Part shown: one piece after another, positions 1 through 54,427 of the stretch
How positions within the stretch are numbered: the first letter of the stretch is position 1
Layout of the letters: every line of letters begins with the position of its first letter
From: a virus
Lineage: Duplodnaviria; Caudoviricetes
Reading direction: 5' to 3' (one strand)
Virus record (IMG/VR): IMGVR_UViG_3300003465_000008
Location: 1-54,427 of that record
DNA: 54,427 bases
The notes under the pieces: generated by a model
What the model was told of the DNA's origin: nothing
What the model saw: the letters and a program-made list of their open reading frames with translations, nothing else
Databases searched by the model: none
Program-made: the position numbers and the translations under genes

Positions 1-99
1 ATCCCGTATAACGGCAAGCCCGCGAAGGACGGCCCGCGCTATAAGGCGCTCGGCAATTCGATGGCGGTGCCAGTGGTGCGCTGGATCGGCGAGCGGATC
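1..99. repeat. 99-bp terminal direct repeat (left copy), circular assembly overlap
   Basis: Bases 1-99 are identical to 54329-54427, and an ORF reads through the junction. Confidence 0.95.
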
Positions 100-144
100 G
101 CGATGGTGGAAGCCCTCGCGCGCATGGAGGAGGGAAAGTGCTGA
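1..144 (+). CDS. C-terminal part of the C5 DNA cytosine methyltransferase-like ORF that starts at 53915
   Basis: Frame 1 reads IPYNGKPAKDGPRYKALGNSMAVPVVRWIGERI...EEGKC*, containing motif X (GNSMAVPV). Confidence 0.85.
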   Translation: MPYNGKPAKDGPRYKALGNSMAVPVVRWIGERIAMVEALARMEEGKC

Positions 145-368
145 CCATTGACGCACGTTGTCCAGTTCCGAATTGCTCCATTGGAGGCGGTAATGGAGAC
201 ATATACCGGATGATCGGCCGTTGCTACAACTGCGGCACCGAGAACATCCTGATCTTGTTCAGCGCTGGTCACGAACACAGCAAGCAAACTTGTCCTGTCT
301 GCAAATGCTGGTGGCAGGTCTATCCGCAGCGGCTTGCTACACCTGACGAGATACCGGAGGCGCCATGA
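138..368 (+). CDS. small Cys-rich (zinc-ribbon-like) hypothetical protein
   Basis: GTG start overlapping the upstream stop with a GGAGG RBS; CxxC pairs (CYNC, CPVC). Confidence 0.6.
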   Translation: MLTIDARCPVPNCSIGGGNGDIYRMIGRCYNCGTENILILFSAGHEHSKQTCPVCKCWWQVYPQRLATPDEIPEAP

Positions 369-405
369 CCCTCTACACGCGCCCCGACGACTTGGAGCGC
401 TAGAT

Positions 406-1332
406 TTGGGATGGAGTCTAGGATTCGCTGAGTGGTTAGACGAGGACACTCGAACGGCCTTCCTGTCGGTCGCGTTCTCGTGGATGGCAGATCACGCCAC
501 CCGACGCGCACTATCCCATCGGATGCTCGGCTGGAAAGTGAAGATCGGCGGTCCCGGTCTTTTCATTCTCAAGCGCAAGGAGCATACCGCGCGGCACGAG
601 ATTTTCGACTTAGGCGAGTACGGCACGGACTACCCGGAAGCAGTGACGAAGCACAACGCAGACGCAACCTTCGCCAGCCGTGGATGCCCCGGTATGGGAA
701 CGGAAGCAAACCCCAAGCCCTGCACATTCTGCATAGTGCCTCCGATGGAGGGCACAAGTTTTCGGCTGATACCAGACTTCATTCCGCGTCCGATTCTCTG
801 CGACAACAATCTGTCGGCATTGCCTGCCGAGTATCAGGACTACATCATCCGACGCTATCAGGAAACAGGCGTTCTACTGCGCGATGCAAACAGCGGCTTC
901 GAGCCAATCACCTTCACGCCAGAGGTCTATGCGCGGTGGCGAACAATCATCAACGCGGGCGGTGGGCCGTGGCGTTTCGGATACGACACGATCAAGGAAC
1001 GTCGGCAAGTGCATCGCGTCATGGCGATGCTCAAAGACGAGCCAGCGAAGCGCAAGCGCCCGTATACGCTAATCGGCAACGAGCCGAGGGTCGAATGCGT
1101 GTCGCGCATCAAGGAGTGCATAGCGGCTGGATGCGAGCCTTACTGCCAACCGGAAATCAAGTTAAGCGCGAGAGAAAAGCGCTGGTGGGTCAGATTCGAT
1201 TGGACAGAGACAGAGTTACGTCGCGTGCAGAAATGGGTCAACAGTTTTGCATGGCGCACTACATCGCTGGAGGATTTCCAGCCAAACCTAAGCCGGGATC
1301 GCTATGACGCAGAACAAGGACTCTTTGTTTGA
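406..1332 (+). CDS. phage radical SAM-domain protein
   Basis: SRGCP...CTFCIVP.MEG and ILCDNN segments; probable TTG start at 406 after GGAG (frame open from 334). Confidence 0.7.
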   Translation: MGWSLGFAEWLDEDTRTAFLSVAFSWMADHATRRALSHRMLGWKVKIGGPGLFILKRKEHTARHEIFDLGEYGTDYPEAVTKHNADATFASRGCPGMGTEANPKPCTFCIVPPMEGTSFRLIPDFIPRPILCDNNLSALPAEYQDYIIRRYQETGVLLRDANSGFEPITFTPEVYARWRTIINAGGGPWRFGYDTIKERRQVHRVMAMLKDEPAKRKRPYTLIGNEPRVECVSRIKECIAAGCEPYCQPEIKLSAREKRWWVRFDWTETELRRVQKWVNSFAWRTTSLEDFQPNLSRDRYDAEQGLFV

Positions 1333-2188
1333 CCGCCCCGACGGATCGCAAGTGCAGGATGAGAGGAAATGTGATCAGCGCATTCGTAAGGCACCAAGTA
1401 CGGAGCGCTCCTTCCGAGAAAACAACGAGCGAAGGTTCACCGACCGCCGCCAGTCGCAGGAGCGCACAGAAACAGGCGGGAGGGTGCAAAGACCTAACGC
1501 CCGAGAGGACGCTAGCGAAGTCTCGGAAACGGAAGCCCTCCACCTCTTCGACTACGAGCGCGGGCTGGAGGATGCGGAGAAGTTGTGCGAAGCGCACGCA
1601 GGAGCGGCAATCAACAACTCGGCGGACGAGTTTCGTTACGGTTACGAAATGGCGAAGCGCTTAGTTAGCGCCATCCGCGCACTGAAACCGGCGGGGCAGG
1701 AGATGGTCCCGATGGTGACTAGGGAAGGCGAATGTGGCAACGCCGAAGCGGATGGACGTGGCCTGCGGGTACAGAGAAGCCCGCACCTTGGTAACAAGGC
1801 GGAAGGTCAAGACGCGCACTTGGTGCGGTCTGCGACGAGCGCGAACACTACGCTGCTAAGCTCTCCTGCCCCCGCCGACCAGCAGCGCAACGCTCCGGGG
1901 CTGACGCAAATTCAGTACGCGATGAAGTTAGCCGAAGAACAAATGGCGCTTCATGCCAGCCGTCGGGACGCATACAGCCCCGTGTCGCCGGTAGTCCGCA
2001 CATTGGCGACCGCCCTTCTCGCCCTGCGCGACGACAGGGATGCGGCGCGGTATCGGTGGCTGCGGGATGGTGATCGTTGGCATCGCAAGATCAGAATCAT
2101 GGAAATTCAGTCTGACGGCAGCCGTCTAATTCTCTGCGACCAATTCGCAGACGAAGCCATCGACGTAGCGCTGAAGGAGGAAAAATGA
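1304..2188 (+). CDS. phage early accessory protein with C-terminal DAARYRWLR motif (Ead/Ea22-like mosaic)
   Basis: 294-aa ORF coupled to both neighbours; RDAARYRWLRD...DEAIDVAL; start uncertain. Confidence 0.6.
   Translation: MTQNKDSLFDRPDGSQVQDERKCDQRIRKAPSTERSFRENNERRFTDRRQSQERTETGGRVQRPNAREDASEVSETEALHLFDYERGLEDAEKLCEAHAGAAINNSADEFRYGYEMAKRLVSAIRALKPAGQEMVPMVTREGECGNAEADGRGLRVQRSPHLGNKAEGQDAHLVRSATSANTTLLSSPAPADQQRNAPGLTQIQYAMKLAEEQMALHASRRDAYSPVSPVVRTLATALLALRDDRDAARYRWLRDGDRWHRKIRIMEIQSDGSRLILCDQFADEAIDVALKEEK
1689..1881 (+). ncRNA. putative structured RNA nested in CDS, with tRNA-like 3' end
   Basis: 1689-1703 pairs with 1862-1877 (one bulge), followed by ACCA; internal hairpins include CCTTG-GTAA-CAAGG. 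Confidence 0.4.
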
Positions 2189-2670
2189 GCGGCCAGCAGC
2201 GAGGGGTTTCGGCTTTGAGCGTGGAGCAGATTGAGGCAGCAAGCGAGCGGTTTCTCTATGGCGATGGGGAAATGGACGGCTCAACTTTCGAGGCGATTCG
2301 CGACCTCGCCCTTTCCTCGCTCCGCACCAACGATGAACGTGACCGAGATTGGATACTCGCTATGGCAGCCGCACTAGGAACTGACAGCGGCTACAAAGTT
2401 CCCATCGTGCCGAAGCCCGAACCATTCCGCGAACTGTTTGACTCACTCCGCGCATCTGCAGCGGGGGAGAAAGATGTATTGGGCTACGACAGTATGAAGG
2501 CCGCTCTTATCGAGGATTTGCGCAGATCGCGGCTGAACGCATCTAGATATGAGTGGCTGCGAGACAGACCGTTGGACATCAACTTTTGGACGCCAGATAA
2601 CCAACTAATTTGCGCCGAGCAATTGGACGCTGCCATTGACGCCGCGCTAGCCAACGAAAAGGGGAAGTAG
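2185..2670 (+). CDS. phage early accessory protein with the related SRYEWLRD...LDAAIDAAL motif
   Basis: ATGA overlap, GGAGG RBS, C-terminal motif shared with the upstream gene. Confidence 0.7.
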   Translation: MSGQQRGVSALSVEQIEAASERFLYGDGEMDGSTFEAIRDLALSSLRTNDERDRDWILAMAAALGTDSGYKVPIVPKPEPFRELFDSLRASAAGEKDVLGYDSMKAALIEDLRRSRLNASRYEWLRDRPLDINFWTPDNQLICAEQLDAAIDAALANEKGK

Positions 2671-2928
2671 GTGGCGGTCTACGTTGACAACGCTCGCAAC
2701 CGCTACGGACGCATGCTGATGTGCCACATGCTAGCCGACACGCGGGAAGAATTGCACGCGATGGCCGACACAATCGGCGTGCCGCGCCGCTGGTTTCAGG
2801 ACATGCGCAGACCGCACTACGACATCTGTCAGGCCAAGCGCGCTCTCGCTGTGCGAGCCGGGGCTGTGGAAATGACGACTTCGGCGATGGTGCGGATGTT
2901 CAGGGCCAACGAAAGGGGAAGTAGATGA
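2671..2928 (+). CDS. DUF4031 family protein
   Basis: MAVYVD...MCHMLADT.EELHAMA..IG..RRWFQ...HYDI signature. Confidence 0.85.
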   Translation: MAVYVDNARNRYGRMLMCHMLADTREELHAMADTIGVPRRWFQDMRRPHYDICQAKRALAVRAGAVEMTTSAMVRMFRANERGSR

Positions 2929-3134
2929 TTCGGCGCGGAAGCAAGTATTGGGCTGAACCCAAAGACGCAAACGGCGGATGGTGGTACGCCTCACAGGGAA
3001 GCATCGAGGTAGTCTGTGGTTCGCTTCGCGGTACGGTAAAAATATCTCGCGCTGCACTGCTTGATTATTGTCGTAGGGCGCGAGGACGGGCCGAAAAGGG
3101 GAAGGGGCGATGGACGAGCATACCGTCACGATAA
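2925..3134 (+). CDS. hypothetical protein
   Basis: ATGA-coupled ORF in the early operon. Confidence 0.5.
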   Translation: MIRRGSKYWAEPKDANGGWWYASQGSIEVVCGSLRGTVKISRAALLDYCRRARGRAEKGKGRWTSIPSR

Positions 3135-3421
3135 CGCGAGCCGAGTTCGACACGCTGCGAGACGGCTTCAATGCAGCGCAACGGGAAGTCGAGCGCCTGA
3201 GCGCGGAAGTGGAGAACCTTCGTGCAACTCTCAAGGACATCTGCGAAGAGTGGAACGAGGACTGCGATCCTCAGTGCGACAGCCATGGCCACACTGAGAC
3301 ATGCAAAGCAACAAACATAGCGAACGCGAAGCGAGCGATGCTTGAACGCGCCGAAGCCGCCGAGCAGCGCGCGGCAGAACTACAACGCAGGCTTGACGCA
3401 ATCACAGGAGGAACGCAATGA
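3110..3421 (+). CDS. coiled-coil hypothetical protein
   Basis: Purine-rich RBS; stop overlaps the next ATG. Confidence 0.65.
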   Translation: MDEHTVTITRAEFDTLRDGFNAAQREVERLSAEVENLRATLKDICEEWNEDCDPQCDSHGHTETCKATNIANAKRAMLERAEAAEQRAAELQRRLDAITGGTQ

Positions 3422-4482
3422 GTTACCAGATTCGCAAGGCGATTCGGCAGAACGTGAGCGTGATCGTCGGGCTGGCCGGCGGAACCGGCTCAGGGAAAAC
3501 GAAATCGGGGATGGAACTGGCTACTGGCCTTGCGGGAGGCAAGCCGTTTGTCGTGATCGACACCGAGAACGGCCGCGCCCGCCACTACGCGCCGCGTCAG
3601 GGCGAACAGGCAGACGGCATCAACACCTACGAGTTCGACGTGATCGACTTAGTAGCGCCGTTCAGTCCCGAGCGCTACATGGAAGCGATCAAGGCGGCGG
3701 ATGCGGCTGGCGCTCCGGTCATCATGGTGGACTCGATGAGCCACGAGCACGCGGGCGACGGCGGATTGCTCGATATGCACGATGCTGCACTTGAGGAAAT
3801 GGTGAAGCGCGCCGCCGAGCGAGGCGATCGGCGTTCCGAATGGCAGATCCGCGACGCCGGCAAGATGACCGCTTGGATTCGTCCGAAATCGGAACACAAG
3901 CGGATGATGCAAGCGCTTCTACAGGTCCGCGCGCACATCATTCTGTGCTTCCGCGCCGAAGAGAAGATCGAAATGGTGAAGGTGGAAGGCAAACTCGAAG
4001 TGCGGCCGAAAAAGAGCCGCACCGGCAAGGACGGCTGGATTCCAATCGCCGAAAAAACGATTCCGTTTGAGTGTACCTGCTCGTTCCTTTTGATCGACGA
4101 GCGCCCTGGCGTGCCGTTGCCGATCAAGTTGCAGGAGCAGCACAAACCGTTTTTCCCGGCCGATAAGCCGATCAGCAAGGAATCCGGTAAGCTCTTAGGT
4201 CAATGGGCCGCTGGGGGCTCGGTCGCTTTTTCCTCCCTGGATCGACCGCCCACTGCGGAAGCGCCATCCCTCGCTCCGCAAGCCCCCAGCGCGCCCGCCC
4301 CGAACGGTAACGGCCAATACATCACGCCAGATCAGCATACGGACATCGTGGACCGCTTGCGCCGCATTCCGAACGGTGAAGCGCGCCTGAAAGCCGCAGC
4401 TCACGTCGAGACACTATGGAAGATTCCGCGCGAGAACTACCAGCGGACGCTCGATTGGATCAGCAAGGCAATGGGCGCATGA
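3418..4482 (+). CDS. AAA/P-loop ATPase, Sak4-like recombinase
   Basis: Walker A GGTGSGKT, VVIDTE, IMVDSMSHEH; GGAGG RBS. Confidence 0.85.
   Translation: MSYQIRKAIRQNVSVIVGLAGGTGSGKTKSGMELATGLAGGKPFVVIDTENGRARHYAPRQGEQADGINTYEFDVIDLVAPFSPERYMEAIKAADAAGAPVIMVDSMSHEHAGDGGLLDMHDAALEEMVKRAAERGDRRSEWQIRDAGKMTAWIRPKSEHKRMMQALLQVRAHIILCFRAEEKIEMVKVEGKLEVRPKKSRTGKDGWIPIAEKTIPFECTCSFLLIDERPGVPLPIKLQEQHKPFFPADKPISKESGKLLGQWAAGGSVAFSSLDRPPTAEAPSLAPQAPSAPAPNGNGQYITPDQHTDIVDRLRRIPNGEARLKAAAHVETLWKIPRENYQRTLDWISKAMGA
4210..4290 (+). ncRNA. putative two-arm cloverleaf RNA with anti-SD-like loops, nested in the ATPase linker
   Basis: Perfect 10-bp closing stem GCTGGGGGCT/AGCCCCCAGC; two arms with loops CTTTTTCCTCCCTGGAT and CCATCCCT. 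Confidence 0.45.
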
Positions 4483-4955
4483 AGCATCTACGCATGAGCG
4501 AGGATGAACTTCGCGCGTACCAGCAAAGACAGAGGGGGGCGACTCGCGCTCGGCCTTGCGCGACGGAACTAGATGCAGCTCCGGGCGGGAAGAATGCGAC
4601 CTGTCCGTCTGCTGCGCAGTCTGCCCCCCGCCATTCGTTACTTGAGCAGCGCTTCGAACAGCAGCTCCGCGATGCTGGCTTCCTCCCGCGCGCCGACGAC
4701 GACGCGCCGATGCGGTACGTGCGGGAGTATTACCCGATCGCGAGCCGGAATTTCCGACTAGACTTCGCGTGGCCCGAGGTCAAAGTCGGCGTCGAAATTC
4801 AGGGCATGGCGCATCGGATCAAGGGTAAATTCCGCGCCGACATCGAAAAGCGCGCTCTGTGCCTGCTAGCCGACTGGCGCGTCTTGGAGGTTGGCAGCGC
4901 GGAAGTCAGGGACGGTACGGCGATCCAATGGCTGCGCGAGTTGCTGGCGCGATGA
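4479..4955 (+). CDS. PD-(D/E)XK/DUF559-like endonuclease
   Basis: FRLDFAWPEVKVGVEIQG...DIEK...WRVL; ATGA overlap with the ATPase. Confidence 0.75.
   Translation: MKHLRMSEDELRAYQQRQRGATRARPCATELDAAPGGKNATCPSAAQSAPRHSLLEQRFEQQLRDAGFLPRADDDAPMRYVREYYPIASRNFRLDFAWPEVKVGVEIQGMAHRIKGKFRADIEKRALCLLADWRVLEVGSAEVRDGTAIQWLRELLAR
4534..4633 (+). ncRNA. putative tRNA-like structured RNA nested in CDS
   Basis: 7-bp stem GGGGGGC/GCCCCCC followed by GCCA; two internal arms. Confidence 0.4.
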
Positions 4956-4958
4956 TGC

Positions 4959-5150
4959 CTAGCGCCAGAGTCTGGTTCCGCCGATCTCTGGAAAAAGCTG
5001 CAAGAGCACGAATAGCAGCAGGATCACGCCCACGATGGCGAGGGCTGGTGTGCGCGCCGGCTCTGGGAAAAACCGCGTGATGATCCAGTAGGCCAGATAC
5101 GCGACGACCGCGAGGATGACGAGAAAAACGAGCGCCCCGGTGAGGGTCAT
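4959..5150 (-). CDS. small two-TM membrane protein
   Basis: MTLTGALVFLVILAVVAYLAYW...; two hydrophobic helices; GGAGG RBS. Confidence 0.7.
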   Translation of the reverse strand: MTLTGALVFLVILAVVAYLAYWIITRFFPEPARTPALAIVGVILLLFVLLQLFPEIGGTRLWR

Positions 5151-5312
5151 AGGGCGAAGCCTCCGGTAACTCAGAACTGGGCGAAAACTAGCACAGTTTG
5201 CTGCACTGCGATGTAGGCGGGAGGCGGACAACAGGCCCACGTCGCGCCAGGATCGCGCCAGCGCCACGCTCTTGGCGCTGGCTACCTTCCCCATTACCCG
5301 CCTTAGCCGCGT

Positions 5313-5573
5313 TCAGCCACCGGCAGCCTTGATGGCCTCGTCGAAATCCGCAAGGGCTTTGTCCTTGCCGGCCAGAGCTTCCCGCACGTCATCCGTGGTC
5401 ACGTCATGGCCGTCTGCGTAGGACTGTAGGACGGGGGCAAGGCTCGTAATGACGCCGACCGCCTCGGTTACGTAGGGCGTCGCCTTGGCGACCTTGGCAT
5501 TGCCGCTGAACTGGCCGAGGACTTCGACCGCGCCGCTAATGAGCGGCAGGACCGTACTGAGAAAGGGTACCAT
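5313..5573 (-). CDS. hypothetical protein (lysis region)
   Basis: AGGAG RBS, 86 aa. Confidence 0.7.
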   Translation of the reverse strand: MVPFLSTVLPLISGAVEVLGQFSGNAKVAKATPYVTEAVGVITSLAPVLQSYADGHDVTTDDVREALAGKDKALADFDEAIKAAGG

Positions 5574-5592
5574 TTGGGGCTCCTATGGGGGG

Positions 5593-5961
5593 TTACTTCT
5601 TGGCGTCGAGTACCTTGGCGACTTCGCCGGCCACGGTAACGGCCAAGGCGATGTCGGATTCCACGGTAGGCCGGCAGGGGTCGGGGTTCGTGCTTGAGCT
5701 GCTCAAGGTTCTCGTGCGGCAGGCAATGAGCGTGGCGTTGGCCGTGTCCAAGTGCCCGCCTGCCGTGCCGAGCATGGCACGGTAACTCTTGGCCTGCGCA
5801 ACGCTGATCTTTTCAAGCCGCAGCAGGCTCGTCGCTACGGTTGCGGCGGCAGTCACGGCATTGGCGCCGTCGCGGATCTGCTGCTCTGGCGACGTTGGCA
5901 AGACTGAACACGCCGCGATGGCGGCGAACACGAAGGCAAGCAAGCTATTTCTGAGGTTCAT
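5593..5961 (-). CDS. putative lipoprotein (spanin-like)
   Basis: MNLRNSLLAFVFAAIAAC lipobox-like signal; AAGGA RBS. Confidence 0.6.
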   Translation of the reverse strand: MNLRNSLLAFVFAAIAACSVLPTSPEQQIRDGANAVTAAATVATSLLRLEKISVAQAKSYRAMLGTAGGHLDTANATLIACRTRTLSSSSTNPDPCRPTVESDIALAVTVAGEVAKVLDAKK

Positions 5962-6334
5962 CGGTGTCCTTTCTATCGGTTGATTGCACGGTAACATCGC
6001 CGGCGGCGTTTACTTTGACATCCTCCGCGGGAATCGTTTTGCCCTTGACTGCTGTCGCTTCGGCAATGCGGCTGGCCGCGAGCGCGCTTTCCTGCCCACC
6101 CTTGCTTGAGCCGATCCAATACCCGACCGCCATCACGACCAGGTTAATGACCGTCTGCAAGACTGTCGATCGCTCGGCCTGATCGCTACCAAGGAAAACG
6201 GACGTTACCACAGCCGCGAAGATCAGCAGCAGCACGTAGGTGACGATCTTCTGCGTGCCGAATTTGGCCTCATCCAGTGCGAAGGGCGCGCGGCGTTCGA
6301 TCATGGGTGTAAGCCAAGCATGAATAAAACTCAC
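5945..6334 (-). CDS. holin-like two-TM protein
   Basis: Two TM segments followed by GYWIGSS. Confidence 0.6.
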   Translation of the reverse strand: MSFIHAWLTPMIERRAPFALDEAKFGTQKIVTYVLLLIFAAVVTSVFLGSDQAERSTVLQTVINLVVMAVGYWIGSSKGGQESALAASRIAEATAVKGKTIPAEDVKVNAAGDVTVQSTDRKDTDEPQK

Positions 6335-6582
6335 GGAAACAGCTTTTTCGCAAGATAAGCGACCATTGCCGAGATCGCGCCCGCAAGGGCCAGCAGCACT
6401 CCCTTAGCGCCTTTTGCCTGATTGATCTCGGCAGCATGTTCTTCTAATTTGCGCTCGATTTTGTCGTGGCGCTCGTCGTGCCGCGAAACGTAATTGTCGA
6501 ACTGCGCGTTCAAGGAGTCTAGCTTCCCAAGGATTTGGCCTAGAGCATGGGCGACACGCTCCGATCCGTGTTCTTCATTCAT
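6331..6582 (-). CDS. small coiled-coil protein with C-terminal TM (holin/XhlA-like)
   Basis: Coiled N-terminus, hydrophobic C-terminus; first gene of the lysis cluster. Confidence 0.6.
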   Translation of the reverse strand: MNEEHGSERVAHALGQILGKLDSLNAQFDNYVSRHDERHDKIERKLEEHAAEINQAKGAKGVLLALAGAISAMVAYLAKKLFP

Positions 6583-8457
6583 TCAGATCACACGGTAGGT
6601 ATACGAGTACCAAATGTCGTGCGAGGATGCGCTGCGAGCGAGTCCGTCGAACGTCACGCGGTCGTTCGCCGCGTCAGCGTAGATCACGAACTGCTCATCC
6701 TGCGTGGCACCGGAATGCGCAGACCCTCCCGCTTGGATGGAGTTTCCGAAATTAGACGCGATCGGCAAGGTCAGCCCAAGCAACGTGGCAGTCGGCCCTG
6801 CTGCGGTCGGATCGATAGTAGTGTGTCCCGAGACCGTCACCGTATCCTCTACCCGCATGAACTGCGCGACGCTCGGAACGGCAGCATCTAGGTTCGTTGT
6901 TAGGGTCGCGGTCGGAGTGAACGTTCCAGAGTCCGGCGTGATGTTGACGTAGTTTCCGGCGAGCATCGCGCTCGCGATGTTGTTGTCGGTCGCGCGGATG
7001 CTCGGCGCGGAAGCATCTGCAACGATCGCGTACTGCGGATAGCCTTCCTCGCCGCCGACATAAGTGTTGTTCTCGATACGGTTGTTCACGATCCGCCCGG
7101 CCTTCACCGTGCCGAGCCAGTAGATCGCTGCCGTATAGGCGTAGTTCGTCGGCGTGCCGTTGTTCTGCGTGTTCCAGTTCATGCAACGATTGTTCTCGAC
7201 GATAGCGAAGTTCGCCTCCGAGATGTTGATCGAGCCGGCGTAGGTTGCGTAAACCGTATTGTCAATAACAGAGGCGTGGTCAACGTAATTCGCCCCTGTC
7301 ACTCCGATGCGGATGCCGGCCGTGTTCTGCTCCAACTTGATGATCGAATTGCCTCGGACCTTCGCGCTCCGCACTCCGTTCGCCGCGCTGTTCCCTCCTG
7401 TTACGAGGATCGAGCCTTGCTGTGAATAGTTGTCGAGAATCTTTACGTCGCCGCGGACCGCGCCGCCGTTGTAGAGGTAGTTCGCAGTGGTGACACCCTG
7501 CGCGCGACCGTAGAAGCGATTGCCCTGCACCCGGCAGTGCGGGGCGTTGGAGTTTTGCACCATCACATGCGCAGTAGCCGTGCCGCCGTGGTCCATGATC
7601 GTGAGGCAGTTCGTCACGACCAGACTGTCAGCCACGCCGTCGCCCTCGTAGACGCTATAACCGATTGCTGCGCCAGCGCTCGCACGGATGTTCTTGAACG
7701 TGCAGCCCTCGACGAGCAGCTTCTTGCAATTGAACTGGTAGATGCCGCTCGGGGTGGTGGAGGTCCCTGCCAACACCTGCTCGAAGTAGCAGCCGATCAC
7801 GTTGATGTCGTCGCAATCCGTCGCCCCAGACTTGTCCAGGTAAATCGAACTGTCCGCGTCGTAGAACTGGCTGTACGTGACCCACACGCCAACGCAGCCT
7901 TGGAAGCGCAGCGTGACCGAGTTCAACGCCGACCCGACCGCCATATTGAAAAAACAGTCCTCGAAGTAGATGTTGTTGCAGAGCGCGAACGTCGAGACCG
8001 CAGCGTATGTGCCAGCCGACGAGAACCTACAGTTACGGAACGTTATGTTGTTCTTGCTCGTCGTCGTCATCAGGTTGGCGGTGGACACGTCGCCAACGAA
8101 GCGCGCATTACGCACGATGATGTCGCTCGGCAGGTTGAGCGCGGCCGTGATCCTGTAACTGAGCCCGGCCCCGTCCAAAATCTTGCCTGCTGCTGCGGTC
8201 AATGCAGCTTGCACCTGGGCCGTGTCGTCGGAGGAACCATCTCCTACTGCGCCGAAGTCCCCCATGCTTACCAACTCGGTCGACACTTTGCTTTGCATGG
8301 TGCGCCCTACCGCGCCAGTTGCATTGCGGAGGAACCCGACAAGAGACGCGCCCTTGGAAGAATCCAAGAGCGTCGCTAGTGCGTTGAAATTGTCGTCAAA
8401 GTAGGACGCTGGCTGATTACCGGCAGGAAGTGTCCCGAAGACGCGCGGCCAAGCCAT
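6583..8457 (-). CDS. tailspike with pectate-lyase-like right-handed beta-helix (putative depolymerase)
   Basis: SKGASLVGF...GAVGRT...DFGAVGDGSSDDTA..QAAL followed by Asn/Ile-rich beta-helix repeats. Confidence 0.85.
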   Translation of the reverse strand: MAWPRVFGTLPAGNQPASYFDDNFNALATLLDSSKGASLVGFLRNATGAVGRTMQSKVSTELVSMGDFGAVGDGSSDDTAQVQAALTAAAGKILDGAGLSYRITAALNLPSDIIVRNARFVGDVSTANLMTTTSKNNITFRNCRFSSAGTYAAVSTFALCNNIYFEDCFFNMAVGSALNSVTLRFQGCVGVWVTYSQFYDADSSIYLDKSGATDCDDINVIGCYFEQVLAGTSTTPSGIYQFNCKKLLVEGCTFKNIRASAGAAIGYSVYEGDGVADSLVVTNCLTIMDHGGTATAHVMVQNSNAPHCRVQGNRFYGRAQGVTTANYLYNGGAVRGDVKILDNYSQQGSILVTGGNSAANGVRSAKVRGNSIIKLEQNTAGIRIGVTGANYVDHASVIDNTVYATYAGSINISEANFAIVENNRCMNWNTQNNGTPTNYAYTAAIYWLGTVKAGRIVNNRIENNTYVGGEEGYPQYAIVADASAPSIRATDNNIASAMLAGNYVNITPDSGTFTPTATLTTNLDAAVPSVAQFMRVEDTVTVSGHTTIDPTAAGPTATLLGLTLPIASNFGNSIQAGGSAHSGATQDEQFVIYADAANDRVTFDGLARSASSHDIWYSYTYRVI

Positions 8458-8658
8458 TTACCTTCTCCCGGTCCTGCGCTGGCTACGACGTTCGCGCTTG
8501 GTGCGCGCCACTGTCGCGTTCGCTGCACGGATTGCGCGGCGTTCGGAATGGCCACGCTGCATCATGGAATTCGCGACGTTGGCCCATTGGCGACGCATGC
8601 GCTCACTACCGCGAGCTTTGCGAGTGTGACGCGTTGCGTCTGCGGCCGTGAACGGCAT
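8458..8658 (-). CDS. small basic ChaB-like phage protein
   Basis: RQWANVANS...ERRAIRAANA pattern. Confidence 0.55.
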   Translation of the reverse strand: MPFTAADATRHTRKARGSERMRRQWANVANSMMQRGHSERRAIRAANATVARTKRERRSQRRTGRR

Positions 8659-8662
8659 CGGA

Positions 8663-9013
8663 CTAGACCTTCGGCTTCATGTACGCGATAACCGCGATCG
8701 GCAGGAACACGAGCACGTCATACGACAGGCTCACGTACAGCGCCATCATCGTCCCGCTGTACATCGCTGCCGCCGTCAGCGCGAACGCTCCCGTCATCGC
8801 GAGGAGCGCCCCCGCCCTGGCGTTCAGCACCCGGCGAATTTCCGCGAGCAGTTCGACCAAATGCGGGGAGGCTCCCGATGATCTTGCGGATTGCGGCTCC
8901 GTCCTTGGCGCTGGCTCGGTCGAAGCCTCGAAAATCTGCGGCTGCGCCTGCTCCGTTGCCGTTTCTGGAACTTCCACTTCGCCTACCACCCTGAGATTTC
9001 CGCCGGAGTTCAT
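8663..9013 (-). CDS. hypothetical membrane protein
   Basis: Acidic N-terminus and two C-terminal TM segments; AGGAG RBS. Confidence 0.6.
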   Translation of the reverse strand: MNSGGNLRVVGEVEVPETATEQAQPQIFEASTEPAPRTEPQSARSSGASPHLVELLAEIRRVLNARAGALLAMTGAFALTAAAMYSGTMMALYVSLSYDVLVFLPIAVIAYMKPKV

Positions 9014-9308
9014 GCCCCATCTCCTGTAATTTCTTGCCTTCGCCAGAAGGAACGAGCGTTTTGCGCAGTCGTTCCCATGAAATCAGTTGCGAAAATAGCC
9101 GTGCCCGCATCGAATCCGTGGCGTCTTTGGCTTCGATGCGCTTCATCAGACTCGCGGCGACCCGATCCATCCTCGCGAGCCGCCGGTCCTTCGTCTCGGC
9201 TTCCTCGGATTCGGACGCGGGCTCGGGCGCGGGTTCACCATGCGCCTGCTCGGGCGACTCAATGCGCTCGGGCGCGTCGTCTGCGGCGGGAAGCTCAGAA
9301 GCGTCCAT
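8718..9308 (-). CDS. hypothetical protein (3' half overlaps 8663-9013 in another frame)
   Basis: Fills 9013-9308; start overlaps the end of the KTSC gene. Confidence 0.5.
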   Translation of the reverse strand: MDASELPAADDAPERIESPEQAHGEPAPEPASESEEAETKDRRLARMDRVAASLMKRIEAKDATDSMRARLFSQLISWERLRKTLVPSGEGKKLQEMGHELRRKSQGGRRSGSSRNGNGAGAAADFRGFDRASAKDGAAIRKIIGSLPAFGRTARGNSPGAERQGGGAPRDDGSVRADGGSDVQRDDDGAVREPVV

Positions 9309-9510
9309 ACTTGAAGCGGCCACGGATGCGGCCGTGAAAGAACGCGCCAGCCGAGGGGGCGCTGTGCAGTTCGGTCGCGAGTTCTGGACTCACGCCCTGG
9401 TAGCGGTAGCTGCCGCCCCGCTGGAACTGAACGACGAGCGTGCCCGTATCGTCGTCGTAGCCGATCTTCGCGATGTGGTCGGATGCGTACTTCGGGGGCC
9501 GCATGTCCAT
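9295..9510 (-). CDS. KTSC domain protein
   Basis: SDHIAKIGYD...TLVVQF..GGSYRY.GV...SAPSAG.FF. Confidence 0.85.
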   Translation of the reverse strand: MDMRPPKYASDHIAKIGYDDDTGTLVVQFQRGGSYRYQGVSPELATELHSAPSAGAFFHGRIRGRFKYGRF

Positions 9511-9518
9511 GATGGCGA

Positions 9519-9692
9519 CTAGTGTACTCCCAAGATGTGCGCAACCATCAATTCCAGCGCCAGTTGCACGTCGCGGTCATCGGCGAGCGGATCTTCCACG
9601 TAGGCTGCCGGGCGGCGCCTGGTCGGTGTTGGCGGCGGGGCCGCGTAGAAGGTATCGCCCGGCGCGAAGAGGCCCGGCCAGCCGCCGAACAT
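9519..9692 (-). CDS. hypothetical protein
   Basis: ATG abuts the upstream stop (TGATG). Confidence 0.45.
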   Translation of the reverse strand: MFGGWPGLFAPGDTFYAAPPPTPTRRRPAAYVEDPLADDRDVQLALELMVAHILGVH

Positions 9693-10909
9693 CAGCCACC
9701 CCCCGTCAGCATGAAACGGTCGGCGCGCTTCACGCCCGGCGCCGCGTCTCGCATCGCCGCGATCACGGCCGCGTCCACTAGGTCGGGATGCACCCACCAA
9801 TCCTCGAAACTGTTGTAGGCGTCGGGCGCAATGTCGCCCGCCACGAGCGCGTAGCCGTGCGAGCGCAGGTAGCTGCGGCTGCGCTCCTTGATGCCGGGCG
9901 TGCAGTAGTCGTCGTGCTCGAAGGTGAGAACGGCAAACCGATGGCGCTCAAGCGGCAAATTCAGTAGCACGGTGAGCGAGGTCAGCGCCGGGTCCACGTC
10001 AATCTGCAGGTAGTCGTAATCGCCTTCGAGCAACGCGGCGTAGTCGATCTGCGTGGCGTCGGCTACCAGCACGGTGCTCTGCCGACCGGCGGCGCGGAAC
10101 CGCTTATCCGTGTCGGGGTTGCGGTCGATCGAGATTCCCGACCAGCCCCACTCTTCGAGCAGTTTCGTATTGTTGCCGAATAGCGGATCGCCGCACCCGA
10201 TTTCGAGAAACCTACCGTCGCGCTTTCCAGCGAGCATCGTGAGCACGAATACGTCCTGATAAACCTGCGAGTAGTTGGTCTGGATGGCCTTCGCGCCGGG
10301 AAACTTCACGCGCAGCCGCTCGTACTGACTGGCATCGTAGGCGATCGGGTCGCGCCAGCTTTGCCCGCCGAGATTCTTCAAGTTGTTCTGGACGGCCGTG
10401 ATGTGGACAGGCAGCATGGTCGGGTTCTTATTCAGTTCGCGAAACAGGTGAACGGACTGATCGAAAAGTCCGATCCACCAGCCCGCAACCGCCTGCTCAA
10501 AAACGAGCGCGTAACTCCCCGGATAGTCCACGTTCGTCCGCAATGGCTCGCGCGCTTCGGAAAGCCGCTGCCCGAGAACGGCGAACGTGTAGGCTTCCTG
10601 CCAGTCCTTGTTCACTTCGTAGAGACGGCTCAACAGAAAATAGGCTTCGGGCCGCTCGGGCTTGAGCGCGATGGCACGCAGGAGTACGCCTTTCGTCAGC
10701 ATCACGCGGTCGCCCTGACGACTGAAACAGTTGGCGGCGCGTAGCAGCGCTTCGTAGGCGAGGAGCGCGTCGGCGGCGAATTCCGCCGTGCGAACGTAGA
10801 ACCCGGCTGCGGGCGCGGTTTGCCGCTGATCCTCGTACCAGATGCCGAGCGCGAAGTTCGCTTCGGCGTCCTCGGGTGCGCTCACGTAGCGCAAGAGTTC
10901 TGGATTCAT
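9692..10909 (-). CDS. TPR-repeat plus FkbM-like SAM methyltransferase fusion
   Basis: N-terminal TPR-like helices (AIALKPERPEAYFLLS); C-terminal SQVYQD..V...FLEIG..DP..GNNT..LE..GW.G...DYLQIDVD...FEDWWVHP; ATGA coupling. Confidence 0.8.
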   Translation of the reverse strand: MNPELLRYVSAPEDAEANFALGIWYEDQRQTAPAAGFYVRTAEFAADALLAYEALLRAANCFSRQGDRVMLTKGVLLRAIALKPERPEAYFLLSRLYEVNKDWQEAYTFAVLGQRLSEAREPLRTNVDYPGSYALVFEQAVAGWWIGLFDQSVHLFRELNKNPTMLPVHITAVQNNLKNLGGQSWRDPIAYDASQYERLRVKFPGAKAIQTNYSQVYQDVFVLTMLAGKRDGRFLEIGCGDPLFGNNTKLLEEWGWSGISIDRNPDTDKRFRAAGRQSTVLVADATQIDYAALLEGDYDYLQIDVDPALTSLTVLLNLPLERHRFAVLTFEHDDYCTPGIKERSRSYLRSHGYALVAGDIAPDAYNSFEDWWVHPDLVDAAVIAAMRDAAPGVKRADRFMLTGGG

Positions 10910-12714
10910 GTCGGCACGCCGTTTTCGCACTTCCGGCACAGATCGAACGGTGTGCCGTCCGCAGGCAGCAGTTCGTCGTAGTCCTGCCGGAAAAGGTTGC
11001 CAAGCGGATGCTCGATTGCGTAGTCCATGCAACACAGCGCCACGTCGCCGTTCGGCAGCAGCACGTTGTGATACAGGCGCTCCGGGCACCCGCACGTCGT
11101 GGGTTTCTCCTGCCGCACGACGTGAATCACATCCGGCCCCTGCACGTTGCCTGCCCGCGAATACATACCCGGCTGCACGGCGTCGGGAAACATGGCTTCG
11201 AGTTCGGGCGCGAGCTTTCCCATCCGCATCGCGCGGAAGTTCGTAAGCGGTCGCGCACGCAGTGCTTCCAACACGGCCATGTAGGAGGCCGTGAGCTTGT
11301 GCGTGAACTTGCCGTCCACATCGGGCAAGTGGAGCACGAAGCCGCCCTGCACGCCGCCAAACGGGATAGGCCGCAGGCGCTCTACATCGTCTACGGTCAT
11401 ACCGACAGCCGTTGTGAACACCGACACCCGGTGCCCGCGCTCGTGCGCGTGCATGATCATCGGCAGACAGTCCCGGTTCGCAAACGGCTCCACGAATCCC
11501 GCGAACGTGATCTGCACAGCTGGCGGTACTTTGCCGAGCATCGTCGAGAAGTCCTCGAACTTGAGGAATCGCTCCGGCACCTGGTAAGCGGCGACGAGCG
11601 GTGCTTGCGGGCAAACCGTGCAGGCCATCGGGCAACCGCGCTTCGGAACGGCCGTCGTGACTTCTAGCGTCGGGTACTTGGTCGCCCGCCACTTCTCGCG
11701 CTTAGGATGAACCTTCGCACCGAGTAGCGACTGGATCATCGCCTCCGGCACGCGAAGGATGAACGCGGCGTTATCCTGAAAGCCGAAGGTGAGCAGCCAG
11801 TCGTTTTCGTGGACCGCCATCCCGCAGCAGAATTCGACTTCGCCGGCCATGAAGGAAAAGCGTTCCGTGATCGTGACGATGCGCCAGTCGCGGTCGTACA
11901 CCACGAACCGATGCCAGTAGGTCGCATCCTTCTGCCCGGCCTGATTTTTCTTCAAGTCCACGTCATGCACGATGCACACGTAGTATCCGCACCACGGCAC
12001 AACCTGCGAACTGCCGCGCAGGAAAGGCAGGCCGTCCACCTTGCCCGCTTCATCCGGCTCCATCACGCGCCGCGACGACAAGTCCGCCAGATCCGCGCGC
12101 ACCACTTCGGCCGGGTTCGCCCACTTCACGAAGTGGAAGGGTTGATCCAGCACCGGCATCCAGTTTTTCTCGCAGTACCACTTGGGATCAACCGGATGCT
12201 CGATGCGATAGCGCGCGACTTCCTTTACTTCGGTTTCGCTAACCGAAAGCTCGGACAATTCCATGCGGCCCTGTCCGTTCGTCGTCGTGTCGCGCCGCAC
12301 GCCGATGCCGTAGAGCCGGCCGTCCCAACGCACGAGCCGCGCGTCCTCTAGCCCCACGAATTCCCATAGCGGCGGCACGTCTAACTTGCTCGTGTCGATC
12401 TTCCACCAGCGCTCGACGCTCAAGTCCGGCGCGAGTTTGCACAGGAAGTTCGTCGTGCGCAGATGTACGTCGTGTTCCGGGTTCAGGTAGGAAAGCGGCC
12501 CCCACCGGCTATTGAACGTCTGGTCGTTCTCGCAGTGATACAGCGTGTAGTTGACGTTGCGTAGGATGCACCAGATTTCACCGCGCTCCACGAACACCGA
12601 TGGGTTGCAGAGTCCCAAACCGCCGGATGCGCTCGCCGGAATCGTGAGCGGCACGATCGCGCCGCCGCGCGCGAGGACCGCGCCGACCAGGTTGCGCGTC
12701 AAAGGGGCAGCCAT
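10906..12714 (-). CDS. GH130-like five-bladed beta-propeller fused to a radical SAM/SPASM-twitch domain
   Basis: NPSV, GLEDARL, EKNWMP, LRGSS, YWHRF in the N-terminal part; CPMACTVC and LPNGDVALCCMD...GNL...CRKC in the C-terminal part. Confidence 0.75.
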   Translation of the reverse strand: MAAPLTRNLVGAVLARGGAIVPLTIPASASGGLGLCNPSVFVERGEIWCILRNVNYTLYHCENDQTFNSRWGPLSYLNPEHDVHLRTTNFLCKLAPDLSVERWWKIDTSKLDVPPLWEFVGLEDARLVRWDGRLYGIGVRRDTTTNGQGRMELSELSVSETEVKEVARYRIEHPVDPKWYCEKNWMPVLDQPFHFVKWANPAEVVRADLADLSSRRVMEPDEAGKVDGLPFLRGSSQVVPWCGYYVCIVHDVDLKKNQAGQKDATYWHRFVVYDRDWRIVTITERFSFMAGEVEFCCGMAVHENDWLLTFGFQDNAAFILRVPEAMIQSLLGAKVHPKREKWRATKYPTLEVTTAVPKRGCPMACTVCPQAPLVAAYQVPERFLKFEDFSTMLGKVPPAVQITFAGFVEPFANRDCLPMIMHAHERGHRVSVFTTAVGMTVDDVERLRPIPFGGVQGGFVLHLPDVDGKFTHKLTASYMAVLEALRARPLTNFRAMRMGKLAPELEAMFPDAVQPGMYSRAGNVQGPDVIHVVRQEKPTTCGCPERLYHNVLLPNGDVALCCMDYAIEHPLGNLFRQDYDELLPADGTPFDLCRKCENGVPT

Positions 12715-13202
12715 GCCCGCTCGCCGAGGTCAAACACTGCCGTCGCCCTTGGATTGCTTTCAGCTTGCCGCACTTGCTCGCGCGCGGCCTCGGCGCATGC
12801 GCCAAACGAGTCCATGTCCCATTCATCGCCCGCAAAGTCCGCCGTGCAGGGGCACGCTTGCCAGTGAACGGCGATGGCGCCAGCGTCATCCACGGCTACC
12901 GGAAACGCGCGGCAGGCGAGCGGCCGCTGCTCGTAGATGCCGCAGACCGCGCGTCCATCCTGAAAGCTCAGATTCGGACAGCGCGAGACGCCGAGCTGGT
13001 AGGCAAACACGCGGTCGCCCGCCCGCAGCAGCGGAAATACCATTGCGGCCGGAAAGTGTTGCGCTTCTTCCGGCGTCAGGTACATGCCGAATTCATCGCC
13101 CGGCCCAGTGCATCCCGTGCGCGTGCAGCACTGGCCGCCGCGCTTACATTCAAACGCGCGCGGCATCCTCAAGCCTGCGGACCCGCACGAGAAGGTCATC
13201 AA
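12699..13202 (-). CDS. YkgJ/FliB-like Cys-cluster (Fe-S/Zn) protein
   Basis: [10 protein letters not shown]...RCPNL...[15 protein letters not shown]. Confidence 0.8.
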
Positions 13203-14427
13203 TCGTCGCCGTGTGTTCCTTGATCGCGTTCACGGTCGCCATGACGATCGGGTGTATCTGATAGTGCAGGATGTCGGTTTCCTCGGCGTCTCCGGGATGC
13301 AGTTTCCCGCGCTCCGTATACACCGCCTCGGGGATCACGGTTTGCAGTTGGTCGGCAATCAGACCGATCACGTCGCGGCCGTCGTTCGGCGTGTCGTACA
13401 GGCCGTTGTACTTGAAGATGCAAGGCTCGACGCTGATAACGGTCTGCACGCCGTCACGGTAAGGCCGGATGTCGCGCTTCAAACGGATGTCGGAACCCGT
13501 GGCACCTTGCGGCCCTTGCGTGCCCTGGGTGCCCTGCGTTCCGGTCGCACCCTGCGTGCCGGTCGCGCCTTGACTGCCGGTCGCGCCTTGACTGCCGGTC
13601 GCGCCTTGACTGCCGGTCGCACCTTGCGTACCCGTGGTTCCCGTCGTTCCCTGCGTGCCTGTTGCCCCTTGGCTGCCGGTCGTACCTTGCGCACCCGTCG
13701 TGCCTTGGCTGCCTTGCGTGCCAGCGGCTCCCTGCGATCCAGTCGTGCCCTGCGTGCCCGTGGTGCCGGTCGCACCTTGGGTTCCCGTCGCACCTTGGCT
13801 GCCGGTCGCGCCCTGCGTGCCGGTAGCGCCCTGACTGCCTTGCGTACCCGCAGCGCCTTGCGCACCCTGCGCTCCTGTGGTCCCTGCGTCCCCTTGCGCT
13901 CCGGTCGCGCCTTGCGTTCCCGTTGCGCCCTGAGAGCCGGTCGTACCTTGCGCACCCGTCGTACCCTGCGTCCCGGTCGCGCCCTGCGCGCCGTTACTCC
14001 CAGCCGCACCCTGACTGCCAGTAGCTCCCTGAGTTCCCGTAGTTCCCGTCGCACCTTGCGCACCTGTCGGTCCCTGAGCGCCAGTCGCTCCCTGCGCGCC
14101 TTGAGGCCCAGGTAGCGCGTCCTCGATGTCCGTCAGCGTCTTTTTCGTGATCGTCGCGGCAACCTGATCGCCCACAATGACCGCGCGCGCCGTAGTGCCT
14201 TCCTGCGCGCGCGTGATCGTGAATGTGTCGCCAACGATGGCGGTCACGCGCACAATCTCGGCATTCGTCGGAATCGCCAGTTCGCCAGCCGCAGCGACAG
14301 TCATGTTGAAAGGTGGCGTCGGAAAGAGCGCGCCTTCGCCAGTCGTAACAACGAGCGAGCCGCCGCTCGCAGCCGGACTCGGCGCGACCGCCACATGACT
14401 ATTCGCAAAGTTCTTATGCTGATCCAC
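13150..14427 (-). CDS. collagen-like fibre 2 with C-terminal S74 intramolecular chaperone
   Basis: GTG start with GGAGG; about 68 uninterrupted Gly-X-Y triplets; SDIRLKRDI...FKYN...[13 protein letters not shown]. Confidence 0.85.
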
Positions 14428-15718
14428 GGCGAGCCTCCAAGCGACGCACGCGCTCAAGTAGCGCGGTAAGCGTTGTGCCGTGTTCGCGCACGGCGTTGAC
14501 ATTGGCGAGCGCGAGCGGCGTCACGTCGTAGTGCAGGATGTCGGTTTCTGCGGCGTCCGTAGGCCGGAGTTTGCCGCGCACCGGGAATACCGATTCGGGA
14601 ATCAGGAGTTGCAGTTGATTCGCAATGATGTCCACCACGTCGCGGCCGTCCGTGGGGGTGTCATAGAGGCCGTTGTACTTGAATCGGTACGGCTCAACGC
14701 CGATCACGGTTTGCACGGCGTCAGCGTAGCGGCGGATCTGGCGCTTGAGCCGAACGTCCGAGGACGCGCCCTTTTTGCCCTGTACGCCTTGACGACCCTG
14801 CGAACCCTGTGCGCCCTGACTGCCCGTGGCCCCCTGCGTGCTGCTCGCCGTGCCCTGCGTGCCCGTCGTTCCGGTACTTCCCTGTGCGCCCGTGTCACCC
14901 TGAGCGCCGACAGCACCCTGCGTGCTGCTCGCCGTGCCTTGCGTGCCGGTCGTTCCGGTTGCGCCTTGAGCGCCGTCGGTGCCTTGCGTGCTGCTGGCAG
15001 TCCCTTGGGTGCCGGTCGTGCCCTGCGCGCCTTGGCTGCCAGTCGCACCTTGAGTCGAGTTAGCCGTGCCTTGCGTGCCGGTCGTTCCGGTTGCGCCTTG
15101 AGCGCCGTCGGTGCCTTGCGTGCTGCTGGCAGCGCCCTGTGCTCCCGTGCTTCCTTGCGCACCAGCACCTTGCGCGCCGGTCGCTCCCTGTGTGCTGCTC
15201 GCCGTACCCTGCGTGCCAGTAGTACCCGTCGCCCCTTGCGCACCGACCGCCCCTTGCGCACCGACAGCGCCTTGCACCCCGCCAGCCGTGCCATCGGTGC
15301 CCTGCGCGCCTACTGGCCCTTGCGGGCCGGTCACGCCCTGCGCCCCTGTGGCGCCTTGCGTCGTGCTCGAGCTTCCCTGCGCCCCCGCCGGCCCCTGCAT
15401 CGAATCCTCAATGTCGGTGATGACCTTCACCGTGATCGAGGCCGCGATCTGGTCGCCGACAAGGATCGCACGAGCTGTACTGCCCTCCTGCGCGCGCACC
15501 ACGGTCAGAGCATCGCCAACAATGCCGGTTACGCGCAGGATCTCGGCATTGGAAGCGAGCGGGATCGCGGCGGCAGGCCAAACCGAGACGTTGAACGGCG
15601 CGGCGGGGAAGCGCGCCCCCTCACCCGTCGCAACCGAGAGCGCAAGGCCGTAATCCGGCGGCGCTGGCGCTACTGCGACTGTTGAGTAAGCGAGATTCGC
15701 GTGTGCATCGAAACTCAT
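14414..15718 (-). CDS. collagen-like fibre 1 with C-terminal S74 chaperone (paralog of fibre 2)
   Basis: Shared N-terminal domain (EILRVT...RAQEGS.AR...GDQ); interrupted Gly-X-Y; SDVRLKRQI. Confidence 0.85.
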
Positions 15719-15740
15719 CCGACCACGCGCAGGTAAACCG

Positions 15741-16463
15741 TCATGTTTCCCCTTTCAGGCTCGCGTGCGCAAGCTCGATGCGCCCGCGTGCGTCCCGCCC
15801 GAACACGAACCGATACAGCGCCTTCCCTTCTGCGGATTCAACCACGGCGACAGCCGCTTGCAAAGCGCCGCGGCCGTTCCGCTCGAAGTCAAAGGCGATT
15901 GCCGTGGGAGCGGTCCGCACCTTGACGTGCTCGACGCGCACCACTTCCCGCGGCACCCGGCGAGCCGCTTCCTGCGCCGCAGCAAGTTCCTTCTGCGCGC
16001 GCGCTAAGTTCGTCCGCTGGCCGGCGAGGTCCGCGTTAACCTTCGCCATCGCTTCGTCCTTCGCGACGAGCAGTGCTTGCGCCTCGGCGTGCCACGCGCG
16101 CGTTTGCGCGAGGTCGCGGCGCAGTTCCTCCATCTGTTTCGCGCCCGCCTTGCGCTCCTCGCTTGCCCGCATCGCCTGCTCGCGCACGTCCGAGTGTGCA
16201 TTGGCAAGCGCCTGGCGCGCATCGGCATGCCGGAACTGCTCGTTTTCCAGCCGTTCCTCTAGTTGCCCGATCACGGCTTCCAGCCGCTTTTTCTCTTGCG
16301 CGCGTTCGGCCTTTTCCTCGGCAAGCGCGCGCTTGACCACTTCGTAGCGCGCCATGCTTTCGCGGATGTCGGCCAACTGCGTTTCCAGCGCACGCAGCGA
16401 GCCGAACTGCTCGCGGGACTTTTCCCAGCGCGAGGATTCCCAGCCGGGTTCCGGTGCGCTCAT
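15741..16463 (-). CDS. coiled-coil hypothetical protein
   Basis: 240-aa heptad-rich ORF, ATGA coupled. Confidence 0.65.
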
Positions 16464-19400
16464 TTCTTGCGGCGCAGCACTTCGCCGTCCGGTGCGATGC
16501 GGTAGTCGTACTTCTCGGGCTGATAGGTCCAGCCCTCTGCTTCGACTGCTGCCTTGATGTCGGGCGCGGCCGGCGACGCAGGCGCAGCCGGTGTCTCTGG
16601 TGTTGCGGCTTGCGCAGGCGCGGTGCGCGCTGGTTTATGCGGGCGCAACTGCTGCGGGTGAAAGTAGGGACTCTCGGATTCCTTGCCCTCCTGCTCTTTC
16701 AGGCTCCGCATGCCGCGCTCCGCGGTTTCCGTGAACACGCGGTAGCCGTGCGCCTTGTAGGAGTGCCCGAGGTCGGCTTCGCCGAGCAGCGCCTTGCCTT
16801 TCTTCGCGACATCGTTCAGCGCATTGCGCAGGCTTTCCGCCATCTGCGGATTCGTCGCGCTCTGGCGCACGAGATCCTCAATCTTGATGCCCTGGCGCTG
16901 CGCTTCCTGTAGCAGAGGGCCGTACTGCTCGGTAATCAGCCGGTCCACGAACTGCGGATTGGTGAACGCATCGCCCAACACGTGATCCCACTTGCGCATG
17001 CCGCGCGTGCCGAAATACTTGGCACCAATGTAGAGCGTGTTCCAGACATTGCCCGTCTTGCCAGCCGCGAGCGCCCACATTTTGTTCGCGATGTTTTCAA
17101 TCTTCATCCCGGCAGCGCGTTCCAATGGATCGACGTGCAACTGCATACGGTAACTCAGGTTGTCGCCGCCGGTCGTCTGCCAGCCGCGTTCGTAGACCTT
17201 GCGACCGAGCGAGAGCGTCATCAGTTTGTCGTAGAGCGTCGGGTCTTGCGCATCGAAGATCGGCTTGAGTTCCTTGCGGTGCGCGGACAGAAACTCGGCT
17301 GCCATCTGCGGCGTCATGCCTTGCAGGATTTCGCCGTACTCGTAGGCGAGCGCCTGCGCGGCTTCGGGGTTGCGCTTCGCCATGTCCTGCATGCGGCGCA
17401 TGAAGTCTGCCGAGCGCACGTTTTGCAGGAGCACGCGCTGCGGTTCGGTCGAGTTGAGCAGCGCCCGCACTTGCGCGGTCGTCACGTTGTCTTTTAGCAC
17501 CGCGAGGTCATCCGCGCGCTTGGAAAGCGTCTCGGCGGTCGCCTCGATGCTTGCAAAGCGCTCGCGCACCTTCGGGAAGGCAGCGAGGAAATCCTTGTGC
17601 TGCGCGAGAAACTGCTGCACTACTTTCTCGGTCAACGTGCGCGACTTCACATGCGCGGCGAAGGTGTCGGCAATCGCCTGCTCGACGAGCTGGCCTGCGG
17701 TCGGGTCTTCGCCAAACACGCGCTTGAATTCAGCCGCCCCTTGTGCGCCACGCGAAAGGTACGGTCGGAGCGTGTCCTGCTCAGGCGTCTGGAACCCGAA
17801 CTTCGTTTCGTTCACCATGCGGCCGGCAGCGCCCTTACGGAACACGTCCACGAAGTTCGTCTGGTACGCCTGATTGATGTCGCCGAGCACCTTCGAGACG
17901 CCTTCGTTCGTTTCCTTGATGCGCGTCCCGAGCCGGTCCTTCATGTCGTTGAGCAACCGCGCCTCATTCGGCGTGAGCGCGCTCGTGAACAAGTCCTCGT
18001 TGATCGCCTTGTAGAAGCTATGCACTTCCTCCATCGAAGCCGGAACCTGCGCGGCACCGAGTTCTTCGGCCTGCAAGTCCTGCCGCAGTGCGCGGATGCG
18101 GTTTTGCAGCATCGTCTGCTGTTTGCCTTCCGCGCTTGCTGCCCGCGTTTGCAGATCGGCGAGTTCGGATGCCTTCTTTTCCGACTCGCCCATCCGGTTG
18201 ATGCGCGCCTTCAAAAATCCGTAGGTCGAGGGAAAGCGCGTCGCGGCGGCACCGGGCGCGGCTTCGAGTTTCAGGATGTCGGCGTAGAAGTCCCCGAGGT
18301 TCATCTGGAACCCGGCTTCGTCGGCCATCTTGTAGAGCGCCTGGTACTGCTCGTTGAACGAGCGCTGCACCGACCGCGCCGCGTTATTCCGCAGTTTGAT
18401 GAGCGCTTCGCCGTCTGCCTTCGTGAAGAAGTCGCCTGCCGTTAGCCGCTCCTGCAACTCGATCCACTTGCCCTGATTGGCTTCGAGTTCCTTCGTGATC
18501 TTATAGAGGTCGGATTTCGTGATCTCGTCCACGACTTCGCGCGCGGTCTTGTTGCCGCTCGTCAGCATGCTTTCCGCGTACAGGTTGAGCGCGCGCATCG
18601 CCTGCGCCTGGCTGGTCGCAATCGACATCGCGACGTAATCGTTGCGCGCCGCGGCTTTCAGGCCGGCGTCCAGAATCGAGGACGAGCCGGTATGCATCGC
18701 GAGGTTCGGCTGAAAGCCGGGAATCTTCTCGGCGGCTTCCCGTGCCTCCTTCGCGAAAACGGCCGTGTTGGGTTGCGCGTCGAGCGCCTTCTTGAATTCG
18801 CGGCCGAGGTTGCTCGCGCGAAACTGCTCGACTTCCTTCACCATCATGCTCGCCGTGCTTTTCGCCTTCTCGGGGTCCATGCCCTGCGCAATCAGGCGCT
18901 CGGTCAGGTCGGAGGAGCGTTTCAGTAAGTCCTTGCCGCGATACCACGACATTTCAATCGCGGTGGGCAGCGCGAGTTCCGCAATGCCGCCGCCCGCGAG
19001 TCCACCAGCCATGATTGCCACGGCGCGCGCGATCGGGCTATCGGGCATCATGTGCTCGCCAAACGCCTGCCCGAGTTCCATGCCTCCAGCCGCGCCGGTA
19101 GAAGAAAGAGTTTCGCGGCCAAGTTGCATGAGTTTGCCGAACGTGCCGGGGCGCGTCGCGATGTTCACAGCCGAGATAGGGCCGCCCGCACCCATGACTT
19201 CCCCGACGTTGCCGAGAAAGCCGCTGAACGGCCCCGGTGCCGCCTTTTCATCCGCCGTGCCAAAAGTTTCTCCAACCATCTTGCGATAGCGCGCAAACGA
19301 CTCGCGCAGCGGCTTGACTGCGGCCTGACCGCTTACGTTGTACGACTTCGGAGACAGAAACAGCAGTTCGACGATATTCGGGCCGAGTGTCGCGTTGTCG

Positions 19401-19753
19401 TAGGTCAGCCCCTTCCAGAACTTGCGGCCGATGTGCTCGAACGGTCCAGAAACTGTGCTCGCCTTCGTGAGTTCGTCAAAGCGTGCGCTCGCGCTCGGCC
19501 AGTTCTGCGGCGCGATCATCGGTTTCAGCAGCCGGTCGCGGTACGCCTGTCGGAACTTCTCTTTCTGCTCGCCCGGCAGTTCGCGAAAGTCGGGGTCCGC
19601 GAGAATTTCCGTCCACTTGGGCGGCGGGCCGACTTGCAGGCGCTCCTGCGTGCTAAGTGGCGTCGGTTCCGGTTTCGCGCGCGCGGGCGGGCCAAGGCCG
19701 GACGCAAACTCCGTCCGAGTCTGCGGGTCAAGCGTAAAGAGTGCTTCTGGCAT
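16460..19753 (-). CDS. large internal virion/DNA ejection protein
   Basis: 1097-aa helical ORF, last of three coupled genes in the position typical of podovirus ejection proteins. Confidence 0.65.
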   Translation of the reverse strand: MPEALFTLDPQTRTEFASGLGPPARAKPEPTPLSTQERLQVGPPPKWTEILADPDFRELPGEQKEKFRQAYRDRLLKPMIAPQNWPSASARFDELTKASTVSGPFEHIGRKFWKGLTYDNATLGPNIVELLFLSPKSYNVSGQAAVKPLRESFARYRKMVGETFGTADEKAAPGPFSGFLGNVGEVMGAGGPISAVNIATRPGTFGKLMQLGRETLSSTGAAGGMELGQAFGEHMMPDSPIARAVAIMAGGLAGGGIAELALPTAIEMSWYRGKDLLKRSSDLTERLIAQGMDPEKAKSTASMMVKEVEQFRASNLGREFKKALDAQPNTAVFAKEAREAAEKIPGFQPNLAMHTGSSSILDAGLKAAARNDYVAMSIATSQAQAMRALNLYAESMLTSGNKTAREVVDEITKSDLYKITKELEANQGKWIELQERLTAGDFFTKADGEALIKLRNNAARSVQRSFNEQYQALYKMADEAGFQMNLGDFYADILKLEAAPGAAATRFPSTYGFLKARINRMGESEKKASELADLQTRAASAEGKQQTMLQNRIRALRQDLQAEELGAAQVPASMEEVHSFYKAINEDLFTSALTPNEARLLNDMKDRLGTRIKETNEGVSKVLGDINQAYQTNFVDVFRKGAAGRMVNETKFGFQTPEQDTLRPYLSRGAQGAAEFKRVFGEDPTAGQLVEQAIADTFAAHVKSRTLTEKVVQQFLAQHKDFLAAFPKVRERFASIEATAETLSKRADDLAVLKDNVTTAQVRALLNSTEPQRVLLQNVRSADFMRRMQDMAKRNPEAAQALAYEYGEILQGMTPQMAAEFLSAHRKELKPIFDAQDPTLYDKLMTLSLGRKVYERGWQTTGGDNLSYRMQLHVDPLERAAGMKIENIANKMWALAAGKTGNVWNTLYIGAKYFGTRGMRKWDHVLGDAFTNPQFVDRLITEQYGPLLQEAQRQGIKIEDLVRQSATNPQMAESLRNALNDVAKKGKALLGEADLGHSYKAHGYRVFTETAERGMRSLKEQEGKESESPYFHPQQLRPHKPARTAPAQAATPETPAAPASPAAPDIKAAVEAEGWTYQPEKYDYRIAPDGEVLRRKK

Positions 19754-21036
19754 CAGCGACCCACCATGTCACCTACGATGCCAAGCGCTTCGCGCGAGTT
19801 CTGATCCAGACCAGGATAGGCGAGTTCTTCGGAGGACATGAGAGGCGCGCTCGCGGTGAACGGCAGGCCGAAGATGCCTTCCGGGATGTTGTACTGTTTC
19901 TGGAACGGCCGCATCTGCGTCTTGATACTCTCGATTTCCGCGGCGTTTACCGCCTTCACGTTCGCGACAAACGCCTTCATCGCGTCGGCGTCCTGCTGCG
20001 AGAGCCGGCCTAGCGTGCCCTTTTCCGCTGCCGAGAAAATGCGCGTGATGATGTCGCCAGTGTACTTGTCCAGCCCTTGCGTCCACTTGCCGACTTGCCG
20101 CGTGCCAGCGAGTTGCTTCAACTGCACCTTCACCGTGTCCGGCAGCTCCATGCCGGGAATCAGGTTTGCCTCGATGTCGTTCACTCGGCGAATCGTCTCC
20201 TGATACGGCTTCACGACCTTCTGCGCGTTCGCGACGAACCAGCGCGTGTTCACATCCGAGCGTAAGGTTTCCCGGTAGGCTTGCGCCTGCTCGCGATAAG
20301 CCGCAGTCTGTTCGCGCGTCGCCGCATGCTGGGCCGCCGCGAGTTGCTTGGAAAGCCGGAATTCCTGATCCTTGATGTACATTTGCACCATCTGCTCGCC
20401 GACCTTGATGCCGCCGTCGTAGATCGCGTGCATGGCCTTGTAGTCGCCGGCCTGTGCGGCGAGCAACATGCCGGTGTGCTGATTCTCGGCCGCAATCGCC
20501 TCGAACATCGGCCGCGCTTTTTCCATGTCGAACTTCGCAGCCGCGAGCGCCGCGTTGTAGCGGTTGATCTCTACTTGGTTCTGCTGCAACGCGCGCTCGA
20601 AGTTGTCATGCCACTTCTCGCGTTCCAGTTTGACGCGCTGCATGTCGCCAGCGCGGAAACCCTCCATAGCTGCGGCTGCCGAGTTAAGCGCAGCCGTGAG
20701 TGGAGCGCGAGTCTTGAACGAGCCGAGGAGCGCTAGCACGGATGCCATGCTGCCGAGTGCCTGCGTGGGGTCTTTGTACTCGGCGTCCGGTCGCGCTGGC
20801 ACGTCCTGCAAATTCGGCGCGGCGGGCGGCGCGGCTTCCTTTAATTGCTTAGCGAGATCAAACATCTTCGCGATGTTCTGACCCTGCTTTTCCAGAAGCG
20901 GCGCGCGCTCGGCCCGTTCTTTTTCGAGGATCGCGGTCTGATCCTTCGTGTACTCCTTGGGCGTGGGAATCCCCGCCGCCGAGAGAAACGACGTGAACTT
21001 GGAGAGGTCTAGACCGCCGCCGAGCGTTTCGGCCAT
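19753..21036 (-). CDS. putative ejection protein
   Basis: Ala/Gln-rich helical 427 aa; synteny. Confidence 0.6.
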   Translation of the reverse strand: MAETLGGGLDLSKFTSFLSAAGIPTPKEYTKDQTAILEKERAERAPLLEKQGQNIAKMFDLAKQLKEAAPPAAPNLQDVPARPDAEYKDPTQALGSMASVLALLGSFKTRAPLTAALNSAAAAMEGFRAGDMQRVKLEREKWHDNFERALQQNQVEINRYNAALAAAKFDMEKARPMFEAIAAENQHTGMLLAAQAGDYKAMHAIYDGGIKVGEQMVQMYIKDQEFRLSKQLAAAQHAATREQTAAYREQAQAYRETLRSDVNTRWFVANAQKVVKPYQETIRRVNDIEANLIPGMELPDTVKVQLKQLAGTRQVGKWTQGLDKYTGDIITRIFSAAEKGTLGRLSQQDADAMKAFVANVKAVNAAEIESIKTQMRPFQKQYNIPEGIFGLPFTASAPLMSSEELAYPGLDQNSREALGIVGDMVGR

Positions 21037-22233
21037 CTACTTTCCTCCGAGTGCCGAGCCGAGTGCGGAAGCCGAAGCGAAGTTCGCGAGCGCCATGCGC
21101 AACTGCTCATCGGACTGCAACTGCGCGTTCATGATGAGCGAGTAGACTTGGGCTGCGTCCATGTTTTCCGCCGCCGCGATGCCGGCCGCACTGAGGCCGG
21201 TTTTCGTCAACTGATCGGCGAGGTCGAAGGAAAGCGCTTCGCCGCGCGCCTTCGCAGCCGAGATTTCCTGCGCTTCCGGCGTCGAACCGGACATGCCCAT
21301 CTGCGCGTACTTCGACTTGATGCTCGTCACGGCATCCTGCACGGCGTTCTGAATCTTCGTCTGCGCGCCGGGCGGAAGCACTCCGGTAGCGAGGGAAGGA
21401 ATGAGTGCCTTCGCTGCATCCGCCGCCGGCTGCGCGCCGGATGCGAACTTGCCGGCGACAGCCTCAAGGTTCGGAATCTGCGGAATCGTCGGCGTATTGA
21501 GCGCGCTCGCCGCCATGATCGCGCCGGGCAGGATCAGGTTCTTGTTCTCCTTGAGAAAGTCTGTGATGCTCGAGCCGCCCGCAGCCGAGGGACCGCCCAT
21601 GATCGTCGGCGTCGAGACGCCGCCTGCTTTCAAGCCAGTGGGCGAGACCGCATCGGAGAGCGTTGGCAGTTTCAGGCCGCTTGTAGACTCGTCGCCAGTC
21701 AGCGCACGGAATCCGCTGGTCAATGCGTTCGTGCCGACATCCTTTAGAAAACCAGACACGCCACCGCTGCCAGTAATTGCATCAAGCGCCGGTTGCGCGA
21801 ATACACCAGGAGCGGTTTCCACCAAACCTTGCGAGGCAAGTGACGCAGCGGTTTCCGGCACTGCCGCTGGCATCAAACCACCAGCCGCAACGCCAGTGCC
21901 GAGTTCCACGCTTGGCAAACCAGATACTTCCGCCAAGCCAAGCCCCTCGGCCGCTCCCACGCCCTCGGCAATCCCCGTTGCGGCTCCGGCCGCTGCCGCC
22001 TCTGGTGCAAACGCTGATAGCAGTTGCGGCGCGAAAATGGCGGCTGCAATCGGCAATGCTATGGACAACAATGACTTCAGTTTGAACGCTTCCGGCATCC
22101 CCGTTTCCGGGTTGATCGTGACAAGGCCGCTCTGCACGAGCGCCTGCAACTCATCGTCTGTGATGTGCAGAATATGCTTGTCACCGCCACGCCCAGCTTC
22201 CGCTACTTGTGCCGCCAGTTCTCGCAGACTCAT
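21037..22233 (-). CDS. putative pilot/DNA transfer protein
   Basis: GRGGD..I.HI...E...L...TINPETGMPEAF N-terminus and Gly/Ala-rich hydrophobic body. Confidence 0.65.
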   Translation of the reverse strand: MSLRELAAQVAEAGRGGDKHILHITDDELQALVQSGLVTINPETGMPEAFKLKSLLSIALPIAAAIFAPQLLSAFAPEAAAAGAATGIAEGVGAAEGLGLAEVSGLPSVELGTGVAAGGLMPAAVPETAASLASQGLVETAPGVFAQPALDAITGSGGVSGFLKDVGTNALTSGFRALTGDESTSGLKLPTLSDAVSPTGLKAGGVSTPTIMGGPSAAGGSSITDFLKENKNLILPGAIMAASALNTPTIPQIPNLEAVAGKFASGAQPAADAAKALIPSLATGVLPPGAQTKIQNAVQDAVTSIKSKYAQMGMSGSTPEAQEISAAKARGEALSFDLADQLTKTGLSAAGIAAAENMDAAQVYSLIMNAQLQSDEQLRMALANFASASALGSALGGK

Positions 22234-22245
22234 GTTCGCACTCCT

Positions 22246-22710
22246 TCAAATTCCGAGCTTCGCCCGTGCTGCTTGGTGCTCGCGATAATGTTGAAAATGC
22301 CATTCTTCTGACTCCCGCAAATTGCGGAAATCGACCGCCGTCAGGTCCGTACCCGACAGCCCGAGCGAGTCGTTCATCTCATTATGCTCGCTTTGGTGCC
22401 GCAAGGCATAGGCATCCCAATCCCGCCAGTTGACCGGATAGAGCACCCAATCGGTCGGATTCCCGAGCGTCTGTTTCTGAATCCCCTCGCGAATCTGGTC
22501 GTGGTCGGCCGCGTGTTGCAGCGCCCACATTTCGGTTGAGCGCGGGTCGCGGTAGTCAAAACCGAGCAGCCACACGAGACCGCTCGAAGCGCCGGCAAAG
22601 CCGGTGACGAAGTTCGGCACGTCGGGCGTCGCGAACACCGTCGCATCCGCCGTAGCCCAGGTCAGGTCGGCGGTGAAGTTCGTCCGGTCGGCGGTGAAGG
22701 GCAAGAACAT
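22246..22710 (-). CDS. hypothetical structural-region protein (His-rich)
   Basis: 154-aa ORF coupled to the upstream gene. Confidence 0.65.
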   Translation of the reverse strand: MFLPFTADRTNFTADLTWATADATVFATPDVPNFVTGFAGASSGLVWLLGFDYRDPRSTEMWALQHAADHDQIREGIQKQTLGNPTDWVLYPVNWRDWDAYALRHQSEHNEMNDSLGLSGTDLTAVDFRNLRESEEWHFQHYREHQAARAKLGI

Positions 22711-24005
22711 CAGTTCGCCTGCTCAAACTTCAAGCAAGAAACATTGTAGGTGTTTGACGCCATCGCAACTTGCGCACTAGCGCCACTCGCCGTCCAAGTA
22801 CGGGCTGATGGGGTACCCGATGTCGTGGATGACACTACGACTGGAGTGACGCCTTGTATAAACAACACCAGATCAGTCCATACATTCGTTGTTGCGTCCG
22901 TGCGGTAGCCATTGCACAACGCAATTGCGGAAGAAAGCCCGACGCTGCTTCCGGTCGTGCTAAGACTGAAAACTGTCGTTGCGCCCGTGACCGAAGTTCT
23001 GTCAGTGCCAGTCTGATTACTTCGCACGCCGAAGGTAGCGCTTTCCCAAAATGGCGTCGCAAGCGTCGGGCTTGTGGCAAGAACCACTGATCCACTGCCC
23101 GTTGTGCCGTTTGAAAGATCCGCTGCGGCGAGTTGCGCGCTCACGAAGTTCGTTCCATTGCCACGCAACACATTCGCGGAAGCTGCCGCGCCTCCAATCC
23201 GAAAACCTGTCGCTGCATCGTAAATAGTCGCTACTTGTACTCCCGTGCTGGGGTTGAAGGTCAATTTCGTGCTCGATACTTTCGCGGCTTGGTTGCCGCT
23301 CGCCGTAGTGACCCATAGCGGATACATCGTAGCGTTCGTCGTGGTATCGTCCGTGATCGCGACGTTTGTCGCGTTCGTCGCCGTCGTGGCCGTGGTAGCC
23401 GTGCTAGCTGCAATGGCTGTGTTGCAGCCAAAGCCGGTGTTCGTCGTCCAGTTGAGTGCGCTCGACGACGTGCTGCACGAGCCGATGGCGAGCGCCGTAG
23501 GCGATGCCGTGCCGCTCGTTGCATTGCCGACGATGGTATTCGTCGCCTGCGTTGCCAAGCCGGAAAGCGGCAAGCCGCTTGCGTTCGTGAGCGTCCCCGA
23601 GGAAGGCGTACCGAGCGCGCCGCCAGAATACAGGATCGTCGCGTTCGCGTCCGGTAGCGTGAACGTCTTTTCTGCCGTGGTCGGTCCGCTGAACTTCGTG
23701 AAGCCGTTGCCAGTGCCGCCGTTCGCGCTCGGCAGTATCCCGGACACATCGGCACCGGAAGTCAGCGCAACGCTCGCGCACGTCGCCGCGCCTACGTTCG
23801 ACAGGCTGCGCGGAAACTGATTCGTGCAGCTCGTCCCTGCGTAGGCCGTCAGTGCGCTCGTGCCGTTGCCGATGATGAGGCCCGTACCGAGGCTCGAACC
23901 AGCAACGGCTTGCGTCCCGAGATTGATCTTTGTCTGCGCGGAGCACGGTAGCGCGAGCGCGAGCAAGAGTGCCGCGAGGAACTTAGTAGCGATAGAACGC
24001 AACAT
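22710..24005 (-). CDS. Ser/Thr/Gly-rich fibre-like protein with N-terminal signal peptide
   Basis: MLRSIATKFLAALLLALALPCSA; LPSANGGTG and GSGSVVLATSPTL fibre motifs; GGGAG RBS. Confidence 0.7.
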   Translation of the reverse strand: MLRSIATKFLAALLLALALPCSAQTKINLGTQAVAGSSLGTGLIIGNGTSALTAYAGTSCTNQFPRSLSNVGAATCASVALTSGADVSGILPSANGGTGNGFTKFSGPTTAEKTFTLPDANATILYSGGALGTPSSGTLTNASGLPLSGLATQATNTIVGNATSGTASPTALAIGSCSTSSSALNWTTNTGFGCNTAIAASTATTATTATNATNVAITDDTTTNATMYPLWVTTASGNQAAKVSSTKLTFNPSTGVQVATIYDAATGFRIGGAAASANVLRGNGTNFVSAQLAAADLSNGTTGSGSVVLATSPTLATPFWESATFGVRSNQTGTDRTSVTGATTVFSLSTTGSSVGLSSAIALCNGYRTDATTNVWTDLVLFIQGVTPVVVSSTTSGTPSARTWTASGASAQVAMASNTYNVSCLKFEQAN

Positions 24006-24330
24006 GCGCGTCTCCCACTTGAGGTTTGGCTGCGGCAACGTAGGTGATCGTGGCAACGGCAAGCGTGTAGTCCACGCCGCCCGCAGATTGCAGCACCCCG
24101 TTCTTGAAGAGCTGTAGGGAGGCAGCGGGATTGGGCGTGTGGGCGAGCGTGAACACGGCGTTTGCACCGTCGATGACTCCGGCCGGCACTTCGGCATCAG
24201 CAAAATTGAGCGCGGCGAACATCGCATAGAGTTCGGCGTCATTCGCGTTGAGCTTTTGAAACGCCGTGCGTAGCGGATCGCCAGTGTGGTCATCTGGTGC
24301 GCTGCCGACGTTGACGGGTTGTTGCGCCAC
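23983..24330 (-). CDS. small virion protein (baseplate/fibre attachment-like)
   Basis: VNVGSAPDDHTGDPLRTAFQKLNAN and LFKNGVLQ...DYT motifs. Confidence 0.7.
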   Translation of the reverse strand: MAQQPVNVGSAPDDHTGDPLRTAFQKLNANDAELYAMFAALNFADAEVPAGVIDGANAVFTLAHTPNPAASLQLFKNGVLQSAGGVDYTLAVATITYVAAAKPQVGDAHVAFYRY

Positions 24331-24333
24331 GCA

Positions 24334-26115
24334 TCAACGTCCATAAAAGACGTTCGAGTTGTACGTTTCCCCCATCCCGATCAGCGCGAAGTCCGGCGAC
24401 GTAGAGGTAAGCGTGATGCCGAGCCGCATGCCCGCCTGATTCGCTTGCGTGCCCTGCACGCCAGGCGGGCTACTCACGAATTGAATGGGCTGGCTGGAAT
24501 TGTTCACGAACGTAATCAGGCCACCGGAGTTATTCAGCCAGTACAGATTTGCCGTGATGCTGAACGCCACGGATGCGTTCGTGTCGGAATCCAGCGTCCC
24601 AGTCAGCACAACGCCCGTGCCGCCGTAATCCGCGCTTTCCACGTACACGTCCTGCGTGGTCTTGCGGATAAGCTGCGACTGCCCCTGCCAGAGTTTCGTC
24701 TGCACCTTCTTTGCGAGCGTGTCCGATGCCGTCTCAAAGAGATGCCGCAGATTCGTGCCGTCATTCCCCCAGGCATGGTGTGTATGCGTACCACCGCTTT
24801 CGGCTGTCGTGACAAATGTCGCAGTAATCGCTTGCGAGCCGATGAACCATTTCGCGCCGTTCCACAGCACCATGATCGTGCGCTGCGTATCCGTGGTCGG
24901 ATCTAGTGTATTGAGCACCCAGCCCGCGCACTGCACGTTGAAAAGGTCCACAATGAAGCCTACCGGAGGCACGGCGTCGAAGTCGGCCTTCTCGAACAGT
25001 TTATCCACCTTGTCGCTGATCTTTTGCGCGGCGCCTCCGAAAAGCGCATACGCTCCTGTCGGATTGGCAAAGAGCAGCGCGCGACCGAACGAGATCAGAG
25101 AATCGCGCCAGCCCAAGCCGGTCTGCTGGTCAATGTTCTGGTTGTTGAACGTGGTCGTCGCTGGCGAGCCGCTGGTCTGCACGTTCGAGATCACGTTGAT
25201 CGAAGAATCGCCGAAGAGATACAAAAACCCGTTCGACTGTTTCAGGTTCACGAACCGCGTGCGCAGGAACCCGTCCGACGACTTCGTGGTGCCGCCGCCG
25301 TTCGACGTGGAGAAGTCGGCACCGTTACCCGGCGCGCTGAAACTGAACTGAGCGCCGTTCACCACCCACAAGCGCTGTACGAAGGCTTCGACTGCGGTCC
25401 CGTTGATGCCGTAAGGCATCATCCAATTAAAGGTGAGGTTCTGTCCGGCATGCGATCCGGTCGCGGCCTGCGAGATCACGGCAGAGTTGGAGGTATGCGA
25501 CACGACAAGCGTATGTGCGGGGATGTCGCCCTGCGCATCCGTCACCATCATGCCGTTCACCACGTCGGTCGTGCTCGAAATGTTGGTAAGCGACGTGCTC
25601 GTGTTCGTGTTGCCTGTAACCACGATCGGGTTTGCCAGTCCCGACAGCCAGCTAGGCGCTGCGTCTCCGGGCTTATAAAGCGTGCCATCCCACGCAAAGA
25701 GGCCATCGGCATTCGCCGTCACGATCACGATTCCCGATGCGCCCCACTGCACGCAATCGGGAAGCGTCGGCGTGACCGCGAACGTGCCTGCTGGCGCAAT
25801 CGTCGTGACTGCGCCGCCCACTATCGCAACTTGCTTCGCCGAGCCATCTGAGAAAAACAGCGCGTGGTAGAAGGTCGTCGTGATGTTGAACACGAAGTCG
25901 AAAACGATCGTGACGCCGGAAGCCGTGTAGAGCGGGGCAAGCGCGTCGTACATGGCACGCGCGTTGCCGGCGCCGAGCGGCGCAAAGTTTTCCAGCCACG
26001 AGCATTCCTGATCGCCGATCGCGCGACGGCTATCGTGCAGGTTGACGCCGTCAAAACCTTGCAACCAAAAAAGAGCGGGCGTTTCCTTCGCCGTGAGTTG
26101 ATCAAGCGCAGCCAT
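24334..26115 (-). CDS. tail tubular B / DNA stabilisation protein
   Basis: 593-aa beta-rich ORF after the adaptor; LYLFGDSSINVISNV. Confidence 0.65.
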   Translation of the reverse strand: MAALDQLTAKETPALFWLQGFDGVNLHDSRRAIGDQECSWLENFAPLGAGNARAMYDALAPLYTASGVTIVFDFVFNITTTFYHALFFSDGSAKQVAIVGGAVTTIAPAGTFAVTPTLPDCVQWGASGIVIVTANADGLFAWDGTLYKPGDAAPSWLSGLANPIVVTGNTNTSTSLTNISSTTDVVNGMMVTDAQGDIPAHTLVVSHTSNSAVISQAATGSHAGQNLTFNWMMPYGINGTAVEAFVQRLWVVNGAQFSFSAPGNGADFSTSNGGGTTKSSDGFLRTRFVNLKQSNGFLYLFGDSSINVISNVQTSGSPATTTFNNQNIDQQTGLGWRDSLISFGRALLFANPTGAYALFGGAAQKISDKVDKLFEKADFDAVPPVGFIVDLFNVQCAGWVLNTLDPTTDTQRTIMVLWNGAKWFIGSQAITATFVTTAESGGTHTHHAWGNDGTNLRHLFETASDTLAKKVQTKLWQGQSQLIRKTTQDVYVESADYGGTGVVLTGTLDSDTNASVAFSITANLYWLNNSGGLITFVNNSSQPIQFVSSPPGVQGTQANQAGMRLGITLTSTSPDFALIGMGETYNSNVFYGR

Positions 26116-26118
26116 CGG

Positions 26119-27006
26119 CTACTCGTAGTAGTTCGGGATATAGCTCGACTCGCTTGTAGCTCGTGCCCGCTTCATCGCGTCGTCGTAGAGCGCGCGCATA
26201 TTGCGGGCTTCTTCCGGTCGCCGCGCGTTCATGAATGCGAGGTAGGCCGCGTAGTACGGCACGGCATCGGTCCACGGGTAGGGAATCGCCTCTGCCGTCG
26301 TGTCGTCCACGAGGTCAATCGGAATGCACACGCAATTCCACTGCATCGGCAAAATCGAAGTCGGCACAGGCTGCAAGTAGACCGAGCCGCCGCCGCCCTG
26401 CCCGAATTGCGCCCAAATCGCAGGCTGTCCCGACACGATCGGGTACGCGCGCACTCTCGCCTGCAAGTCGTTCCAGTTCCATTGCTCAAGCACGGGGGAG
26501 AGCGCGCCCCACGAAACCGCGATCGACTCAACGAACAGGATGGAATCGACGCCAGACGTGAGTTGCGCAAGCGCGTTGGCCGAGGCGAACGTATAGACTT
26601 CCTGATCAGCGACGGTGTTCAGGCAGTTGATGACCGGCGTCGCGGTAGCACCGGATCCGCTGCCCCCCGAGAGCGTTACCGTCGTCGTCTTGTCGTACTT
26701 CGTGCCTGCCGTGTTGACTACGATCGAACTCACGGCACCGCCCGTGAGCACGGCAGTCGCCGTCGCGCCGGAGCCTGGTCCCGTAATCGCTACGGCTGGC
26801 GCGCTGACGTAGCCGCTACCACCAGCCGTGACCGTGATCGACGCGATGCCATTCGTGGATGGCGGCAAGACCTTGATGCACTGCCCTTCGGCCGCGACTT
26901 GGCCGCGCGCCTCGTTGATCCAGAGCGTGATCGAGGCTTGCGACCAGAATTGATTGCTGGCGTCGCTGAGAAGATTCTGGACGCGCGTCAGGTATTTTGC
27001 CAGCAC
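26119..27006 (-). CDS. head-tail adaptor (tail tubular A-like) with an inserted Gly/Ser/Thr-rich domain
   Basis: YLTRVQNLL.D...WINEAR N-terminus; IPYPWTDAVPYYAAYLA C-terminus. Confidence 0.7.
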   Translation of the reverse strand: MLAKYLTRVQNLLSDASNQFWSQASITLWINEARGQVAAEGQCIKVLPPSTNGIASITVTAGGSGYVSAPAVAITGPGSGATATAVLTGGAVSSIVVNTAGTKYDKTTTVTLSGGSGSGATATPVINCLNTVADQEVYTFASANALAQLTSGVDSILFVESIAVSWGALSPVLEQWNWNDLQARVRAYPIVSGQPAIWAQFGQGGGGSVYLQPVPTSILPMQWNCVCIPIDLVDDTTAEAIPYPWTDAVPYYAAYLAFMNARRPEEARNMRALYDDAMKRARATSESSYIPNYYE

Positions 27007-27010
27007 GCCG

Positions 27011-27868
27011 TCACGCGAGACTCACGAACTTCTCTAGGCCCGGTTCGCCCTGACGGACCATTTCGCTCGTGAGGCCGTCGCCATGCAACGTAACGTGCAG
27101 GAATTCCCGCCAGTTCTCCACCAGCCGGAAGAACTGCTCGACTTGCGTCATCAGTGCCAAGTTGCTCACGAAGAAGCGCTTGCCGACCCATACCGGCTTT
27201 TTCTCGTACTCGTATTCGCCCGCCACGTCGCAGGCGTGGTAGCTCGCGCCGTGCGGCGCGTAGCAGTTGTCGAAGCCGAAGAAGTGCTGGTGCTGGAACC
27301 CCATCATCATCGCAATGTTGATCGAGACGAGCGTCGCCGTAGAACCCCAGCAAATCGACTGCTCGCCGTTCAGCAGCGCTGGTTCATCTTCGATCTTCGC
27401 GACCGCTTGCCCGCGGTAGTGCCACATTTCCACGCGGTGCCCGGCAAGCTGATCGAACAGGGCGGGATCGCACTGCGAGGCAATGAGGTAGAGCGTTTCG
27501 GCCTGCGGGAGCGAGAGGTTGCCCTTATCTTCGACTCCGGCGTCGCACACCACTGCGTAGGTCGGGACAATCCCCTGCCGCACGACGTGATCGTGCGCAG
27601 AGCCGCAGACCAAGATGTTGCGGAACTGCCGAAGTTCGTCCCAGCGCTCGTTCAGCGAATGCCCGCAGGACACGATTGCGATAGGCTCGCCGATCCGCGC
27701 GCTCGCGCGTCCGCTTGTCTCTACGAAACGCGAGAGCGCGCGAGGCAGGTTCGCGCGAATGTTCGCGGCAAGCCGCTCGGTGGGAACGAGCGTGTAGGTC
27801 GAGACCGTTAGCGCTACGGTACTGCCGTCATCCCGGCGAACGTCGATGTAGCCTTGAGGCGTGTCCAT
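27011..27868 (-). CDS. DUF115 (MAF_flag10/MptE-like) protein, putative Maf-type glycosyltransferase
   Basis: IAIVSCGHSL, GIVPTYAVVCDA, ASQCDP..F, GSTAT...INIAMMMGF...FFGFDNCY. Confidence 0.7.
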   Translation of the reverse strand: MDTPQGYIDVRRDDGSTVALTVSTYTLVPTERLAANIRANLPRALSRFVETSGRASARIGEPIAIVSCGHSLNERWDELRQFRNILVCGSAHDHVVRQGIVPTYAVVCDAGVEDKGNLSLPQAETLYLIASQCDPALFDQLAGHRVEMWHYRGQAVAKIEDEPALLNGEQSICWGSTATLVSINIAMMMGFQHQHFFGFDNCYAPHGASYHACDVAGEYEYEKKPVWVGKRFFVSNLALMTQVEQFFRLVENWREFLHVTLHGDGLTSEMVRQGEPGLEKFVSLA

Positions 27869-27881
27869 GCCGTCTCATGGC

Positions 27882-29024
27882 TTAGATCGGCTCGAGCCAA
27901 CTCGTATCGGTAACGCCGCCGACGATCGCGGTTTCCGGCAGCGCGCCGGTAACGCCCGTGATCGCGAGCAGTTGCCCGATGTAGGCGAGCGACGGAACTC
28001 CTTGAATCCCGAAGCCGCCATCTTCGACCACCGAGCCAGTGACGACGATCTGGTTCGAAGTAAGCGCCGTCTGAATCCGCGCCGGCCGCGGGAAGGTCGC
28101 GCCCTTCTCGTGCAGCGGGTTCGTCCAGACCGGCGTCGCGCTGACGATGTTGCCGATCGTCGTCAGGATCGGCGTGGTGCCAGTCGCGAACGTCGTGCCG
28201 GTGAGGAGCGCGTTGAAGCTCGTCACCGTGAAGTTCATGATCGCGGTCGCGCCAGCCGCGCCTACCGAAAAGGCAAGCGTCGGCACACCAGTCAGCGGCA
28301 CACCCTGGTTGTTCGGATACAGGCCGGTCAGCAAGCCCGTGCCCGTGCATTTCAGCCGCACATGAACGCCGCTTCCCACGGTGTCGCGCGGGTCGTTGAT
28401 GAACGTGATCGTCGCCGCGGCGTAACCGTCTGCCTTGATCGCGTAGCCCGCACCTTGGTTGTCGATTACCACTTGCGCGGCGAGGAGTGCACCGCCCGTG
28501 ACCGTACAGTGCGCTGTCGCCTGCAGCCCGCCGGGCGGCGGAGCGCTGATGATGACGGTCGGCGGGTAGAGGTAGCCCGCGCCCACCGTATCGCCGATCA
28601 CGCCGGTTGCCGCCGTCACGCCGGTAACAACCGTGGTGGAAAGCGCGCCGCCCACGATCGGCACCCAGGTCGATGCGCCCGAGGAAGGCGTCACGGTGAG
28701 AGCAGTCGCCGTCGCCCCGATGCCGGTCGTCGCGCCGGTCGCTGCGGCCGTGGTGATGACTGCGGCCACCGGACAGCCGGTCAGGTTCGCCAAGCGGAAA
28801 TTCCCGCCATCGGAATTCACTTGTTTCGCGACGAACGTATTCGCCGCGCCGATCGTGCGCCAGATCCCGGTCACGGGATCGAGTTGCTGCAGGCTCGTGT
28901 AGGCTCCGAGCGTCACCGCGTAGTTGCCCGCCGGGATGATGTAGCTCACTCCCGCCGGCAGCGTGATCGCGTTGGTGTCCTTGCCTCTCAGACCGAGGCC
29001 GATTCCTTGTCCGCCGATAAGCAT
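27882..29024 (-). CDS. Thr/Gly/Ala-rich capsid decoration/structural protein
   Basis: Directly downstream of the major capsid gene; AAGGAG RBS. Confidence 0.65.
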   Translation of the reverse strand: MLIGGQGIGLGLRGKDTNAITLPAGVSYIIPAGNYAVTLGAYTSLQQLDPVTGIWRTIGAANTFVAKQVNSDGGNFRLANLTGCPVAAVITTAAATGATTGIGATATALTVTPSSGASTWVPIVGGALSTTVVTGVTAATGVIGDTVGAGYLYPPTVIISAPPPGGLQATAHCTVTGGALLAAQVVIDNQGAGYAIKADGYAAATITFINDPRDTVGSGVHVRLKCTGTGLLTGLYPNNQGVPLTGVPTLAFSVGAAGATAIMNFTVTSFNALLTGTTFATGTTPILTTIGNIVSATPVWTNPLHEKGATFPRPARIQTALTSNQIVVTGSVVEDGGFGIQGVPSLAYIGQLLAITGVTGALPETAIVGGVTDTSWLEPI

Positions 29025-29042
29025 TTGCTTTTCTCCTTGGTC

Positions 29043-30062
29043 CTAGAATGCGCCCCCGGTGATCCCGGTCAACTGCATTCCGCTGATCGGTTTCGCGCAC
29101 ACGAGCTGCATCGCGATGATGACCACGCCGACGTTCGCCACTTGCAGATTCGGGATCGCCGAGAAGAACCCCGAGAACGCGAACGGCGCGTCTTCCGATA
29201 CGTAGGCCGCGAAGTACTTCGTGTTCAGCATGTACGCCGTGCCCTTCGGGCAGAACGGATCGAGGAAGAACGGCGTGTCGCCGAGCAGCAACCCTCGGAA
29301 GCCCGAGTTCACCTGGTCGTCCTTGCCCCAGCGCGAGTTCGGCGTGTTCACGAACTGCTCGAGCGAGAGAAAGTCCTGCATGAGCGCGGTCCAGTCGGAC
29401 GGACTCATGACCACGAAGTCGGGCGCTTCGCCACCGTTGAGCGACGTTGCCTGCACGAGGTAGCCGAGCATCGCTGAGCGTGTGTTGACGGCGCCCGCGC
29501 TTGAGACGAGCGTGGACTTCCAGAACGTGCTGGCGGTTCGGCTGATCCCGCCGTAGGTCGTCACGTTCGTACCGTCATCGAACGCCTGTGGCAGGCCGTT
29601 GATGACTTGCGAGCCGTTCGGAAGCACGGAGTTGTTCGTGAACGCGGCGGTGGAGATCGCCTGCACAGCGACGGTCTTTGCGTCCGCCATGCGGGCGCGC
29701 ATGAGCGGGATGATCGCTTCGCTTGACTGAATCAGCGCTTCCATCCCCATGAAGCTGATCGGCACGACGCCTACGCAGAGGTTGAATTCCGCGTTCTGCA
29801 TGCCGGGCTGCACGGCGGGCTGCGGGAAGCCGCCCGAGTAGTCGGTCCACGCGAAGTTCACGAAGCTCGAGCCTTGCACGGGCACCGTGACCTGAGAGAC
29901 GCCGCCGCGCGCCTTCTGCGCGGTGCCAAAGAGCAGGTTCAGGAACGGCGTCGCCTTGTAGATTTGCACAAAGAGCGCCGGGACCACCGCGCGTCTTGTG
30001 GCCGCGACGAGTTCACTCCCTGCCGCGCCGCCAGGGACCAGACCGAGATTTAGTTGTGGCAT
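29043..30062 (-). CDS. major capsid protein
   Basis: 339 aa after the scaffold-like gene; ELVAATRRA...VQIY...YGGISR....FWKS pattern. Confidence 0.8.
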   Translation of the reverse strand: MPQLNLGLVPGGAAGSELVAATRRAVVPALFVQIYKATPFLNLLFGTAQKARGGVSQVTVPVQGSSFVNFAWTDYSGGFPQPAVQPGMQNAEFNLCVGVVPISFMGMEALIQSSEAIIPLMRARMADAKTVAVQAISTAAFTNNSVLPNGSQVINGLPQAFDDGTNVTTYGGISRTASTFWKSTLVSSAGAVNTRSAMLGYLVQATSLNGGEAPDFVVMSPSDWTALMQDFLSLEQFVNTPNSRWGKDDQVNSGFRGLLLGDTPFFLDPFCPKGTAYMLNTKYFAAYVSEDAPFAFSGFFSAIPNLQVANVGVVIIAMQLVCAKPISGMQLTGITGGAF

Positions 30063-30095
30063 TTTCTTGTCCTATCGCGTGGGAAAGTCGCTGCG

Positions 30096-30674
30096 TTATT
30101 CCTCGGTGCCTGCGCCCGATAGAGCAGCCATCATTTCGTCCATCATGAATTGATCGGGGTCGGACATGAGTTTCTTGAACCCCTCGTCGTCCTTGCCGTT
30201 CGGCGTGATGAACTGCATGCGCGAGGAAAACTCGCGCGGCTTCGTCGCCGGCTTCGGTTGCGACGCCTCGAACACGATCGCCGCATCTTCGGGATTCTGG
30301 ATGCCGCGCTCTTTCATGATGCCCAGGAGTTTGTCGGTCCCCTCTTTCGTGTAGCCGCGTTCCTTCGCGATCTTCTCGACGCGCGCGGAAAACGCGTTCA
30401 CGTCGGCCTCCTCTTTTTCCTTCTTGCGCGCATTCTCGAAACCCTCGATGCGCTTGTTGAGTTCGGCCATGCCGTCGCTCACGCGCTTATCCAGCGACGT
30501 GCTCAGTTCCTCGGTCCGCGTGACGGCATCGAGTTCGGGGATGGATGCCGAGGGAAACTTCTTTTTCACGATCTTGCGGAAATCCATGCCGACTCCCGCA
30601 TCGGCGTAGAGCGATTTCAGCAGCGCGTGCGCTTGCCGCAGTTCCGCGAGTTCGTTGTCCGCAATGTCTGCCAT
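30096..30674 (-). CDS. scaffold-like protein
   Basis: Charged helical 192 aa immediately upstream of the capsid gene; GGAGG RBS. Confidence 0.6.
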   Translation of the reverse strand: MADIADNELAELRQAHALLKSLYADAGVGMDFRKIVKKKFPSASIPELDAVTRTEELSTSLDKRVSDGMAELNKRIEGFENARKKEKEEADVNAFSARVEKIAKERGYTKEGTDKLLGIMKERGIQNPEDAAIVFEASQPKPATKPREFSSRMQFITPNGKDDEGFKKLMSDPDQFMMDEMMAALSGAGTEE

Positions 30675-30686
30675 GTGCGCCTCCCG

Positions 30687-30890
30687 TTACTTCTTGCCAT
30701 CCACGTGGCGGATGCCGAGGCGGTTGTTGCCGCCGGATTCCGGTGAGCGCGCCTTGCCGATCGTGCCCTTCCTCGCGCCGAAGTCCACGTTGTCCATCGG
30801 CACCTTGACGACCATCGGGTCTTTCTCGTTCAGGTGGTCGGGATCGGTTTTCGGGTAGTCCTGACCACGGTTCGATTTGAAGTTCGCCAT
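30687..30890 (-). CDS. hypothetical protein
   Basis: AGGAG RBS; 67 aa. Confidence 0.6.
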   Translation of the reverse strand: MANFKSNRGQDYPKTDPDHLNEKDPMVVKVPMDNVDFGARKGTIGKARSPESGGNNRLGIRHVDGKK

Positions 30891-30891
30891 G

Positions 30892-31284
30892 TCATGCTCC
30901 TGGTGCCGGTGCTCCGGCGGTTGTGGGTGGTGTTGCTCCCGCACCCGGCGCGCCACCGCCAGCGCCGCGCGCCGCGAGTGCCGCGAGAAGCGGGGAGGTC
31001 TGCTGCTGCCGTAGCGCGAGATCCCGCAGCATCGAAGCCTGCAGGTTTTGCTCTTGGCCGGCTGCAGCGGGAAGGTGTTTCGCCAGTGCGTTGATCGACG
31101 TGCGGACCGCGCCGTGCAGCGGGGATTCGAGCCCGAGTTGCGGCAGCGCGGTTTCCAGCATGATGAGCGCCTGACGAACCTGCCCAGCCGCGTGTGCTTG
31201 TGCGCCCAAATTGGCGCTCGGCGCAGCCGCCGGGCTTGGAGTCGTCATGCCGGGGGACATTCCAGGTACAGCGGGCACCGGCAT
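30892..31284 (-). CDS. Pro/Ala-rich head-module hypothetical protein
   Basis: MPVPAVPGM... with GAAGGA RBS. Confidence 0.6.
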   Translation of the reverse strand: MPVPAVPGMSPGMTTPSPAAAPSANLGAQAHAAGQVRQALIMLETALPQLGLESPLHGAVRTSINALAKHLPAAAGQEQNLQASMLRDLALRQQQTSPLLAALAARGAGGGAPGAGATPPTTAGAPAPGA

Positions 31285-31295
31285 GGTCCTTCGCC

Positions 31296-31340
31296 CTAGC
31301 GGCGACCGCGCCGCTTGGCTTTGCGCATGCGCTTGGCCAT
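31296..31340 (-). CDS. 14-aa basic micropeptide MAKRMRKAKRRGRR
   Basis: AAGGAG RBS 5 nt upstream of the ATG; first ORF after a predicted promoter. Confidence 0.55.
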   Translation of the reverse strand: MAKRMRKAKRRGRR

Positions 31341-31420
31341 GTTCGCTCCTTCGGAGTGTGCCAATTTTGTCGGGATCAGCAATACCCGCGTTACCGTCAC
31401 AGCGACGACTTGTGGCTGCC

Positions 31421-31449
31421 AACGTAGCGCGGCGCAGCAAGGTTGTCAA
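31421..31449 (-). promoter_or_regulatory. sigma70-like promoter for the capsid genes
   Basis: TTGACA-17 nt-TACGTT on the minus strand. Confidence 0.5.
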
Positions 31450-31473
31450 CTCCTTGATTCGACAACATTTTTT

Positions 31474-31497
31474 TGCTCAAGCATCATGCTCAAGCAT
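31474..31497. promoter_or_regulatory. tandem 11-bp repeat TGCTCAAGCAT x2, candidate operator
   Basis: Copies at 31474-31484 and 31487-31497 in the AT-rich divergent intergenic region. Confidence 0.4.
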
Positions 31498-31536
31498 TTT
31501 CAGAGGGAAATGCGTAGAATTTCCTGCACTACAGGC

Positions 31537-32595
31537 ATGGAAAACAAAACGGAAAAACGCATGCGTCTGCGCAAGGCCGCGCGCAAGGGCGGCTTGAAGG
31601 GAGGGCGGGCGCGGGCACGACGCCTAGCGGCAGCGCGCCGCCGCGCAATCGCGCAGCGCGCAGCGAAGGCGCGTTGGGCCGATGCAGTGGTGTCACCGCC
31701 GCACGCAGTGAGTACATGGAGCGCGCGAGCGCAACGCACGCCGTTTCTCATCGCGGAAATCGGCATCAACCACAACGGGAAACTTGAACTCGCGAAGCGC
31801 ATGATTCGCGCCGCAAAGGACGCGGGTTTTGATGCGGTGAAGTTCCAGAAGCGCGCGATTGAACGCGTCTACACAGCGGAATTCTTGGCGAGTCCGCGCA
31901 CGAGTCCGTGGGGCAGCACGCAGCGCGAGCAAAAGGAAGGATTGGAATTTTCCGCCGCCGCGTATCGTCACATCGACCGCTACTGCGAGTCATGCGGAAT
32001 CGCGTGGTCGGCTTCCGCTTGGGATCTGGATAGCCAAGCGTTCCTGCGGCAATTCGATCTGCCGTTCAACAAGGTCGCGTCGCCGATGCTCGGCCACCGG
32101 CCGCTACTCGCCGAGATTGCGGCCGAGCGCAAGCACACGTTCATTTCGACCGGCATGTCCACGCTCGCCGAGCTTGACGAAGTGGTGGAGTTATTCGTGC
32201 GCGCGAATTGTCCGTTCGAACTCATGCACTGCAATTCGACTTACCCGATGCCGGACGAGGACGCGAACCTGCTCTGCATTCCGATGCTGCGCGAGCGCTT
32301 CGGCTGCAACGTAGGCTACTCCGGGCATGAGACGAGCGTGACGAAGGTATGCGTCGCGGCCGTCGCGCTCGGCGCAACTTCGATCGAGCGCCACATCACG
32401 CTCGACAAGACGATGTACGGCTCGGATCAAGCGGCGTCCGTCGAAACGCACGACCTCGCGAACTTCGTGCAGGTAGTGCGCGCGATCCCGCTCGTACTCG
32501 GAACCGGCAAGAAGGAAGTCACGGAAACCGAATGGCCAGCGCGCAAGAAACTGCGCGTCGAAGTGCCGGCGACGCCGGTCGCGCAAGCCGCATGA
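31537..32595 (+). CDS. neuB: nonulosonic acid (N-acetylneuraminate-type) synthase with a basic N-terminal extension
   Basis: IAEIGINHNG, DAVKFQKR, KVAS, ISTGM, LMHCNSTYP, GYSGHE, IERHITLD..MYGSDQAAS. Confidence 0.92.
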   Translation: MENKTEKRMRLRKAARKGGLKGGRARARRLAAARRRAIAQRAAKARWADAVVSPPHAVSTWSARAQRTPFLIAEIGINHNGKLELAKRMIRAAKDAGFDAVKFQKRAIERVYTAEFLASPRTSPWGSTQREQKEGLEFSAAAYRHIDRYCESCGIAWSASAWDLDSQAFLRQFDLPFNKVASPMLGHRPLLAEIAAERKHTFISTGMSTLAELDEVVELFVRANCPFELMHCNSTYPMPDEDANLLCIPMLRERFGCNVGYSGHETSVTKVCVAAVALGATSIERHITLDKTMYGSDQAASVETHDLANFVQVVRAIPLVLGTGKKEVTETEWPARKKLRVEVPATPVAQAA

Positions 32596-33320
32596 GCTAC
32601 AACCTCGCGCTGATCGGCGCGCGCTCGGGTTCCAAGGGCGTGCCCGGCAAGAACGTGCGGATGCTCGGCGGGCACCCCTTGCTCGCGTGGGCGATCCGCG
32701 CCGCCGCGCACACCGAAGGCATCGACCGCATCATCGTGTCCAGCGACTCGCAAGCTTACTGCGATCTGGCGCGCCACTACGGCGCGGAAGTCCCCTTCCT
32801 GCAGCCGGAAAAGACGGCGCGCGACGACTCCGGCGACTACCCGTTCGTGAAGCACGCAATCGAGTGGATCGGCGACCATGAAAGCAGTTATCCCGAAAAA
32901 ATCGTGCTGCTGCGGCCCACCACGCCGCTCCGCGAGCCGAAGGTGATCGCGGAAATCATGAAGGTGCTGCGCTACGACCAGATGAATCAGTACAGCGCGG
33001 TGCGCAGCGTTCACGAAATGGCGGAATCCGCGCACAAGTGCTTTCACGTCATCAAGATGCGCCTGCAACGGCTCGACGGCTCGTACTCGATTGACGCCGC
33101 GAACCGCCCGCGTCAGCGCTACCCCAAGACCTACCACGCGAACGGCTACGCCGATGTGTTCGGCGTCGAATACGTCCGCACGCACTGCGTGCTCTTTGGT
33201 GGCCGCGTGCGCGCCTTCATCACGCCGCGCACCACCGAAGTCGATACGGAGGAAGATTTGAACTACCTAGAATACGAAGTCCGCAAACACGAATCGCTGA
33301 TCGGAAGGTTATTTTCATGA
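32592..33320 (+). CDS. neuA: acylneuraminate cytidylyltransferase (CMP-nonulosonate synthetase)
   Basis: LIGARSGSKGVPGKN...GHPL, VSSDS, LRPTTPLR, RQ..PKTY.ANG, EVDTEED. Confidence 0.9.
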   Translation: MSYNLALIGARSGSKGVPGKNVRMLGGHPLLAWAIRAAAHTEGIDRIIVSSDSQAYCDLARHYGAEVPFLQPEKTARDDSGDYPFVKHAIEWIGDHESSYPEKIVLLRPTTPLREPKVIAEIMKVLRYDQMNQYSAVRSVHEMAESAHKCFHVIKMRLQRLDGSYSIDAANRPRQRYPKTYHANGYADVFGVEYVRTHCVLFGGRVRAFITPRTTEVDTEEDLNYLEYEVRKHESLIGRLFS

Positions 33321-34666
33321 GAACAGGATTCGCGAACGACATGCGTCGCGCCTGGGCGGTGCAGACCAGCTATCGCAACATCATGAAGGGCAGCGTGAGC
33401 GAACTGCCGACGCAATCCTTCTTTTACCGGCTCGGCCAAGTCGAGGCGCGTTCCATGCACGGTCAGTTGCCTGTCGTCTGGTCGCGCGCGAAGGATTACA
33501 GCGTGTGGGACGCGGCCGGCAATCAATATCTCGATTTCACGTCCGGCATCTTCGCGGCGAACCTCGGGCATTCGGATGACGCGCTGCTCGGGAGTTTGAG
33601 AGCCGCGCTCGAGGCCGGCTTGCTGCACTGCTACACCTACGGCACGCGATTGCGGCTTGAATACCTCGAAGCGCTCACCGAGTGGAGCGGATTCGAGAAA
33701 GCCTATCTTGTGTCCTCGGGCACGGAAGCCACGGAAACCGCGCTGCGACTGATGCGGCTACACGGCGAGAAGGTCGGCAAGGCAAGGCGTGCCGTGGTCT
33801 GTATCGACGGCAGTTTCCACGGTCGCACGCTCGGCGCCGCGTTGATGGGCGGCTCGGGTCGCGAGGAAGCGCGGGCGAACGGGATCTACCACATCGCACC
33901 GCCTGCGCTTCACGCCCCCGATAGCGTCAATCACTTCTTCACGGTCAGCCTCGGCGCGCTGTGGGATCAGGAGTGCGACCCAGAGCGCGATGTATGCGGC
34001 TTCCTGATTGAGACCTATCAGGGCTGGAACGCGCGCTTCTACCAGCCTGCGTTTGTGCAGGCGATCGAGAAGTTCTGCCGCGATCACGGCATCCTGCTCG
34101 CCTTCGATGAAGTGCAGGCTGGATTCGGGCGCACGGGCCGCAAGTTCGGCTACCTGCACTACGGCGTGCGGCCGGACCTGATCTGCGTCGGCAAGGGCAT
34201 GGGCGGCGGCTTTCCGCTGGCGGGCGTGCTCGGGAGTGCGGCAATCCTTGACCTACCGGCACCCGGCGACATGAGCAGCACGCACGGCGCGAATCCCTTG
34301 GCTTGCGCGGCGGGGCTTGCCGTGATCGAGGAAATCGAACGCCGGAATCTCGTCGGAGAAGCCGAGCGCAAGGGTCGCCTGCTTGCCAAGGAACTCGAAA
34401 AGATCGTGACGAGCTTCCCGCGCCGCATCGCCTACGCGAGTGCTCAAGGACTCGTTGCGGCGCTCGTTTTTCAGGGCGACGAATCGTCCGAGTTCGCAAC
34501 GCGCGTCGCGCACGAGTGCCTGCGCCGCGGGCTGCTCATCGTGCATACTGGCCGCGAATCCGTGAAACTCGGCCCACCGCTCAGCATTCCCGATGACGCC
34601 CTAGCCGAAGGAACGTATGTCCTCACCGAAGCCATTGCCAGTGCCAGCAATGCCGAACAAGGTTGA
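33317..34666 (+). CDS. class III PLP aminotransferase
   Basis: WDAAGNQYLDF.SG...NLGH, SGTEATE, SFHGRT, FDEVQAGFGRTG, GKGMGGGFP, THGANPL. Confidence 0.9.
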   Translation: MRTGFANDMRRAWAVQTSYRNIMKGSVSELPTQSFFYRLGQVEARSMHGQLPVVWSRAKDYSVWDAAGNQYLDFTSGIFAANLGHSDDALLGSLRAALEAGLLHCYTYGTRLRLEYLEALTEWSGFEKAYLVSSGTEATETALRLMRLHGEKVGKARRAVVCIDGSFHGRTLGAALMGGSGREEARANGIYHIAPPALHAPDSVNHFFTVSLGALWDQECDPERDVCGFLIETYQGWNARFYQPAFVQAIEKFCRDHGILLAFDEVQAGFGRTGRKFGYLHYGVRPDLICVGKGMGGGFPLAGVLGSAAILDLPAPGDMSSTHGANPLACAAGLAVIEEIERRNLVGEAERKGRLLAKELEKIVTSFPRRIAYASAQGLVAALVFQGDESSEFATRVAHECLRRGLLIVHTGRESVKLGPPLSIPDDALAEGTYVLTEAIASASNAEQG

Positions 34667-34895
34667 CCAGCGGATTACGGTCGAAGCGCCGATCTTGTCC
34701 GTATACTTGCATGGCAGAGACATGATCTGCACGCTTGATCCCCCGCACGATTTCAACTACGAACAATACGCCCTCTTGATCTGCGACTTGGTGCGTCACG
34801 TCGCGCGCGCATTTGAAATAGAAGAGGACGACGTGTGGCAGTGGGTCGAGCGCGAGCGCGCGAACCCCACGAGCACGCTCAGTTCGCCGTCGTGA
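34650..34895 (+). CDS. hypothetical protein
   Basis: Overlap-coupled ORF in the operon. Confidence 0.6.
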   Translation: MPNKVDQRITVEAPILSVYLHGRDMICTLDPPHDFNYEQYALLICDLVRHVARAFEIEEDDVWQWVERERANPTSTLSSPS

Positions 34896-35737
34896 ACGCT
34901 CCGCTCGCGATTGATCTGTTCTGCGGACTCGGCGGCTGGACCGAAGGATTGCTATCCGAAGGCTATTACGTCGTTGGCTTCGACGTAGAACGCCATCATT
35001 ACGGCAGCGAAAAATATCCCGCGCAATTAGTCCTCCAAGACGTGCTGACAATCCACGGTAAGCAGTTCAAGGATGCCGCGTTGATCGTCGCTTCGCCGCC
35101 ATGCCAGGAATTCAGCTACATGGCGATGCCGTGGTCGAAGGCGAAAGCGATCCGCGCCGAGTACTTGAGCGGAAAGCGCGCCGTAAAGAAGCTCACTGCG
35201 CTATTCGACGCTTGCTTTCGTATCCAGCGCGAAGCAATTGAGGCCGCTGGTCGGTTCATTCCGCTGGTAGTCGAGAACGTGCGTGGCGCTTGCGAATGGG
35301 TCGGGCGGTCGCGCTGGAATTACGGATCGTTCCATCTTTGGGGCGATGTGCCTGCGCTGATGCCGATGACGAAGGCGGTGAAGGTTCCGGGGATGAATTG
35401 GTCAGGGTTGGACAAGCCCGGTTACGTGGCCGTAGCGTTCAACGATGCGCGGCATACGAAAAACAACGGCGGCTCATGGTTCAACATCGGCTCTCCGGGG
35501 CAAAAGGTCACGAATCAGAATCCGGTGTCTGGTGCCAAGAACATGAACATTCACATGCCCTACGCGGAATTGAAAGATCACGTTAAGCAGGGAGGCGATT
35601 GGTTTAATTCCGAGCAGCCGTCAATCAGTAGACTAACTGGCAGCAAGTCAGCCGCGCGCAAGGCCGCATCGGCGCGCATTGCGAAAATACCTTTTCCGCT
35701 CGCGCAGCACATCGCACGCTATTGGAAGCCACAATGA
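34892..35737 (+). CDS. atypical C5 DNA cytosine methyltransferase-like protein
   Basis: IDLFCGLGG (motif I), ASPPCQEFS (IV), VVENV (VI); divergent C-terminus. Confidence 0.75.
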   Translation: MNAPLAIDLFCGLGGWTEGLLSEGYYVVGFDVERHHYGSEKYPAQLVLQDVLTIHGKQFKDAALIVASPPCQEFSYMAMPWSKAKAIRAEYLSGKRAVKKLTALFDACFRIQREAIEAAGRFIPLVVENVRGACEWVGRSRWNYGSFHLWGDVPALMPMTKAVKVPGMNWSGLDKPGYVAVAFNDARHTKNNGGSWFNIGSPGQKVTNQNPVSGAKNMNIHMPYAELKDHVKQGGDWFNSEQPSISRLTGSKSAARKAASARIAKIPFPLAQHIARYWKPQ

Positions 35738-36162
35738 TCCTCGGCCTTCGGCACGTCGGCATCGTGGTATCGGACCTTGAGCGACAGGTAGACTTCTACT
35801 GTGGCGTCCTCGGCTTTCGCGTCTTGAAGCGCATGGACGAGTCGGGCGAGGAAGTGGACCGCATGCTCGGCATCGAGGATGCCGATGTCACCACGGTAAA
35901 ACTCATCGCGCCAGGAGGCGGCGTGGTCGAACTGCTGAAATTCCATTCACCGGAGTGCCGCGAGTCCGACGACCGCGAACTGCACGATTTGGGTATCTCG
36001 CACATCGCGCTGACGCTCACGGACTTGTACGCCGAATACGCGGACCTCTCGCGTAAGGGCGTGCGGTTCATTTCCCCTGTGGAACGCTCCGGGGACGCCT
36101 ACGTCGCGTTCTGCTTCGACCCCGAGGGCAACGTGCTCGAATTGGTGCAGGCGACGCAGTGA
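35734..36162 (+). CDS. VOC/glyoxalase family protein
   Basis: RHVGIVVSDLE...FY..VLG, VELLKF, HIAL, DPEGNVLELV. Confidence 0.88.
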   Translation: MILGLRHVGIVVSDLERQVDFYCGVLGFRVLKRMDESGEEVDRMLGIEDADVTTVKLIAPGGGVVELLKFHSPECRESDDRELHDLGISHIALTLTDLYAEYADLSRKGVRFISPVERSGDAYVAFCFDPEGNVLELVQATQ

Positions 36163-36434
36163 AGCGCGTCATCCGCACGCCCATGCAGCAACGCCTGACG
36201 CGCGTTGCGTTCGCCGTGAAGAAGGCGCTCGGCCTGCCCTATGTGCGGCCGAAACCCTACCGCAACGGCAGGCTGTTCGTGATCTTCATGCACGAGCGCC
36301 CCGGACACTGCTGCCGCGTTCCGAATCTCTCGCTGGTCGCGTCGATTGAGGATGTGGTCGCAACCTGTCGCAAAGCGTGGGAGGAGTTTCTGAAAGAGGA
36401 ACGCGAGGCGATGCAGGAGGAAACCGCGCCGTGA
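36159..36434 (+). CDS. hypothetical protein
   Basis: GTGA-coupled at both ends. Confidence 0.55.
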   Translation: MKRVIRTPMQQRLTRVAFAVKKALGLPYVRPKPYRNGRLFVIFMHERPGHCCRVPNLSLVASIEDVVATCRKAWEEFLKEEREAMQEETAP

Positions 36435-37237
36435 GTCTCGTAGGTATTTCACAAATAAACATCGAACTTTCCTCGCGCTGCGACAAGCACACTTTGTGCT
36501 TCATGTGCGGGCACCAGAACGAGAAGCTGAATGCATCGCTCAAATACGGCGACATGGATTTCGCGCTGCTGCAACGCATTCGCGCGCAAATTGAGCCGCC
36601 GGTCATCGTGTCCTTTCACCGCGACGGCGACCCGCTCGTTTACCCGCGCCTCGCCGCCGCACTCGCCCTATTCCGAGACTTCCCGACTTCTGTCGTCACG
36701 CACGGCGAAGCATTGGCGAGGCGGGCCGCAGAAATCATCGGCAACTGTACGATCGTCACGGTGTCCGTCATTCCCAATGACGAGGATCGCGACATTCAGC
36801 TTGCCTCCGTCGCGCAATTCCTGCGGCTCAAAGGCGAAGCGCCGCCGCGCGTGCAACTGAAATTCGTCGGTGCCGTGAAGGATAGCGAACGCTACGAAGC
36901 GCTCGGCGTGCCGATCATCAACCGCGCGCTGCACTCGGCCAAGGGAAACTGGAACTACGTCCGCATGAAGCCGAGCGTTCCGGAGATTGGCACTTGCCTA
37001 GATTTCTTGTCCCGCCCTACCGTCGATTGGCGCGGCAGGATGTTTATTTGTAACCGCTTGGACGTTGAGGATGCCGGCCTGCTCGGCGACCTGAACACGC
37101 ACACGCTGGAGGAGCTTTGGAACGGGCCTGAGCGCAAGCGGATGCTCGCCGCGCACCTGGCCGGACGGCGAGAGGATGCGAACGCGCTTTGCGCGCGCTG
37201 CGAGTCCTACGGCATCCCGACGCCAAGCGGGTACTGA
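36431..37237 (+). CDS. radical SAM/SPASM protein
   Basis: NIELSSRCDKHTLCFMC, GDPL.YP, C...VDWRG....C...GDLN..TL.ELWNG...CARC. Confidence 0.82.
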   Translation: MSLVGISQINIELSSRCDKHTLCFMCGHQNEKLNASLKYGDMDFALLQRIRAQIEPPVIVSFHRDGDPLVYPRLAAALALFRDFPTSVVTHGEALARRAAEIIGNCTIVTVSVIPNDEDRDIQLASVAQFLRLKGEAPPRVQLKFVGAVKDSERYEALGVPIINRALHSAKGNWNYVRMKPSVPEIGTCLDFLSRPTVDWRGRMFICNRLDVEDAGLLGDLNTHTLEELWNGPERKRMLAAHLAGRREDANALCARCESYGIPTPSGY

Positions 37238-37238
37238 T

Positions 37239-37439
37239 ATGGCCGACCGTCTCGCCGACCAATTCTCGAAACTCGTCAATCAGTCCGACAACGACCCTCG
37301 CGGATGGGCGCGTCGCATCTTGGACCGCCACGCATTCGGTGCGTCGGTCGCTCCGATCGCGCTCAAGTTCGCCAGAGAAGCGCTGCGCATCAGGGACGAT
37401 CACGTAGACGCTGAGACGCGCGAACCAGGCCAGGACTGA
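37239..37439 (+). CDS. hypothetical protein
   Basis: DPRGWARRIL...FAREAL; last gene of the + operon. Confidence 0.55.
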   Translation: MADRLADQFSKLVNQSDNDPRGWARRILDRHAFGASVAPIALKFAREALRIRDDHVDAETREPGQD

Positions 37440-37465
37440 AAAAAAGGCCGGATCGTGTCCGGCCT
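37439..37465 (-). terminator. rho-independent terminator after the portal gene
   Basis: 8-bp stem AGGCCGGA/TCCGGCCT followed by a T-run on the minus strand. Confidence 0.75.
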
Positions 37466-37494
37466 AGAAAACGCGCGTCACGTAGGGGGAACGT

Positions 37495-39159
37495 CTACGC
37501 GCGCGCCTTTTTCCCGCTGAGTAGTTCGGGATGCTCCTGCAGCATCTTCTGGCGCGCCGCGGCGCGAGCACGCACTCCGGCAATCAGCAAGTCCTCCTGC
37601 GGCGGGTGCGTGAGCAGAATCACTTCCTCCGGGCCGGCCGCGCCGACCTTGGCGAGCGCAAAGGCAAGCTCGCGCGCGTCATCCACGAAGGCCGGCGACG
37701 CACTGTGGCTGTCGATTTCCACGTAGTAGTCGTCCGGCAGTTGCTTGAGCAGGAATTGCTCCTTCTTGTCCGAGACGAACACACGCGCCTCTTTTGCCTG
37801 CATCAGTTTGAACGTGAGTGTCGCCGACTCTTCTGCGTCGCGTTCTACCCGTAGCGAGCGCTCGCGCAATTTCGGGCTGGCGGTTCGCATCAGCGTGCGC
37901 GCGTGGACGTTCGCCCGCACTCCCGGCTCGCCCTGCCCCTGCATGATTGGCTTGAATCCACCGATCTCGTCGAACATTTCCGAGAGCGTGCGGATTTCGA
38001 CGAAGAGCTCCTCTGGGATGTTCGGAATCAGGTTTTCGATCTTCGCGCCCGGCGACTGCTCCTGAATGAAGCCGCCCGGCGCAATCGCGGCGCGCATTTT
38101 CTGATTCGTGACGCCGGAAAACCCGATGAACGCCTTGGGGGGCTTCACTTGGAGTTTCAGCAGGCGCCGCACGTCCAGCATGCGCTCCGAGAGCAAGTCC
38201 TGCAGAATCTTCACGCGCTCGACTTCGGAGCGGCCCCAAAAGTAGCCGGATACCGGATCGGCACAGATTTTCGAGAACGGGTGAAGGTGCTTGACGCCGG
38301 TAAGGTTCCTGTGCCGGTATTTGCCTTCGAGCAGCAGTTCACCCTCGATCAACTGGATCGTCGTGTAGTCATCGCGGTCGTCATCCACCACCCATAGCTC
38401 GTCAAGGCGCAAGAGCCGAGACATCATTTCAGGGCTGAGTTTCGTCTGGCTCGAAGGCGACATGGAAACCTGCCCCTTCGCGCCGCTCGGCGTCGCCGTC
38501 GTCACGGGCTGCACGCCGCCGAGCACGGTCTGGTGCAGCCAGTTGCGGCGCAGATCCTCGCCCTTGTTGCCGCCCAAGCGCTTGAGCTTATCCAGAATCT
38601 CGGCTTGGTCCGGTCGGCCTTCCGCGAGTGCCGCGACTTCCTCTTTCGTCAGATAGCTCGTGTGGCACATCGCGCCCTGATCTTCAAGCCTGCCGCGGTC
38701 CTCGCGATCGACGCCGAAGAATTCTGGATGCACGAGTTGCGGATCGAAGCCCGGCGCGAACGTGCCCGGCTCCATCCAGTTGTGCTTCATGATCCCGCAA
38801 CCCTTCACGAGGCCAATCGTCACGCCCTGCGAAAAGACGACATCGGCATCGGCCCGCCGGTACTCCCGCGACAGGTATTTCGATGCCGCCCGCGCCCGCG
38901 TAATCCAGGCGTCGCCCTCGGTTGCATCGAACCCGATCGAGTAGCGGACTTCGCCGGGTGCGTACAGGTAGGATGCCGTTCGGTCGATGTGAACGCCAGT
39001 GCGGTTGTAGAGCGACTCTTTGCCGTCGTCGGAACCCATCTCGTAGTACGAGAGGTTCGACGCGGCTTGCTGTGCGCGGTCGGCCTGCGAGTAGCAGCAG
39101 ATTTCGATCTGCTCGCGCGCGAAGTCGAGGAGTTTGCGGGCAGTATCGGGGACGCGCAT
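37495..39159 (-). CDS. portal protein (podovirus type)
   Basis: 554 aa; GYFWGRSEV...LQ..L..R and GQGEPGVRA..HA patterns; lies between terminase and capsid genes. Confidence 0.75.
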   Translation of the reverse strand: MRVPDTARKLLDFAREQIEICCYSQADRAQQAASNLSYYEMGSDDGKESLYNRTGVHIDRTASYLYAPGEVRYSIGFDATEGDAWITRARAASKYLSREYRRADADVVFSQGVTIGLVKGCGIMKHNWMEPGTFAPGFDPQLVHPEFFGVDREDRGRLEDQGAMCHTSYLTKEEVAALAEGRPDQAEILDKLKRLGGNKGEDLRRNWLHQTVLGGVQPVTTATPSGAKGQVSMSPSSQTKLSPEMMSRLLRLDELWVVDDDRDDYTTIQLIEGELLLEGKYRHRNLTGVKHLHPFSKICADPVSGYFWGRSEVERVKILQDLLSERMLDVRRLLKLQVKPPKAFIGFSGVTNQKMRAAIAPGGFIQEQSPGAKIENLIPNIPEELFVEIRTLSEMFDEIGGFKPIMQGQGEPGVRANVHARTLMRTASPKLRERSLRVERDAEESATLTFKLMQAKEARVFVSDKKEQFLLKQLPDDYYVEIDSHSASPAFVDDARELAFALAKVGAAGPEEVILLTHPPQEDLLIAGVRARAAARQKMLQEHPELLSGKKARA

Positions 39160-39602
39160 CAGCGCACCCGGTTGACCGGATTCACGAGCACGCGCGAGGG
39201 CATGCCGCTCGCCTTCTCCGCGCTTTGCAGCATCGTGAGCGGGTTGCGGCCCATTGAGCGCGCTTCGGCCGCGCCTTGCTTTGCCGCCGCGATCAGGCCA
39301 CCGGATGCCGAAAAGAACTTGTCCACGGCGGGCTGCAAGTGCGTGGGCAGGCGCGGTGCCGCGATGTCTCCTTCCCGCAGGTTGTCCCGCATGTCGGTCA
39401 GACCGTAGTCCTTCTCGACGATGTTCTGCGTGATGTCCACGGCTTTCGACTTGCTGCCAGTTATCGCGAAGCCAGCCGGAACTTGCCGCGCTTGAAGCGC
39501 TTCACAACCGGGGCACGGGGGCGGCGGTTCGCTGCGGTCGAAGTGGAGCTTGTCGAATTTCGCGCCGCAGAGATCACAGCAGTACGTCCGCACGATTGCC
39601 AT
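39159..39602 (-). CDS. FmdB-like zinc-ribbon protein
   Basis: RTYCCDLCG..F...PPCPGC. Confidence 0.7.
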   Translation of the reverse strand: MAIVRTYCCDLCGAKFDKLHFDRSEPPPPCPGCEALQARQVPAGFAITGSKSKAVDITQNIVEKDYGLTDMRDNLREGDIAAPRLPTHLQPAVDKFFSASGGLIAAAKQGAAEARSMGRNPLTMLQSAEKASGMPSRVLVNPVNRVR

Positions 39603-39635
39603 GCCGAATAGCCTATGCCTGAACGGGGGATTTGG

Positions 39636-40196
39636 TCAACCCGGATCACCCATCGCATGCTCAACGTGCCGCAGCTCGTCGTCAGCGTGCAGTTCGCTCC
39701 ACGACTTCCAGCCCTTCTCGATGCCCCCGCGACTGTAGACCTCGCCGTGCGGCTTGATGGGTCGCCAGCCAGCATCGCAGAACAGGCGATAGTGGTAGAC
39801 CTGATTGCGCTTGCCTTCCGGTGAGTACGGAGGCTCGATCCACAGCATTCGTCTCGCGTCGCCAAAGAACCGCTCGCACCACTCGCGCGCCTCGCGATGG
39901 TTATGCGGCTTCGGCTCGTCACCGTGGCGCAGATTGGCGGGTGCCCAAAACGAGAGAGAAAGGTGCCAGCAACGCTCGTACTCGGGATTCTTGAACCAGC
40001 CGCTCGTATGATGGCCGATGTCGCGCGTGTAGATTAGCCGCACACCATCATCCTCACCACGGTCCCATCCGAACTGACAGCGCTCGAAGTACCGGATCTC
40101 TGCTTCGCTCCGCAGCAGTCCGGTGTAATAGCCTTGATGCGCGAACGCTGTCAGTCGTCGAACGATGTACTCAGGCGTAATGATGAGTCGCGTCAT
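39636..40196 (-). CDS. hypothetical protein
   Basis: 186-aa ORF with WHLSLS; starts right after the upstream stop. Confidence 0.65.
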   Translation of the reverse strand: MTRLIITPEYIVRRLTAFAHQGYYTGLLRSEAEIRYFERCQFGWDRGEDDGVRLIYTRDIGHHTSGWFKNPEYERCWHLSLSFWAPANLRHGDEPKPHNHREAREWCERFFGDARRMLWIEPPYSPEGKRNQVYHYRLFCDAGWRPIKPHGEVYSRGGIEKGWKSWSELHADDELRHVEHAMGDPG

Positions 40197-40421
40197 CTAG
40201 AACGAAGTCGGCTTGGCAATCGCTCGCGTCAGCGCCATGAAGCCTTCTTGCAAGTGCGTGCGTGCGATGGAGGCCCACCGCTTGTCCGTGTCGGGATTCG
40301 CGTTGACGATTTCCAGTTCCGCGCCGCACTTCGCGGCGAGACCCTTGACCATGTTCATCAGGTCGATTTCCGCTTGCGACAGATCACGGTAGCCGGTAAT
40401 CATCTTGTGCTGGTTTTCCAT
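40197..40421 (-). CDS. acb2: Acb2-like anti-CBASS cyclic-oligonucleotide sponge
   Basis: MENQHKMITGYRDLSQAEIDLMN.VK...RWASIARTHLQEGFMALTRAIAKPTSF closely follows the Acb2 pattern. Confidence 0.85.
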   Translation of the reverse strand: MENQHKMITGYRDLSQAEIDLMNMVKGLAAKCGAELEIVNANPDTDKRWASIARTHLQEGFMALTRAIAKPTSF

Positions 40422-40438
40422 TTGCTACTCCTTTTTGG

Positions 40439-41368
40439 TTACGAACACTCCATGAATAGATTGCTCGTCTGCCCGCGATCCCGCAGGTAGTCGGTATACA
40501 TGCGGTCGATCTGCGTGAGCGCGTTCGCGAGCCACGCCGCAATGTGCTCGTCCCGTGCGGCGAACTTGATCGGTGCCAAGCCGGGGTGGCACTCGGCAAG
40601 CGGCCTTCCGTTTACAAGCCATTGCAGCGTGCCGAGCAGGTTGTAGTCCTGCGTGAAACTCACGGCGACGTTCGCGAACCCGGCCGCCTCGCCAAGCCTG
40701 CGCAGCGACTTCGCCGAGAAGTAAAACAGGTGGTCGGCGTGAAAGTAGAAGCGCTCGTACTCGGGTACGCCCCAAGCAGTGCGCAGCGCGTCGTGCAGGT
40801 TAGGAACTTCGACGAACAGCACACCGCCCGGAGCGAGTACGGAACGCATGCCCTTCATGAGCGCAAGCGGGTCATCGACGTGCTCAAGCGTCTGGAAACA
40901 GCACACGGCGTCGAACTTGTCTTGCGCAAACTTGGACTCGCGCAGGACACGATGGTCGGCTTCGATGCCAAGCGATTCCATGAACGCGCAGCACTCGCGA
41001 TCCGGTTCGACGGCGCAACGCCGCTGGTAGCCGACAAGGTGCGCGAGAAACTGCCCGGCTGACGCGCCGACTTCAAGGACGCGCGAGCCGCCGCCCGCGC
41101 GCTTTTGCAAGCGGTCCAAGCGCTCGCCCTGATATTGGCTGTACGCCTCGAAAATCTCCCGCGCGTTCGTGGTCGAGCCGTCAGCGCGGTGCGAGGCGTG
41201 CTGGCGGTACTCGCCGTCGTAGTAGGCGGCGTCGCGCGGTTCGGCAACGAGGAAGGCAAGCTCGCAGGTTTCGCACTCGTACACCGCGCCCGCGCCGCGA
41301 CGCAACTCACGCGTGAGAACGCGCACGTCGTCCGATCTGCACCACGGCGCTGCGCAAAGCACGGTCAT
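40439..41368 (-). CDS. class I SAM methyltransferase with N-terminal Cys cluster (type often found in glycan clusters)
   Basis: VLEVGASAG, FDAV..FQTLEHVDDP, L.PGG.LFVEVPN, HLFYFS. Confidence 0.85.
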   Translation of the reverse strand: MTVLCAAPWCRSDDVRVLTRELRRGAGAVYECETCELAFLVAEPRDAAYYDGEYRQHASHRADGSTTNAREIFEAYSQYQGERLDRLQKRAGGGSRVLEVGASAGQFLAHLVGYQRRCAVEPDRECCAFMESLGIEADHRVLRESKFAQDKFDAVCCFQTLEHVDDPLALMKGMRSVLAPGGVLFVEVPNLHDALRTAWGVPEYERFYFHADHLFYFSAKSLRRLGEAAGFANVAVSFTQDYNLLGTLQWLVNGRPLAECHPGLAPIKFAARDEHIAAWLANALTQIDRMYTDYLRDRGQTSNLFMECS

Positions 41369-41718
41369 GCGAAGAGGTCGCCAGCAGCTTTGCGCGAGCG
41401 CCGCGTCGCGTAGGCGTTGCGCTGATGGTGCTCCTGATCGTAGCGAAGGTGACAGCGCTGGCACATCGCTTTCAGGTTCTCCTGTCGGCAATCTTCCGGC
41501 TGGTGGTTCAGGTGCGCTACAGTCAGCACAATCTTTCCCCGCGCCCACTTCGCAGGCTCTCCGTGGCGTTCCACGCAGCGACGCGGACCGGGATGGGTAC
41601 GGTGCAGCCCACACTCGCCCTCGCACTCGCAGCGGCCACCAGAACGAGCGCGGATGGCCTTGCTGATCTCCTTCCAATCCTTCGGGTAGCGCTTCGCGTT
41701 CTCAGGCTTGATCGGCAT
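41365..41718 (-). CDS. HNH-like endonuclease
   Basis: MPIKPEN..RYPKDW...RCEC...VLTVAHLNH.PE....NL.AMCQRCH. Confidence 0.8.
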   Translation of the reverse strand: MPIKPENAKRYPKDWKEISKAIRARSGGRCECEGECGLHRTHPGPRRCVERHGEPAKWARGKIVLTVAHLNHQPEDCRQENLKAMCQRCHLRYDQEHHQRNAYATRRSRKAAGDLFA

Positions 41719-42331
41719 TGAGTTTCAGCAACGCCTGAAAGTAGCGGGCACGATCCGCGAAGCCGGTCAGCCCGCCGTTCAACAGGCGCGTTTCCGCGTG
41801 AATGTCGCGGTCGTCGTCAATCCGGTCGAACCCGCCGTGCCAGAAGTGACATGCCACCTTCGCGCCGATATCGGGTCGCAGCACCAACTCGGGTTTGTCC
41901 ACAAGCGGTAGTGCAAGCGCCTCACCCTCAATGCGGTAGTTCTTCCTGCCAGTCAACATCAGCGCTCCCCGTCCGCGATATTTCCAACCGTCCCCGCTAC
42001 CCTCATGGCCATTTTCCATGCGATCACAGTACACGTGATCCGCGAGGCTTCGCGGCTGGTAGGCGTACAACGAAGCGTTGGCTTGCCCCGGCTTTGGCGT
42101 TGCGGGCGGCAGGTAGAAGCGCGCGGGCCACACCGCGACCAAGCGCGCCGCGCTGTAGTTCAGGTTTTCCTCGAAGCGGGTAAACCCGCGCGTCTCGTAC
42201 CCGGCCTCCGCAAGGAAGGAAGCAATCTCGTTCGGTTCGTCGATCTCCCACTTCGGCATTTCGGCTAGCAAGGCAGCAAGCCAGTCGGCGAGCGCGTTGG
42301 GAAAGACTGGCGCGAGGTCGGCGAGAGTCAT
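41702..42331 (-). CDS. GH19 chitinase-like endolysin
   Basis: ENLNYSA, GDGWKYRGRG..MLTGRKNY, NGGLTG. Confidence 0.85.
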   Translation of the reverse strand: MTLADLAPVFPNALADWLAALLAEMPKWEIDEPNEIASFLAEAGYETRGFTRFEENLNYSAARLVAVWPARFYLPPATPKPGQANASLYAYQPRSLADHVYCDRMENGHEGSGDGWKYRGRGALMLTGRKNYRIEGEALALPLVDKPELVLRPDIGAKVACHFWHGGFDRIDDDRDIHAETRLLNGGLTGFADRARYFQALLKLNADQA

Positions 42332-43296
42332 GCGCTTTCTTGTTCGAGCGTGAATTCTTCCTGCGCTTGGTCAATGCCGATGCTCTCTAGATTCTTGAGC
42401 GCTTGGCGGTAGTAGCTCGGCTTTAATTCGATGCCGACACCACGCCGGCCGGCTTTCACCGCACCGTAGACTTCGCTCCCCACACCCATGAACGGCGTGA
42501 GCACCGTTTCGCCGGGATTCGACCAGAGCACCATGCAGCGGTCGATTACGTCGAGTTGCAACGGATGGACGTGCTTTTCGTCCTCGGAGTCGCGCGCGCC
42601 TTGAAACGGCAACACACGGCCGAGACGGATGTCGTCCCAAAACGCGCTCGCGTACTGTCTCCAGATCCAATGCGAGTAGCGGTTTTCGATCTGATTGCCG
42701 GTCCAGCCGCGATACTTGAGCACTTCGGACGGTGGTTTTCGTTCGCCAGCGTATTCGAGCAGGCCCACGGGGTGCGCGATCGGCACCTTGTTTTCGCCCT
42801 TGCGCCGGAATACGAGCAAGTAGTCCGCGCTCGCCACGCTGCACCGGCTTGAATCTTCGACGATGGTTTTGTGCGCGAGGTTCTTCGCCATCGTGCGGTT
42901 CCTGACCGCGAGCGGTTCCTTCCAGATCGCGTAGCGGGCGATGTAGCGAAACCCCTCGCGCTCGTGCAACCGGATAATGTCGCCCGGAAAGTCGATCAGG
43001 TAGTCCGTACCACTGTTCCCGCTCGGCACGTCCATGCAATGCACCGCCGTCATGCGCCCGGGCATCGTGAGGCGGAACTTCTCCCGCACGACGAAAGCGT
43101 AATGCTCGAAAAACTGCTCGTAGTCGCGGCAGTTCGATAGATCACGGTCAGAGCTTGAGTAGTGATACAGACCCCCGAAGGGCGGCGAGTAGATGGAAAG
43201 CGCGACGCTCTCCGCTGGCAGTTTCGCCATCAAGTCGATGCAATCGGCGCAGTAAATCGCGTAGTTCTCGGTAATGCTTTGCTCAAGTACGGTCAC
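42328..43296 (-). CDS. N4-C/N6-A DNA methyltransferase
   Basis: IYSPPF catalytic motif, HVHPLQL, VLTPFMGVGSE, GIELKPSY. Confidence 0.85.
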   Translation of the reverse strand: MTVLEQSITENYAIYCADCIDLMAKLPAESVALSIYSPPFGGLYHYSSSDRDLSNCRDYEQFFEHYAFVVREKFRLTMPGRMTAVHCMDVPSGNSGTDYLIDFPGDIIRLHEREGFRYIARYAIWKEPLAVRNRTMAKNLAHKTIVEDSSRCSVASADYLLVFRRKGENKVPIAHPVGLLEYAGERKPPSEVLKYRGWTGNQIENRYSHWIWRQYASAFWDDIRLGRVLPFQGARDSEDEKHVHPLQLDVIDRCMVLWSNPGETVLTPFMGVGSEVYGAVKAGRRGVGIELKPSYYRQALKNLESIGIDQAQEEFTLEQESA

Positions 43297-43540
43297 GGAA
43301 TCCGCTCCTATCTGCAAATGGTTCGTTGTCTCGGCAAGCACGCGCAAGACGAAGCGCTACCGCAGCGATTTGAATCGCCTCAGTACGCACAGATTCCGCT
43401 GCGTTCTCGTGGATCGCTGCAAGCAGTTCGATCATTTCCTCTGCGAGCACGCCGTAACTCTCGTGCGTTGAGGATGGAGGGCCGTACTTCGCGTCGGCCC
43501 TATGGATTTCTGTCCAGACTTCTGAGATCACGTCATCCAT
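43283..43540 (-). CDS. small MazG-like protein
   Basis: HESYGVLAEE..EL...EAIQIAAVALR. Confidence 0.6.
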   Translation of the reverse strand: MDDVISEVWTEIHRADAKYGPPSSTHESYGVLAEEMIELLAAIHENAAESVRTEAIQIAAVALRLARACRDNEPFADRSGFRDRT

Positions 43541-44919
43541 GCCGGCACCTTCGCGGTTTTCTCGTAACCCGTGCTGCGCTCAATCCCAATCGCTTCGTTC
43601 ATGTGCTGTACGAGGTTGGAGAACATGCGATCGGCAGCCTCGGCCTTGCGCTGCAAGTTCGCCAGCACGCTCTTTTCCCCCTCGGTGGTAATCACATCTA
43701 CGCGCACCGGGTTCTTCTGCCCGAAGCGCCAGCAACGGCGCACGCCTTGGTAATACTGCTCGAACGAGTGCGAGGGGAAGAACGTCACATGCGCGCAGTG
43801 CTGGAAGTTGAGGCCGAATGCGCCGATCCTCGGTTTTGTGACCAGTACGCGTATCTGGCCGCGCGCAAAACCGAGGAACGCTTCTTCCTTCGCTTCGTCG
43901 GAATCGGCACCGGATACCTGCACCGCATCCGGTATCAGTGATTCTAGCAAGTCGCCTTCCTCGTTCAGATGACACCACACGAGGGCAGGAGCGTGGCCGT
44001 TGACAAGCTCGGCGTTCTTCTCGCAGCGCTCGCGGATCGTGCGCCGCCTTTCGTCTCTCTGCTCTTTCAGGCCCACAGCAGGCAGAGCGAACAGCATTCC
44101 AGGAGCTAGTTTCTCAGCCGTCACGAGGTAATCGCGCTCGATCAATTCAGGCAGCACAAACGCATCATCCGAGAATCCAAGGTCTGAGGGCCTGCGCAGC
44201 GCACGCGCCCACGAGCACACCCAGCGCCAGAATGGAATCTCGGCATGTCCTTTGAAACGCCACTTGCCAGCATCCGAGAACATTTCGCCGGGGCGCTCAA
44301 AGCGTCGCGTCCATGTTGGCTTGATGCTGTTCTGATCGTTCTTGAAGAACCGCATCAGCATATCCATGTGGCCGAGGTTGCCGAGCGCCTCGCTGCTTGT
44401 CCCTAACTCGATGTAGTCGTTCGGCGCAGCGGTCGCGGTGCAGAGCAGGCGGTACGGCATCTTGCGCATGAACTCGGTAATCTCTCCACGCCGTGCGCCG
44501 TCGAAGTTTTTCAGGATGCTGGATTCGTCGCAGACGGCACCCACGAAATCATCGGCGTTCAGCAAGTGCAAGCGCTCATAGTTCGTCACCACGATGCCGC
44601 TATGCAGTTCGCCAGCAACAGAGCGATGCGCCTCGATGCCGAACTTCTCCGCCTCCGCTAGCGTTTGCTGAGAGACAGCGAGTGGGGTCAAGATCAGCAC
44701 GCGCTTATTCGTTTTCCTGACCACGTTCTCGGCCCACACGAGTTGCATCGGAGTCTTGCCAAGGCCGCAGTCCGCGAAAATGGCGCAGCGGCCACGCTCT
44801 AGCGCCCATGTCACGAGCGAGCGCTGGAAGTCGAAGAGAAAGTCTGGAATCCACAGCGGCGCGAATCCGAATCCTTCGCCCCACTGCGATTTCGCCGTGA
44901 GAAAGTCCGCGTAACTCAT
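43528..44919 (-). CDS. SF2 (SNF2-like) helicase
   Basis: DCGLGKT, CDESS, TATAAPND, GLNFQ, QGVRRCWRFGQ. Confidence 0.88.
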   Translation of the reverse strand: MSYADFLTAKSQWGEGFGFAPLWIPDFLFDFQRSLVTWALERGRCAIFADCGLGKTPMQLVWAENVVRKTNKRVLILTPLAVSQQTLAEAEKFGIEAHRSVAGELHSGIVVTNYERLHLLNADDFVGAVCDESSILKNFDGARRGEITEFMRKMPYRLLCTATAAPNDYIELGTSSEALGNLGHMDMLMRFFKNDQNSIKPTWTRRFERPGEMFSDAGKWRFKGHAEIPFWRWVCSWARALRRPSDLGFSDDAFVLPELIERDYLVTAEKLAPGMLFALPAVGLKEQRDERRRTIRERCEKNAELVNGHAPALVWCHLNEEGDLLESLIPDAVQVSGADSDEAKEEAFLGFARGQIRVLVTKPRIGAFGLNFQHCAHVTFFPSHSFEQYYQGVRRCWRFGQKNPVRVDVITTEGEKSVLANLQRKAEAADRMFSNLVQHMNEAIGIERSTGYEKTAKVPAWMT

Positions 44920-44953
44920 TCCCCATTCCCCTTATTGCGAACTGCGGTAGATT

Positions 44954-46828
44954 CTACTCCCACATCGCGTCGATTTCACGTTCCTCGCGTTCCTCGTCCT
45001 TGCCTTGAAAGAAGCTCGACACGATGTGGGAGACCATACTGCTGTGCGTGCCTTCGCCGGATGCGCGCTCGGCCTCCGTCACGCGCTCCCACGTGTCTCC
45101 GGCGTCGATCATCGCTGGCCGCACCCAGTCGGTCCACGCGCGATGCGCGAACGCGAGACCAAATACGCGGTCGTCCTTCATTGTCGTCACCGCGGGCTGG
45201 ATCGAAAAGCCGTCCTGCACGAGCGACTGAATCTCCATCGCGGCGGCAATCGAGCGGACTTCCACCATGCCGAGCGTGAGCGAGTCGCGCAACTGATTCA
45301 TGATCGAGAGTTTGTTGTCGAGGTTCGATTTCCAGTTATAGCAATATCCGGTTCCGGGCGAATCTGCTCTGTGGTACATATACCAGCGCGCGGCACCGAA
45401 GAGATCCATGATGCCGCCCTCACCGGGTAGCGGCAGCGCGCCGGCATCGAAGAGTTGCCGCAGGTGCTTCAATTCGAGCACCGTCGCTTCGCCCGGCCCC
45501 GAGACTTCGACGATCATCATCACGTTGCGGTAGATGCCGGCCAAGTGCGCGAGCGGCCACGCGACCTGATAGCACTCCGGCGCCGCGGTTGCGAATTCGG
45601 CAACCTGTACGAGACGGTCCGCGTAGCAGCGGCAGACCTGAATCACGGAGCGGTCCTGATATTCGCTCCTGCCGTAGGCTGGATCGACGCCCATCACGTA
45701 AGCCCCGAGTTCGGCCGGCGGCTCGTAGACCTTCAACTGCGCGTCCTCGGCGCTGTGCGCGACGCCGACACGGGTATCCATGAACGCCTCGCCGAATTCG
45801 TAGGCGTAACCCTGAAAGGGCGGCGGGTTGTCGGCCAACTGCTGCACAAGCCGCGCCATCTTGCGCGTCGGGAAGAACGATTGCCCGGTCTGCAGAAAGG
45901 CGTCGTCCTCGGTCCACGGGAAATCCTGATCCATCAACGCGGTCGCGGCTTGGCGCGTCTCGAGTTTCCAGCGATACCAGGCGAGTTGCCCCGGCACGAT
46001 GCGCACGCCATAGCGCTCCCACACCGCGTTCACGCGCTCCTGCTCGTCCTCCGAGAGCGAGCCGTCCCAATAGCGGCGGAAGAGTTCGCTACTGTCGTCG
46101 AGCATGTACTTTTCGTTCGCCCACCAGCCGATGAAGAACGCCTTTTGCGTGATCGGGTCGTTCTTCGCCTGCTGCCACAGCGTCCAGAAAAGGTTGTAGC
46201 CCTTCGCGGTACTCTCGAACATGTATAGCCGGTCGGGGAAGGTCTCGGCGAGCGTGTTGAAGAGCGACACCACTCCCTCTACCGCGCCATAGTTCGCGAC
46301 TTCGCTCGCGTGCAGGAAGTTGTAGGCCCGCGAGCGGCCGAGTTCGGTCGCCGAGCGCCGCGTGCCGGCGACCAAGTAGTCGAGCACGCTGCCGTTTTCG
46401 AGCACCAGGTTGTCGCGGTTGTGGTTCTTGACCTTGATCCCGTACTCGGGCGGCAGCGACGCGATGTAGCGCGACATGAGAATCTTGAACTTCTCGCGGT
46501 TGCCATCGCTATCCACGACGAGCGCGCCCTGCATGCCGGGATGCACGCTGAGCCAGAAGAGGTCGATTGCGAGCGACACTGTGCTGATCCCGAGCTGGCG
46601 CGCCTTCAACGCGATGAACATGTGAACGTCACGCGCCAAGCCCTCGATCACTTCGGCGAGGAACCGGCGCTGCGAGCCGTAGAGCCGCAGCGGCGAGACG
46701 CCGGTTTCCTTACTATCAATCGTCAGGTGGTCGATGAACTGCAGGAACAGATCGAGCCAGCGCGTTTGCTCGCGCGAGAGCGCATCGGCCCGCGCGCGTA
46801 CGCGCTTTTCAGTCTGGTACTGCGCCAT
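44954..46828 (-). CDS. terL: terminase large subunit
   Basis: LKARQLGIST (Walker A), FLHASE, ESTAKG, YVMGVDPAYG, DDRV. Confidence 0.88.
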   Translation of the reverse strand: MAQYQTEKRVRARADALSREQTRWLDLFLQFIDHLTIDSKETGVSPLRLYGSQRRFLAEVIEGLARDVHMFIALKARQLGISTVSLAIDLFWLSVHPGMQGALVVDSDGNREKFKILMSRYIASLPPEYGIKVKNHNRDNLVLENGSVLDYLVAGTRRSATELGRSRAYNFLHASEVANYGAVEGVVSLFNTLAETFPDRLYMFESTAKGYNLFWTLWQQAKNDPITQKAFFIGWWANEKYMLDDSSELFRRYWDGSLSEDEQERVNAVWERYGVRIVPGQLAWYRWKLETRQAATALMDQDFPWTEDDAFLQTGQSFFPTRKMARLVQQLADNPPPFQGYAYEFGEAFMDTRVGVAHSAEDAQLKVYEPPAELGAYVMGVDPAYGRSEYQDRSVIQVCRCYADRLVQVAEFATAAPECYQVAWPLAHLAGIYRNVMMIVEVSGPGEATVLELKHLRQLFDAGALPLPGEGGIMDLFGAARWYMYHRADSPGTGYCYNWKSNLDNKLSIMNQLRDSLTLGMVEVRSIAAAMEIQSLVQDGFSIQPAVTTMKDDRVFGLAFAHRAWTDWVRPAMIDAGDTWERVTEAERASGEGTHSSMVSHIVSSFFQGKDEEREEREIDAMWE

Positions 46829-47087
46829 GCCCGGTGAGCGCGAGGATCATGTCTGCCACGTCCTCACGCACCTGCTTGGCGTTGTAGAGCGTGCGCAGGC
46901 GCTTCTTTCGGCCAAGCGGCGTCGCTACCATGTCGGTGCGAAAGTAGCGGTAGAAGGTGTGGGCACCAAGCGGTTTGCCGCGCCCCATGCGCTCGCCCAG
47001 CATCGCGCACATCTGCCTGAGAGGCACCTGTTGCAGCGAAAGCATCTTCGCGAATGCGTGGTCGGCCGCGCTCGGCGCGAGTTTCAC
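46809..47087 (-). CDS. small HTH-like protein, possible terminase small subunit
   Basis: Basic; directly upstream of terL; GTGA coupling. Confidence 0.45.
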   Translation of the reverse strand: MKLAPSAADHAFAKMLSLQQVPLRQMCAMLGERMGRGKPLGAHTFYRYFRTDMVATPLGRKKRLRTLYNAKQVREDVADMILALTGHGAVPD

Positions 47088-47374
47088 GGGCGAACCGCGG
47101 CGGCGCTCGGCACTTCTGCCGGCTCGAGGTCCACCCAATACTCGCCATCGGGCACCGGGTGAAACCAGAGCCGCAGCTTCGCCACGTCGTAGGCGATCAC
47201 CTGGGGCAGCGCACGTGTGTTCGGCAGCACGTCGTGCATCTTGCGCATGTCAGCGAGCGCAACCAGGCGAAGCGGCAGATCCCGCCCGGCTTTCCTGCCC
47301 CGAATCACTGCGGTTTTCAGCGCGTGCTCCCATGGGTACTGCGAGACGCCGATCGCGAGGCGCAGTTCAGCCAC
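47084..47374 (-). CDS. hypothetical protein
   Basis: AAGGAA RBS, overlap-coupled. Confidence 0.5.
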   Translation of the reverse strand: MAELRLAIGVSQYPWEHALKTAVIRGRKAGRDLPLRLVALADMRKMHDVLPNTRALPQVIAYDVAKLRLWFHPVPDGEYWVDLEPAEVPSAAAVRP

Positions 47375-47639
47375 GACGTTCCTTTCGTTGCGCGCGCAAG
47401 GCGCGTTTCTCGGCGTCACGGGCGCGCACAGCGGCATCCACGGCGCTGAGGTAGGTTGCGTACCACTCGCGCGTTTCGCGAGCGCTGGCGGGCCGCACGC
47501 CGTGCTTGGCGCGGTAGAAACGCTTGAGCAACTTCGTGCCAGCGCGATGCACGGCGTGGATTGCGCGCGGCAGAGTTTTCGCGCGTTCGCGGCGCGTGCG
47601 ATTCGGCCCCGGCTGAGGCGAGTAGTTCGCGCGCGGCAT
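47367..47639 (-). CDS. basic hypothetical protein
   Basis: TGATG coupling. Confidence 0.5.
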   Translation of the reverse strand: MPRANYSPQPGPNRTRRERAKTLPRAIHAVHRAGTKLLKRFYRAKHGVRPASARETREWYATYLSAVDAAVRARDAEKRALRAQRKERRG

Positions 47640-47974
47640 CAGTATTCCGCCCACACTTCGACCATGCCGTGCTTCTGCACGAGAGCAAGAAGTTCTGCGT
47701 ATGGGTTGTCGTTCACTTCGCTTGGAATCGCTCCCGCCAGTTCTCGCAACATCGTTATGTCAGGAGTTCCGATGTAAAAAGGAGGCCCAGGAATTCGACC
47801 ACGGATTGCATCGAGAAACTGTACGGGCGACCAGCAGGCCAGCGTTCCTTCCGCCAATACCGGCCGATAGTGAATCGTCGCGCTCACGTGGTAGCACTCC
47901 GGCACTGGCGGCACATCAATGCGCCAGATTCGCTTGTCCCAATCTTCCCACTGAAACCGAATCGCATTGAGCAC
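47639..47974 (-). CDS. hypothetical protein
   Basis: 111-aa ORF filling the gap. Confidence 0.5.
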   Translation of the reverse strand: MLNAIRFQWEDWDKRIWRIDVPPVPECYHVSATIHYRPVLAEGTLACWSPVQFLDAIRGRIPGPPFYIGTPDITMLRELAGAIPSEVNDNPYAELLALVQKHGMVEVWAEY

Positions 47975-47982
47975 CGCGAAAT

Positions 47983-48489
47983 TCAGTTCGCCCGCGGCGG
48001 AAACATCGCCGCAGCACCGCCCGCAATCGGCGTCGCAATCTTCTCGGCGTCGGCCTGAGCGCGCATGTTCTCGCGCTGGCCTTCGATCTGAAACCGGACC
48101 TGTCGGCGGATGTGGTTCGTGAGCGTTTTCCCAAGCTCGGCACCCTCGGGGAAATTCTCCACCAGCCCGCGCGACTCAGCTTCGTCGAGCAGCGCACTCG
48201 CTACATCGAGCGCGTGTCGCGCAAGTCGCGTGGGATCACCTTCCCCCGCGTCGTGATACCCGGCACCCGAGTAAAGCGCCGAGTGCGAAAGCAGTTCGAT
48301 CGCCAAGCGCACCCGCAAATCCAGGCACGCGCCATTGCGAAATCCGTCAATCGCGTTGTCGCGGTAGCGCGTCGCCGGCCCGCGCTCGTTCGCAGCGCGA
48401 TTCGCGTCGCCGTTACCGCGGTCTCGCTCGTCGCTGTCGTCCAGCGCCTCCGGTTTTTGCATCATCACCGCCTGCGGCTTGTCGTTCAT
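47983..48489 (-). CDS. hypothetical protein
   Basis: MNDKPQ start with GAGGGGAG RBS. Confidence 0.6.
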   Translation of the reverse strand: MNDKPQAVMMQKPEALDDSDERDRGNGDANRAANERGPATRYRDNAIDGFRNGACLDLRVRLAIELLSHSALYSGAGYHDAGEGDPTRLARHALDVASALLDEAESRGLVENFPEGAELGKTLTNHIRRQVRFQIEGQRENMRAQADAEKIATPIAGGAAAMFPPRAN

Positions 48490-49109
48490 CGCGCTCCCCT
48501 CGTCAGGAAATTTCTGGAATGCCCGACGCAAATCCTACCCCCAAGTCCAGCACCGCGTCATTGTTTTTCGCTATCGCCAGCGGCCCGACGATTGCCACGC
48601 GGCAGGACCGCAACCACCCAGAACCCCGAAGATCCACATCGGAATCAACGGCGGAAACATGAATTTTTTTACGGGGGAAAACGCGTGGGGGGGACTCCAT
48701 TTTCAAACGCTCGCGACCCTTCGCCCTGGCGTTGCGGATCGCCGAGCGGCCGTAAATCCGCTCTTGCTGCACTGCGAATTTGACGTACTGCACATTCTCG
48801 GCGTTTCGCGGTGCTGAGTATCGCAGTGTCAAGTACTTACCGCGTATTGTTGACAGATTACGCAGGAGAGAGAAAAAAAGCGGCATTGATTCGATTCAGT
48901 TTTCCAACATTGCGGCATCGCGACAATGCACGCTGCGGTTCTGATCGCGCTGCGCACTGCCGGCGCTTTCCAAAGTTCGAGCTGGCGCCGAGTCTCGCCC
49001 GCAGTGCTCGCCTGCCGTTCTGATTCTCGCGCCGTCTCTCGCGCGTGGCGGTCACTTCGGGTTCGCTGGTTTGATGGCCGTTCGCGGTTTTCGCTGTTCG
49101 CCCGGCGGG

Positions 49110-49925
49110 TCAGTAGTCGGGGTCTGCGGGTTGCGGGGTTGTCGTGGTAGTTGGCGGTGTGCCGGTTTGGGTCTCGGCGTTCGGGTAGGCGTTTCGGATC
49201 TGCGGCGCTTCGCCGGCCGGTGCTCGCCCTGGCGGGATGGATTGCAGCGCGAGGTGGCGGTGCTCGAAGCAGTGCTCGTAGCCGTTCACGCTGCCGGTGG
49301 AAGCGGTTGGCGTCTGGCAGTAGGCGCAGGTTCGAGGCGGGCGCTGGACTGGCGCGTGGTCTTGGCCGTTGCCGCGCGACTGCGCTAGGGGGGTAGGGGG
49401 GTTAAATACTCTTCTCTTGCGTGACGTAACGTTACGGTGTAACGCCGACGTAACGTTACGCATAACGTTACCCGTAACGCCTGCTGTAACGTTACGGTAA
49501 CGCTCGCGGAATCGGCGTTGCCGTTCGGCATTTTTGGTTGCCGCAGGATCGACGTTGTTCTCGTCGAAAAACTCAGGGAATACAATGCCATTATCTGTTT
49601 GTGTGACCCATCCGATTGACTGCATGGCGGCACCGAATCCGTCGATGTCCGCGATGTCGTCGAGTACCGAAACCGTAACGCCTGGGCAGACTAGATTAGC
49701 GTTACTGTCGCGCTTTCCGCGGTGTCTCATGACACCCCATACGGAGACCAGCGCGCCGACCACGGCGTTACGCATAACGTTACGCGTAACGGTCATGTCG
49801 CGCTGGCAATTCTGGCTGACGTGCTTGGCGATTTCGCTACTTGGATCAAGTAGCCGATCGGCGAGCGCGCAGACCTTCGGCGACCTGTAGAGGTCGGTAT
49901 GCATCTTGACCCAATCGCGCGCCAT
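49110..49925 (-). CDS. phage replication initiator (lambda O/DnaT-like organisation)
   Basis: DWVKMHTDL..SPKV...LVSVW...AMQSIGW...F...N...NAERQRRFRER followed by a repeat-encoded NVT segment. Confidence 0.78.
   Translation of the reverse strand: MARDWVKMHTDLYRSPKVCALADRLLDPSSEIAKHVSQNCQRDMTVTRNVMRNAVVGALVSVWGVMRHRGKRDSNANLVCPGVTVSVLDDIADIDGFGAAMQSIGWVTQTDNGIVFPEFFDENNVDPAATKNAERQRRFRERYRNVTAGVTGNVMRNVTSALHRNVTSRKRRVFNPPTPLAQSRGNGQDHAPVQRPPRTCAYCQTPTASTGSVNGYEHCFEHRHLALQSIPPGRAPAGEAPQIRNAYPNAETQTGTPPTTTTTPQPADPDY
49421..49503. repeat. iteron cluster / putative replication origin
   Basis: Palindromic GTAACGTTAC at 49426, 49450 and 49486, ATAACGTTAC at 49462 (also 49774), next to an AT-rich tract. 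Confidence 0.7.
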
Positions 49926-49992
49926 CTGCGGCACCCCCGTTTTGCGGCCAGCGCCGGCCCGTGAGGCGCCCGCCTGATTGCCCGATCGCCCG

Positions 49993-50220
49993 CTATCCCG
50001 CGCTACCGTCGTTTGACCGACGCGCGGTCCCGTTCGCCAGTTGATGCGCGCGCTGGCGACTGACGCCGAGCTTGCGGCCAATCCACGCGTAGGACCGGCC
50101 GGCGGCGCGATGCGCTCGAGCCCGCGCGCGCTTACGGTCGCGCTCGCGTGCTGCGGTGCGGGCGCGCTGGTAGCGCTCACGCAGTGCCTTTACCGCTTCG
50201 CTGTAGGGTGCGCTTGGCAT
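49993..50220 (-). CDS. Cro-like HTH protein
   Basis: GRSYAWIGRKLGVSRQRAHQL. Confidence 0.65.
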   Translation of the reverse strand: MPSAPYSEAVKALRERYQRARTAARERDRKRARARAHRAAGRSYAWIGRKLGVSRQRAHQLANGTARRSNDGSAG

Positions 50221-50386
50221 GGCGGGCAGACCCGATTCTATGCCCGCCAGTAGCGCCGCTGTCAACTAAGGGCGCGAGTGCGCCTTGACTTTTACTCCAT
50301 CTCGCCGAGCGAGCGCAGCAGGGATTGTGCGGTCTCGAATCCGTTATACGTTGTACCGCTGACCGCGCGGACCTGGAAGGCGAGGT

Positions 50387-50596
50387 CTACCGACCAATCG
50401 CGGGACTTGCGAGCCGGTAGCAGCCCCATCGTTTCCCCTCGTGCGTGATGATCTGACCGTCGATCGCGTGGCCGCGCTTGCGCAACGCCGCAATCCGACT
50501 ATGCAGGGCGAGCGTGCCGCAGAGTGCATACGCTTCTGCCGGCGTGATCGAGTGCCCGGCCTGCAGGTGCGCCAGAATCCTATCCTCTTGCGTCAT
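50387..50596 (-). CDS. winged HTH protein
   Basis: MTQEDRILAHL..GHSITP.EA....G.L.L.SRI..LRKRGH.I. Confidence 0.75.
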   Translation of the reverse strand: MTQEDRILAHLQAGHSITPAEAYALCGTLALHSRIAALRKRGHAIDGQIITHEGKRWGCYRLASPAIGR

Positions 50597-50793
50597 TGTC
50601 CGCTCTCTTTCGGCTGGAACCGCGACGGCGAGAACTTGCAGGCAGCGCTCGGGGACCGCCACTGCCAGCGCTCGATGAATTCGCAGACGATGAAGCCGGA
50701 TGCATACCGCGTTTCCTCGCCGATCTGCGGCGAGCCGTGCGCGCAGGTTCCACAGTTGTTTGGCTTGGCGTCAAGTGTCGTAACTTCGCTCAC

Positions 50794-50830
50794 TTGACAA
50801 AGGATAGCATCTAGTTTCAAAATCGGTCAA
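50794..50830. promoter_or_regulatory. overlapping divergent sigma70-like promoters at the strand switch
   Basis: + strand TTGACA(50794)-18-CAAAAT; - strand TTGACC(50830)-18-TATCCT. Confidence 0.55.
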
Positions 50831-50848
50831 CTATCAAGGAGGAACGAC

Positions 50849-51040
50849 ATGCCGAAGTACAAAATCACGCAAACGCTGGTGCAGGGCGACGACCGCCACG
50901 AAGTCGAGCGCCTAGTTGACGCGAAGAACAAAGCGCAGGCCATCCAGCACGTCGCCGCAGACAGTATCAAGTGTGAGACGGCGACGGACGACGATCTGAT
51001 CCGGCTCACGAAGGATGGCGTGAACGTAGAGCAGGCGTGA
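50849..51040 (+). CDS. hypothetical protein
   Basis: AAGGAGG RBS; first early gene. Confidence 0.75.
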   Translation: MPKYKITQTLVQGDDRHEVERLVDAKNKAQAIQHVAADSIKCETATDDDLIRLTKDGVNVEQA

Positions 51041-51116
51041 AAGCAATCATTCCAGACGCGGCGCTACAGCAACATATCGCGCGCGGTGAGTTGCGCGCGA
51101 GCGAGGAGTTTTTCCC

Positions 51117-51299
51117 ATGAACATCCCGACGTTCGAGCAGCACGTCGTCAGCGAGCTTACCTATCTGAGCTACGCGCACAATCGCTGCCTGTCTCCCGAG
51201 ATCACGCCGGAACGATGGGCGCGCATCTTCGGCGAGCACACGGCGGAACTGGAAGCGCGATTTCAGGCCGAACAAGTGATTGCGAGGGCGAAAGCATGA
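51117..51299 (+). CDS. hypothetical protein
   Basis: GAGGAG RBS; ATGA overlap with the next gene. Confidence 0.6.
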   Translation: MNIPTFEQHVVSELTYLSYAHNRCLSPEITPERWARIFGEHTAELEARFQAEQVIARAKA

Positions 51300-52162
51300 C
51301 GTATACCGCGGGAATCCATCGCATCAGCGCGGCCGACTATCAGGCAGACCCTTGTCCCGAGCCGTCGCTTTCTGCTGGCATTTGCTGCGAGCTGATCCAG
51401 CGCTCCCCGCTGCACGCCTACTACGCGCACCCGAAGCTCAACCCGAACTTCAAGCGCGAGCAGGATTCGGTGCTCGACTCCGGCAGCATCGCGCACGCGC
51501 TCCTACTGGAAGGCGGGACCGATCGGCTGATAGTGGTCGAAGCGGATGACTGGCGAACGAAAGCCGCACGCGAACAACGCGACGCCGCATGGGCCGAAGG
51601 CAAGATGCCGGTGCTCGCCGCGAAGCTCGATACGATCACTGCGATGGTCAAGGCCGCGAAAGCCTACGTTGCGGCATCCGAACTGGCCGGAATCTTCGAC
51701 AACGGCGAACCCGAACTGACGCTACTCTGGCAGGAAGGCAAAGCCTGGTGCCGCGCGCGGCCCGATTGGTGGACGAACGACCGCCAAATCATGCTCGACT
51801 ATAAGAGCACGTCGGGCAGCGCCGAGCCTAACGCTTGGATTCGCAATCAGCTATTGCCGTCCGGCTATGACGTGCAAGCATCTTTCTACCGGCGTGGCGC
51901 GAAGGTGCTGGTGGGCGCGCTCCCCGATTTCATTTTTCTCGTGCAGGAGAACGCCGAACCGTTTGCGTGCTCGCTGATCGGCATGGCACCGGCGCTCGTG
52001 GATTTGGCCGACCGCAAGGTCGAATGGGCGCTCACGCTCTGGAAGAACTGCATCGAGCGCAATGAGTGGAACGGCTACCCGAGCGCGATCTGTCACGCCG
52101 AGCCGCCGGATTACGCGGTGCGCAGTTTCGAGGAAATGATGGAAATTGCGGGGCAGGGATGA
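51296..52162 (+). CDS. PD-(D/E)XK exonuclease (RecE/ExoVIII, DUF3799-like)
   Basis: GSIAHALLLE, E..L.W...CRARPD...DYKST...YDVQA.FY. Confidence 0.85.
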   Translation: MTYTAGIHRISAADYQADPCPEPSLSAGICCELIQRSPLHAYYAHPKLNPNFKREQDSVLDSGSIAHALLLEGGTDRLIVVEADDWRTKAAREQRDAAWAEGKMPVLAAKLDTITAMVKAAKAYVAASELAGIFDNGEPELTLLWQEGKAWCRARPDWWTNDRQIMLDYKSTSGSAEPNAWIRNQLLPSGYDVQASFYRRGAKVLVGALPDFIFLVQENAEPFACSLIGMAPALVDLADRKVEWALTLWKNCIERNEWNGYPSAICHAEPPDYAVRSFEEMMEIAGQG

Positions 52163-52392
52163 GCCGCGAAACTCGCCGAGGCCGCGATATTGACCTGTCG
52201 GTCAAGCGCACGCCTGCGTTCCTTCTGCCGCGTGAGCAGCCGAGGCCGTCCATGTTCACGCTTCGCCTGCCGCTACTTGCCGATGCGCCGCGCGGTGCCC
52301 GCGTGATCGACTCGCAGGGCGCGTATGCCGTGGCGCTTGCCGACCAGAACGGCCGCTATCTCGGACTCTTCGACGCCGGGATTCGCACATGA
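52159..52392 (+). CDS. hypothetical protein
   Basis: ATGA-coupled at both ends. Confidence 0.55.
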   Translation: MSRETRRGRDIDLSVKRTPAFLLPREQPRPSMFTLRLPLLADAPRGARVIDSQGAYAVALADQNGRYLGLFDAGIRT

Positions 52393-52586
52393 GTGCCGAC
52401 TTTACGGCCAAGATGGAAGCCGCATTCGCGATCGAGCTTGCGCAGAGCAAGTCGCTGCAAGCGCTCGTCGCCGAAGTCGGCAGGTATGAAAATGGGAAGT
52501 CCATCGCGAAGATGCTCTGGCAACACGGCTGGTCGGCTGGCGTACAGTTTGGCCTTGAGACGGCAAAGGAGATCATGCACAAATGA
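52389..52586 (+). CDS. hypothetical protein
   Basis: ATGA-coupled. Confidence 0.55.
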   Translation: MSADFTAKMEAAFAIELAQSKSLQALVAEVGRYENGKSIAKMLWQHGWSAGVQFGLETAKEIMHK

Positions 52587-52614
52587 GAACTGACAAGGAT
52601 TGGGCTGACAAGGA

Positions 52615-53229
52615 ATGGCTGCACGAACGGCCGCGCGGCATCTTTCGCGCCGTGCTGCTCGGTACGCTGCTCTACTTTTCGCTGCTCGCGCTAGGAATCG
52701 CAATGTCGCGCGGCTACTTCGGCTGATGGCGCGCCTACTCGACCCGAAGCGCGAGCAACCGCGATACAGAAAACTGGTTGAGCGCAATACTACCCATGGC
52801 TTGAGTAAGCACCCAATGTACGGGATGTACCGAACGATGAAATCAAGGTGTCATAACCCTAAATTTCATAAGTACGCATCCTACGGCGGACGTGGAATCA
52901 CTGTATGCGAAAGATGGAAAACGAACTTTGCTAACTTCCTGCGCGACATGGGAGAGCGTCCAAACGGCTATACCATTGACCGGATCAATCTCGACGGAAA
53001 CTACGAACCTGGCAATTGCCGTTGGGTGAACCATCGTGAAAACAGCGCAAAAAAACGGCCATATCCAGAATGGAAAACACGAGCCTATGCTGCTAACAGC
53101 GTCTTGATTTATTTCAATGGCAGACTCAAGCGTGCGTCCGAGTGGGCCAGAGAATTGCACATAGGGAGCGCTATCCTGTACGGAAGGCTCAGGAGAGGAT
53201 GGTCTATAGAAAAGGCGCTTTCCAAGTGA
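52615..53229 (+). CDS. free-standing HNH homing-endonuclease-like protein
   Basis: THG.S....Y..M.SRC.NP....Y..YGGRGI.VC.RW...F.NFL.DMG.RP...TIDRI..DGNYEPGNCRW; visibly lower GC; start uncertain. Confidence 0.8.
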   Translation: MAARTAARHLSRRAARYAALLFAARARNRNVARLLRLMARLLDPKREQPRYRKLVERNTTHGLSKHPMYGMYRTMKSRCHNPKFHKYASYGGRGITVCERWKTNFANFLRDMGERPNGYTIDRINLDGNYEPGNCRWVNHRENSAKKRPYPEWKTRAYAANSVLIYFNGRLKRASEWARELHIGSAILYGRLRRGWSIEKALSK

Positions 53230-53566
53230 GCAAACGGTTAGAACGCTCCATTCTTTCGCCAGAGTTTCATTATGTGCCTGCTCGTATGACAGACATCAGA
53301 AAGACATTTGCTAGGTGGCGCAGACTTCAAAAGGAAGATCAAAAGCGCGTTGTCGTGCCGATGCGCAAAGAAAAGCGATGACCTCCCCGCGCAAGGCACG
53401 AACGTCGAAGCAGCGGAGGAAAGAGAAATGAGCGGAGTCTTGTTGCTGCTTATCCTCATGATAGCGCTTGTCGCCATCGTTGACTGTGCGGCCGAAATGA
53501 TAAAAAGGAGAAAGAAATGAGCAACACGCCGCAGCAAGCATGGGACGCCGCCGCCCGGAGGCTTCG

Positions 53567-53914
53567 ATGACCGAGCGCAAGAGCGAGACGCTACTGGCCA
53601 ACAAAATAGCGAGTTGGCAAAAGTGCTTGATAGAAAGGTGCGCGGCTGACGGTCTTGATCCACAGGACGACGCGCTTATCTGCGACATGTATGCCGCGGA
53701 AAATGACGCCCGCTCCCTCGAACGCCGCTTGCAACAGGCAGTTGAGCTACTAGCCATCGCGCGGGAGGCGCTTGCGTTCTACGCTGACGAACGCAACTGG
53801 ACGCAGGATACAGTGGACATTGGAGTTGGCGAACAGTCGATTCCATTCAGCAGCACCATCGAAATGACGGATCGCGGGCGACAGGCTACCGAAGCCCTCG
53901 CGCGCATGGAATGA
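53567..53914 (+). CDS. hypothetical protein
   Basis: GGAGG RBS; AREALAFYAD motif typical of phage early accessory genes. Confidence 0.6.
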   Translation: MTERKSETLLANKIASWQKCLIERCAADGLDPQDDALICDMYAAENDARSLERRLQQAVELLAIAREALAFYADERNWTQDTVDIGVGEQSIPFSSTIEMTDRGRQATEALARME

Positions 53915-54427
53915 ATGCGCTACGCCACCGTATGCAGCGGAATCGAAGCGCCGACGGCCGCTTGGCATCCGCTCGGCTGGGAGCCCGTGTTCTTTTCCGA
54001 GATCGAGAAGTTTGCGAGCGCCGTGCTCGCGCACCATTACCCGAAGGTGCCGAACCGCGGCGACATGACGAAGTTCATGGAATGGCCGGATGAGCCAGTT
54101 GACCTTATTTGCGCAGGAACCCCCTGCCAGTCCTTCACGCTGCACAAGCCAATGGACAGCATCATCGCCTTCGGCCAGCAGAACTCGGCTCGGCAAGGCG
54201 CAAGCGCAAGCGTCACTCCGACGTTGGACAAGTCGAAAGTTCCCGGCGTAGGACATGGAATGCGCGTGCGCCGCCTGACTCCGCGCGAGTGCGAGCGCCT
54301 GCAGGGCTTCCCCGACGATTACACGCTGATCCCGTATAACGGCAAGCCCGCGAAGGACGGCCCGCGCTATAAGGCGCTCGGCAATTCGATGGCGGTGCCA
54401 GTGGTGCGCTGGATCGGCGAGCGGATC
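53915..54427 (+). CDS. internally deleted C5 DNA cytosine methyltransferase (continues at 100-144 across the circular junction; 185 aa)
   Basis: Manual translation: TVCSGIEA (I), FFSEIE (II), GTPCQSF (IV), RRLTPRECERLQGFPD (IX), GNSMAVPV (X); absent from the ORF track. Confidence 0.8.
   Translation, partial: MRYATVCSGIEAPTAAWHPLGWEPVFFSEIEKFASAVLAHHYPKVPNRGDMTKFMEWPDEPVDLICAGTPCQSFTLHKPMDSIIAFGQQNSARQGASASVTPTLDKSKVPGVGHGMRVRRLTPRECERLQGFPDDYTLIPYNGKPAKDGPRYKALGNSMAVPVVRWIGERI
54329..54427. repeat. 99-bp terminal direct repeat (right copy)
   Basis: Identical to 1-99. Confidence 0.95.

Follow-up and report, generated by a model that had tools for sequence, protein, structure and literature searches.

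The analyzed window of 54,427 nt is the complete 54-kb genome of an uncultured phage (an IMG/VR virus of the Caudoviricetes), with a 99-nt terminal repeat at its ends. The searches made yielded neither a cultured relative nor a publication. A head module on the minus strand encodes a major capsid protein (29043–30062; phrog_9953 major head protein; E value, 8.9e-25), a 380-aa Gly/Ala/Thr-rich protein (27882–29024), a 285-aa DUF115/MptE-like protein (27011–27868), and an adaptor-like protein (26119–27006). The plus strand carries, at 31.3–37.2 kb, genes whose products belong to the NeuB-family synthases, CMP-transferases, class-III aminotransferases, VOC proteins, and radical-SAM/SPASM proteins. 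The original prediction had assembled a virion-coating system from four sets of parts, namely sugar synthesis and activation genes, a Maf-like gene, Ser/Thr-rich acceptors, and further tailoring enzymes. All four were located at or near the predicted positions, with family matches far beyond chance.

The protein encoded at 27011–27868 matched PF01973 (MptE-like; E value, 5.2e-12) with 46.3 bits against a Pfam cut-off of 34.6. Its AF2 model (pLDDT, 92.6) had as its top fold match Maf of Magnetospirillum magneticum (5mu5; Foldseek E value, 2.7e-8), with a VIA-align Z of 20.8 and an rmsd of 2.8 over 221 residues. Maf proteins (motility-associated factor) are flagellin nonulosonate glycosyltransferases. 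Weaker VIA-align matches were obtained with archaeal HPPK (Z 14.5), SteA (Z 10.3), sialyltransferases (Z 8–10), and thiamin pyrophosphokinases (Z 7–8). The profile of the phage DUF115 family matched the 5mu5 Maf sequence with an E value of 1.2e-8, compared with 0.49 for HPPK. The GxGPS, FG(F/V)D, and HH motifs were aligned between the phage family and Maf, whereas a CGSAHD motif invariant in the phage family was not retained in Maf. The phage protein aligned to Maf residues 244–504 alone (285 aa versus the 632-residue 5mu5 chain), and the N- and C-terminal flanking domains of Maf were absent from it in this alignment. By profile and model, the protein is a member of the MptE-like/DUF115 family with a fold nearest to Maf, as the original prediction of a DUF115/Maf-like gene among the capsid and adaptor genes had it. 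Searches with two DUF115 queries yielded no relative among 50,697 GenBank phage records.

The DUF115 gene sits between the major capsid gene and the adaptor-like gene, and this position recurs. Across the 29 loci examined, DUF115 occurred in tandem in one to three copies, and in 23 of them a capsid gene of the same family lay upstream on the same strand, 0.3–0.7 kb away. The capsid gene was recurrently followed by DUF115 and then by an SU10 adaptor. DUF115 was also found downstream of the capsid gene in phages whose capsid gene is unrelated (phrog_334), and the order in G075 was TerL, NeuB, portal, DUF115, with the portal gene flanked by NeuB and DUF115. Because DUF115 is encoded in phage head modules and not in flagellar loci, a capsid protein, rather than flagellin, is presumed to be the acceptor. 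The 380-aa protein was kept in L001–L004 and L247; it matched no Pfam or PHROG family, and its structure model (pLDDT, 35) was unusable. Its conservation and its position between the capsid gene and DUF115 make it a candidate head decoration protein and, together with the major capsid protein, a candidate acceptor. The adaptor-like protein, a head-closure candidate with a repeat-domain insert at residues ~50–130, gave weak PHROG domain matches to phrog_460 (head closure Hc2) and phrog_10775 (tail protein) and no Pfam match; pairwise similarity to an SU10_adaptor-positive relative was not found. We use the labels “decoration” and “adaptor” as candidate assignments, made from gene position and weak matches to PHROG domains.

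The sugar block begins with a NeuB-family PEP-condensing ulosonic acid synthase (31315–32595; PF03102; E value, 5e-66). Its start is uncertain, with an in-frame ATG at 31537 and the NeuB domain running from near 31801, and the PF03102 match covers the full 241-position profile. Residues E14, K42, Q44, H204, E224, and H226 were invariant in an alignment of 10 phage NeuBs; we take these columns to be the catalytic and metal-binding residues. The best PDB sequence match was 6ncs (E value, 1.9e-33), a SAF-less NeuB of 290 aa. No C-terminal SAF domain was found in the window NeuB with Pfam or NCBIfam (the NCBIfam NeuB match covered positions 2–279 of 329); a SAF domain was present in the NeuBs of G004, G013, G014, and G016. 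The scores of the window NeuB fell below the equivalog cut-offs of NeuB_NnaB (TIGR03569; 242.5 versus 399.65 bits) and PseI (TIGR03586; 172.7 versus 340.25). The next gene (32349–33320, likely start 32592) encodes a NeuA/PseF-like CMP-ulosonic acid synthetase (PF02348, CTP_transf_3; E value, 1.7e-16; 61.1 bits versus a cut-off of 22.6), which scored 111.6 bits for PseF (TIGR03584), under the equivalog cut-off of 205.7. It is followed by the class-III aminotransferase (33317–34666; PF00202, Aminotran_3; E value, 3.5e-79), the VOC/glyoxalase-fold protein (35722–36162; PF00903; E value, 1.8e-21), and the small radical-SAM/SPASM protein (36377–37237; SPASM; E value, 9.5e-8). These Pfam matches over 31315–37237 agree with the NeuB-like, NeuA-like, aminotransferase, VOC, and radical SAM genes predicted at 31537–37237. 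A C5 DNA-methylase-like ORF (34835–35737) inside the block does not belong to it; this ORF is located elsewhere in the relative G001. Upstream steps of the Pse, Leg, or Neu pathways were not found in the window by Pfam analysis.

The closest relative, G001 (an 88%-complete record), retains both DUF115 and the sugar cassette, the latter at another genome position. In G001 and 15 of the 80 bacterial loci compared, the aminotransferase gene comes after NeuB–NeuA; the VOC gene is syntenic in G001 and 13 of the 80. The small radical-SAM/SPASM protein has 62% identity in G001, and members of its family are encoded by G053 and G049, within their NeuB cassettes, and by four of the 80 bacterial loci. 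A second relative, G002, retains DUF115 and NeuB; among the non-structural genes only NeuB is conserved in the window, G001, and G002, and the head block is likewise kept. In other phage cassettes, the aminotransferase paired with NeuB is of class III, class IV, or the DegT type, and several of these cassettes also have genes of radical-SAM/SPASM proteins and CMP-transferases; full clusters of the PseB/PseC/NeuB/GNAT/HisF-like/PseF type were present in G004, G005, G012–G014, G016, and G020. On this comparison, the sugar genes vary by lineage and shift their place in the genome beside a constant DUF115.

A SAM methyltransferase encoded apart from the cassette (40439–41677, minus strand; Methyltransf_23; E value, 2.7e-25) was kept in G001 and L003, and homologues were present at 15 of the 80 bacterial NeuB loci. 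In phages, methyltransferases are also found fused to DUF115 or next to it. The 40439 enzyme probably tailors the sugar or the glycoprotein and is probably a core part of the system. The remaining tailoring enzymes of the original prediction, at 9692–13202 on the minus strand, comprise a TPR protein, a 602-aa radical-SAM/SPASM protein (10906–12714, with the Radical_SAM match under the cut-off), and a CxxCxxCC-domain protein (12699–13202), all by Pfam; they had no match in G001 or G002. The same holds for two collagen-repeat fibers on the minus strand (13150–15718) with C-terminal S74 chaperone domains, proposed as possible extra acceptors. According to Pfam analysis, the fiber at 13150–14502 contains Collagen (E value, 3.6e-33) and S74 (2.5e-9) domains, and that at 14414–15718 a Collagen domain (1.4e-17), with S74 at 18.7, under the cut-off of 22. 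Because they are missing from the closest relative, the fibers and the 9692–13202 enzymes are not core parts, and the fibers cannot be the conserved acceptor, since G001 and G002 keep DUF115 and NeuB. The Ser + Thr content was 21% for each fiber and 19% for the 380-aa protein; the highest value among virion-region proteins, 29%, belonged to the product of 22710–24344.

NeuB was present in nine of 29 DUF115-bearing viral records (4/5 + 5/24) and in seven of the 10 that were at least 90% complete (3/3 + 4/7); conversely, of the 49 viral records with NeuB, 18 had PF01973, and for 11 of these the match exceeded the cut-off. The records were picked by pattern scans, and the counts ignore shared ancestry. 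The background frequency of NeuB was far lower, at 3 in 50,697 GenBank phage records, and 396 NeuB stretches were found among 2.9 million contigs of the viral collection. Three of the 10 near-complete DUF115 phages had no NeuB, and eight of the 12 near-complete NeuB phages had no PF01973; in the complete DUF115 phages G009, G018, and G021, neither NeuB nor CTP_transf_3 was present. By these counts, the DUF115–NeuB link is strong and not obligatory. The co-occurrence anticipated by the original prediction was largely observed for DUF115 and NeuB and did not extend to the collagen fibers; the independent retention of neu genes, named there as evidence against the idea, was observed in part.

These results are consistent with a two-part system by which the phage would glycosylate its own head. 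The first part would be a mobile sugar cassette of the SAF-less NeuB, the NeuA-like cytidylyltransferase, the aminotransferase, the VOC protein, and the small radical-SAM/SPASM enzyme, probably joined by the 40439 methyltransferase. It may condense PEP with a host-derived aldose, tailor the product by amination and possibly methylation, and activate it to a CMP-ulosonic acid, a sialic-acid-like sugar. The second part would be the DUF115 protein, which resembles the catalytic domain of Maf and is a late head gene product; its predicted role is to take the CMP-linked sugar and attach it to Ser/Thr residues in the head, with the major capsid protein and the conserved 380-aa protein as the two candidate targets. 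We consider it moderately probable that the phage makes a CMP-ulosonic acid and that the stand-alone Maf-like candidate transferase attaches it to a head protein. Family membership, fold, gene order, and co-occurrence are the computationally established parts of this reading; the donor, the acceptor, the transferase activity, and any benefit (shielding, adhesion, or mimicry) are what we infer. Flagellin-type glycosylation of the phage's own particle, as originally proposed, is partly supported: Maf fold, head-module position, and NeuB co-occurrence favor it, whereas a part for the fibers and the 9692–13202 enzymes is not supported.

The cassette might instead serve host-surface conversion, altering the capsule, LPS, or flagellin of the infected cell, for instance as a barrier to superinfection or to keep progeny from adhering to debris, with DUF115 acting on a host protein or uninvolved. 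The cassette stands by itself on the strand opposite DUF115, past the terminator closing the portal operon, and the nearest NeuB relatives (60–74% identity) are encoded in bacterial loci for polysaccharides, alongside GDP-mannose enzymes, an ABC transporter, and a carbamoyltransferase; this fits a host-surface role too. The NeuB phages without DUF115 and a phage protein with an endosialidase N-terminal extension are in line with this. However, DUF115 is fixed within the head modules of several unrelated lineages and lacks the flanking domains of bacterial Maf, and Pfam analysis of the window found no polysaccharide glycosyltransferase, flippase, or polymerase and no integrase. We regard this explanation as unlikely. 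It is also rather improbable that DUF115 is not a glycosyltransferase, being a nucleotide-binding/pyrophosphokinase-like enzyme or a structural or assembly protein of the head that co-occurs with NeuB through shared ancestry or habitat. The HPPK, SteA, and thiamin pyrophosphokinase fold matches, the invariant His-Asp of CGSAHD absent from Maf, and the three complete DUF115 phages devoid of sugar-nucleotide genes would fit such a role, but Maf was far ahead of the other matches in fold and profile score, and DUF115 and NeuB co-occur across more than one capsid and portal family and with sugar clusters that differ in kind and in placement. Methyltransferases fused to or adjoining DUF115 in phages, and a sugar-type C-methyltransferase nearby, are consistent with glycan tailoring.

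That the Thr-rich collagen repeats of the tail fibers are glycosylated instead of the head has a slim chance. The GxT/GxS repeats could carry glycans, and the C-terminal S74 implies, from family knowledge, cleavage to a head-less collagen stalk; against this, the fibers are unmatched in G001 and G002, and in 23 of 29 loci DUF115 goes with the capsid gene and not with fiber genes. The gene order points to a head protein as the acceptor. Hypermodification of phage DNA by the activated sugar is very improbable: several DNA methyltransferases are encoded in the genome, and G021, one of the DUF115 phages, encodes a thymidylate-synthase-like protein and a 5-hmdU DNA kinase, but Pfam analysis of the window gave no match to families of hydroxymethyl-pyrimidine synthases, DNA kinases, or DNA glycosyltransferases, and the position and fold of DUF115 indicate a protein substrate.

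The proposed head glycosylation has partial counterparts in known systems. The phage protein shares with Maf its DUF115/MptE-like domain and genomic association with NeuB/NeuA-type genes, and some members have several paralogues per genome; it differs in consisting of the central domain alone, in its own CGSAHD motif, in its head-module location, and in a function predicted from sequence and fold. As in the bacterial NeuB/PseI/LegI and NeuA/PseF/LegF pathways, NeuB is followed by a cytidylyltransferase, and complete clusters of the PseB/PseC/PseH/PseI/PseF type occur in distant DUF115 phages. Unlike those pathways, the window has a SAF-less NeuB under all equivalog cut-offs and no PseB/LegB, PseC/LegC, PseH, PseG, or NeuC; its aminotransferase, VOC, and radical-SAM/SPASM genes match an uncharacterized bacterial cassette found across phyla. 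In Cell Host Microbe in 2023, Freeman et al. are said to have described mycobacteriophage enzymes that O-glycosylate the phages' own capsid and tail proteins, reportedly ordinary GT-A/GT-B glycosyltransferases that draw on the nucleotide sugars of the actinobacterial hosts. In the present phage, the candidate transferase is Maf-like and the phage would supply the CMP-ulosonic acid pathway. Mimivirus and chloroviruses glycosylate capsids or fibrils with virus-encoded bacterial-type sugar pathways. Like them, the present phage is predicted to encode both nucleotide-sugar synthesis and transfer onto its own particle; unlike these giant viruses, with their eukaryotic hosts and other sugars and transferases, the phages concerned are small tailed phages of 42–92 kb. 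The pairing of DUF115 with sugar genes, recurrent across many unrelated phages, suggests that the heads of these phages are sugar-coated.

In its virus record, the window is 54,427 bases long, has direct terminal repeats, and is estimated to be 100% complete; sequence comparison demonstrated that the first 99 bases of the window are identical to its last 99. The G+C content is approximately 0.57–0.67 throughout, the minus strand carries most of the genes, and the window contains no tRNA genes, hence no hint of the host was obtained from them. Pfam and PHROG analysis located genes for a large terminase (44954–46828), a portal protein (37495–39159), a scaffold-like protein (30096–30674), and the major capsid protein (29043–30062), all on the minus strand. 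The same strand encodes a 380-aa protein (27882–29024), recognized by its position between the capsid gene and DUF115, the DUF115 protein itself (27011–27868; Pfam), an adaptor-like protein (26119–27006), large virion proteins down to approximately 15.7 kb, and, beyond these, two collagen fibres with S74 chaperone domains (Pfam). The genes that had been called decoration and adaptor genes are present, and both were named from their position and from weak domain matches; pairwise comparison of the adaptor-like protein with an SU10_adaptor-positive relative showed no similarity. The capsid and portal proteins matched phage SU10 models weakly, and none of the family matches in the window was to a tail tube, sheath, or tape-measure family; on these grounds, it is plausible that the phage is a podophage. 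A 624-aa protein (6583–8457, minus strand) contains the N-terminal extension domain of phage endosialidases (E value, 2.6e-7) and is a candidate tailspike, with no relative found in a PDB sequence search. This domain and the S74 domains of the fibres hint that the host surface itself may bear acidic sugars.

The original prediction, made from the sequence alone, held that the phage coats its own virion with a sialic-acid-like sugar. All families that it named were detected in the window by family searches: NeuB (E value, 5e-66), a NeuA/PseF-like cytidylyltransferase (1.7e-16), a class-III aminotransferase (3.5e-79), a VOC protein (1.8e-21), and DUF115/MptE-like (5.2e-12, over the Pfam cut-off). 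The window also encodes a small SPASM/radical-SAM protein, a 602-aa radical-SAM/SPASM protein, a CxxCxxCC protein, and a methyltransferase identified by family match (40439–41677, minus strand). The NeuB assignment stood at the level of the family, but the protein lacks a SAF domain and scored below the NeuB and PseI equivalog cut-offs; the cytidylyltransferase likewise scored below the PseF cut-off. The enzymes of the sugar block were confirmed, with a C5 DNA-methylase-like ORF also lodged among them. This partial match (34835–35737, plus strand) covers profile positions 4–77 only and interrupts the cassette; another (53915–54427, plus strand; profile 251–322) reaches the terminal repeat and is cut off by the window end, and the two may represent a split or permuted methylase. 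An Arg/Lys/Ala-rich stretch before the NeuB domain (31537–31716, plus strand) is absent from the 276-aa homologue in the related genome G001 and could be an N-terminal extension or the product of a mis-set start. Adjoining the 40439 methyltransferase, a 74-aa protein (40197–40421, minus strand) contains an Acb2/Tad1 hairpin domain (E value, 1.1e-18) and, judged by that domain, is likely a cyclic-nucleotide sponge against CBASS- or Thoeris-type defence.

Maf-dependent transfer of nonulosonates to flagellin is established. A large protein collection contained 58 DUF115 relatives of similar length, all with PF01973 and none with an informative name, several of them encoded on contigs of 54–57 kb. 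The AlphaFold model of the window's protein, built on 25 relatives, had a pLDDT of 92.6, and its top structural match by far was the Magnetospirillum flagellin glycosyltransferase Maf (Foldseek E value, 2.7e-8), with which it aligned by VIA-align at Z 20.8 and an rmsd of 2.8 Å over 221 residues (Maf residues 244–504). The next fold match was the archaeal pterin pyrophosphokinase MptE (Z 14.5), and eukaryotic and Campylobacter sialyltransferases gave Z values of 8–10. The family profile matched the Maf sequence at an E value of 1.2e-8 and HPPK at 0.49. The motifs GxGPS, FG(F/V)D, and HH aligned between the family and Maf, and the invariant CGSAHD of the family falls where Maf has CGTASR. Based on these fold, profile, and motif matches, the DUF115 protein is predicted to be a stand-alone version of the catalytic domain of Maf.

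Of 1.84 billion cluster representatives, the DUF115 profile matched 7,119 at E ≤ 0.001, 2,485 at 1e-10, and 1,124 at 1e-30. The nearest ESM-Atlas clusters were 94–100% viral and many contained methyltransferase-domain fusions, which we take as a lead and not as a test. No match was found in 50,697 GenBank phage records by tblastn with two DUF115 members, or among GenBank phages by blastn with window positions 27011–34666. Metagenomes are so far the sole source of this DUF115 lineage.

An alignment-based scan of viral contigs yielded 29 DUF115 loci, where a scan with the single protein yielded one relative only. By iterated HMM search, a capsid gene of the window's family was identified in 23 of the 29, always on the same strand and 0.3–0.7 kb upstream of the first DUF115 gene. 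The usual order is the capsid gene, an ORF of approximately 190 aa, one to three copies of DUF115, an ORF of approximately 130 aa, and an SU10-type adaptor; in the window's clade (L001–L004 and L247), the 380-aa protein lies between the capsid gene and DUF115. Genomes retrieved through NeuB showed other head-gene arrangements: DUF115 follows a phrog_334-type capsid gene in G053 and G055 and adjoins head-closure genes in G049. In G074 and G075 it stands directly after an SU10-type portal gene, with NeuB before the portal. In L019, L021, L026, and L250, DUF115 is fused to a methyltransferase domain; in L247 a neighbouring gene encodes one, and a sugar-type C-methyltransferase lies near DUF115 in L018. 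Seven loci carry two or three DUF115 genes; in L009–L012 and L014–L016 these tandem paralogues follow the capsid gene, with ORFs of approximately 260 aa between them that matched no Pfam family. Campylobacter and Aeromonas carry multiple maf genes, which the tandem phage paralogues resemble.

The closest long relative, G001 (88% complete; DUF115 58% identical), retains the terminase, portal, scaffold, capsid protein, 380-aa protein, DUF115, and adaptor-like protein. The cassette is likewise present in G001, at a different genome position (NeuB, 73% identity; NeuA, 44%; aminotransferase, 52%; VOC, 54%; radical-SAM/SPASM, 62%), as is the 40439 methyltransferase (48%). G001 showed no counterpart of either collagen fibre, nor did the 602-aa radical-SAM protein, the CxxCxxCC protein, or the 9692 gene find a match there, and the complete 42-kb genome G002 retains the head block and NeuB only. 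The fibres and the enzymes at 9692–13202, which had been counted as parts of the system, are therefore not conserved components of it. In the Atlas, the neighbours of the 602-aa protein come from viruses and join an N-domain of unknown function with SPASM and an FkbM methyltransferase (a lead). Neither the two radical-SAM/SPASM proteins of the window nor its two methyltransferase candidates have detectable mutual similarity. GcrA cell-cycle-regulator homologues are encoded in G002 (L043, 13152–13823) and in G009 (L159, 8855–9547), which also carries an integrase; these homologues in two phages suggest alphaproteobacterial hosts for the group.

The anticipated co-occurrence of neuB and DUF115 was largely borne out. 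In raw record counts that include common descent, NeuB (PF03102) was present elsewhere in the record in 9/29 DUF115 records (4/5 plus 5/24) and in 7/10 of those at least 90% complete (3/3 plus 4/7). By our own arithmetic, the 396 NeuB-encoding stretches among 2.9 million contigs predict well under one chance co-occurrence in a set of 29 records. The complete genomes without NeuB (G009, G018, and G021) also lacked CTP_transf_3 or any other sugar-nucleotide family. G021, in which DUF115 is fused to a methyltransferase, has a thymidylate-synthase-like gene beside a 5-hmdU DNA kinase (L162, 3835–5862), a thymidine hypermodification module. For the converse test, 80 of the 396 stretches obtained by NeuB alignment search of the viral collection were retained, 50 were taken, mostly contigs longer than 20 kb, and 49 were searched. 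An MptE-like match (E ≤ 0.001) was found in 18 of the 49, 11 of them above the cut-off, and in 4/12 near-complete NeuB records. Among GenBank phages, NeuB occurred in 3 of 50,697 records.

The sugar genes accompanying DUF115 differ between lineages. Seven genomes (G004, G005, G012, G013, G014, G016, and G020) carry clusters of a PseB/LegB-type dehydratase, DegT, NeuB, HisF-like, GNAT, and cytidylyltransferase, with a SAF domain on NeuB in four of them. G002 has NeuB, DegT, and a weak cytidylyltransferase match. G053 and G049 have a SAF-less NeuB, a class-IV aminotransferase, radical-SAM/SPASM, and a cytidylyltransferase; G055 has a gene set of this type, but no radical-SAM/SPASM protein was detected. 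Because the sugar genes vary and relocate between lineages, a purely inherited pairing of NeuB and DUF115 is disfavoured. NeuB-like proteins of 215–220 aa without the mid-barrel (profile positions approximately 121–172) adjoin a DHHA1-domain protein in the full Pse/Leg-type clusters of G005, G020, and G012 (L045, L049, and L050), and an IS605 OrfB/TnpB-like gene (OrfB_IS605 plus Cas12f-like TNB; 14157–15578 of L047) lies beside the nonulosonic acid cluster of G014.

Many phyla are represented among the MAGs and genomes that encode homologues of the window's NeuB at 60–74% identity; examples are Pelagibacter, Methylophilaceae, Rhodospirillaceae, Legionella, Lachnospiraceae, and Selenomonas. When 80 bacterial NeuB loci were retained and examined by tblastn, a window-type NeuA lay within 8 kb in 55, the aminotransferase in 15, VOC in 13, a 40439-type methyltransferase in 15, and the small radical-SAM/SPASM protein in 4. 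Pfam analysis of four bacterial loci (L168, L178, L218, and L243) revealed a recurring gene set amid polysaccharide-type surroundings, consisting of a SIS isomerase, a HAD phosphatase, a SAF-less NeuB, a xylose-isomerase-like TIM barrel, a cytidylyltransferase, a class-III aminotransferase, VOC, methyltransferases, and two short-chain dehydrogenases. This bacterial cassette is conserved across phyla and apparently uncharacterised, and since its parts recur at bacterial loci, the phage cassette can be regarded as a trimmed copy of an uncharacterised ulosonic acid pathway. NeuB enzymes condense PEP with an aldose, and the product is then activated with CMP. The aminotransferase, VOC, and radical-SAM proteins would tailor the NeuB product, with the radical-SAM enzyme generating a keto group, as a BtrN-like sugar dehydrogenase that feeds the aminotransferase; a PDB sequence search of the small radical-SAM/SPASM protein returned nothing useful. 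In other phage cassettes, class IV or DegT enzymes replace the aminotransferase, and this swapping of class suggests that the amination step is essential.

Gene order favours a head protein as the putative acceptor. In a distant SU10-like group, the capsid protein has an inserted Ser/Thr-rich loop (e.g., SSSTSG and SSSTTAVGG); the window's capsid protein lacks such a loop, and its clade has the extra Thr-rich 380-aa protein. The structure model of the latter, from a 6-row alignment, had a pLDDT of 35, too low for use, and the predicted complex of capsid protein and DUF115 scored 0.24 against a mark of 0.32, a value that counts neither for nor against their interaction. It is possible that the cassette instead alters the host surface, given that it forms a unit of its own on the opposite strand, following a strong terminator (37465–37445), that its bacterial relatives serve polysaccharides, and that two thirds of the complete NeuB phages are without DUF115. 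A non-transferase role of DUF115, next to its predicted Maf identity, is also possible because the fold is common to pyrophosphokinases. Use of the activated sugar for modification of phage DNA is unlikely, since family searches found no base-hydroxymethylation genes in the window. The proposed glycosylation of the phage head by the Maf-like gene and the cassette is well supported by comparative genomics.

More broadly, and with slightly more doubt than belief, we propose that capsid "sialylation" occurs in several unrelated lineages of tailed phages through a capsid-adjacent Maf-like family and phage nonulosonic acid pathways, of which the window would be a complete example. The transferases would form a large virus-dominated family, stand-alone or methyltransferase-fused, encoded beside the major capsid gene. 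The compact route, comprising a SAF-less NeuB, an aminotransferase of interchangeable class, radical-SAM/SPASM, and a CMP-transferase, would convert a common host sugar to an amino-ulosonic acid. Mycobacteriophage virions are reportedly glycosylated by phage enzymes, in work attributed to Freeman et al. 2023. Our literature search uncovered no publication that places DUF115, MptE-like, or Maf genes in the head modules of phages, and none that describes nonulosonic acids as part of virion glycosylation or on phage particles.

An undescribed ulosonic acid pathway is indicated by the compact NeuB/aminotransferase/radical-SAM cassette, which many bacteria share, SAR11-type genomes among them. The phage proteins would represent minimal Maf-type transferases of 260–300 residues with defined protein acceptors, which would aid study because the mechanism and acceptor rules of Maf are poorly understood, and they may be tools for site-specific protein glycosylation. 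If the proposal is true, nonulosonic (sialic-acid-like) protein glycosylation would extend beyond flagella, pili, and S-layers to phage heads, commonly in nature. This would bear on the reason for phage "metabolic" sugar genes and on how phage particles survive, stick to surfaces or mucus, evade recognition, and avoid re-adsorption to debris.

Follow-up and report, generated by a model that had tools for sequence, protein, structure and literature searches.

The described pathways for sialic-acid-like sugars, i.e., those of Neu5Ac (NeuB/NeuA), Pse (PseB-C-H-G-I-F) and Leg (LegB-C-H-G-I-F), employ a PEP-condensing synthase of the NeuB family followed by a cytidylyltransferase of the CTP_transf_3 family, together with such enzymes as a nucleotide-sugar dehydratase, a DegT-type aminotransferase, an acetyltransferase and a hydrolysing 2-epimerase. 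Phosphorylated intermediates occur in the routes to Kdo (KdsD-KdsA-KdsC-KdsB) and in the KDN-9-P synthase/phosphatase route of Bacteroides thetaiotaomicron (phosphatase family named by NCBIfam NF058599). The pairing of an oxidation with an amination is known from butirosin biosynthesis, where the action of BtrN, a radical SAM 2-deoxy-scyllo-inosamine dehydrogenase, is followed by a transamination, and from the formation of Shewanella Kdo8N by KdnB/KdnA.

According to the available text of PMC11339370 and bioRxiv 10.1101/2020.06.03.131540, the donors of Maf enzymes are CMP-activated ulosonic acids of 8 and 9 carbons, which are transferred to Ser/Thr residues. Maf enzymes include the flagellin nonulosonate O-glycosyltransferases of Magnetospirillum magneticum (5MU5) and Clostridium botulinum. 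As to phages, the available part of PMC12053666 describes EpaA/EpaB, two tailoring enzymes of temperate phages, inclusive of a CTP_transf_3 domain, acting on a host-made, capsule-bound nonulosonic acid of Acinetobacter baumannii. A phage cassette like the present one, in which an apparently virulent phage carries a different enzyme repertoire ranging from a synthase to a candidate transferase, was not found described in the literature.

The window analysed here is the complete 54.4-kb genome (54,427 nt) of an uncultured phage (IMGVR_UViG_3300003465_000008, Caudoviricetes). Judging from sequence comparisons, the operon at 31537..37439 is best explained as a phage copy of a mobile, widespread, biochemically uncharacterised "short-NeuB" ulosonic-acid module. 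The probable product of the gene set is an activated sialic-acid-like sugar with an amino modification. We put at about one half the probability that the phage produces an unusual CMP-ulosonic acid and attaches it to a protein of the virion; if this is true, it may give its own particle a coat of sugar.

Operon layout and the NeuB–NeuA pair

The phage, whose genome bears terminal repeats, looks virulent, PHROGs yielding no match to an integrase or repressor among 72 scanned translations. The operon consists of nine ORFs on the plus strand, flanked by capsid and portal genes that lie on the opposite strand: that of the major capsid protein (MCP; 29043..30062, minus; phrog_9953, E 8.9e-25) and that of the portal protein (37495..39159, minus; a weak SU10_portal match of 24 bits, below cut-off), the latter being 65–70% identical to the gene occupying the same position in the relatives L122 and L124. 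A terminator-like hairpin with a T-run (37445..37465, minus) separates the portal stop from the operon end, and transcription of the operon would be separate from that of the structural genes. The tightly packed, mostly overlapping arrangement put forward in the original prediction is real, with ORFs and Pfam matches as described, yet other starts are likelier for the C5-methyltransferase-like gene (GTG 34892), the VOC gene (ATG 35734), the radical SAM gene (GTG 36431) and the last ORF (ATG 37239, giving 66 aa as opposed to the 87 aa from an upstream ATG). With these starts, start and stop overlap by 4 nt at six of the eight junctions, the aminotransferase gene and the ensuing 92-aa ORF share 50 nt and the remaining junction leaves a gap of 1 nt; the genes are translationally coupled.

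The first gene (31537..32595, plus) encodes a NeuB-family ulosonate synthase in which PF03102 (E 9.1e-66; residues 89–326 of 352) is the sole Pfam domain; the same scan confirms the previously noted absence of the SAF domain, which in NeuB of N. meningitidis provides a substrate-binding Arg, as stated in the available text of PMC8208679. The protein falls below both equivalog cut-offs (243 bits against 399.65 for TIGR03569, NeuB_NnaB; 173.5 against 340.25 for PseI), is ~30% identical to characterised synthases and finds its closest PDB match in 6ncs, a short NeuB of 290 aa (E 3.1e-33), with which its conserved active-site motifs AEIGINHNG, KFQ, K(V/I)AS, HC.S.YP, GYS.H and IE(R/K)H are aligned. 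The first ~60 residues, a basic extension outside the synthase, correspond to a fused KGG-like peptide (about 31537–31720) whose homologue is a free-standing 70-aa ORF in L122 (L122:4985-5197). The second gene (32592..33320, plus; PF02348, CTP_transf_3, E 7.8e-17) encodes a CMP-ulosonate synthetase, i.e., a NeuA/PseF-like cytidylyltransferase, with PseF as top NCBIfam match (113 bits against a cut-off of 205.7, aligned over the full length, 1–218/222).

Unlike the Neu, Pse and Leg pathways, the phage synthase and cytidylyltransferase are accompanied by an omega-aminotransferase, a VOC enzyme and a BtrN-like radical SAM enzyme. Pfam finds no Epimerase_2 (NeuC/LegG/PseG type), Polysacc_synt_2 (PseB/LegB type), DegT or acetyltransferase domain in 70 translations of the window, so that the lack of these enzymes, first noticed for the operon, extends to the whole genome.

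Recurrence of the module in bacteria and phages

The set of companion enzymes, initially regarded as non-canonical, is not idiosyncratic, since it recurs in the same order in bacteria of several phyla and in other phages. Among 40 viral short-NeuB loci, NeuA, the class III aminotransferase (AT3), VOC and the radical SAM enzyme are present in 26, 10, 14 and 4 cases, respectively, and among 80 bacterial loci in 55, 14, 13 and 4. The AT3 homologues adjoin NeuA (10/40 viral, 14/80 bacterial loci), VOC comes after AT3 in the cassettes of both groups and the order NeuB-NeuA-AT3-VOC is shared by at least nine bacterial loci of several phyla and by several phages; a locus of Thermodesulfovibrionia (L119) displays the longer string NeuB-NeuA-AT3-VOC-MT-rSAM, MT being a methyltransferase and rSAM the radical SAM enzyme. 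In loci devoid of the latter, SDRs are found beside AT3 (L043, L053, L105, L019, L023, L028, L038).

In the phage, the counterpart of the cassette methyltransferase is likely a class I SAM methyltransferase (Methyltransf_23; PF13489, E 2.7e-25) with a Cys-rich N-terminal stretch, encoded at 40439..41368 (minus). It is 26% identical to the L119 enzyme, has tblastn relatives close to NeuB in 8/40 viral and 18/80 bacterial loci and a counterpart of 48% identity at the corresponding position of the related phage G002/L124. This gene and the Maf-like gene discussed below had both been missed, lying beyond the stretch originally considered.

The bacterial copies sit amid surface-polysaccharide genes (ABC transporter, GT2, mannose-1-P guanylyltransferase, flippase-like) and usually include a GmhA-like SIS isomerase (46/80) and a KdsC/KDN-9-P-phosphatase-like HAD protein (44/80), nearly all ≤3 kb from NeuB and fused to each other in L105, which points to a sugar-phosphate route. 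With its SIS isomerase, PEP-condensing synthase, KdsC-like HAD phosphatase and CMP-transferase, the bacterial module resembles the Kdo and KDN-9-P routes; it differs from that of Kdo in that its isomerase is GmhA-like instead of KdsD-like and its synthase belongs to the NeuB instead of the KdsA family. Unlike either route, the phage copy lacks isomerase and phosphatase, neither partner being found in the phage genome, and must thus rely on the host. A host precursor and a tailoring by radical SAM, aminotransferase and VOC enzymes had been offered as alternatives; both appear to hold, the former being needed and the latter, leading to an unusual ulosonate, being probable. The nine carbons implied by the term "nonulosonate" are unproven.

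Probable tailoring enzymes and the proposed route

AT3 (33317..34666, plus; PF00202, Aminotran_3, E 3.5e-79) is a class III, omega-type PLP aminotransferase that meets no NCBIfam cut-off and whose closest relatives of solved structure are acetylornithine, GABA and ornithine aminotransferases. The VOC metalloenzyme (35734..36162, plus; PF00903, E 1.8e-21) matches glyoxalase I and methylmalonyl-CoA epimerase in the PDB. The radical SAM enzyme (36431..37237, plus; SPASM, E 9.5e-08) is a clear homologue of BtrN with a twitch domain: its family profile matches BtrN 4m7t at E 6.4e-28 across core and C-terminal domain alike (runner-up 2.8e-08). Like BtrN, which forms a ketone from an alcohol and carries one Cys4 auxiliary cluster (available text of PMC10337720), it has a single Cys4 auxiliary-cluster domain (C207, C225, C272, C275); unlike BtrN, it has its invariant C35/C41/C44 in a CX5CX2C motif, distinct from the canonical CX3CX2C, and presumably acts on an ulosonic acid or a precursor thereof. 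The BtrN-type nature of this enzyme makes an oxidation followed by transamination the likely tailoring step.

In the route that we infer, from substrate and order of steps to product and acceptor, the SAF-less NeuB would join PEP to an aldose, probably a host-supplied aldose phosphate; the radical SAM dehydrogenase would then convert a hydroxyl to a carbonyl without need for oxygen and AT3 would convert the carbonyl to an amine, while the VOC enzyme could epimerise or isomerise the sugar beside the carbonyl and the methyltransferase, encoded apart from the operon, could methylate the product. The PseF-like enzyme would turn the acid into a CMP-sugar, to be transferred by the 285-aa Maf-like enzyme to Ser/Thr of a virion protein. 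The sequence hydroxyl → carbonyl → amine, with a PLP enzyme in the last step, would resemble the BtrN and KdnB/KdnA pairings, from which it differs in that the aminotransferase is of class III (omega type) and not of the DegT type. The deviant CX5CX2C spacing of the radical SAM enzyme and the lack of SIS and HAD partners in the phage speak against this scheme.

Destination of the sugar and alternative readings

The candidate ulosonate transferase is a cut-down Maf/MptE-like (DUF115) protein of 285 aa, encoded two genes after the major capsid gene (27011..27868, minus). It matches PF01973 at 46.3 bits (cut-off 34.6), its 58 homologues all belong to PF01973 too, and its AF2 model (pLDDT 93) has Maf 5mu5 as top PDB fold match (E 7.4e-09, TM 0.64), followed by sialyltransferases; it thus shares with Maf enzymes PF01973, the central sialyltransferase-like fold and the genetic association with a CMP-ulosonate pathway. 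Its location in the capsid module makes flagellin an unlikely acceptor. A speculative candidate acceptor is the Thr/Gly/Ala-rich protein of 380 aa (p380) encoded between the capsid and the Maf-like genes (27882..29024, minus), which contains 15.3% Thr (19.5% Ser+Thr), is conserved in L122 and L124 and received no assignment in family searches. The Maf-like gene is conserved throughout the lineage, being kept in place in L122 (65%) and G002/L124 (58%); in G002 (MCP 87% and portal 65% identical) the string MT-portal-...-MCP-p380-Maf-p295 is maintained, with the cassette ~17 kb off, and in L025 a single string comprises MCP, MptE-like, CTP-transferase, an MptE::MT fusion, rSAM, NeuB and adaptor.

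Several observations weigh against attachment to the virion. The model is also similar to the archaeal kinase MptE (E 9.2e-05) and the protein is devoid of the flanking domains of full-length Maf (285 vs 632 aa). Of the 39 NeuB-carrying viral records that were searched, no more than 19 gave an MptE-like match (10 through tblastn of the flanks and a further 9 at E ≤0.001, 3 of these 9 passing the cut-off), and two records without such a match are rated 100% complete; at some loci GT29- or GT10-like genes take its place. L122, a 12.9-kb fragment, has the Maf-like gene and lacks the cassette at the site, and the operon, being on the strand opposite to the structural genes, may be expressed at another time than the Maf-like gene. 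Furthermore, tblastn found a Maf-like gene near 0/80 bacterial cassettes, so that in bacteria the sugar has other destinations.

The polysaccharide genes around the bacterial cassettes and the separate transcription expected of the operon lend some credit to the possible, though unlikely, alternative that the sugar goes onto host LPS, capsule, flagellin or pili during infection, the virion remaining unmodified, with receptor masking or superinfection exclusion as the effect, as in seroconversion. The prophage-encoded EpaA/EpaB do remodel the host capsular nonulosonic acid (available part of PMC12053666). On the other hand, the present phage looks virulent, the capsid module harbours its sole sialyltransferase-fold gene, in a position kept in three related phages and L025, and the window holds no match to a polysaccharide polymerase, flippase or lipid-carrier transferase.

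It is decidedly unlikely that NeuB and NeuA are auxiliary metabolic genes boosting an ordinary host nonulosonate pathway, with AT3, VOC and the radical SAM enzyme unrelated to them. The missing early enzymes, and hence the dependence on a host precursor, would fit, as would the many NeuB loci where NeuA is the sole partner (in bacteria 55/80 have NeuA vs 14/80 AT3), but the order conserved across phyla and between phages, the translational coupling and a SAF-less NeuB so distant from the characterised synthases argue otherwise. At least as doubtful is the reading that AT3, VOC, radical SAM enzyme and methyltransferase serve to make a non-sugar substituent (e.g., an N-acyl or amino-acid side group) for an ulosonic acid with unmodified backbone: flagellar nonulosonates bearing acetamidino, N-methyl-glutamyl or glyceroyl groups are known and the nearest solved relatives of AT3 use amino-acid-like omega-amines, yet no ligase, ATP-grasp enzyme or acyltransferase for the attachment was found in the window and the homology to BtrN suggests that the hydroxyl oxidised belongs to a carbohydrate or cyclitol.

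That the operon hypermodifies phage DNA, with cytosine receiving a sugar-derived group that a C5-methyltransferase-like enzyme attaches or primes, is highly improbable: such pathways do use PLP and radical SAM enzymes and the gene, with its catalytic PCQ motif, is translationally coupled within the operon, but it is missing from all other cassettes save that of the related phage, its family is independent of NeuB, and CMP activation and a Maf-like fold suggest glycosyl transfer to protein or glycan.

In preference to the role of companion enzyme first assigned to it, the C5-cytosine-methyltransferase-like gene (34892..35737, plus; PF00145, 33 bits, with residues 26–96 alone matching and motifs DLFCGLGG, PPCQ and ENV visible) is judged, on comparative grounds, to be a passenger outside the sugar pathway. 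It occurs in 0/80 bacterial and 1/40 viral cassette loci, in the latter 4.5 kb apart from the cassette, its very large family is found on phage-sized contigs and L122 has a canonical C5 methyltransferase at the same site, where the cassette is absent. The three small ORFs are the phage-specific one of 92 aa (34617..34895, plus; GC3 0.74), with a DUF5076 match only below threshold and nothing found by tblastn in 120 related loci, and those of 91 aa (36159..36434, plus; GC3 0.82; 4-nt overlap on each side) and 66 aa (37239..37439, plus), both without match in family searches. Together with the C5-methyltransferase-like gene, they are best explained as insertion-site passengers.

The operon and its insertion site

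The nine plus-strand ORFs at 31537–37439 belong to a full 54,427-bp viral record with direct terminal repeats and a completeness rating of 100%. In order, and as identified by Pfam, they encode NeuB (PF03102 only, no SAF domain), NeuA (CTP_transf_3), a class III aminotransferase (AT3; Aminotran_3), a 92-aa protein, a C5-MTase-like protein (GTG 34892) whose Pfam match is confined to the N-terminal 70 residues, a Glyoxalase/VOC protein (ATG 35734), a 91-aa protein, a SPASM-type radical SAM enzyme (rSAM; GTG 36431) and a last small protein (ATG 37239). Given these four starts, the likelier ones, 4-nt start/stop overlaps are found at six of the eight junctions, confirming the tightly packed, mostly overlapping operon of the original prediction together with the gene families that it had assigned. 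The flanking genes are virion genes and lie on the minus strand without exception: before the operon come, in this order, terminase, helicase, N6/N4 MTase, endolysin, a Methyltransf_23 enzyme (MT; 40439–41368), an Acb2/Tad1-like ORF, two small ORFs and the portal (37495–39159), and past it lie an ORF of 130–185 aa, one of 192 aa, the major capsid protein (MCP; 29043–30062), a 380-aa Thr-rich protein (27882–29024), a 285-aa PF01973 (MptE-like/DUF115) protein (27011–27868), hereafter Maf-like, and the tail genes. A terminator-like hairpin with its T-run on the minus strand is located between the portal stop and the operon end; a promoter scan did not rise above chance (1 site versus 1.5 expected), a PHROGs scan of 72 window translations detected neither integrase nor repressor, and the operon DNA has no nucleotide-level match among GenBank phages.

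Two ORFs outside the operon may be mentioned here. The 73-aa ORF between MT and the portal-proximal genes (40197–40418, minus strand) contains an Acb2/Tad1 hairpin domain (PF24729, 67.7 bits, E 1e-18) and may sequester cyclic-nucleotide immune signals as a sponge (anti-CBASS or anti-Thoeris), and an early-region 332-aa ORF (334–1329, plus strand), devoid of Pfam matches, weakly matches phrog_9298, a radical SAM domain protein (E 1.3e-06).

The site of the operon can be compared with that of two relatives sharing the structural module. In the first, L122, a 12.9-kb fragment (identities to the window: MCP 87%, portal 70%, Maf-like protein 65%), the interval from the portal to the next structural gene holds, on the opposite strand, only a 70-aa basic ORF (4985–5197, minus strand) and a C5 MTase that is canonical and 325 aa long. 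This free-standing ORF is homologous to the start of the window NeuB (31537–31720, plus strand), where ~60 residues form a basic Gly-Gly/Arg-rich peptide that has no Pfam match and ends in an Ala-Lys-Ala-Arg-Trp motif; since NeuB begins in this way, the cassette was inserted into an existing small-ORF plus C5-MTase unit, NeuB becoming fused to the resident small ORF. The extension is common to four database NeuBs of 329–344 aa.

The second relative, G002 (50,164 bp, 88% complete, carrying loci L003 and L124), has MCP, portal, Maf-like protein and MT with 87, 65, 58 and 48% identity, respectively, to those of the window. It has no insertion at the site occupied by the operon in the window, and its cassette, NeuB-NeuA-AT3-VOC-HNH-rSAM, is found about 17 kb away, the identities to the window being 73, 44, 52, 54 and 62% for NeuB, NeuA, AT3, VOC and rSAM. 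Thus both near-complete genomes of the lineage combine cassette, methyltransferase and Maf-like gene, and the cassette has moved. The HNH endonuclease gene (L003:11186–12004), between VOC and rSAM, takes the position of the 91-aa ORF of the window.

A short NeuB and the probable source of the sugar backbone

The window NeuB covers the PF03102 profile completely (1–241 of 241, E 9.1e-66), and its conserved metal- and PEP-binding motifs align identically with those of its best solved relative, 6ncs, likewise a short NeuB (290 aa). It scores below the equivalog cut-offs of TIGR03569 (NeuB/NnaB; 243 versus 399.65 bits) and TIGR03586 (PseI; 173.5 versus 340.25 bits). NeuA contains a PF02348 domain (62.2 bits versus a cut-off of 22.6) and aligns over its full length with PseF TIGR03584 at 113 bits versus 205.7, so that both enzymes remain below every NCBIfam equivalog cut-off. 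The original prediction had noticed that NeuB lacks the C-terminal antifreeze-like domain and that the canonical Neu/Pse/Leg upstream enzymes are missing. Both observations are borne out: neither Pfam nor NCBIfam yields a SAF match on NeuB, whose alignment stops at profile position 279 of 329, and Pfam finds no NeuC/LegG/PseG-type epimerase, PseB/LegB-type dehydratase, DegT aminotransferase or acetyltransferase in 70 window translations.

Short SAF-less NeuBs of about 279 aa are very numerous as a family: E 1e-10 is passed by each of the 8000 candidates scored, and the best 120 of at least 8000 are 63–79% identical to the window protein. SAF-less NeuBs, mostly from environmental bacteria, have been surveyed without their role being established (PMC8208679). 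In a quick tree confined to short-NeuB relatives and supported by SH-aLRT only (115 of 121 rows, six including L003 having been dropped for fewer than 240 aligned residues or an internal stop in the matched region), the window NeuB falls inside a 45-row clade (SH-aLRT 99) made up nearly entirely of Pseudomonadota, the viral rows being dispersed among the bacterial ones. The tree suggests that the hosts of the lineage are proteobacteria.

A clue to the substrate is offered by the neighbors of the bacterial enzymes, examined in 40 viral loci and in the best 80 of the 369 bacterial relatives found. Bacterial short NeuBs are usually adjoined by a GmhA-like SIS isomerase (188–195 bits versus the TIGR00441 cut-off of 209) and a HAD enzyme resembling KdsC/KDN-9-P phosphatase. 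The former occurs in 46 of 80 bacterial loci (no more than 3 kb from NeuB in 45, directly upstream of it in 18), the latter in 44, and the two together in 33; among the 40 viral loci there are six with the isomerase and none with the phosphatase. In a Lachnospiraceae locus (L105, 1346–2437) HAD and SIS are fused into a single protein directly upstream of the short NeuB. The bacterial modules thereby follow the scheme known from the Kdo and KDN-9-P routes (isomerase, synthase, phosphatase) and, by this analogy, the NeuB acceptor is probably an aldose phosphate. It follows that the carbon number of the product would not be fixed at nine, and it may indeed differ if the GmhA-like partner supplies a heptose phosphate. 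Compared with a complete phosphate-route module (SIS, synthase, HAD and CMP-transferase), the copy in the window is without isomerase and without phosphatase, neither a SIS isomerase nor a KdsC-type HAD enzyme having been found anywhere in it, so that the phage must use host enzymes for both precursor supply and dephosphorylation.

Recurrence of the module and its putative tailoring enzymes

When the window proteins were searched by tblastn in the same 40 viral and 80 bacterial loci, NeuA was found in 26 and 55, AT3 in 10 and 14, VOC in 14 and 13, the radical SAM enzyme in 4 and 4 and the methyltransferase in 8 and 18, respectively; the three small ORFs were found in none. The order NeuB-NeuA-AT3-VOC is retained in loci of Methylophilaceae, Pelagibacter, Acidimicrobiales, WOR-3, Lachnospiraceae, Actinomycetota and Thermodesulfovibrionia, the last of these (L119) reading NeuB-NeuA-AT3-VOC-MT-rSAM. 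The operon companions are a recurrent module.

The C5-MTase-like protein, which had been counted among the companions, does not belong to them, being present in one viral and no bacterial locus. Motifs I, IV (PCQ) and VI (ENV) are visible in it, and it matches PF00145 at profile positions 4–77 of 324 only (33 bits versus a cut-off of 22); phmmer finds no match in the PDB, and one homologue is labelled C-5 DNA methylase in its source annotation. The family, located on contigs of phage size, is very large (each of the 8000 candidates scored passes; the best 120 of at least 8000 relatives are 56–73% identical) and has no linkage to NeuB elsewhere. The gene is therefore read as a resident, putatively DNA-methyltransferase-type gene of the insertion site.

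As to the proposed tailoring steps, a profile of eight radical SAM family sequences matches BtrN 4m7t with E 6.4e-28, in two stretches that take in core and C-terminal domain, whereas the second-best PDB match stands at 2.8e-08; the BtrN match was obtained with the family profile only, a phmmer search of the PDB with the single window sequence giving none. C35, C41 and C44 of the SAM cluster are invariant in all eight aligned homologues, as are four C-terminal Cys residues, as expected of a twitch domain that holds a single auxiliary cluster of the Cys4 kind. The cluster spacing is CX5CX2C in three phage copies (window 36431–37237, plus strand; L002:9184–9975; L003:12001–12801) and the canonical CX3CX2C in the other five. 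By its three-Cys cluster, twitch domain and BtrN-specific similarity the window enzyme is of the BtrN type and is predicted to oxidize an alcohol to a ketone. BtrN pairs with a subsequent aminotransferase, and the formation of Kdo8N is analogous to such an oxidation and transamination. AT3 is of the omega type, with acetylornithine, GABA and ornithine aminotransferases as its nearest relatives, and from this and the BtrN homology we infer that rSAM and AT3 would constitute an oxidation-then-transamination pair. The BtrN reaction itself, alcohol to ketone with a single Cys4 auxiliary cluster in the twitch domain, is described in PMC10337720. In loci without rSAM, AT3 is accompanied by SDRs and an AP_endonuc_2 TIM-barrel protein, which fits the two types of loci being aerobic (SDR) and anaerobic (rSAM) versions of one step. 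VOC resembles glyoxalase I and methylmalonyl-CoA epimerase; that it acts as an epimerase beside the carbonyl is a guess.

A candidate transferase and the possible destination of the sugar

The 285-aa Maf-like protein, whose gene is the second one past that of the capsid protein, scores 46.3 bits with PF01973, above the cut-off of 34.6, and has 58 homologues, all PF01973 proteins and several on contigs of 54–57 kb; a search for related loci with this single protein returned one, L122. No PDB sequence was matched by phmmer. The best PDB fold match obtained by Foldseek with the predicted structure (pLDDT 93, pTM 0.91) is Magnetospirillum Maf 5mu5 (E 7.4e-09, TMq 0.64, 250 columns), followed by archaeal MptE kinase (9.2e-05), GT29 sialyltransferases (about 2e-04) and CstII (7.5e-03). 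The phage protein has in common with Maf glycosyltransferases the PF01973 domain and the central sialyltransferase-like fold, but is much smaller than a full-length Maf (285 versus 632 aa, TM by target 0.31) and is without its N- and C-terminal accessory-domain architecture. Furthermore, Maf enzymes transfer CMP-activated nonulosonic acids, and also Kdo, onto Ser/Thr of flagellin (PMC11339370; bioRxiv 10.1101/2020.06.03.131540), whereas the phage gene is located among capsid-module genes, and the phage has no flagellar gene. A ranking of the virion proteins by Ser/Thr content singled out no acceptor. The 380-aa protein encoded between the capsid and Maf-like genes, considered as a second Maf, was ruled out by an hhalign probability of 0.1%, and nothing in the Atlas provided a usable assignment for it (best score 0.82, TM at most 0.35).

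An MptE-like match is present in 19 of the 39 NeuB-carrying viral records searched (L029 left out), most of which are fragments; ten come from tblastn of the flanks and nine more from whole records at E ≤ 0.001, only three of these nine passing the cut-off. Two NeuB-carrying viral records rated complete have no such match, nor do phage MptE-like queries find one in any of the 80 bacterial loci. L025, an unrelated phage of the SU10-like kind, has a single string of genes encoding MCP, an MptE-like protein, a CTP-transferase, an MptE-like::methyltransferase fusion (5035–6651), rSAM, NeuB and an adaptor. Some NeuB-carrying viral loci have GT29- or GT10-like genes in place of the MptE-like one, such as the GT29-like sialyltransferase domain at L028:7058–7849 and the GT10-like domain at L038:13858–14781, both adjoining the cassette.

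The reading that we prefer, with a probability of roughly one half, is that a host precursor would be converted into an ulosonic acid that is aminated, activated with CMP and possibly methylated, and that the mini-Maf would subsequently transfer it to a virion protein. A stronger version is tentative and on balance doubtful: the acid would be a hitherto undescribed amino- and possibly methyl-ulosonic acid, built by the SAF-less NeuB from a host sugar phosphate, aminated by the oxygen-independent rSAM dehydrogenase/transaminase pair and linked to the capsid surface by the cut-down Maf. The main rival, that the phage enzymes modify the host surface, is rather unlikely; it has a precedent in the prophage EpaA/EpaB (PMC12053666). 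As a whole, the original prediction, which had envisaged either the use of a host precursor or a radical SAM/aminotransferase/VOC route to an unusual nonulosonate, proved right in its observation and only partly supported in its interpretation.

Among viruses the cassette is found in uncultured viral genomes only, no cultured GenBank phage carrying it; 50,697 GenBank phage records gave three weak NeuB matches and no Maf match. A literature search, with most subscription journals outside its coverage, found no paper on virion nonulosonic-acid glycosylation in phages or on the cassette. If the stronger version is true, a bacteriophage particle would for the first time be seen to wear a sialic-acid-like coat. 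If the preferred reading holds, tailed phages would join the self-glycosylating viruses, using acidic sialic-acid-like sugars that could alter particle charge, stability, adhesion and recognition by hosts and grazers. The cross-phylum SAF-less NeuB modules, with their thousands of database matches, would gain their first pathway model, a sugar-phosphate route with oxidation/transamination tailoring, and cut-down Mafs with non-flagellin acceptors would represent compact tools for protein O-sialylation.

The tail region offers further observations. The tailspike (6583–8457, minus strand) contains the domain known as the endosialidase N-terminal extension (PF12218, 30.7 bits) and has no phmmer match in the PDB, and two collagen-repeat fibre proteins (13150–15718, minus strand) have Peptidase_S74, the chaperone domain of endosialidases, at their C-termini; a sialidase catalytic domain was not found. 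Directly after the fibre genes there is a possible second modification cluster (9692–13199, minus strand) comprising a TPR protein of 403 aa that matches Methyltransf_23 weakly, a 166-aa CxxCxxCC (PF03692) protein and, between the two, a 602-aa protein in which a virus-wide N-domain of ~340 aa is fused to a further BtrN-like radical SAM domain (CX3CX2C, hhalign probability 77%). This N-domain has Methyltransf_21, SPASM, GT2 or TPR partners in the Atlas, with GH130 accounting for 32% of one cluster.
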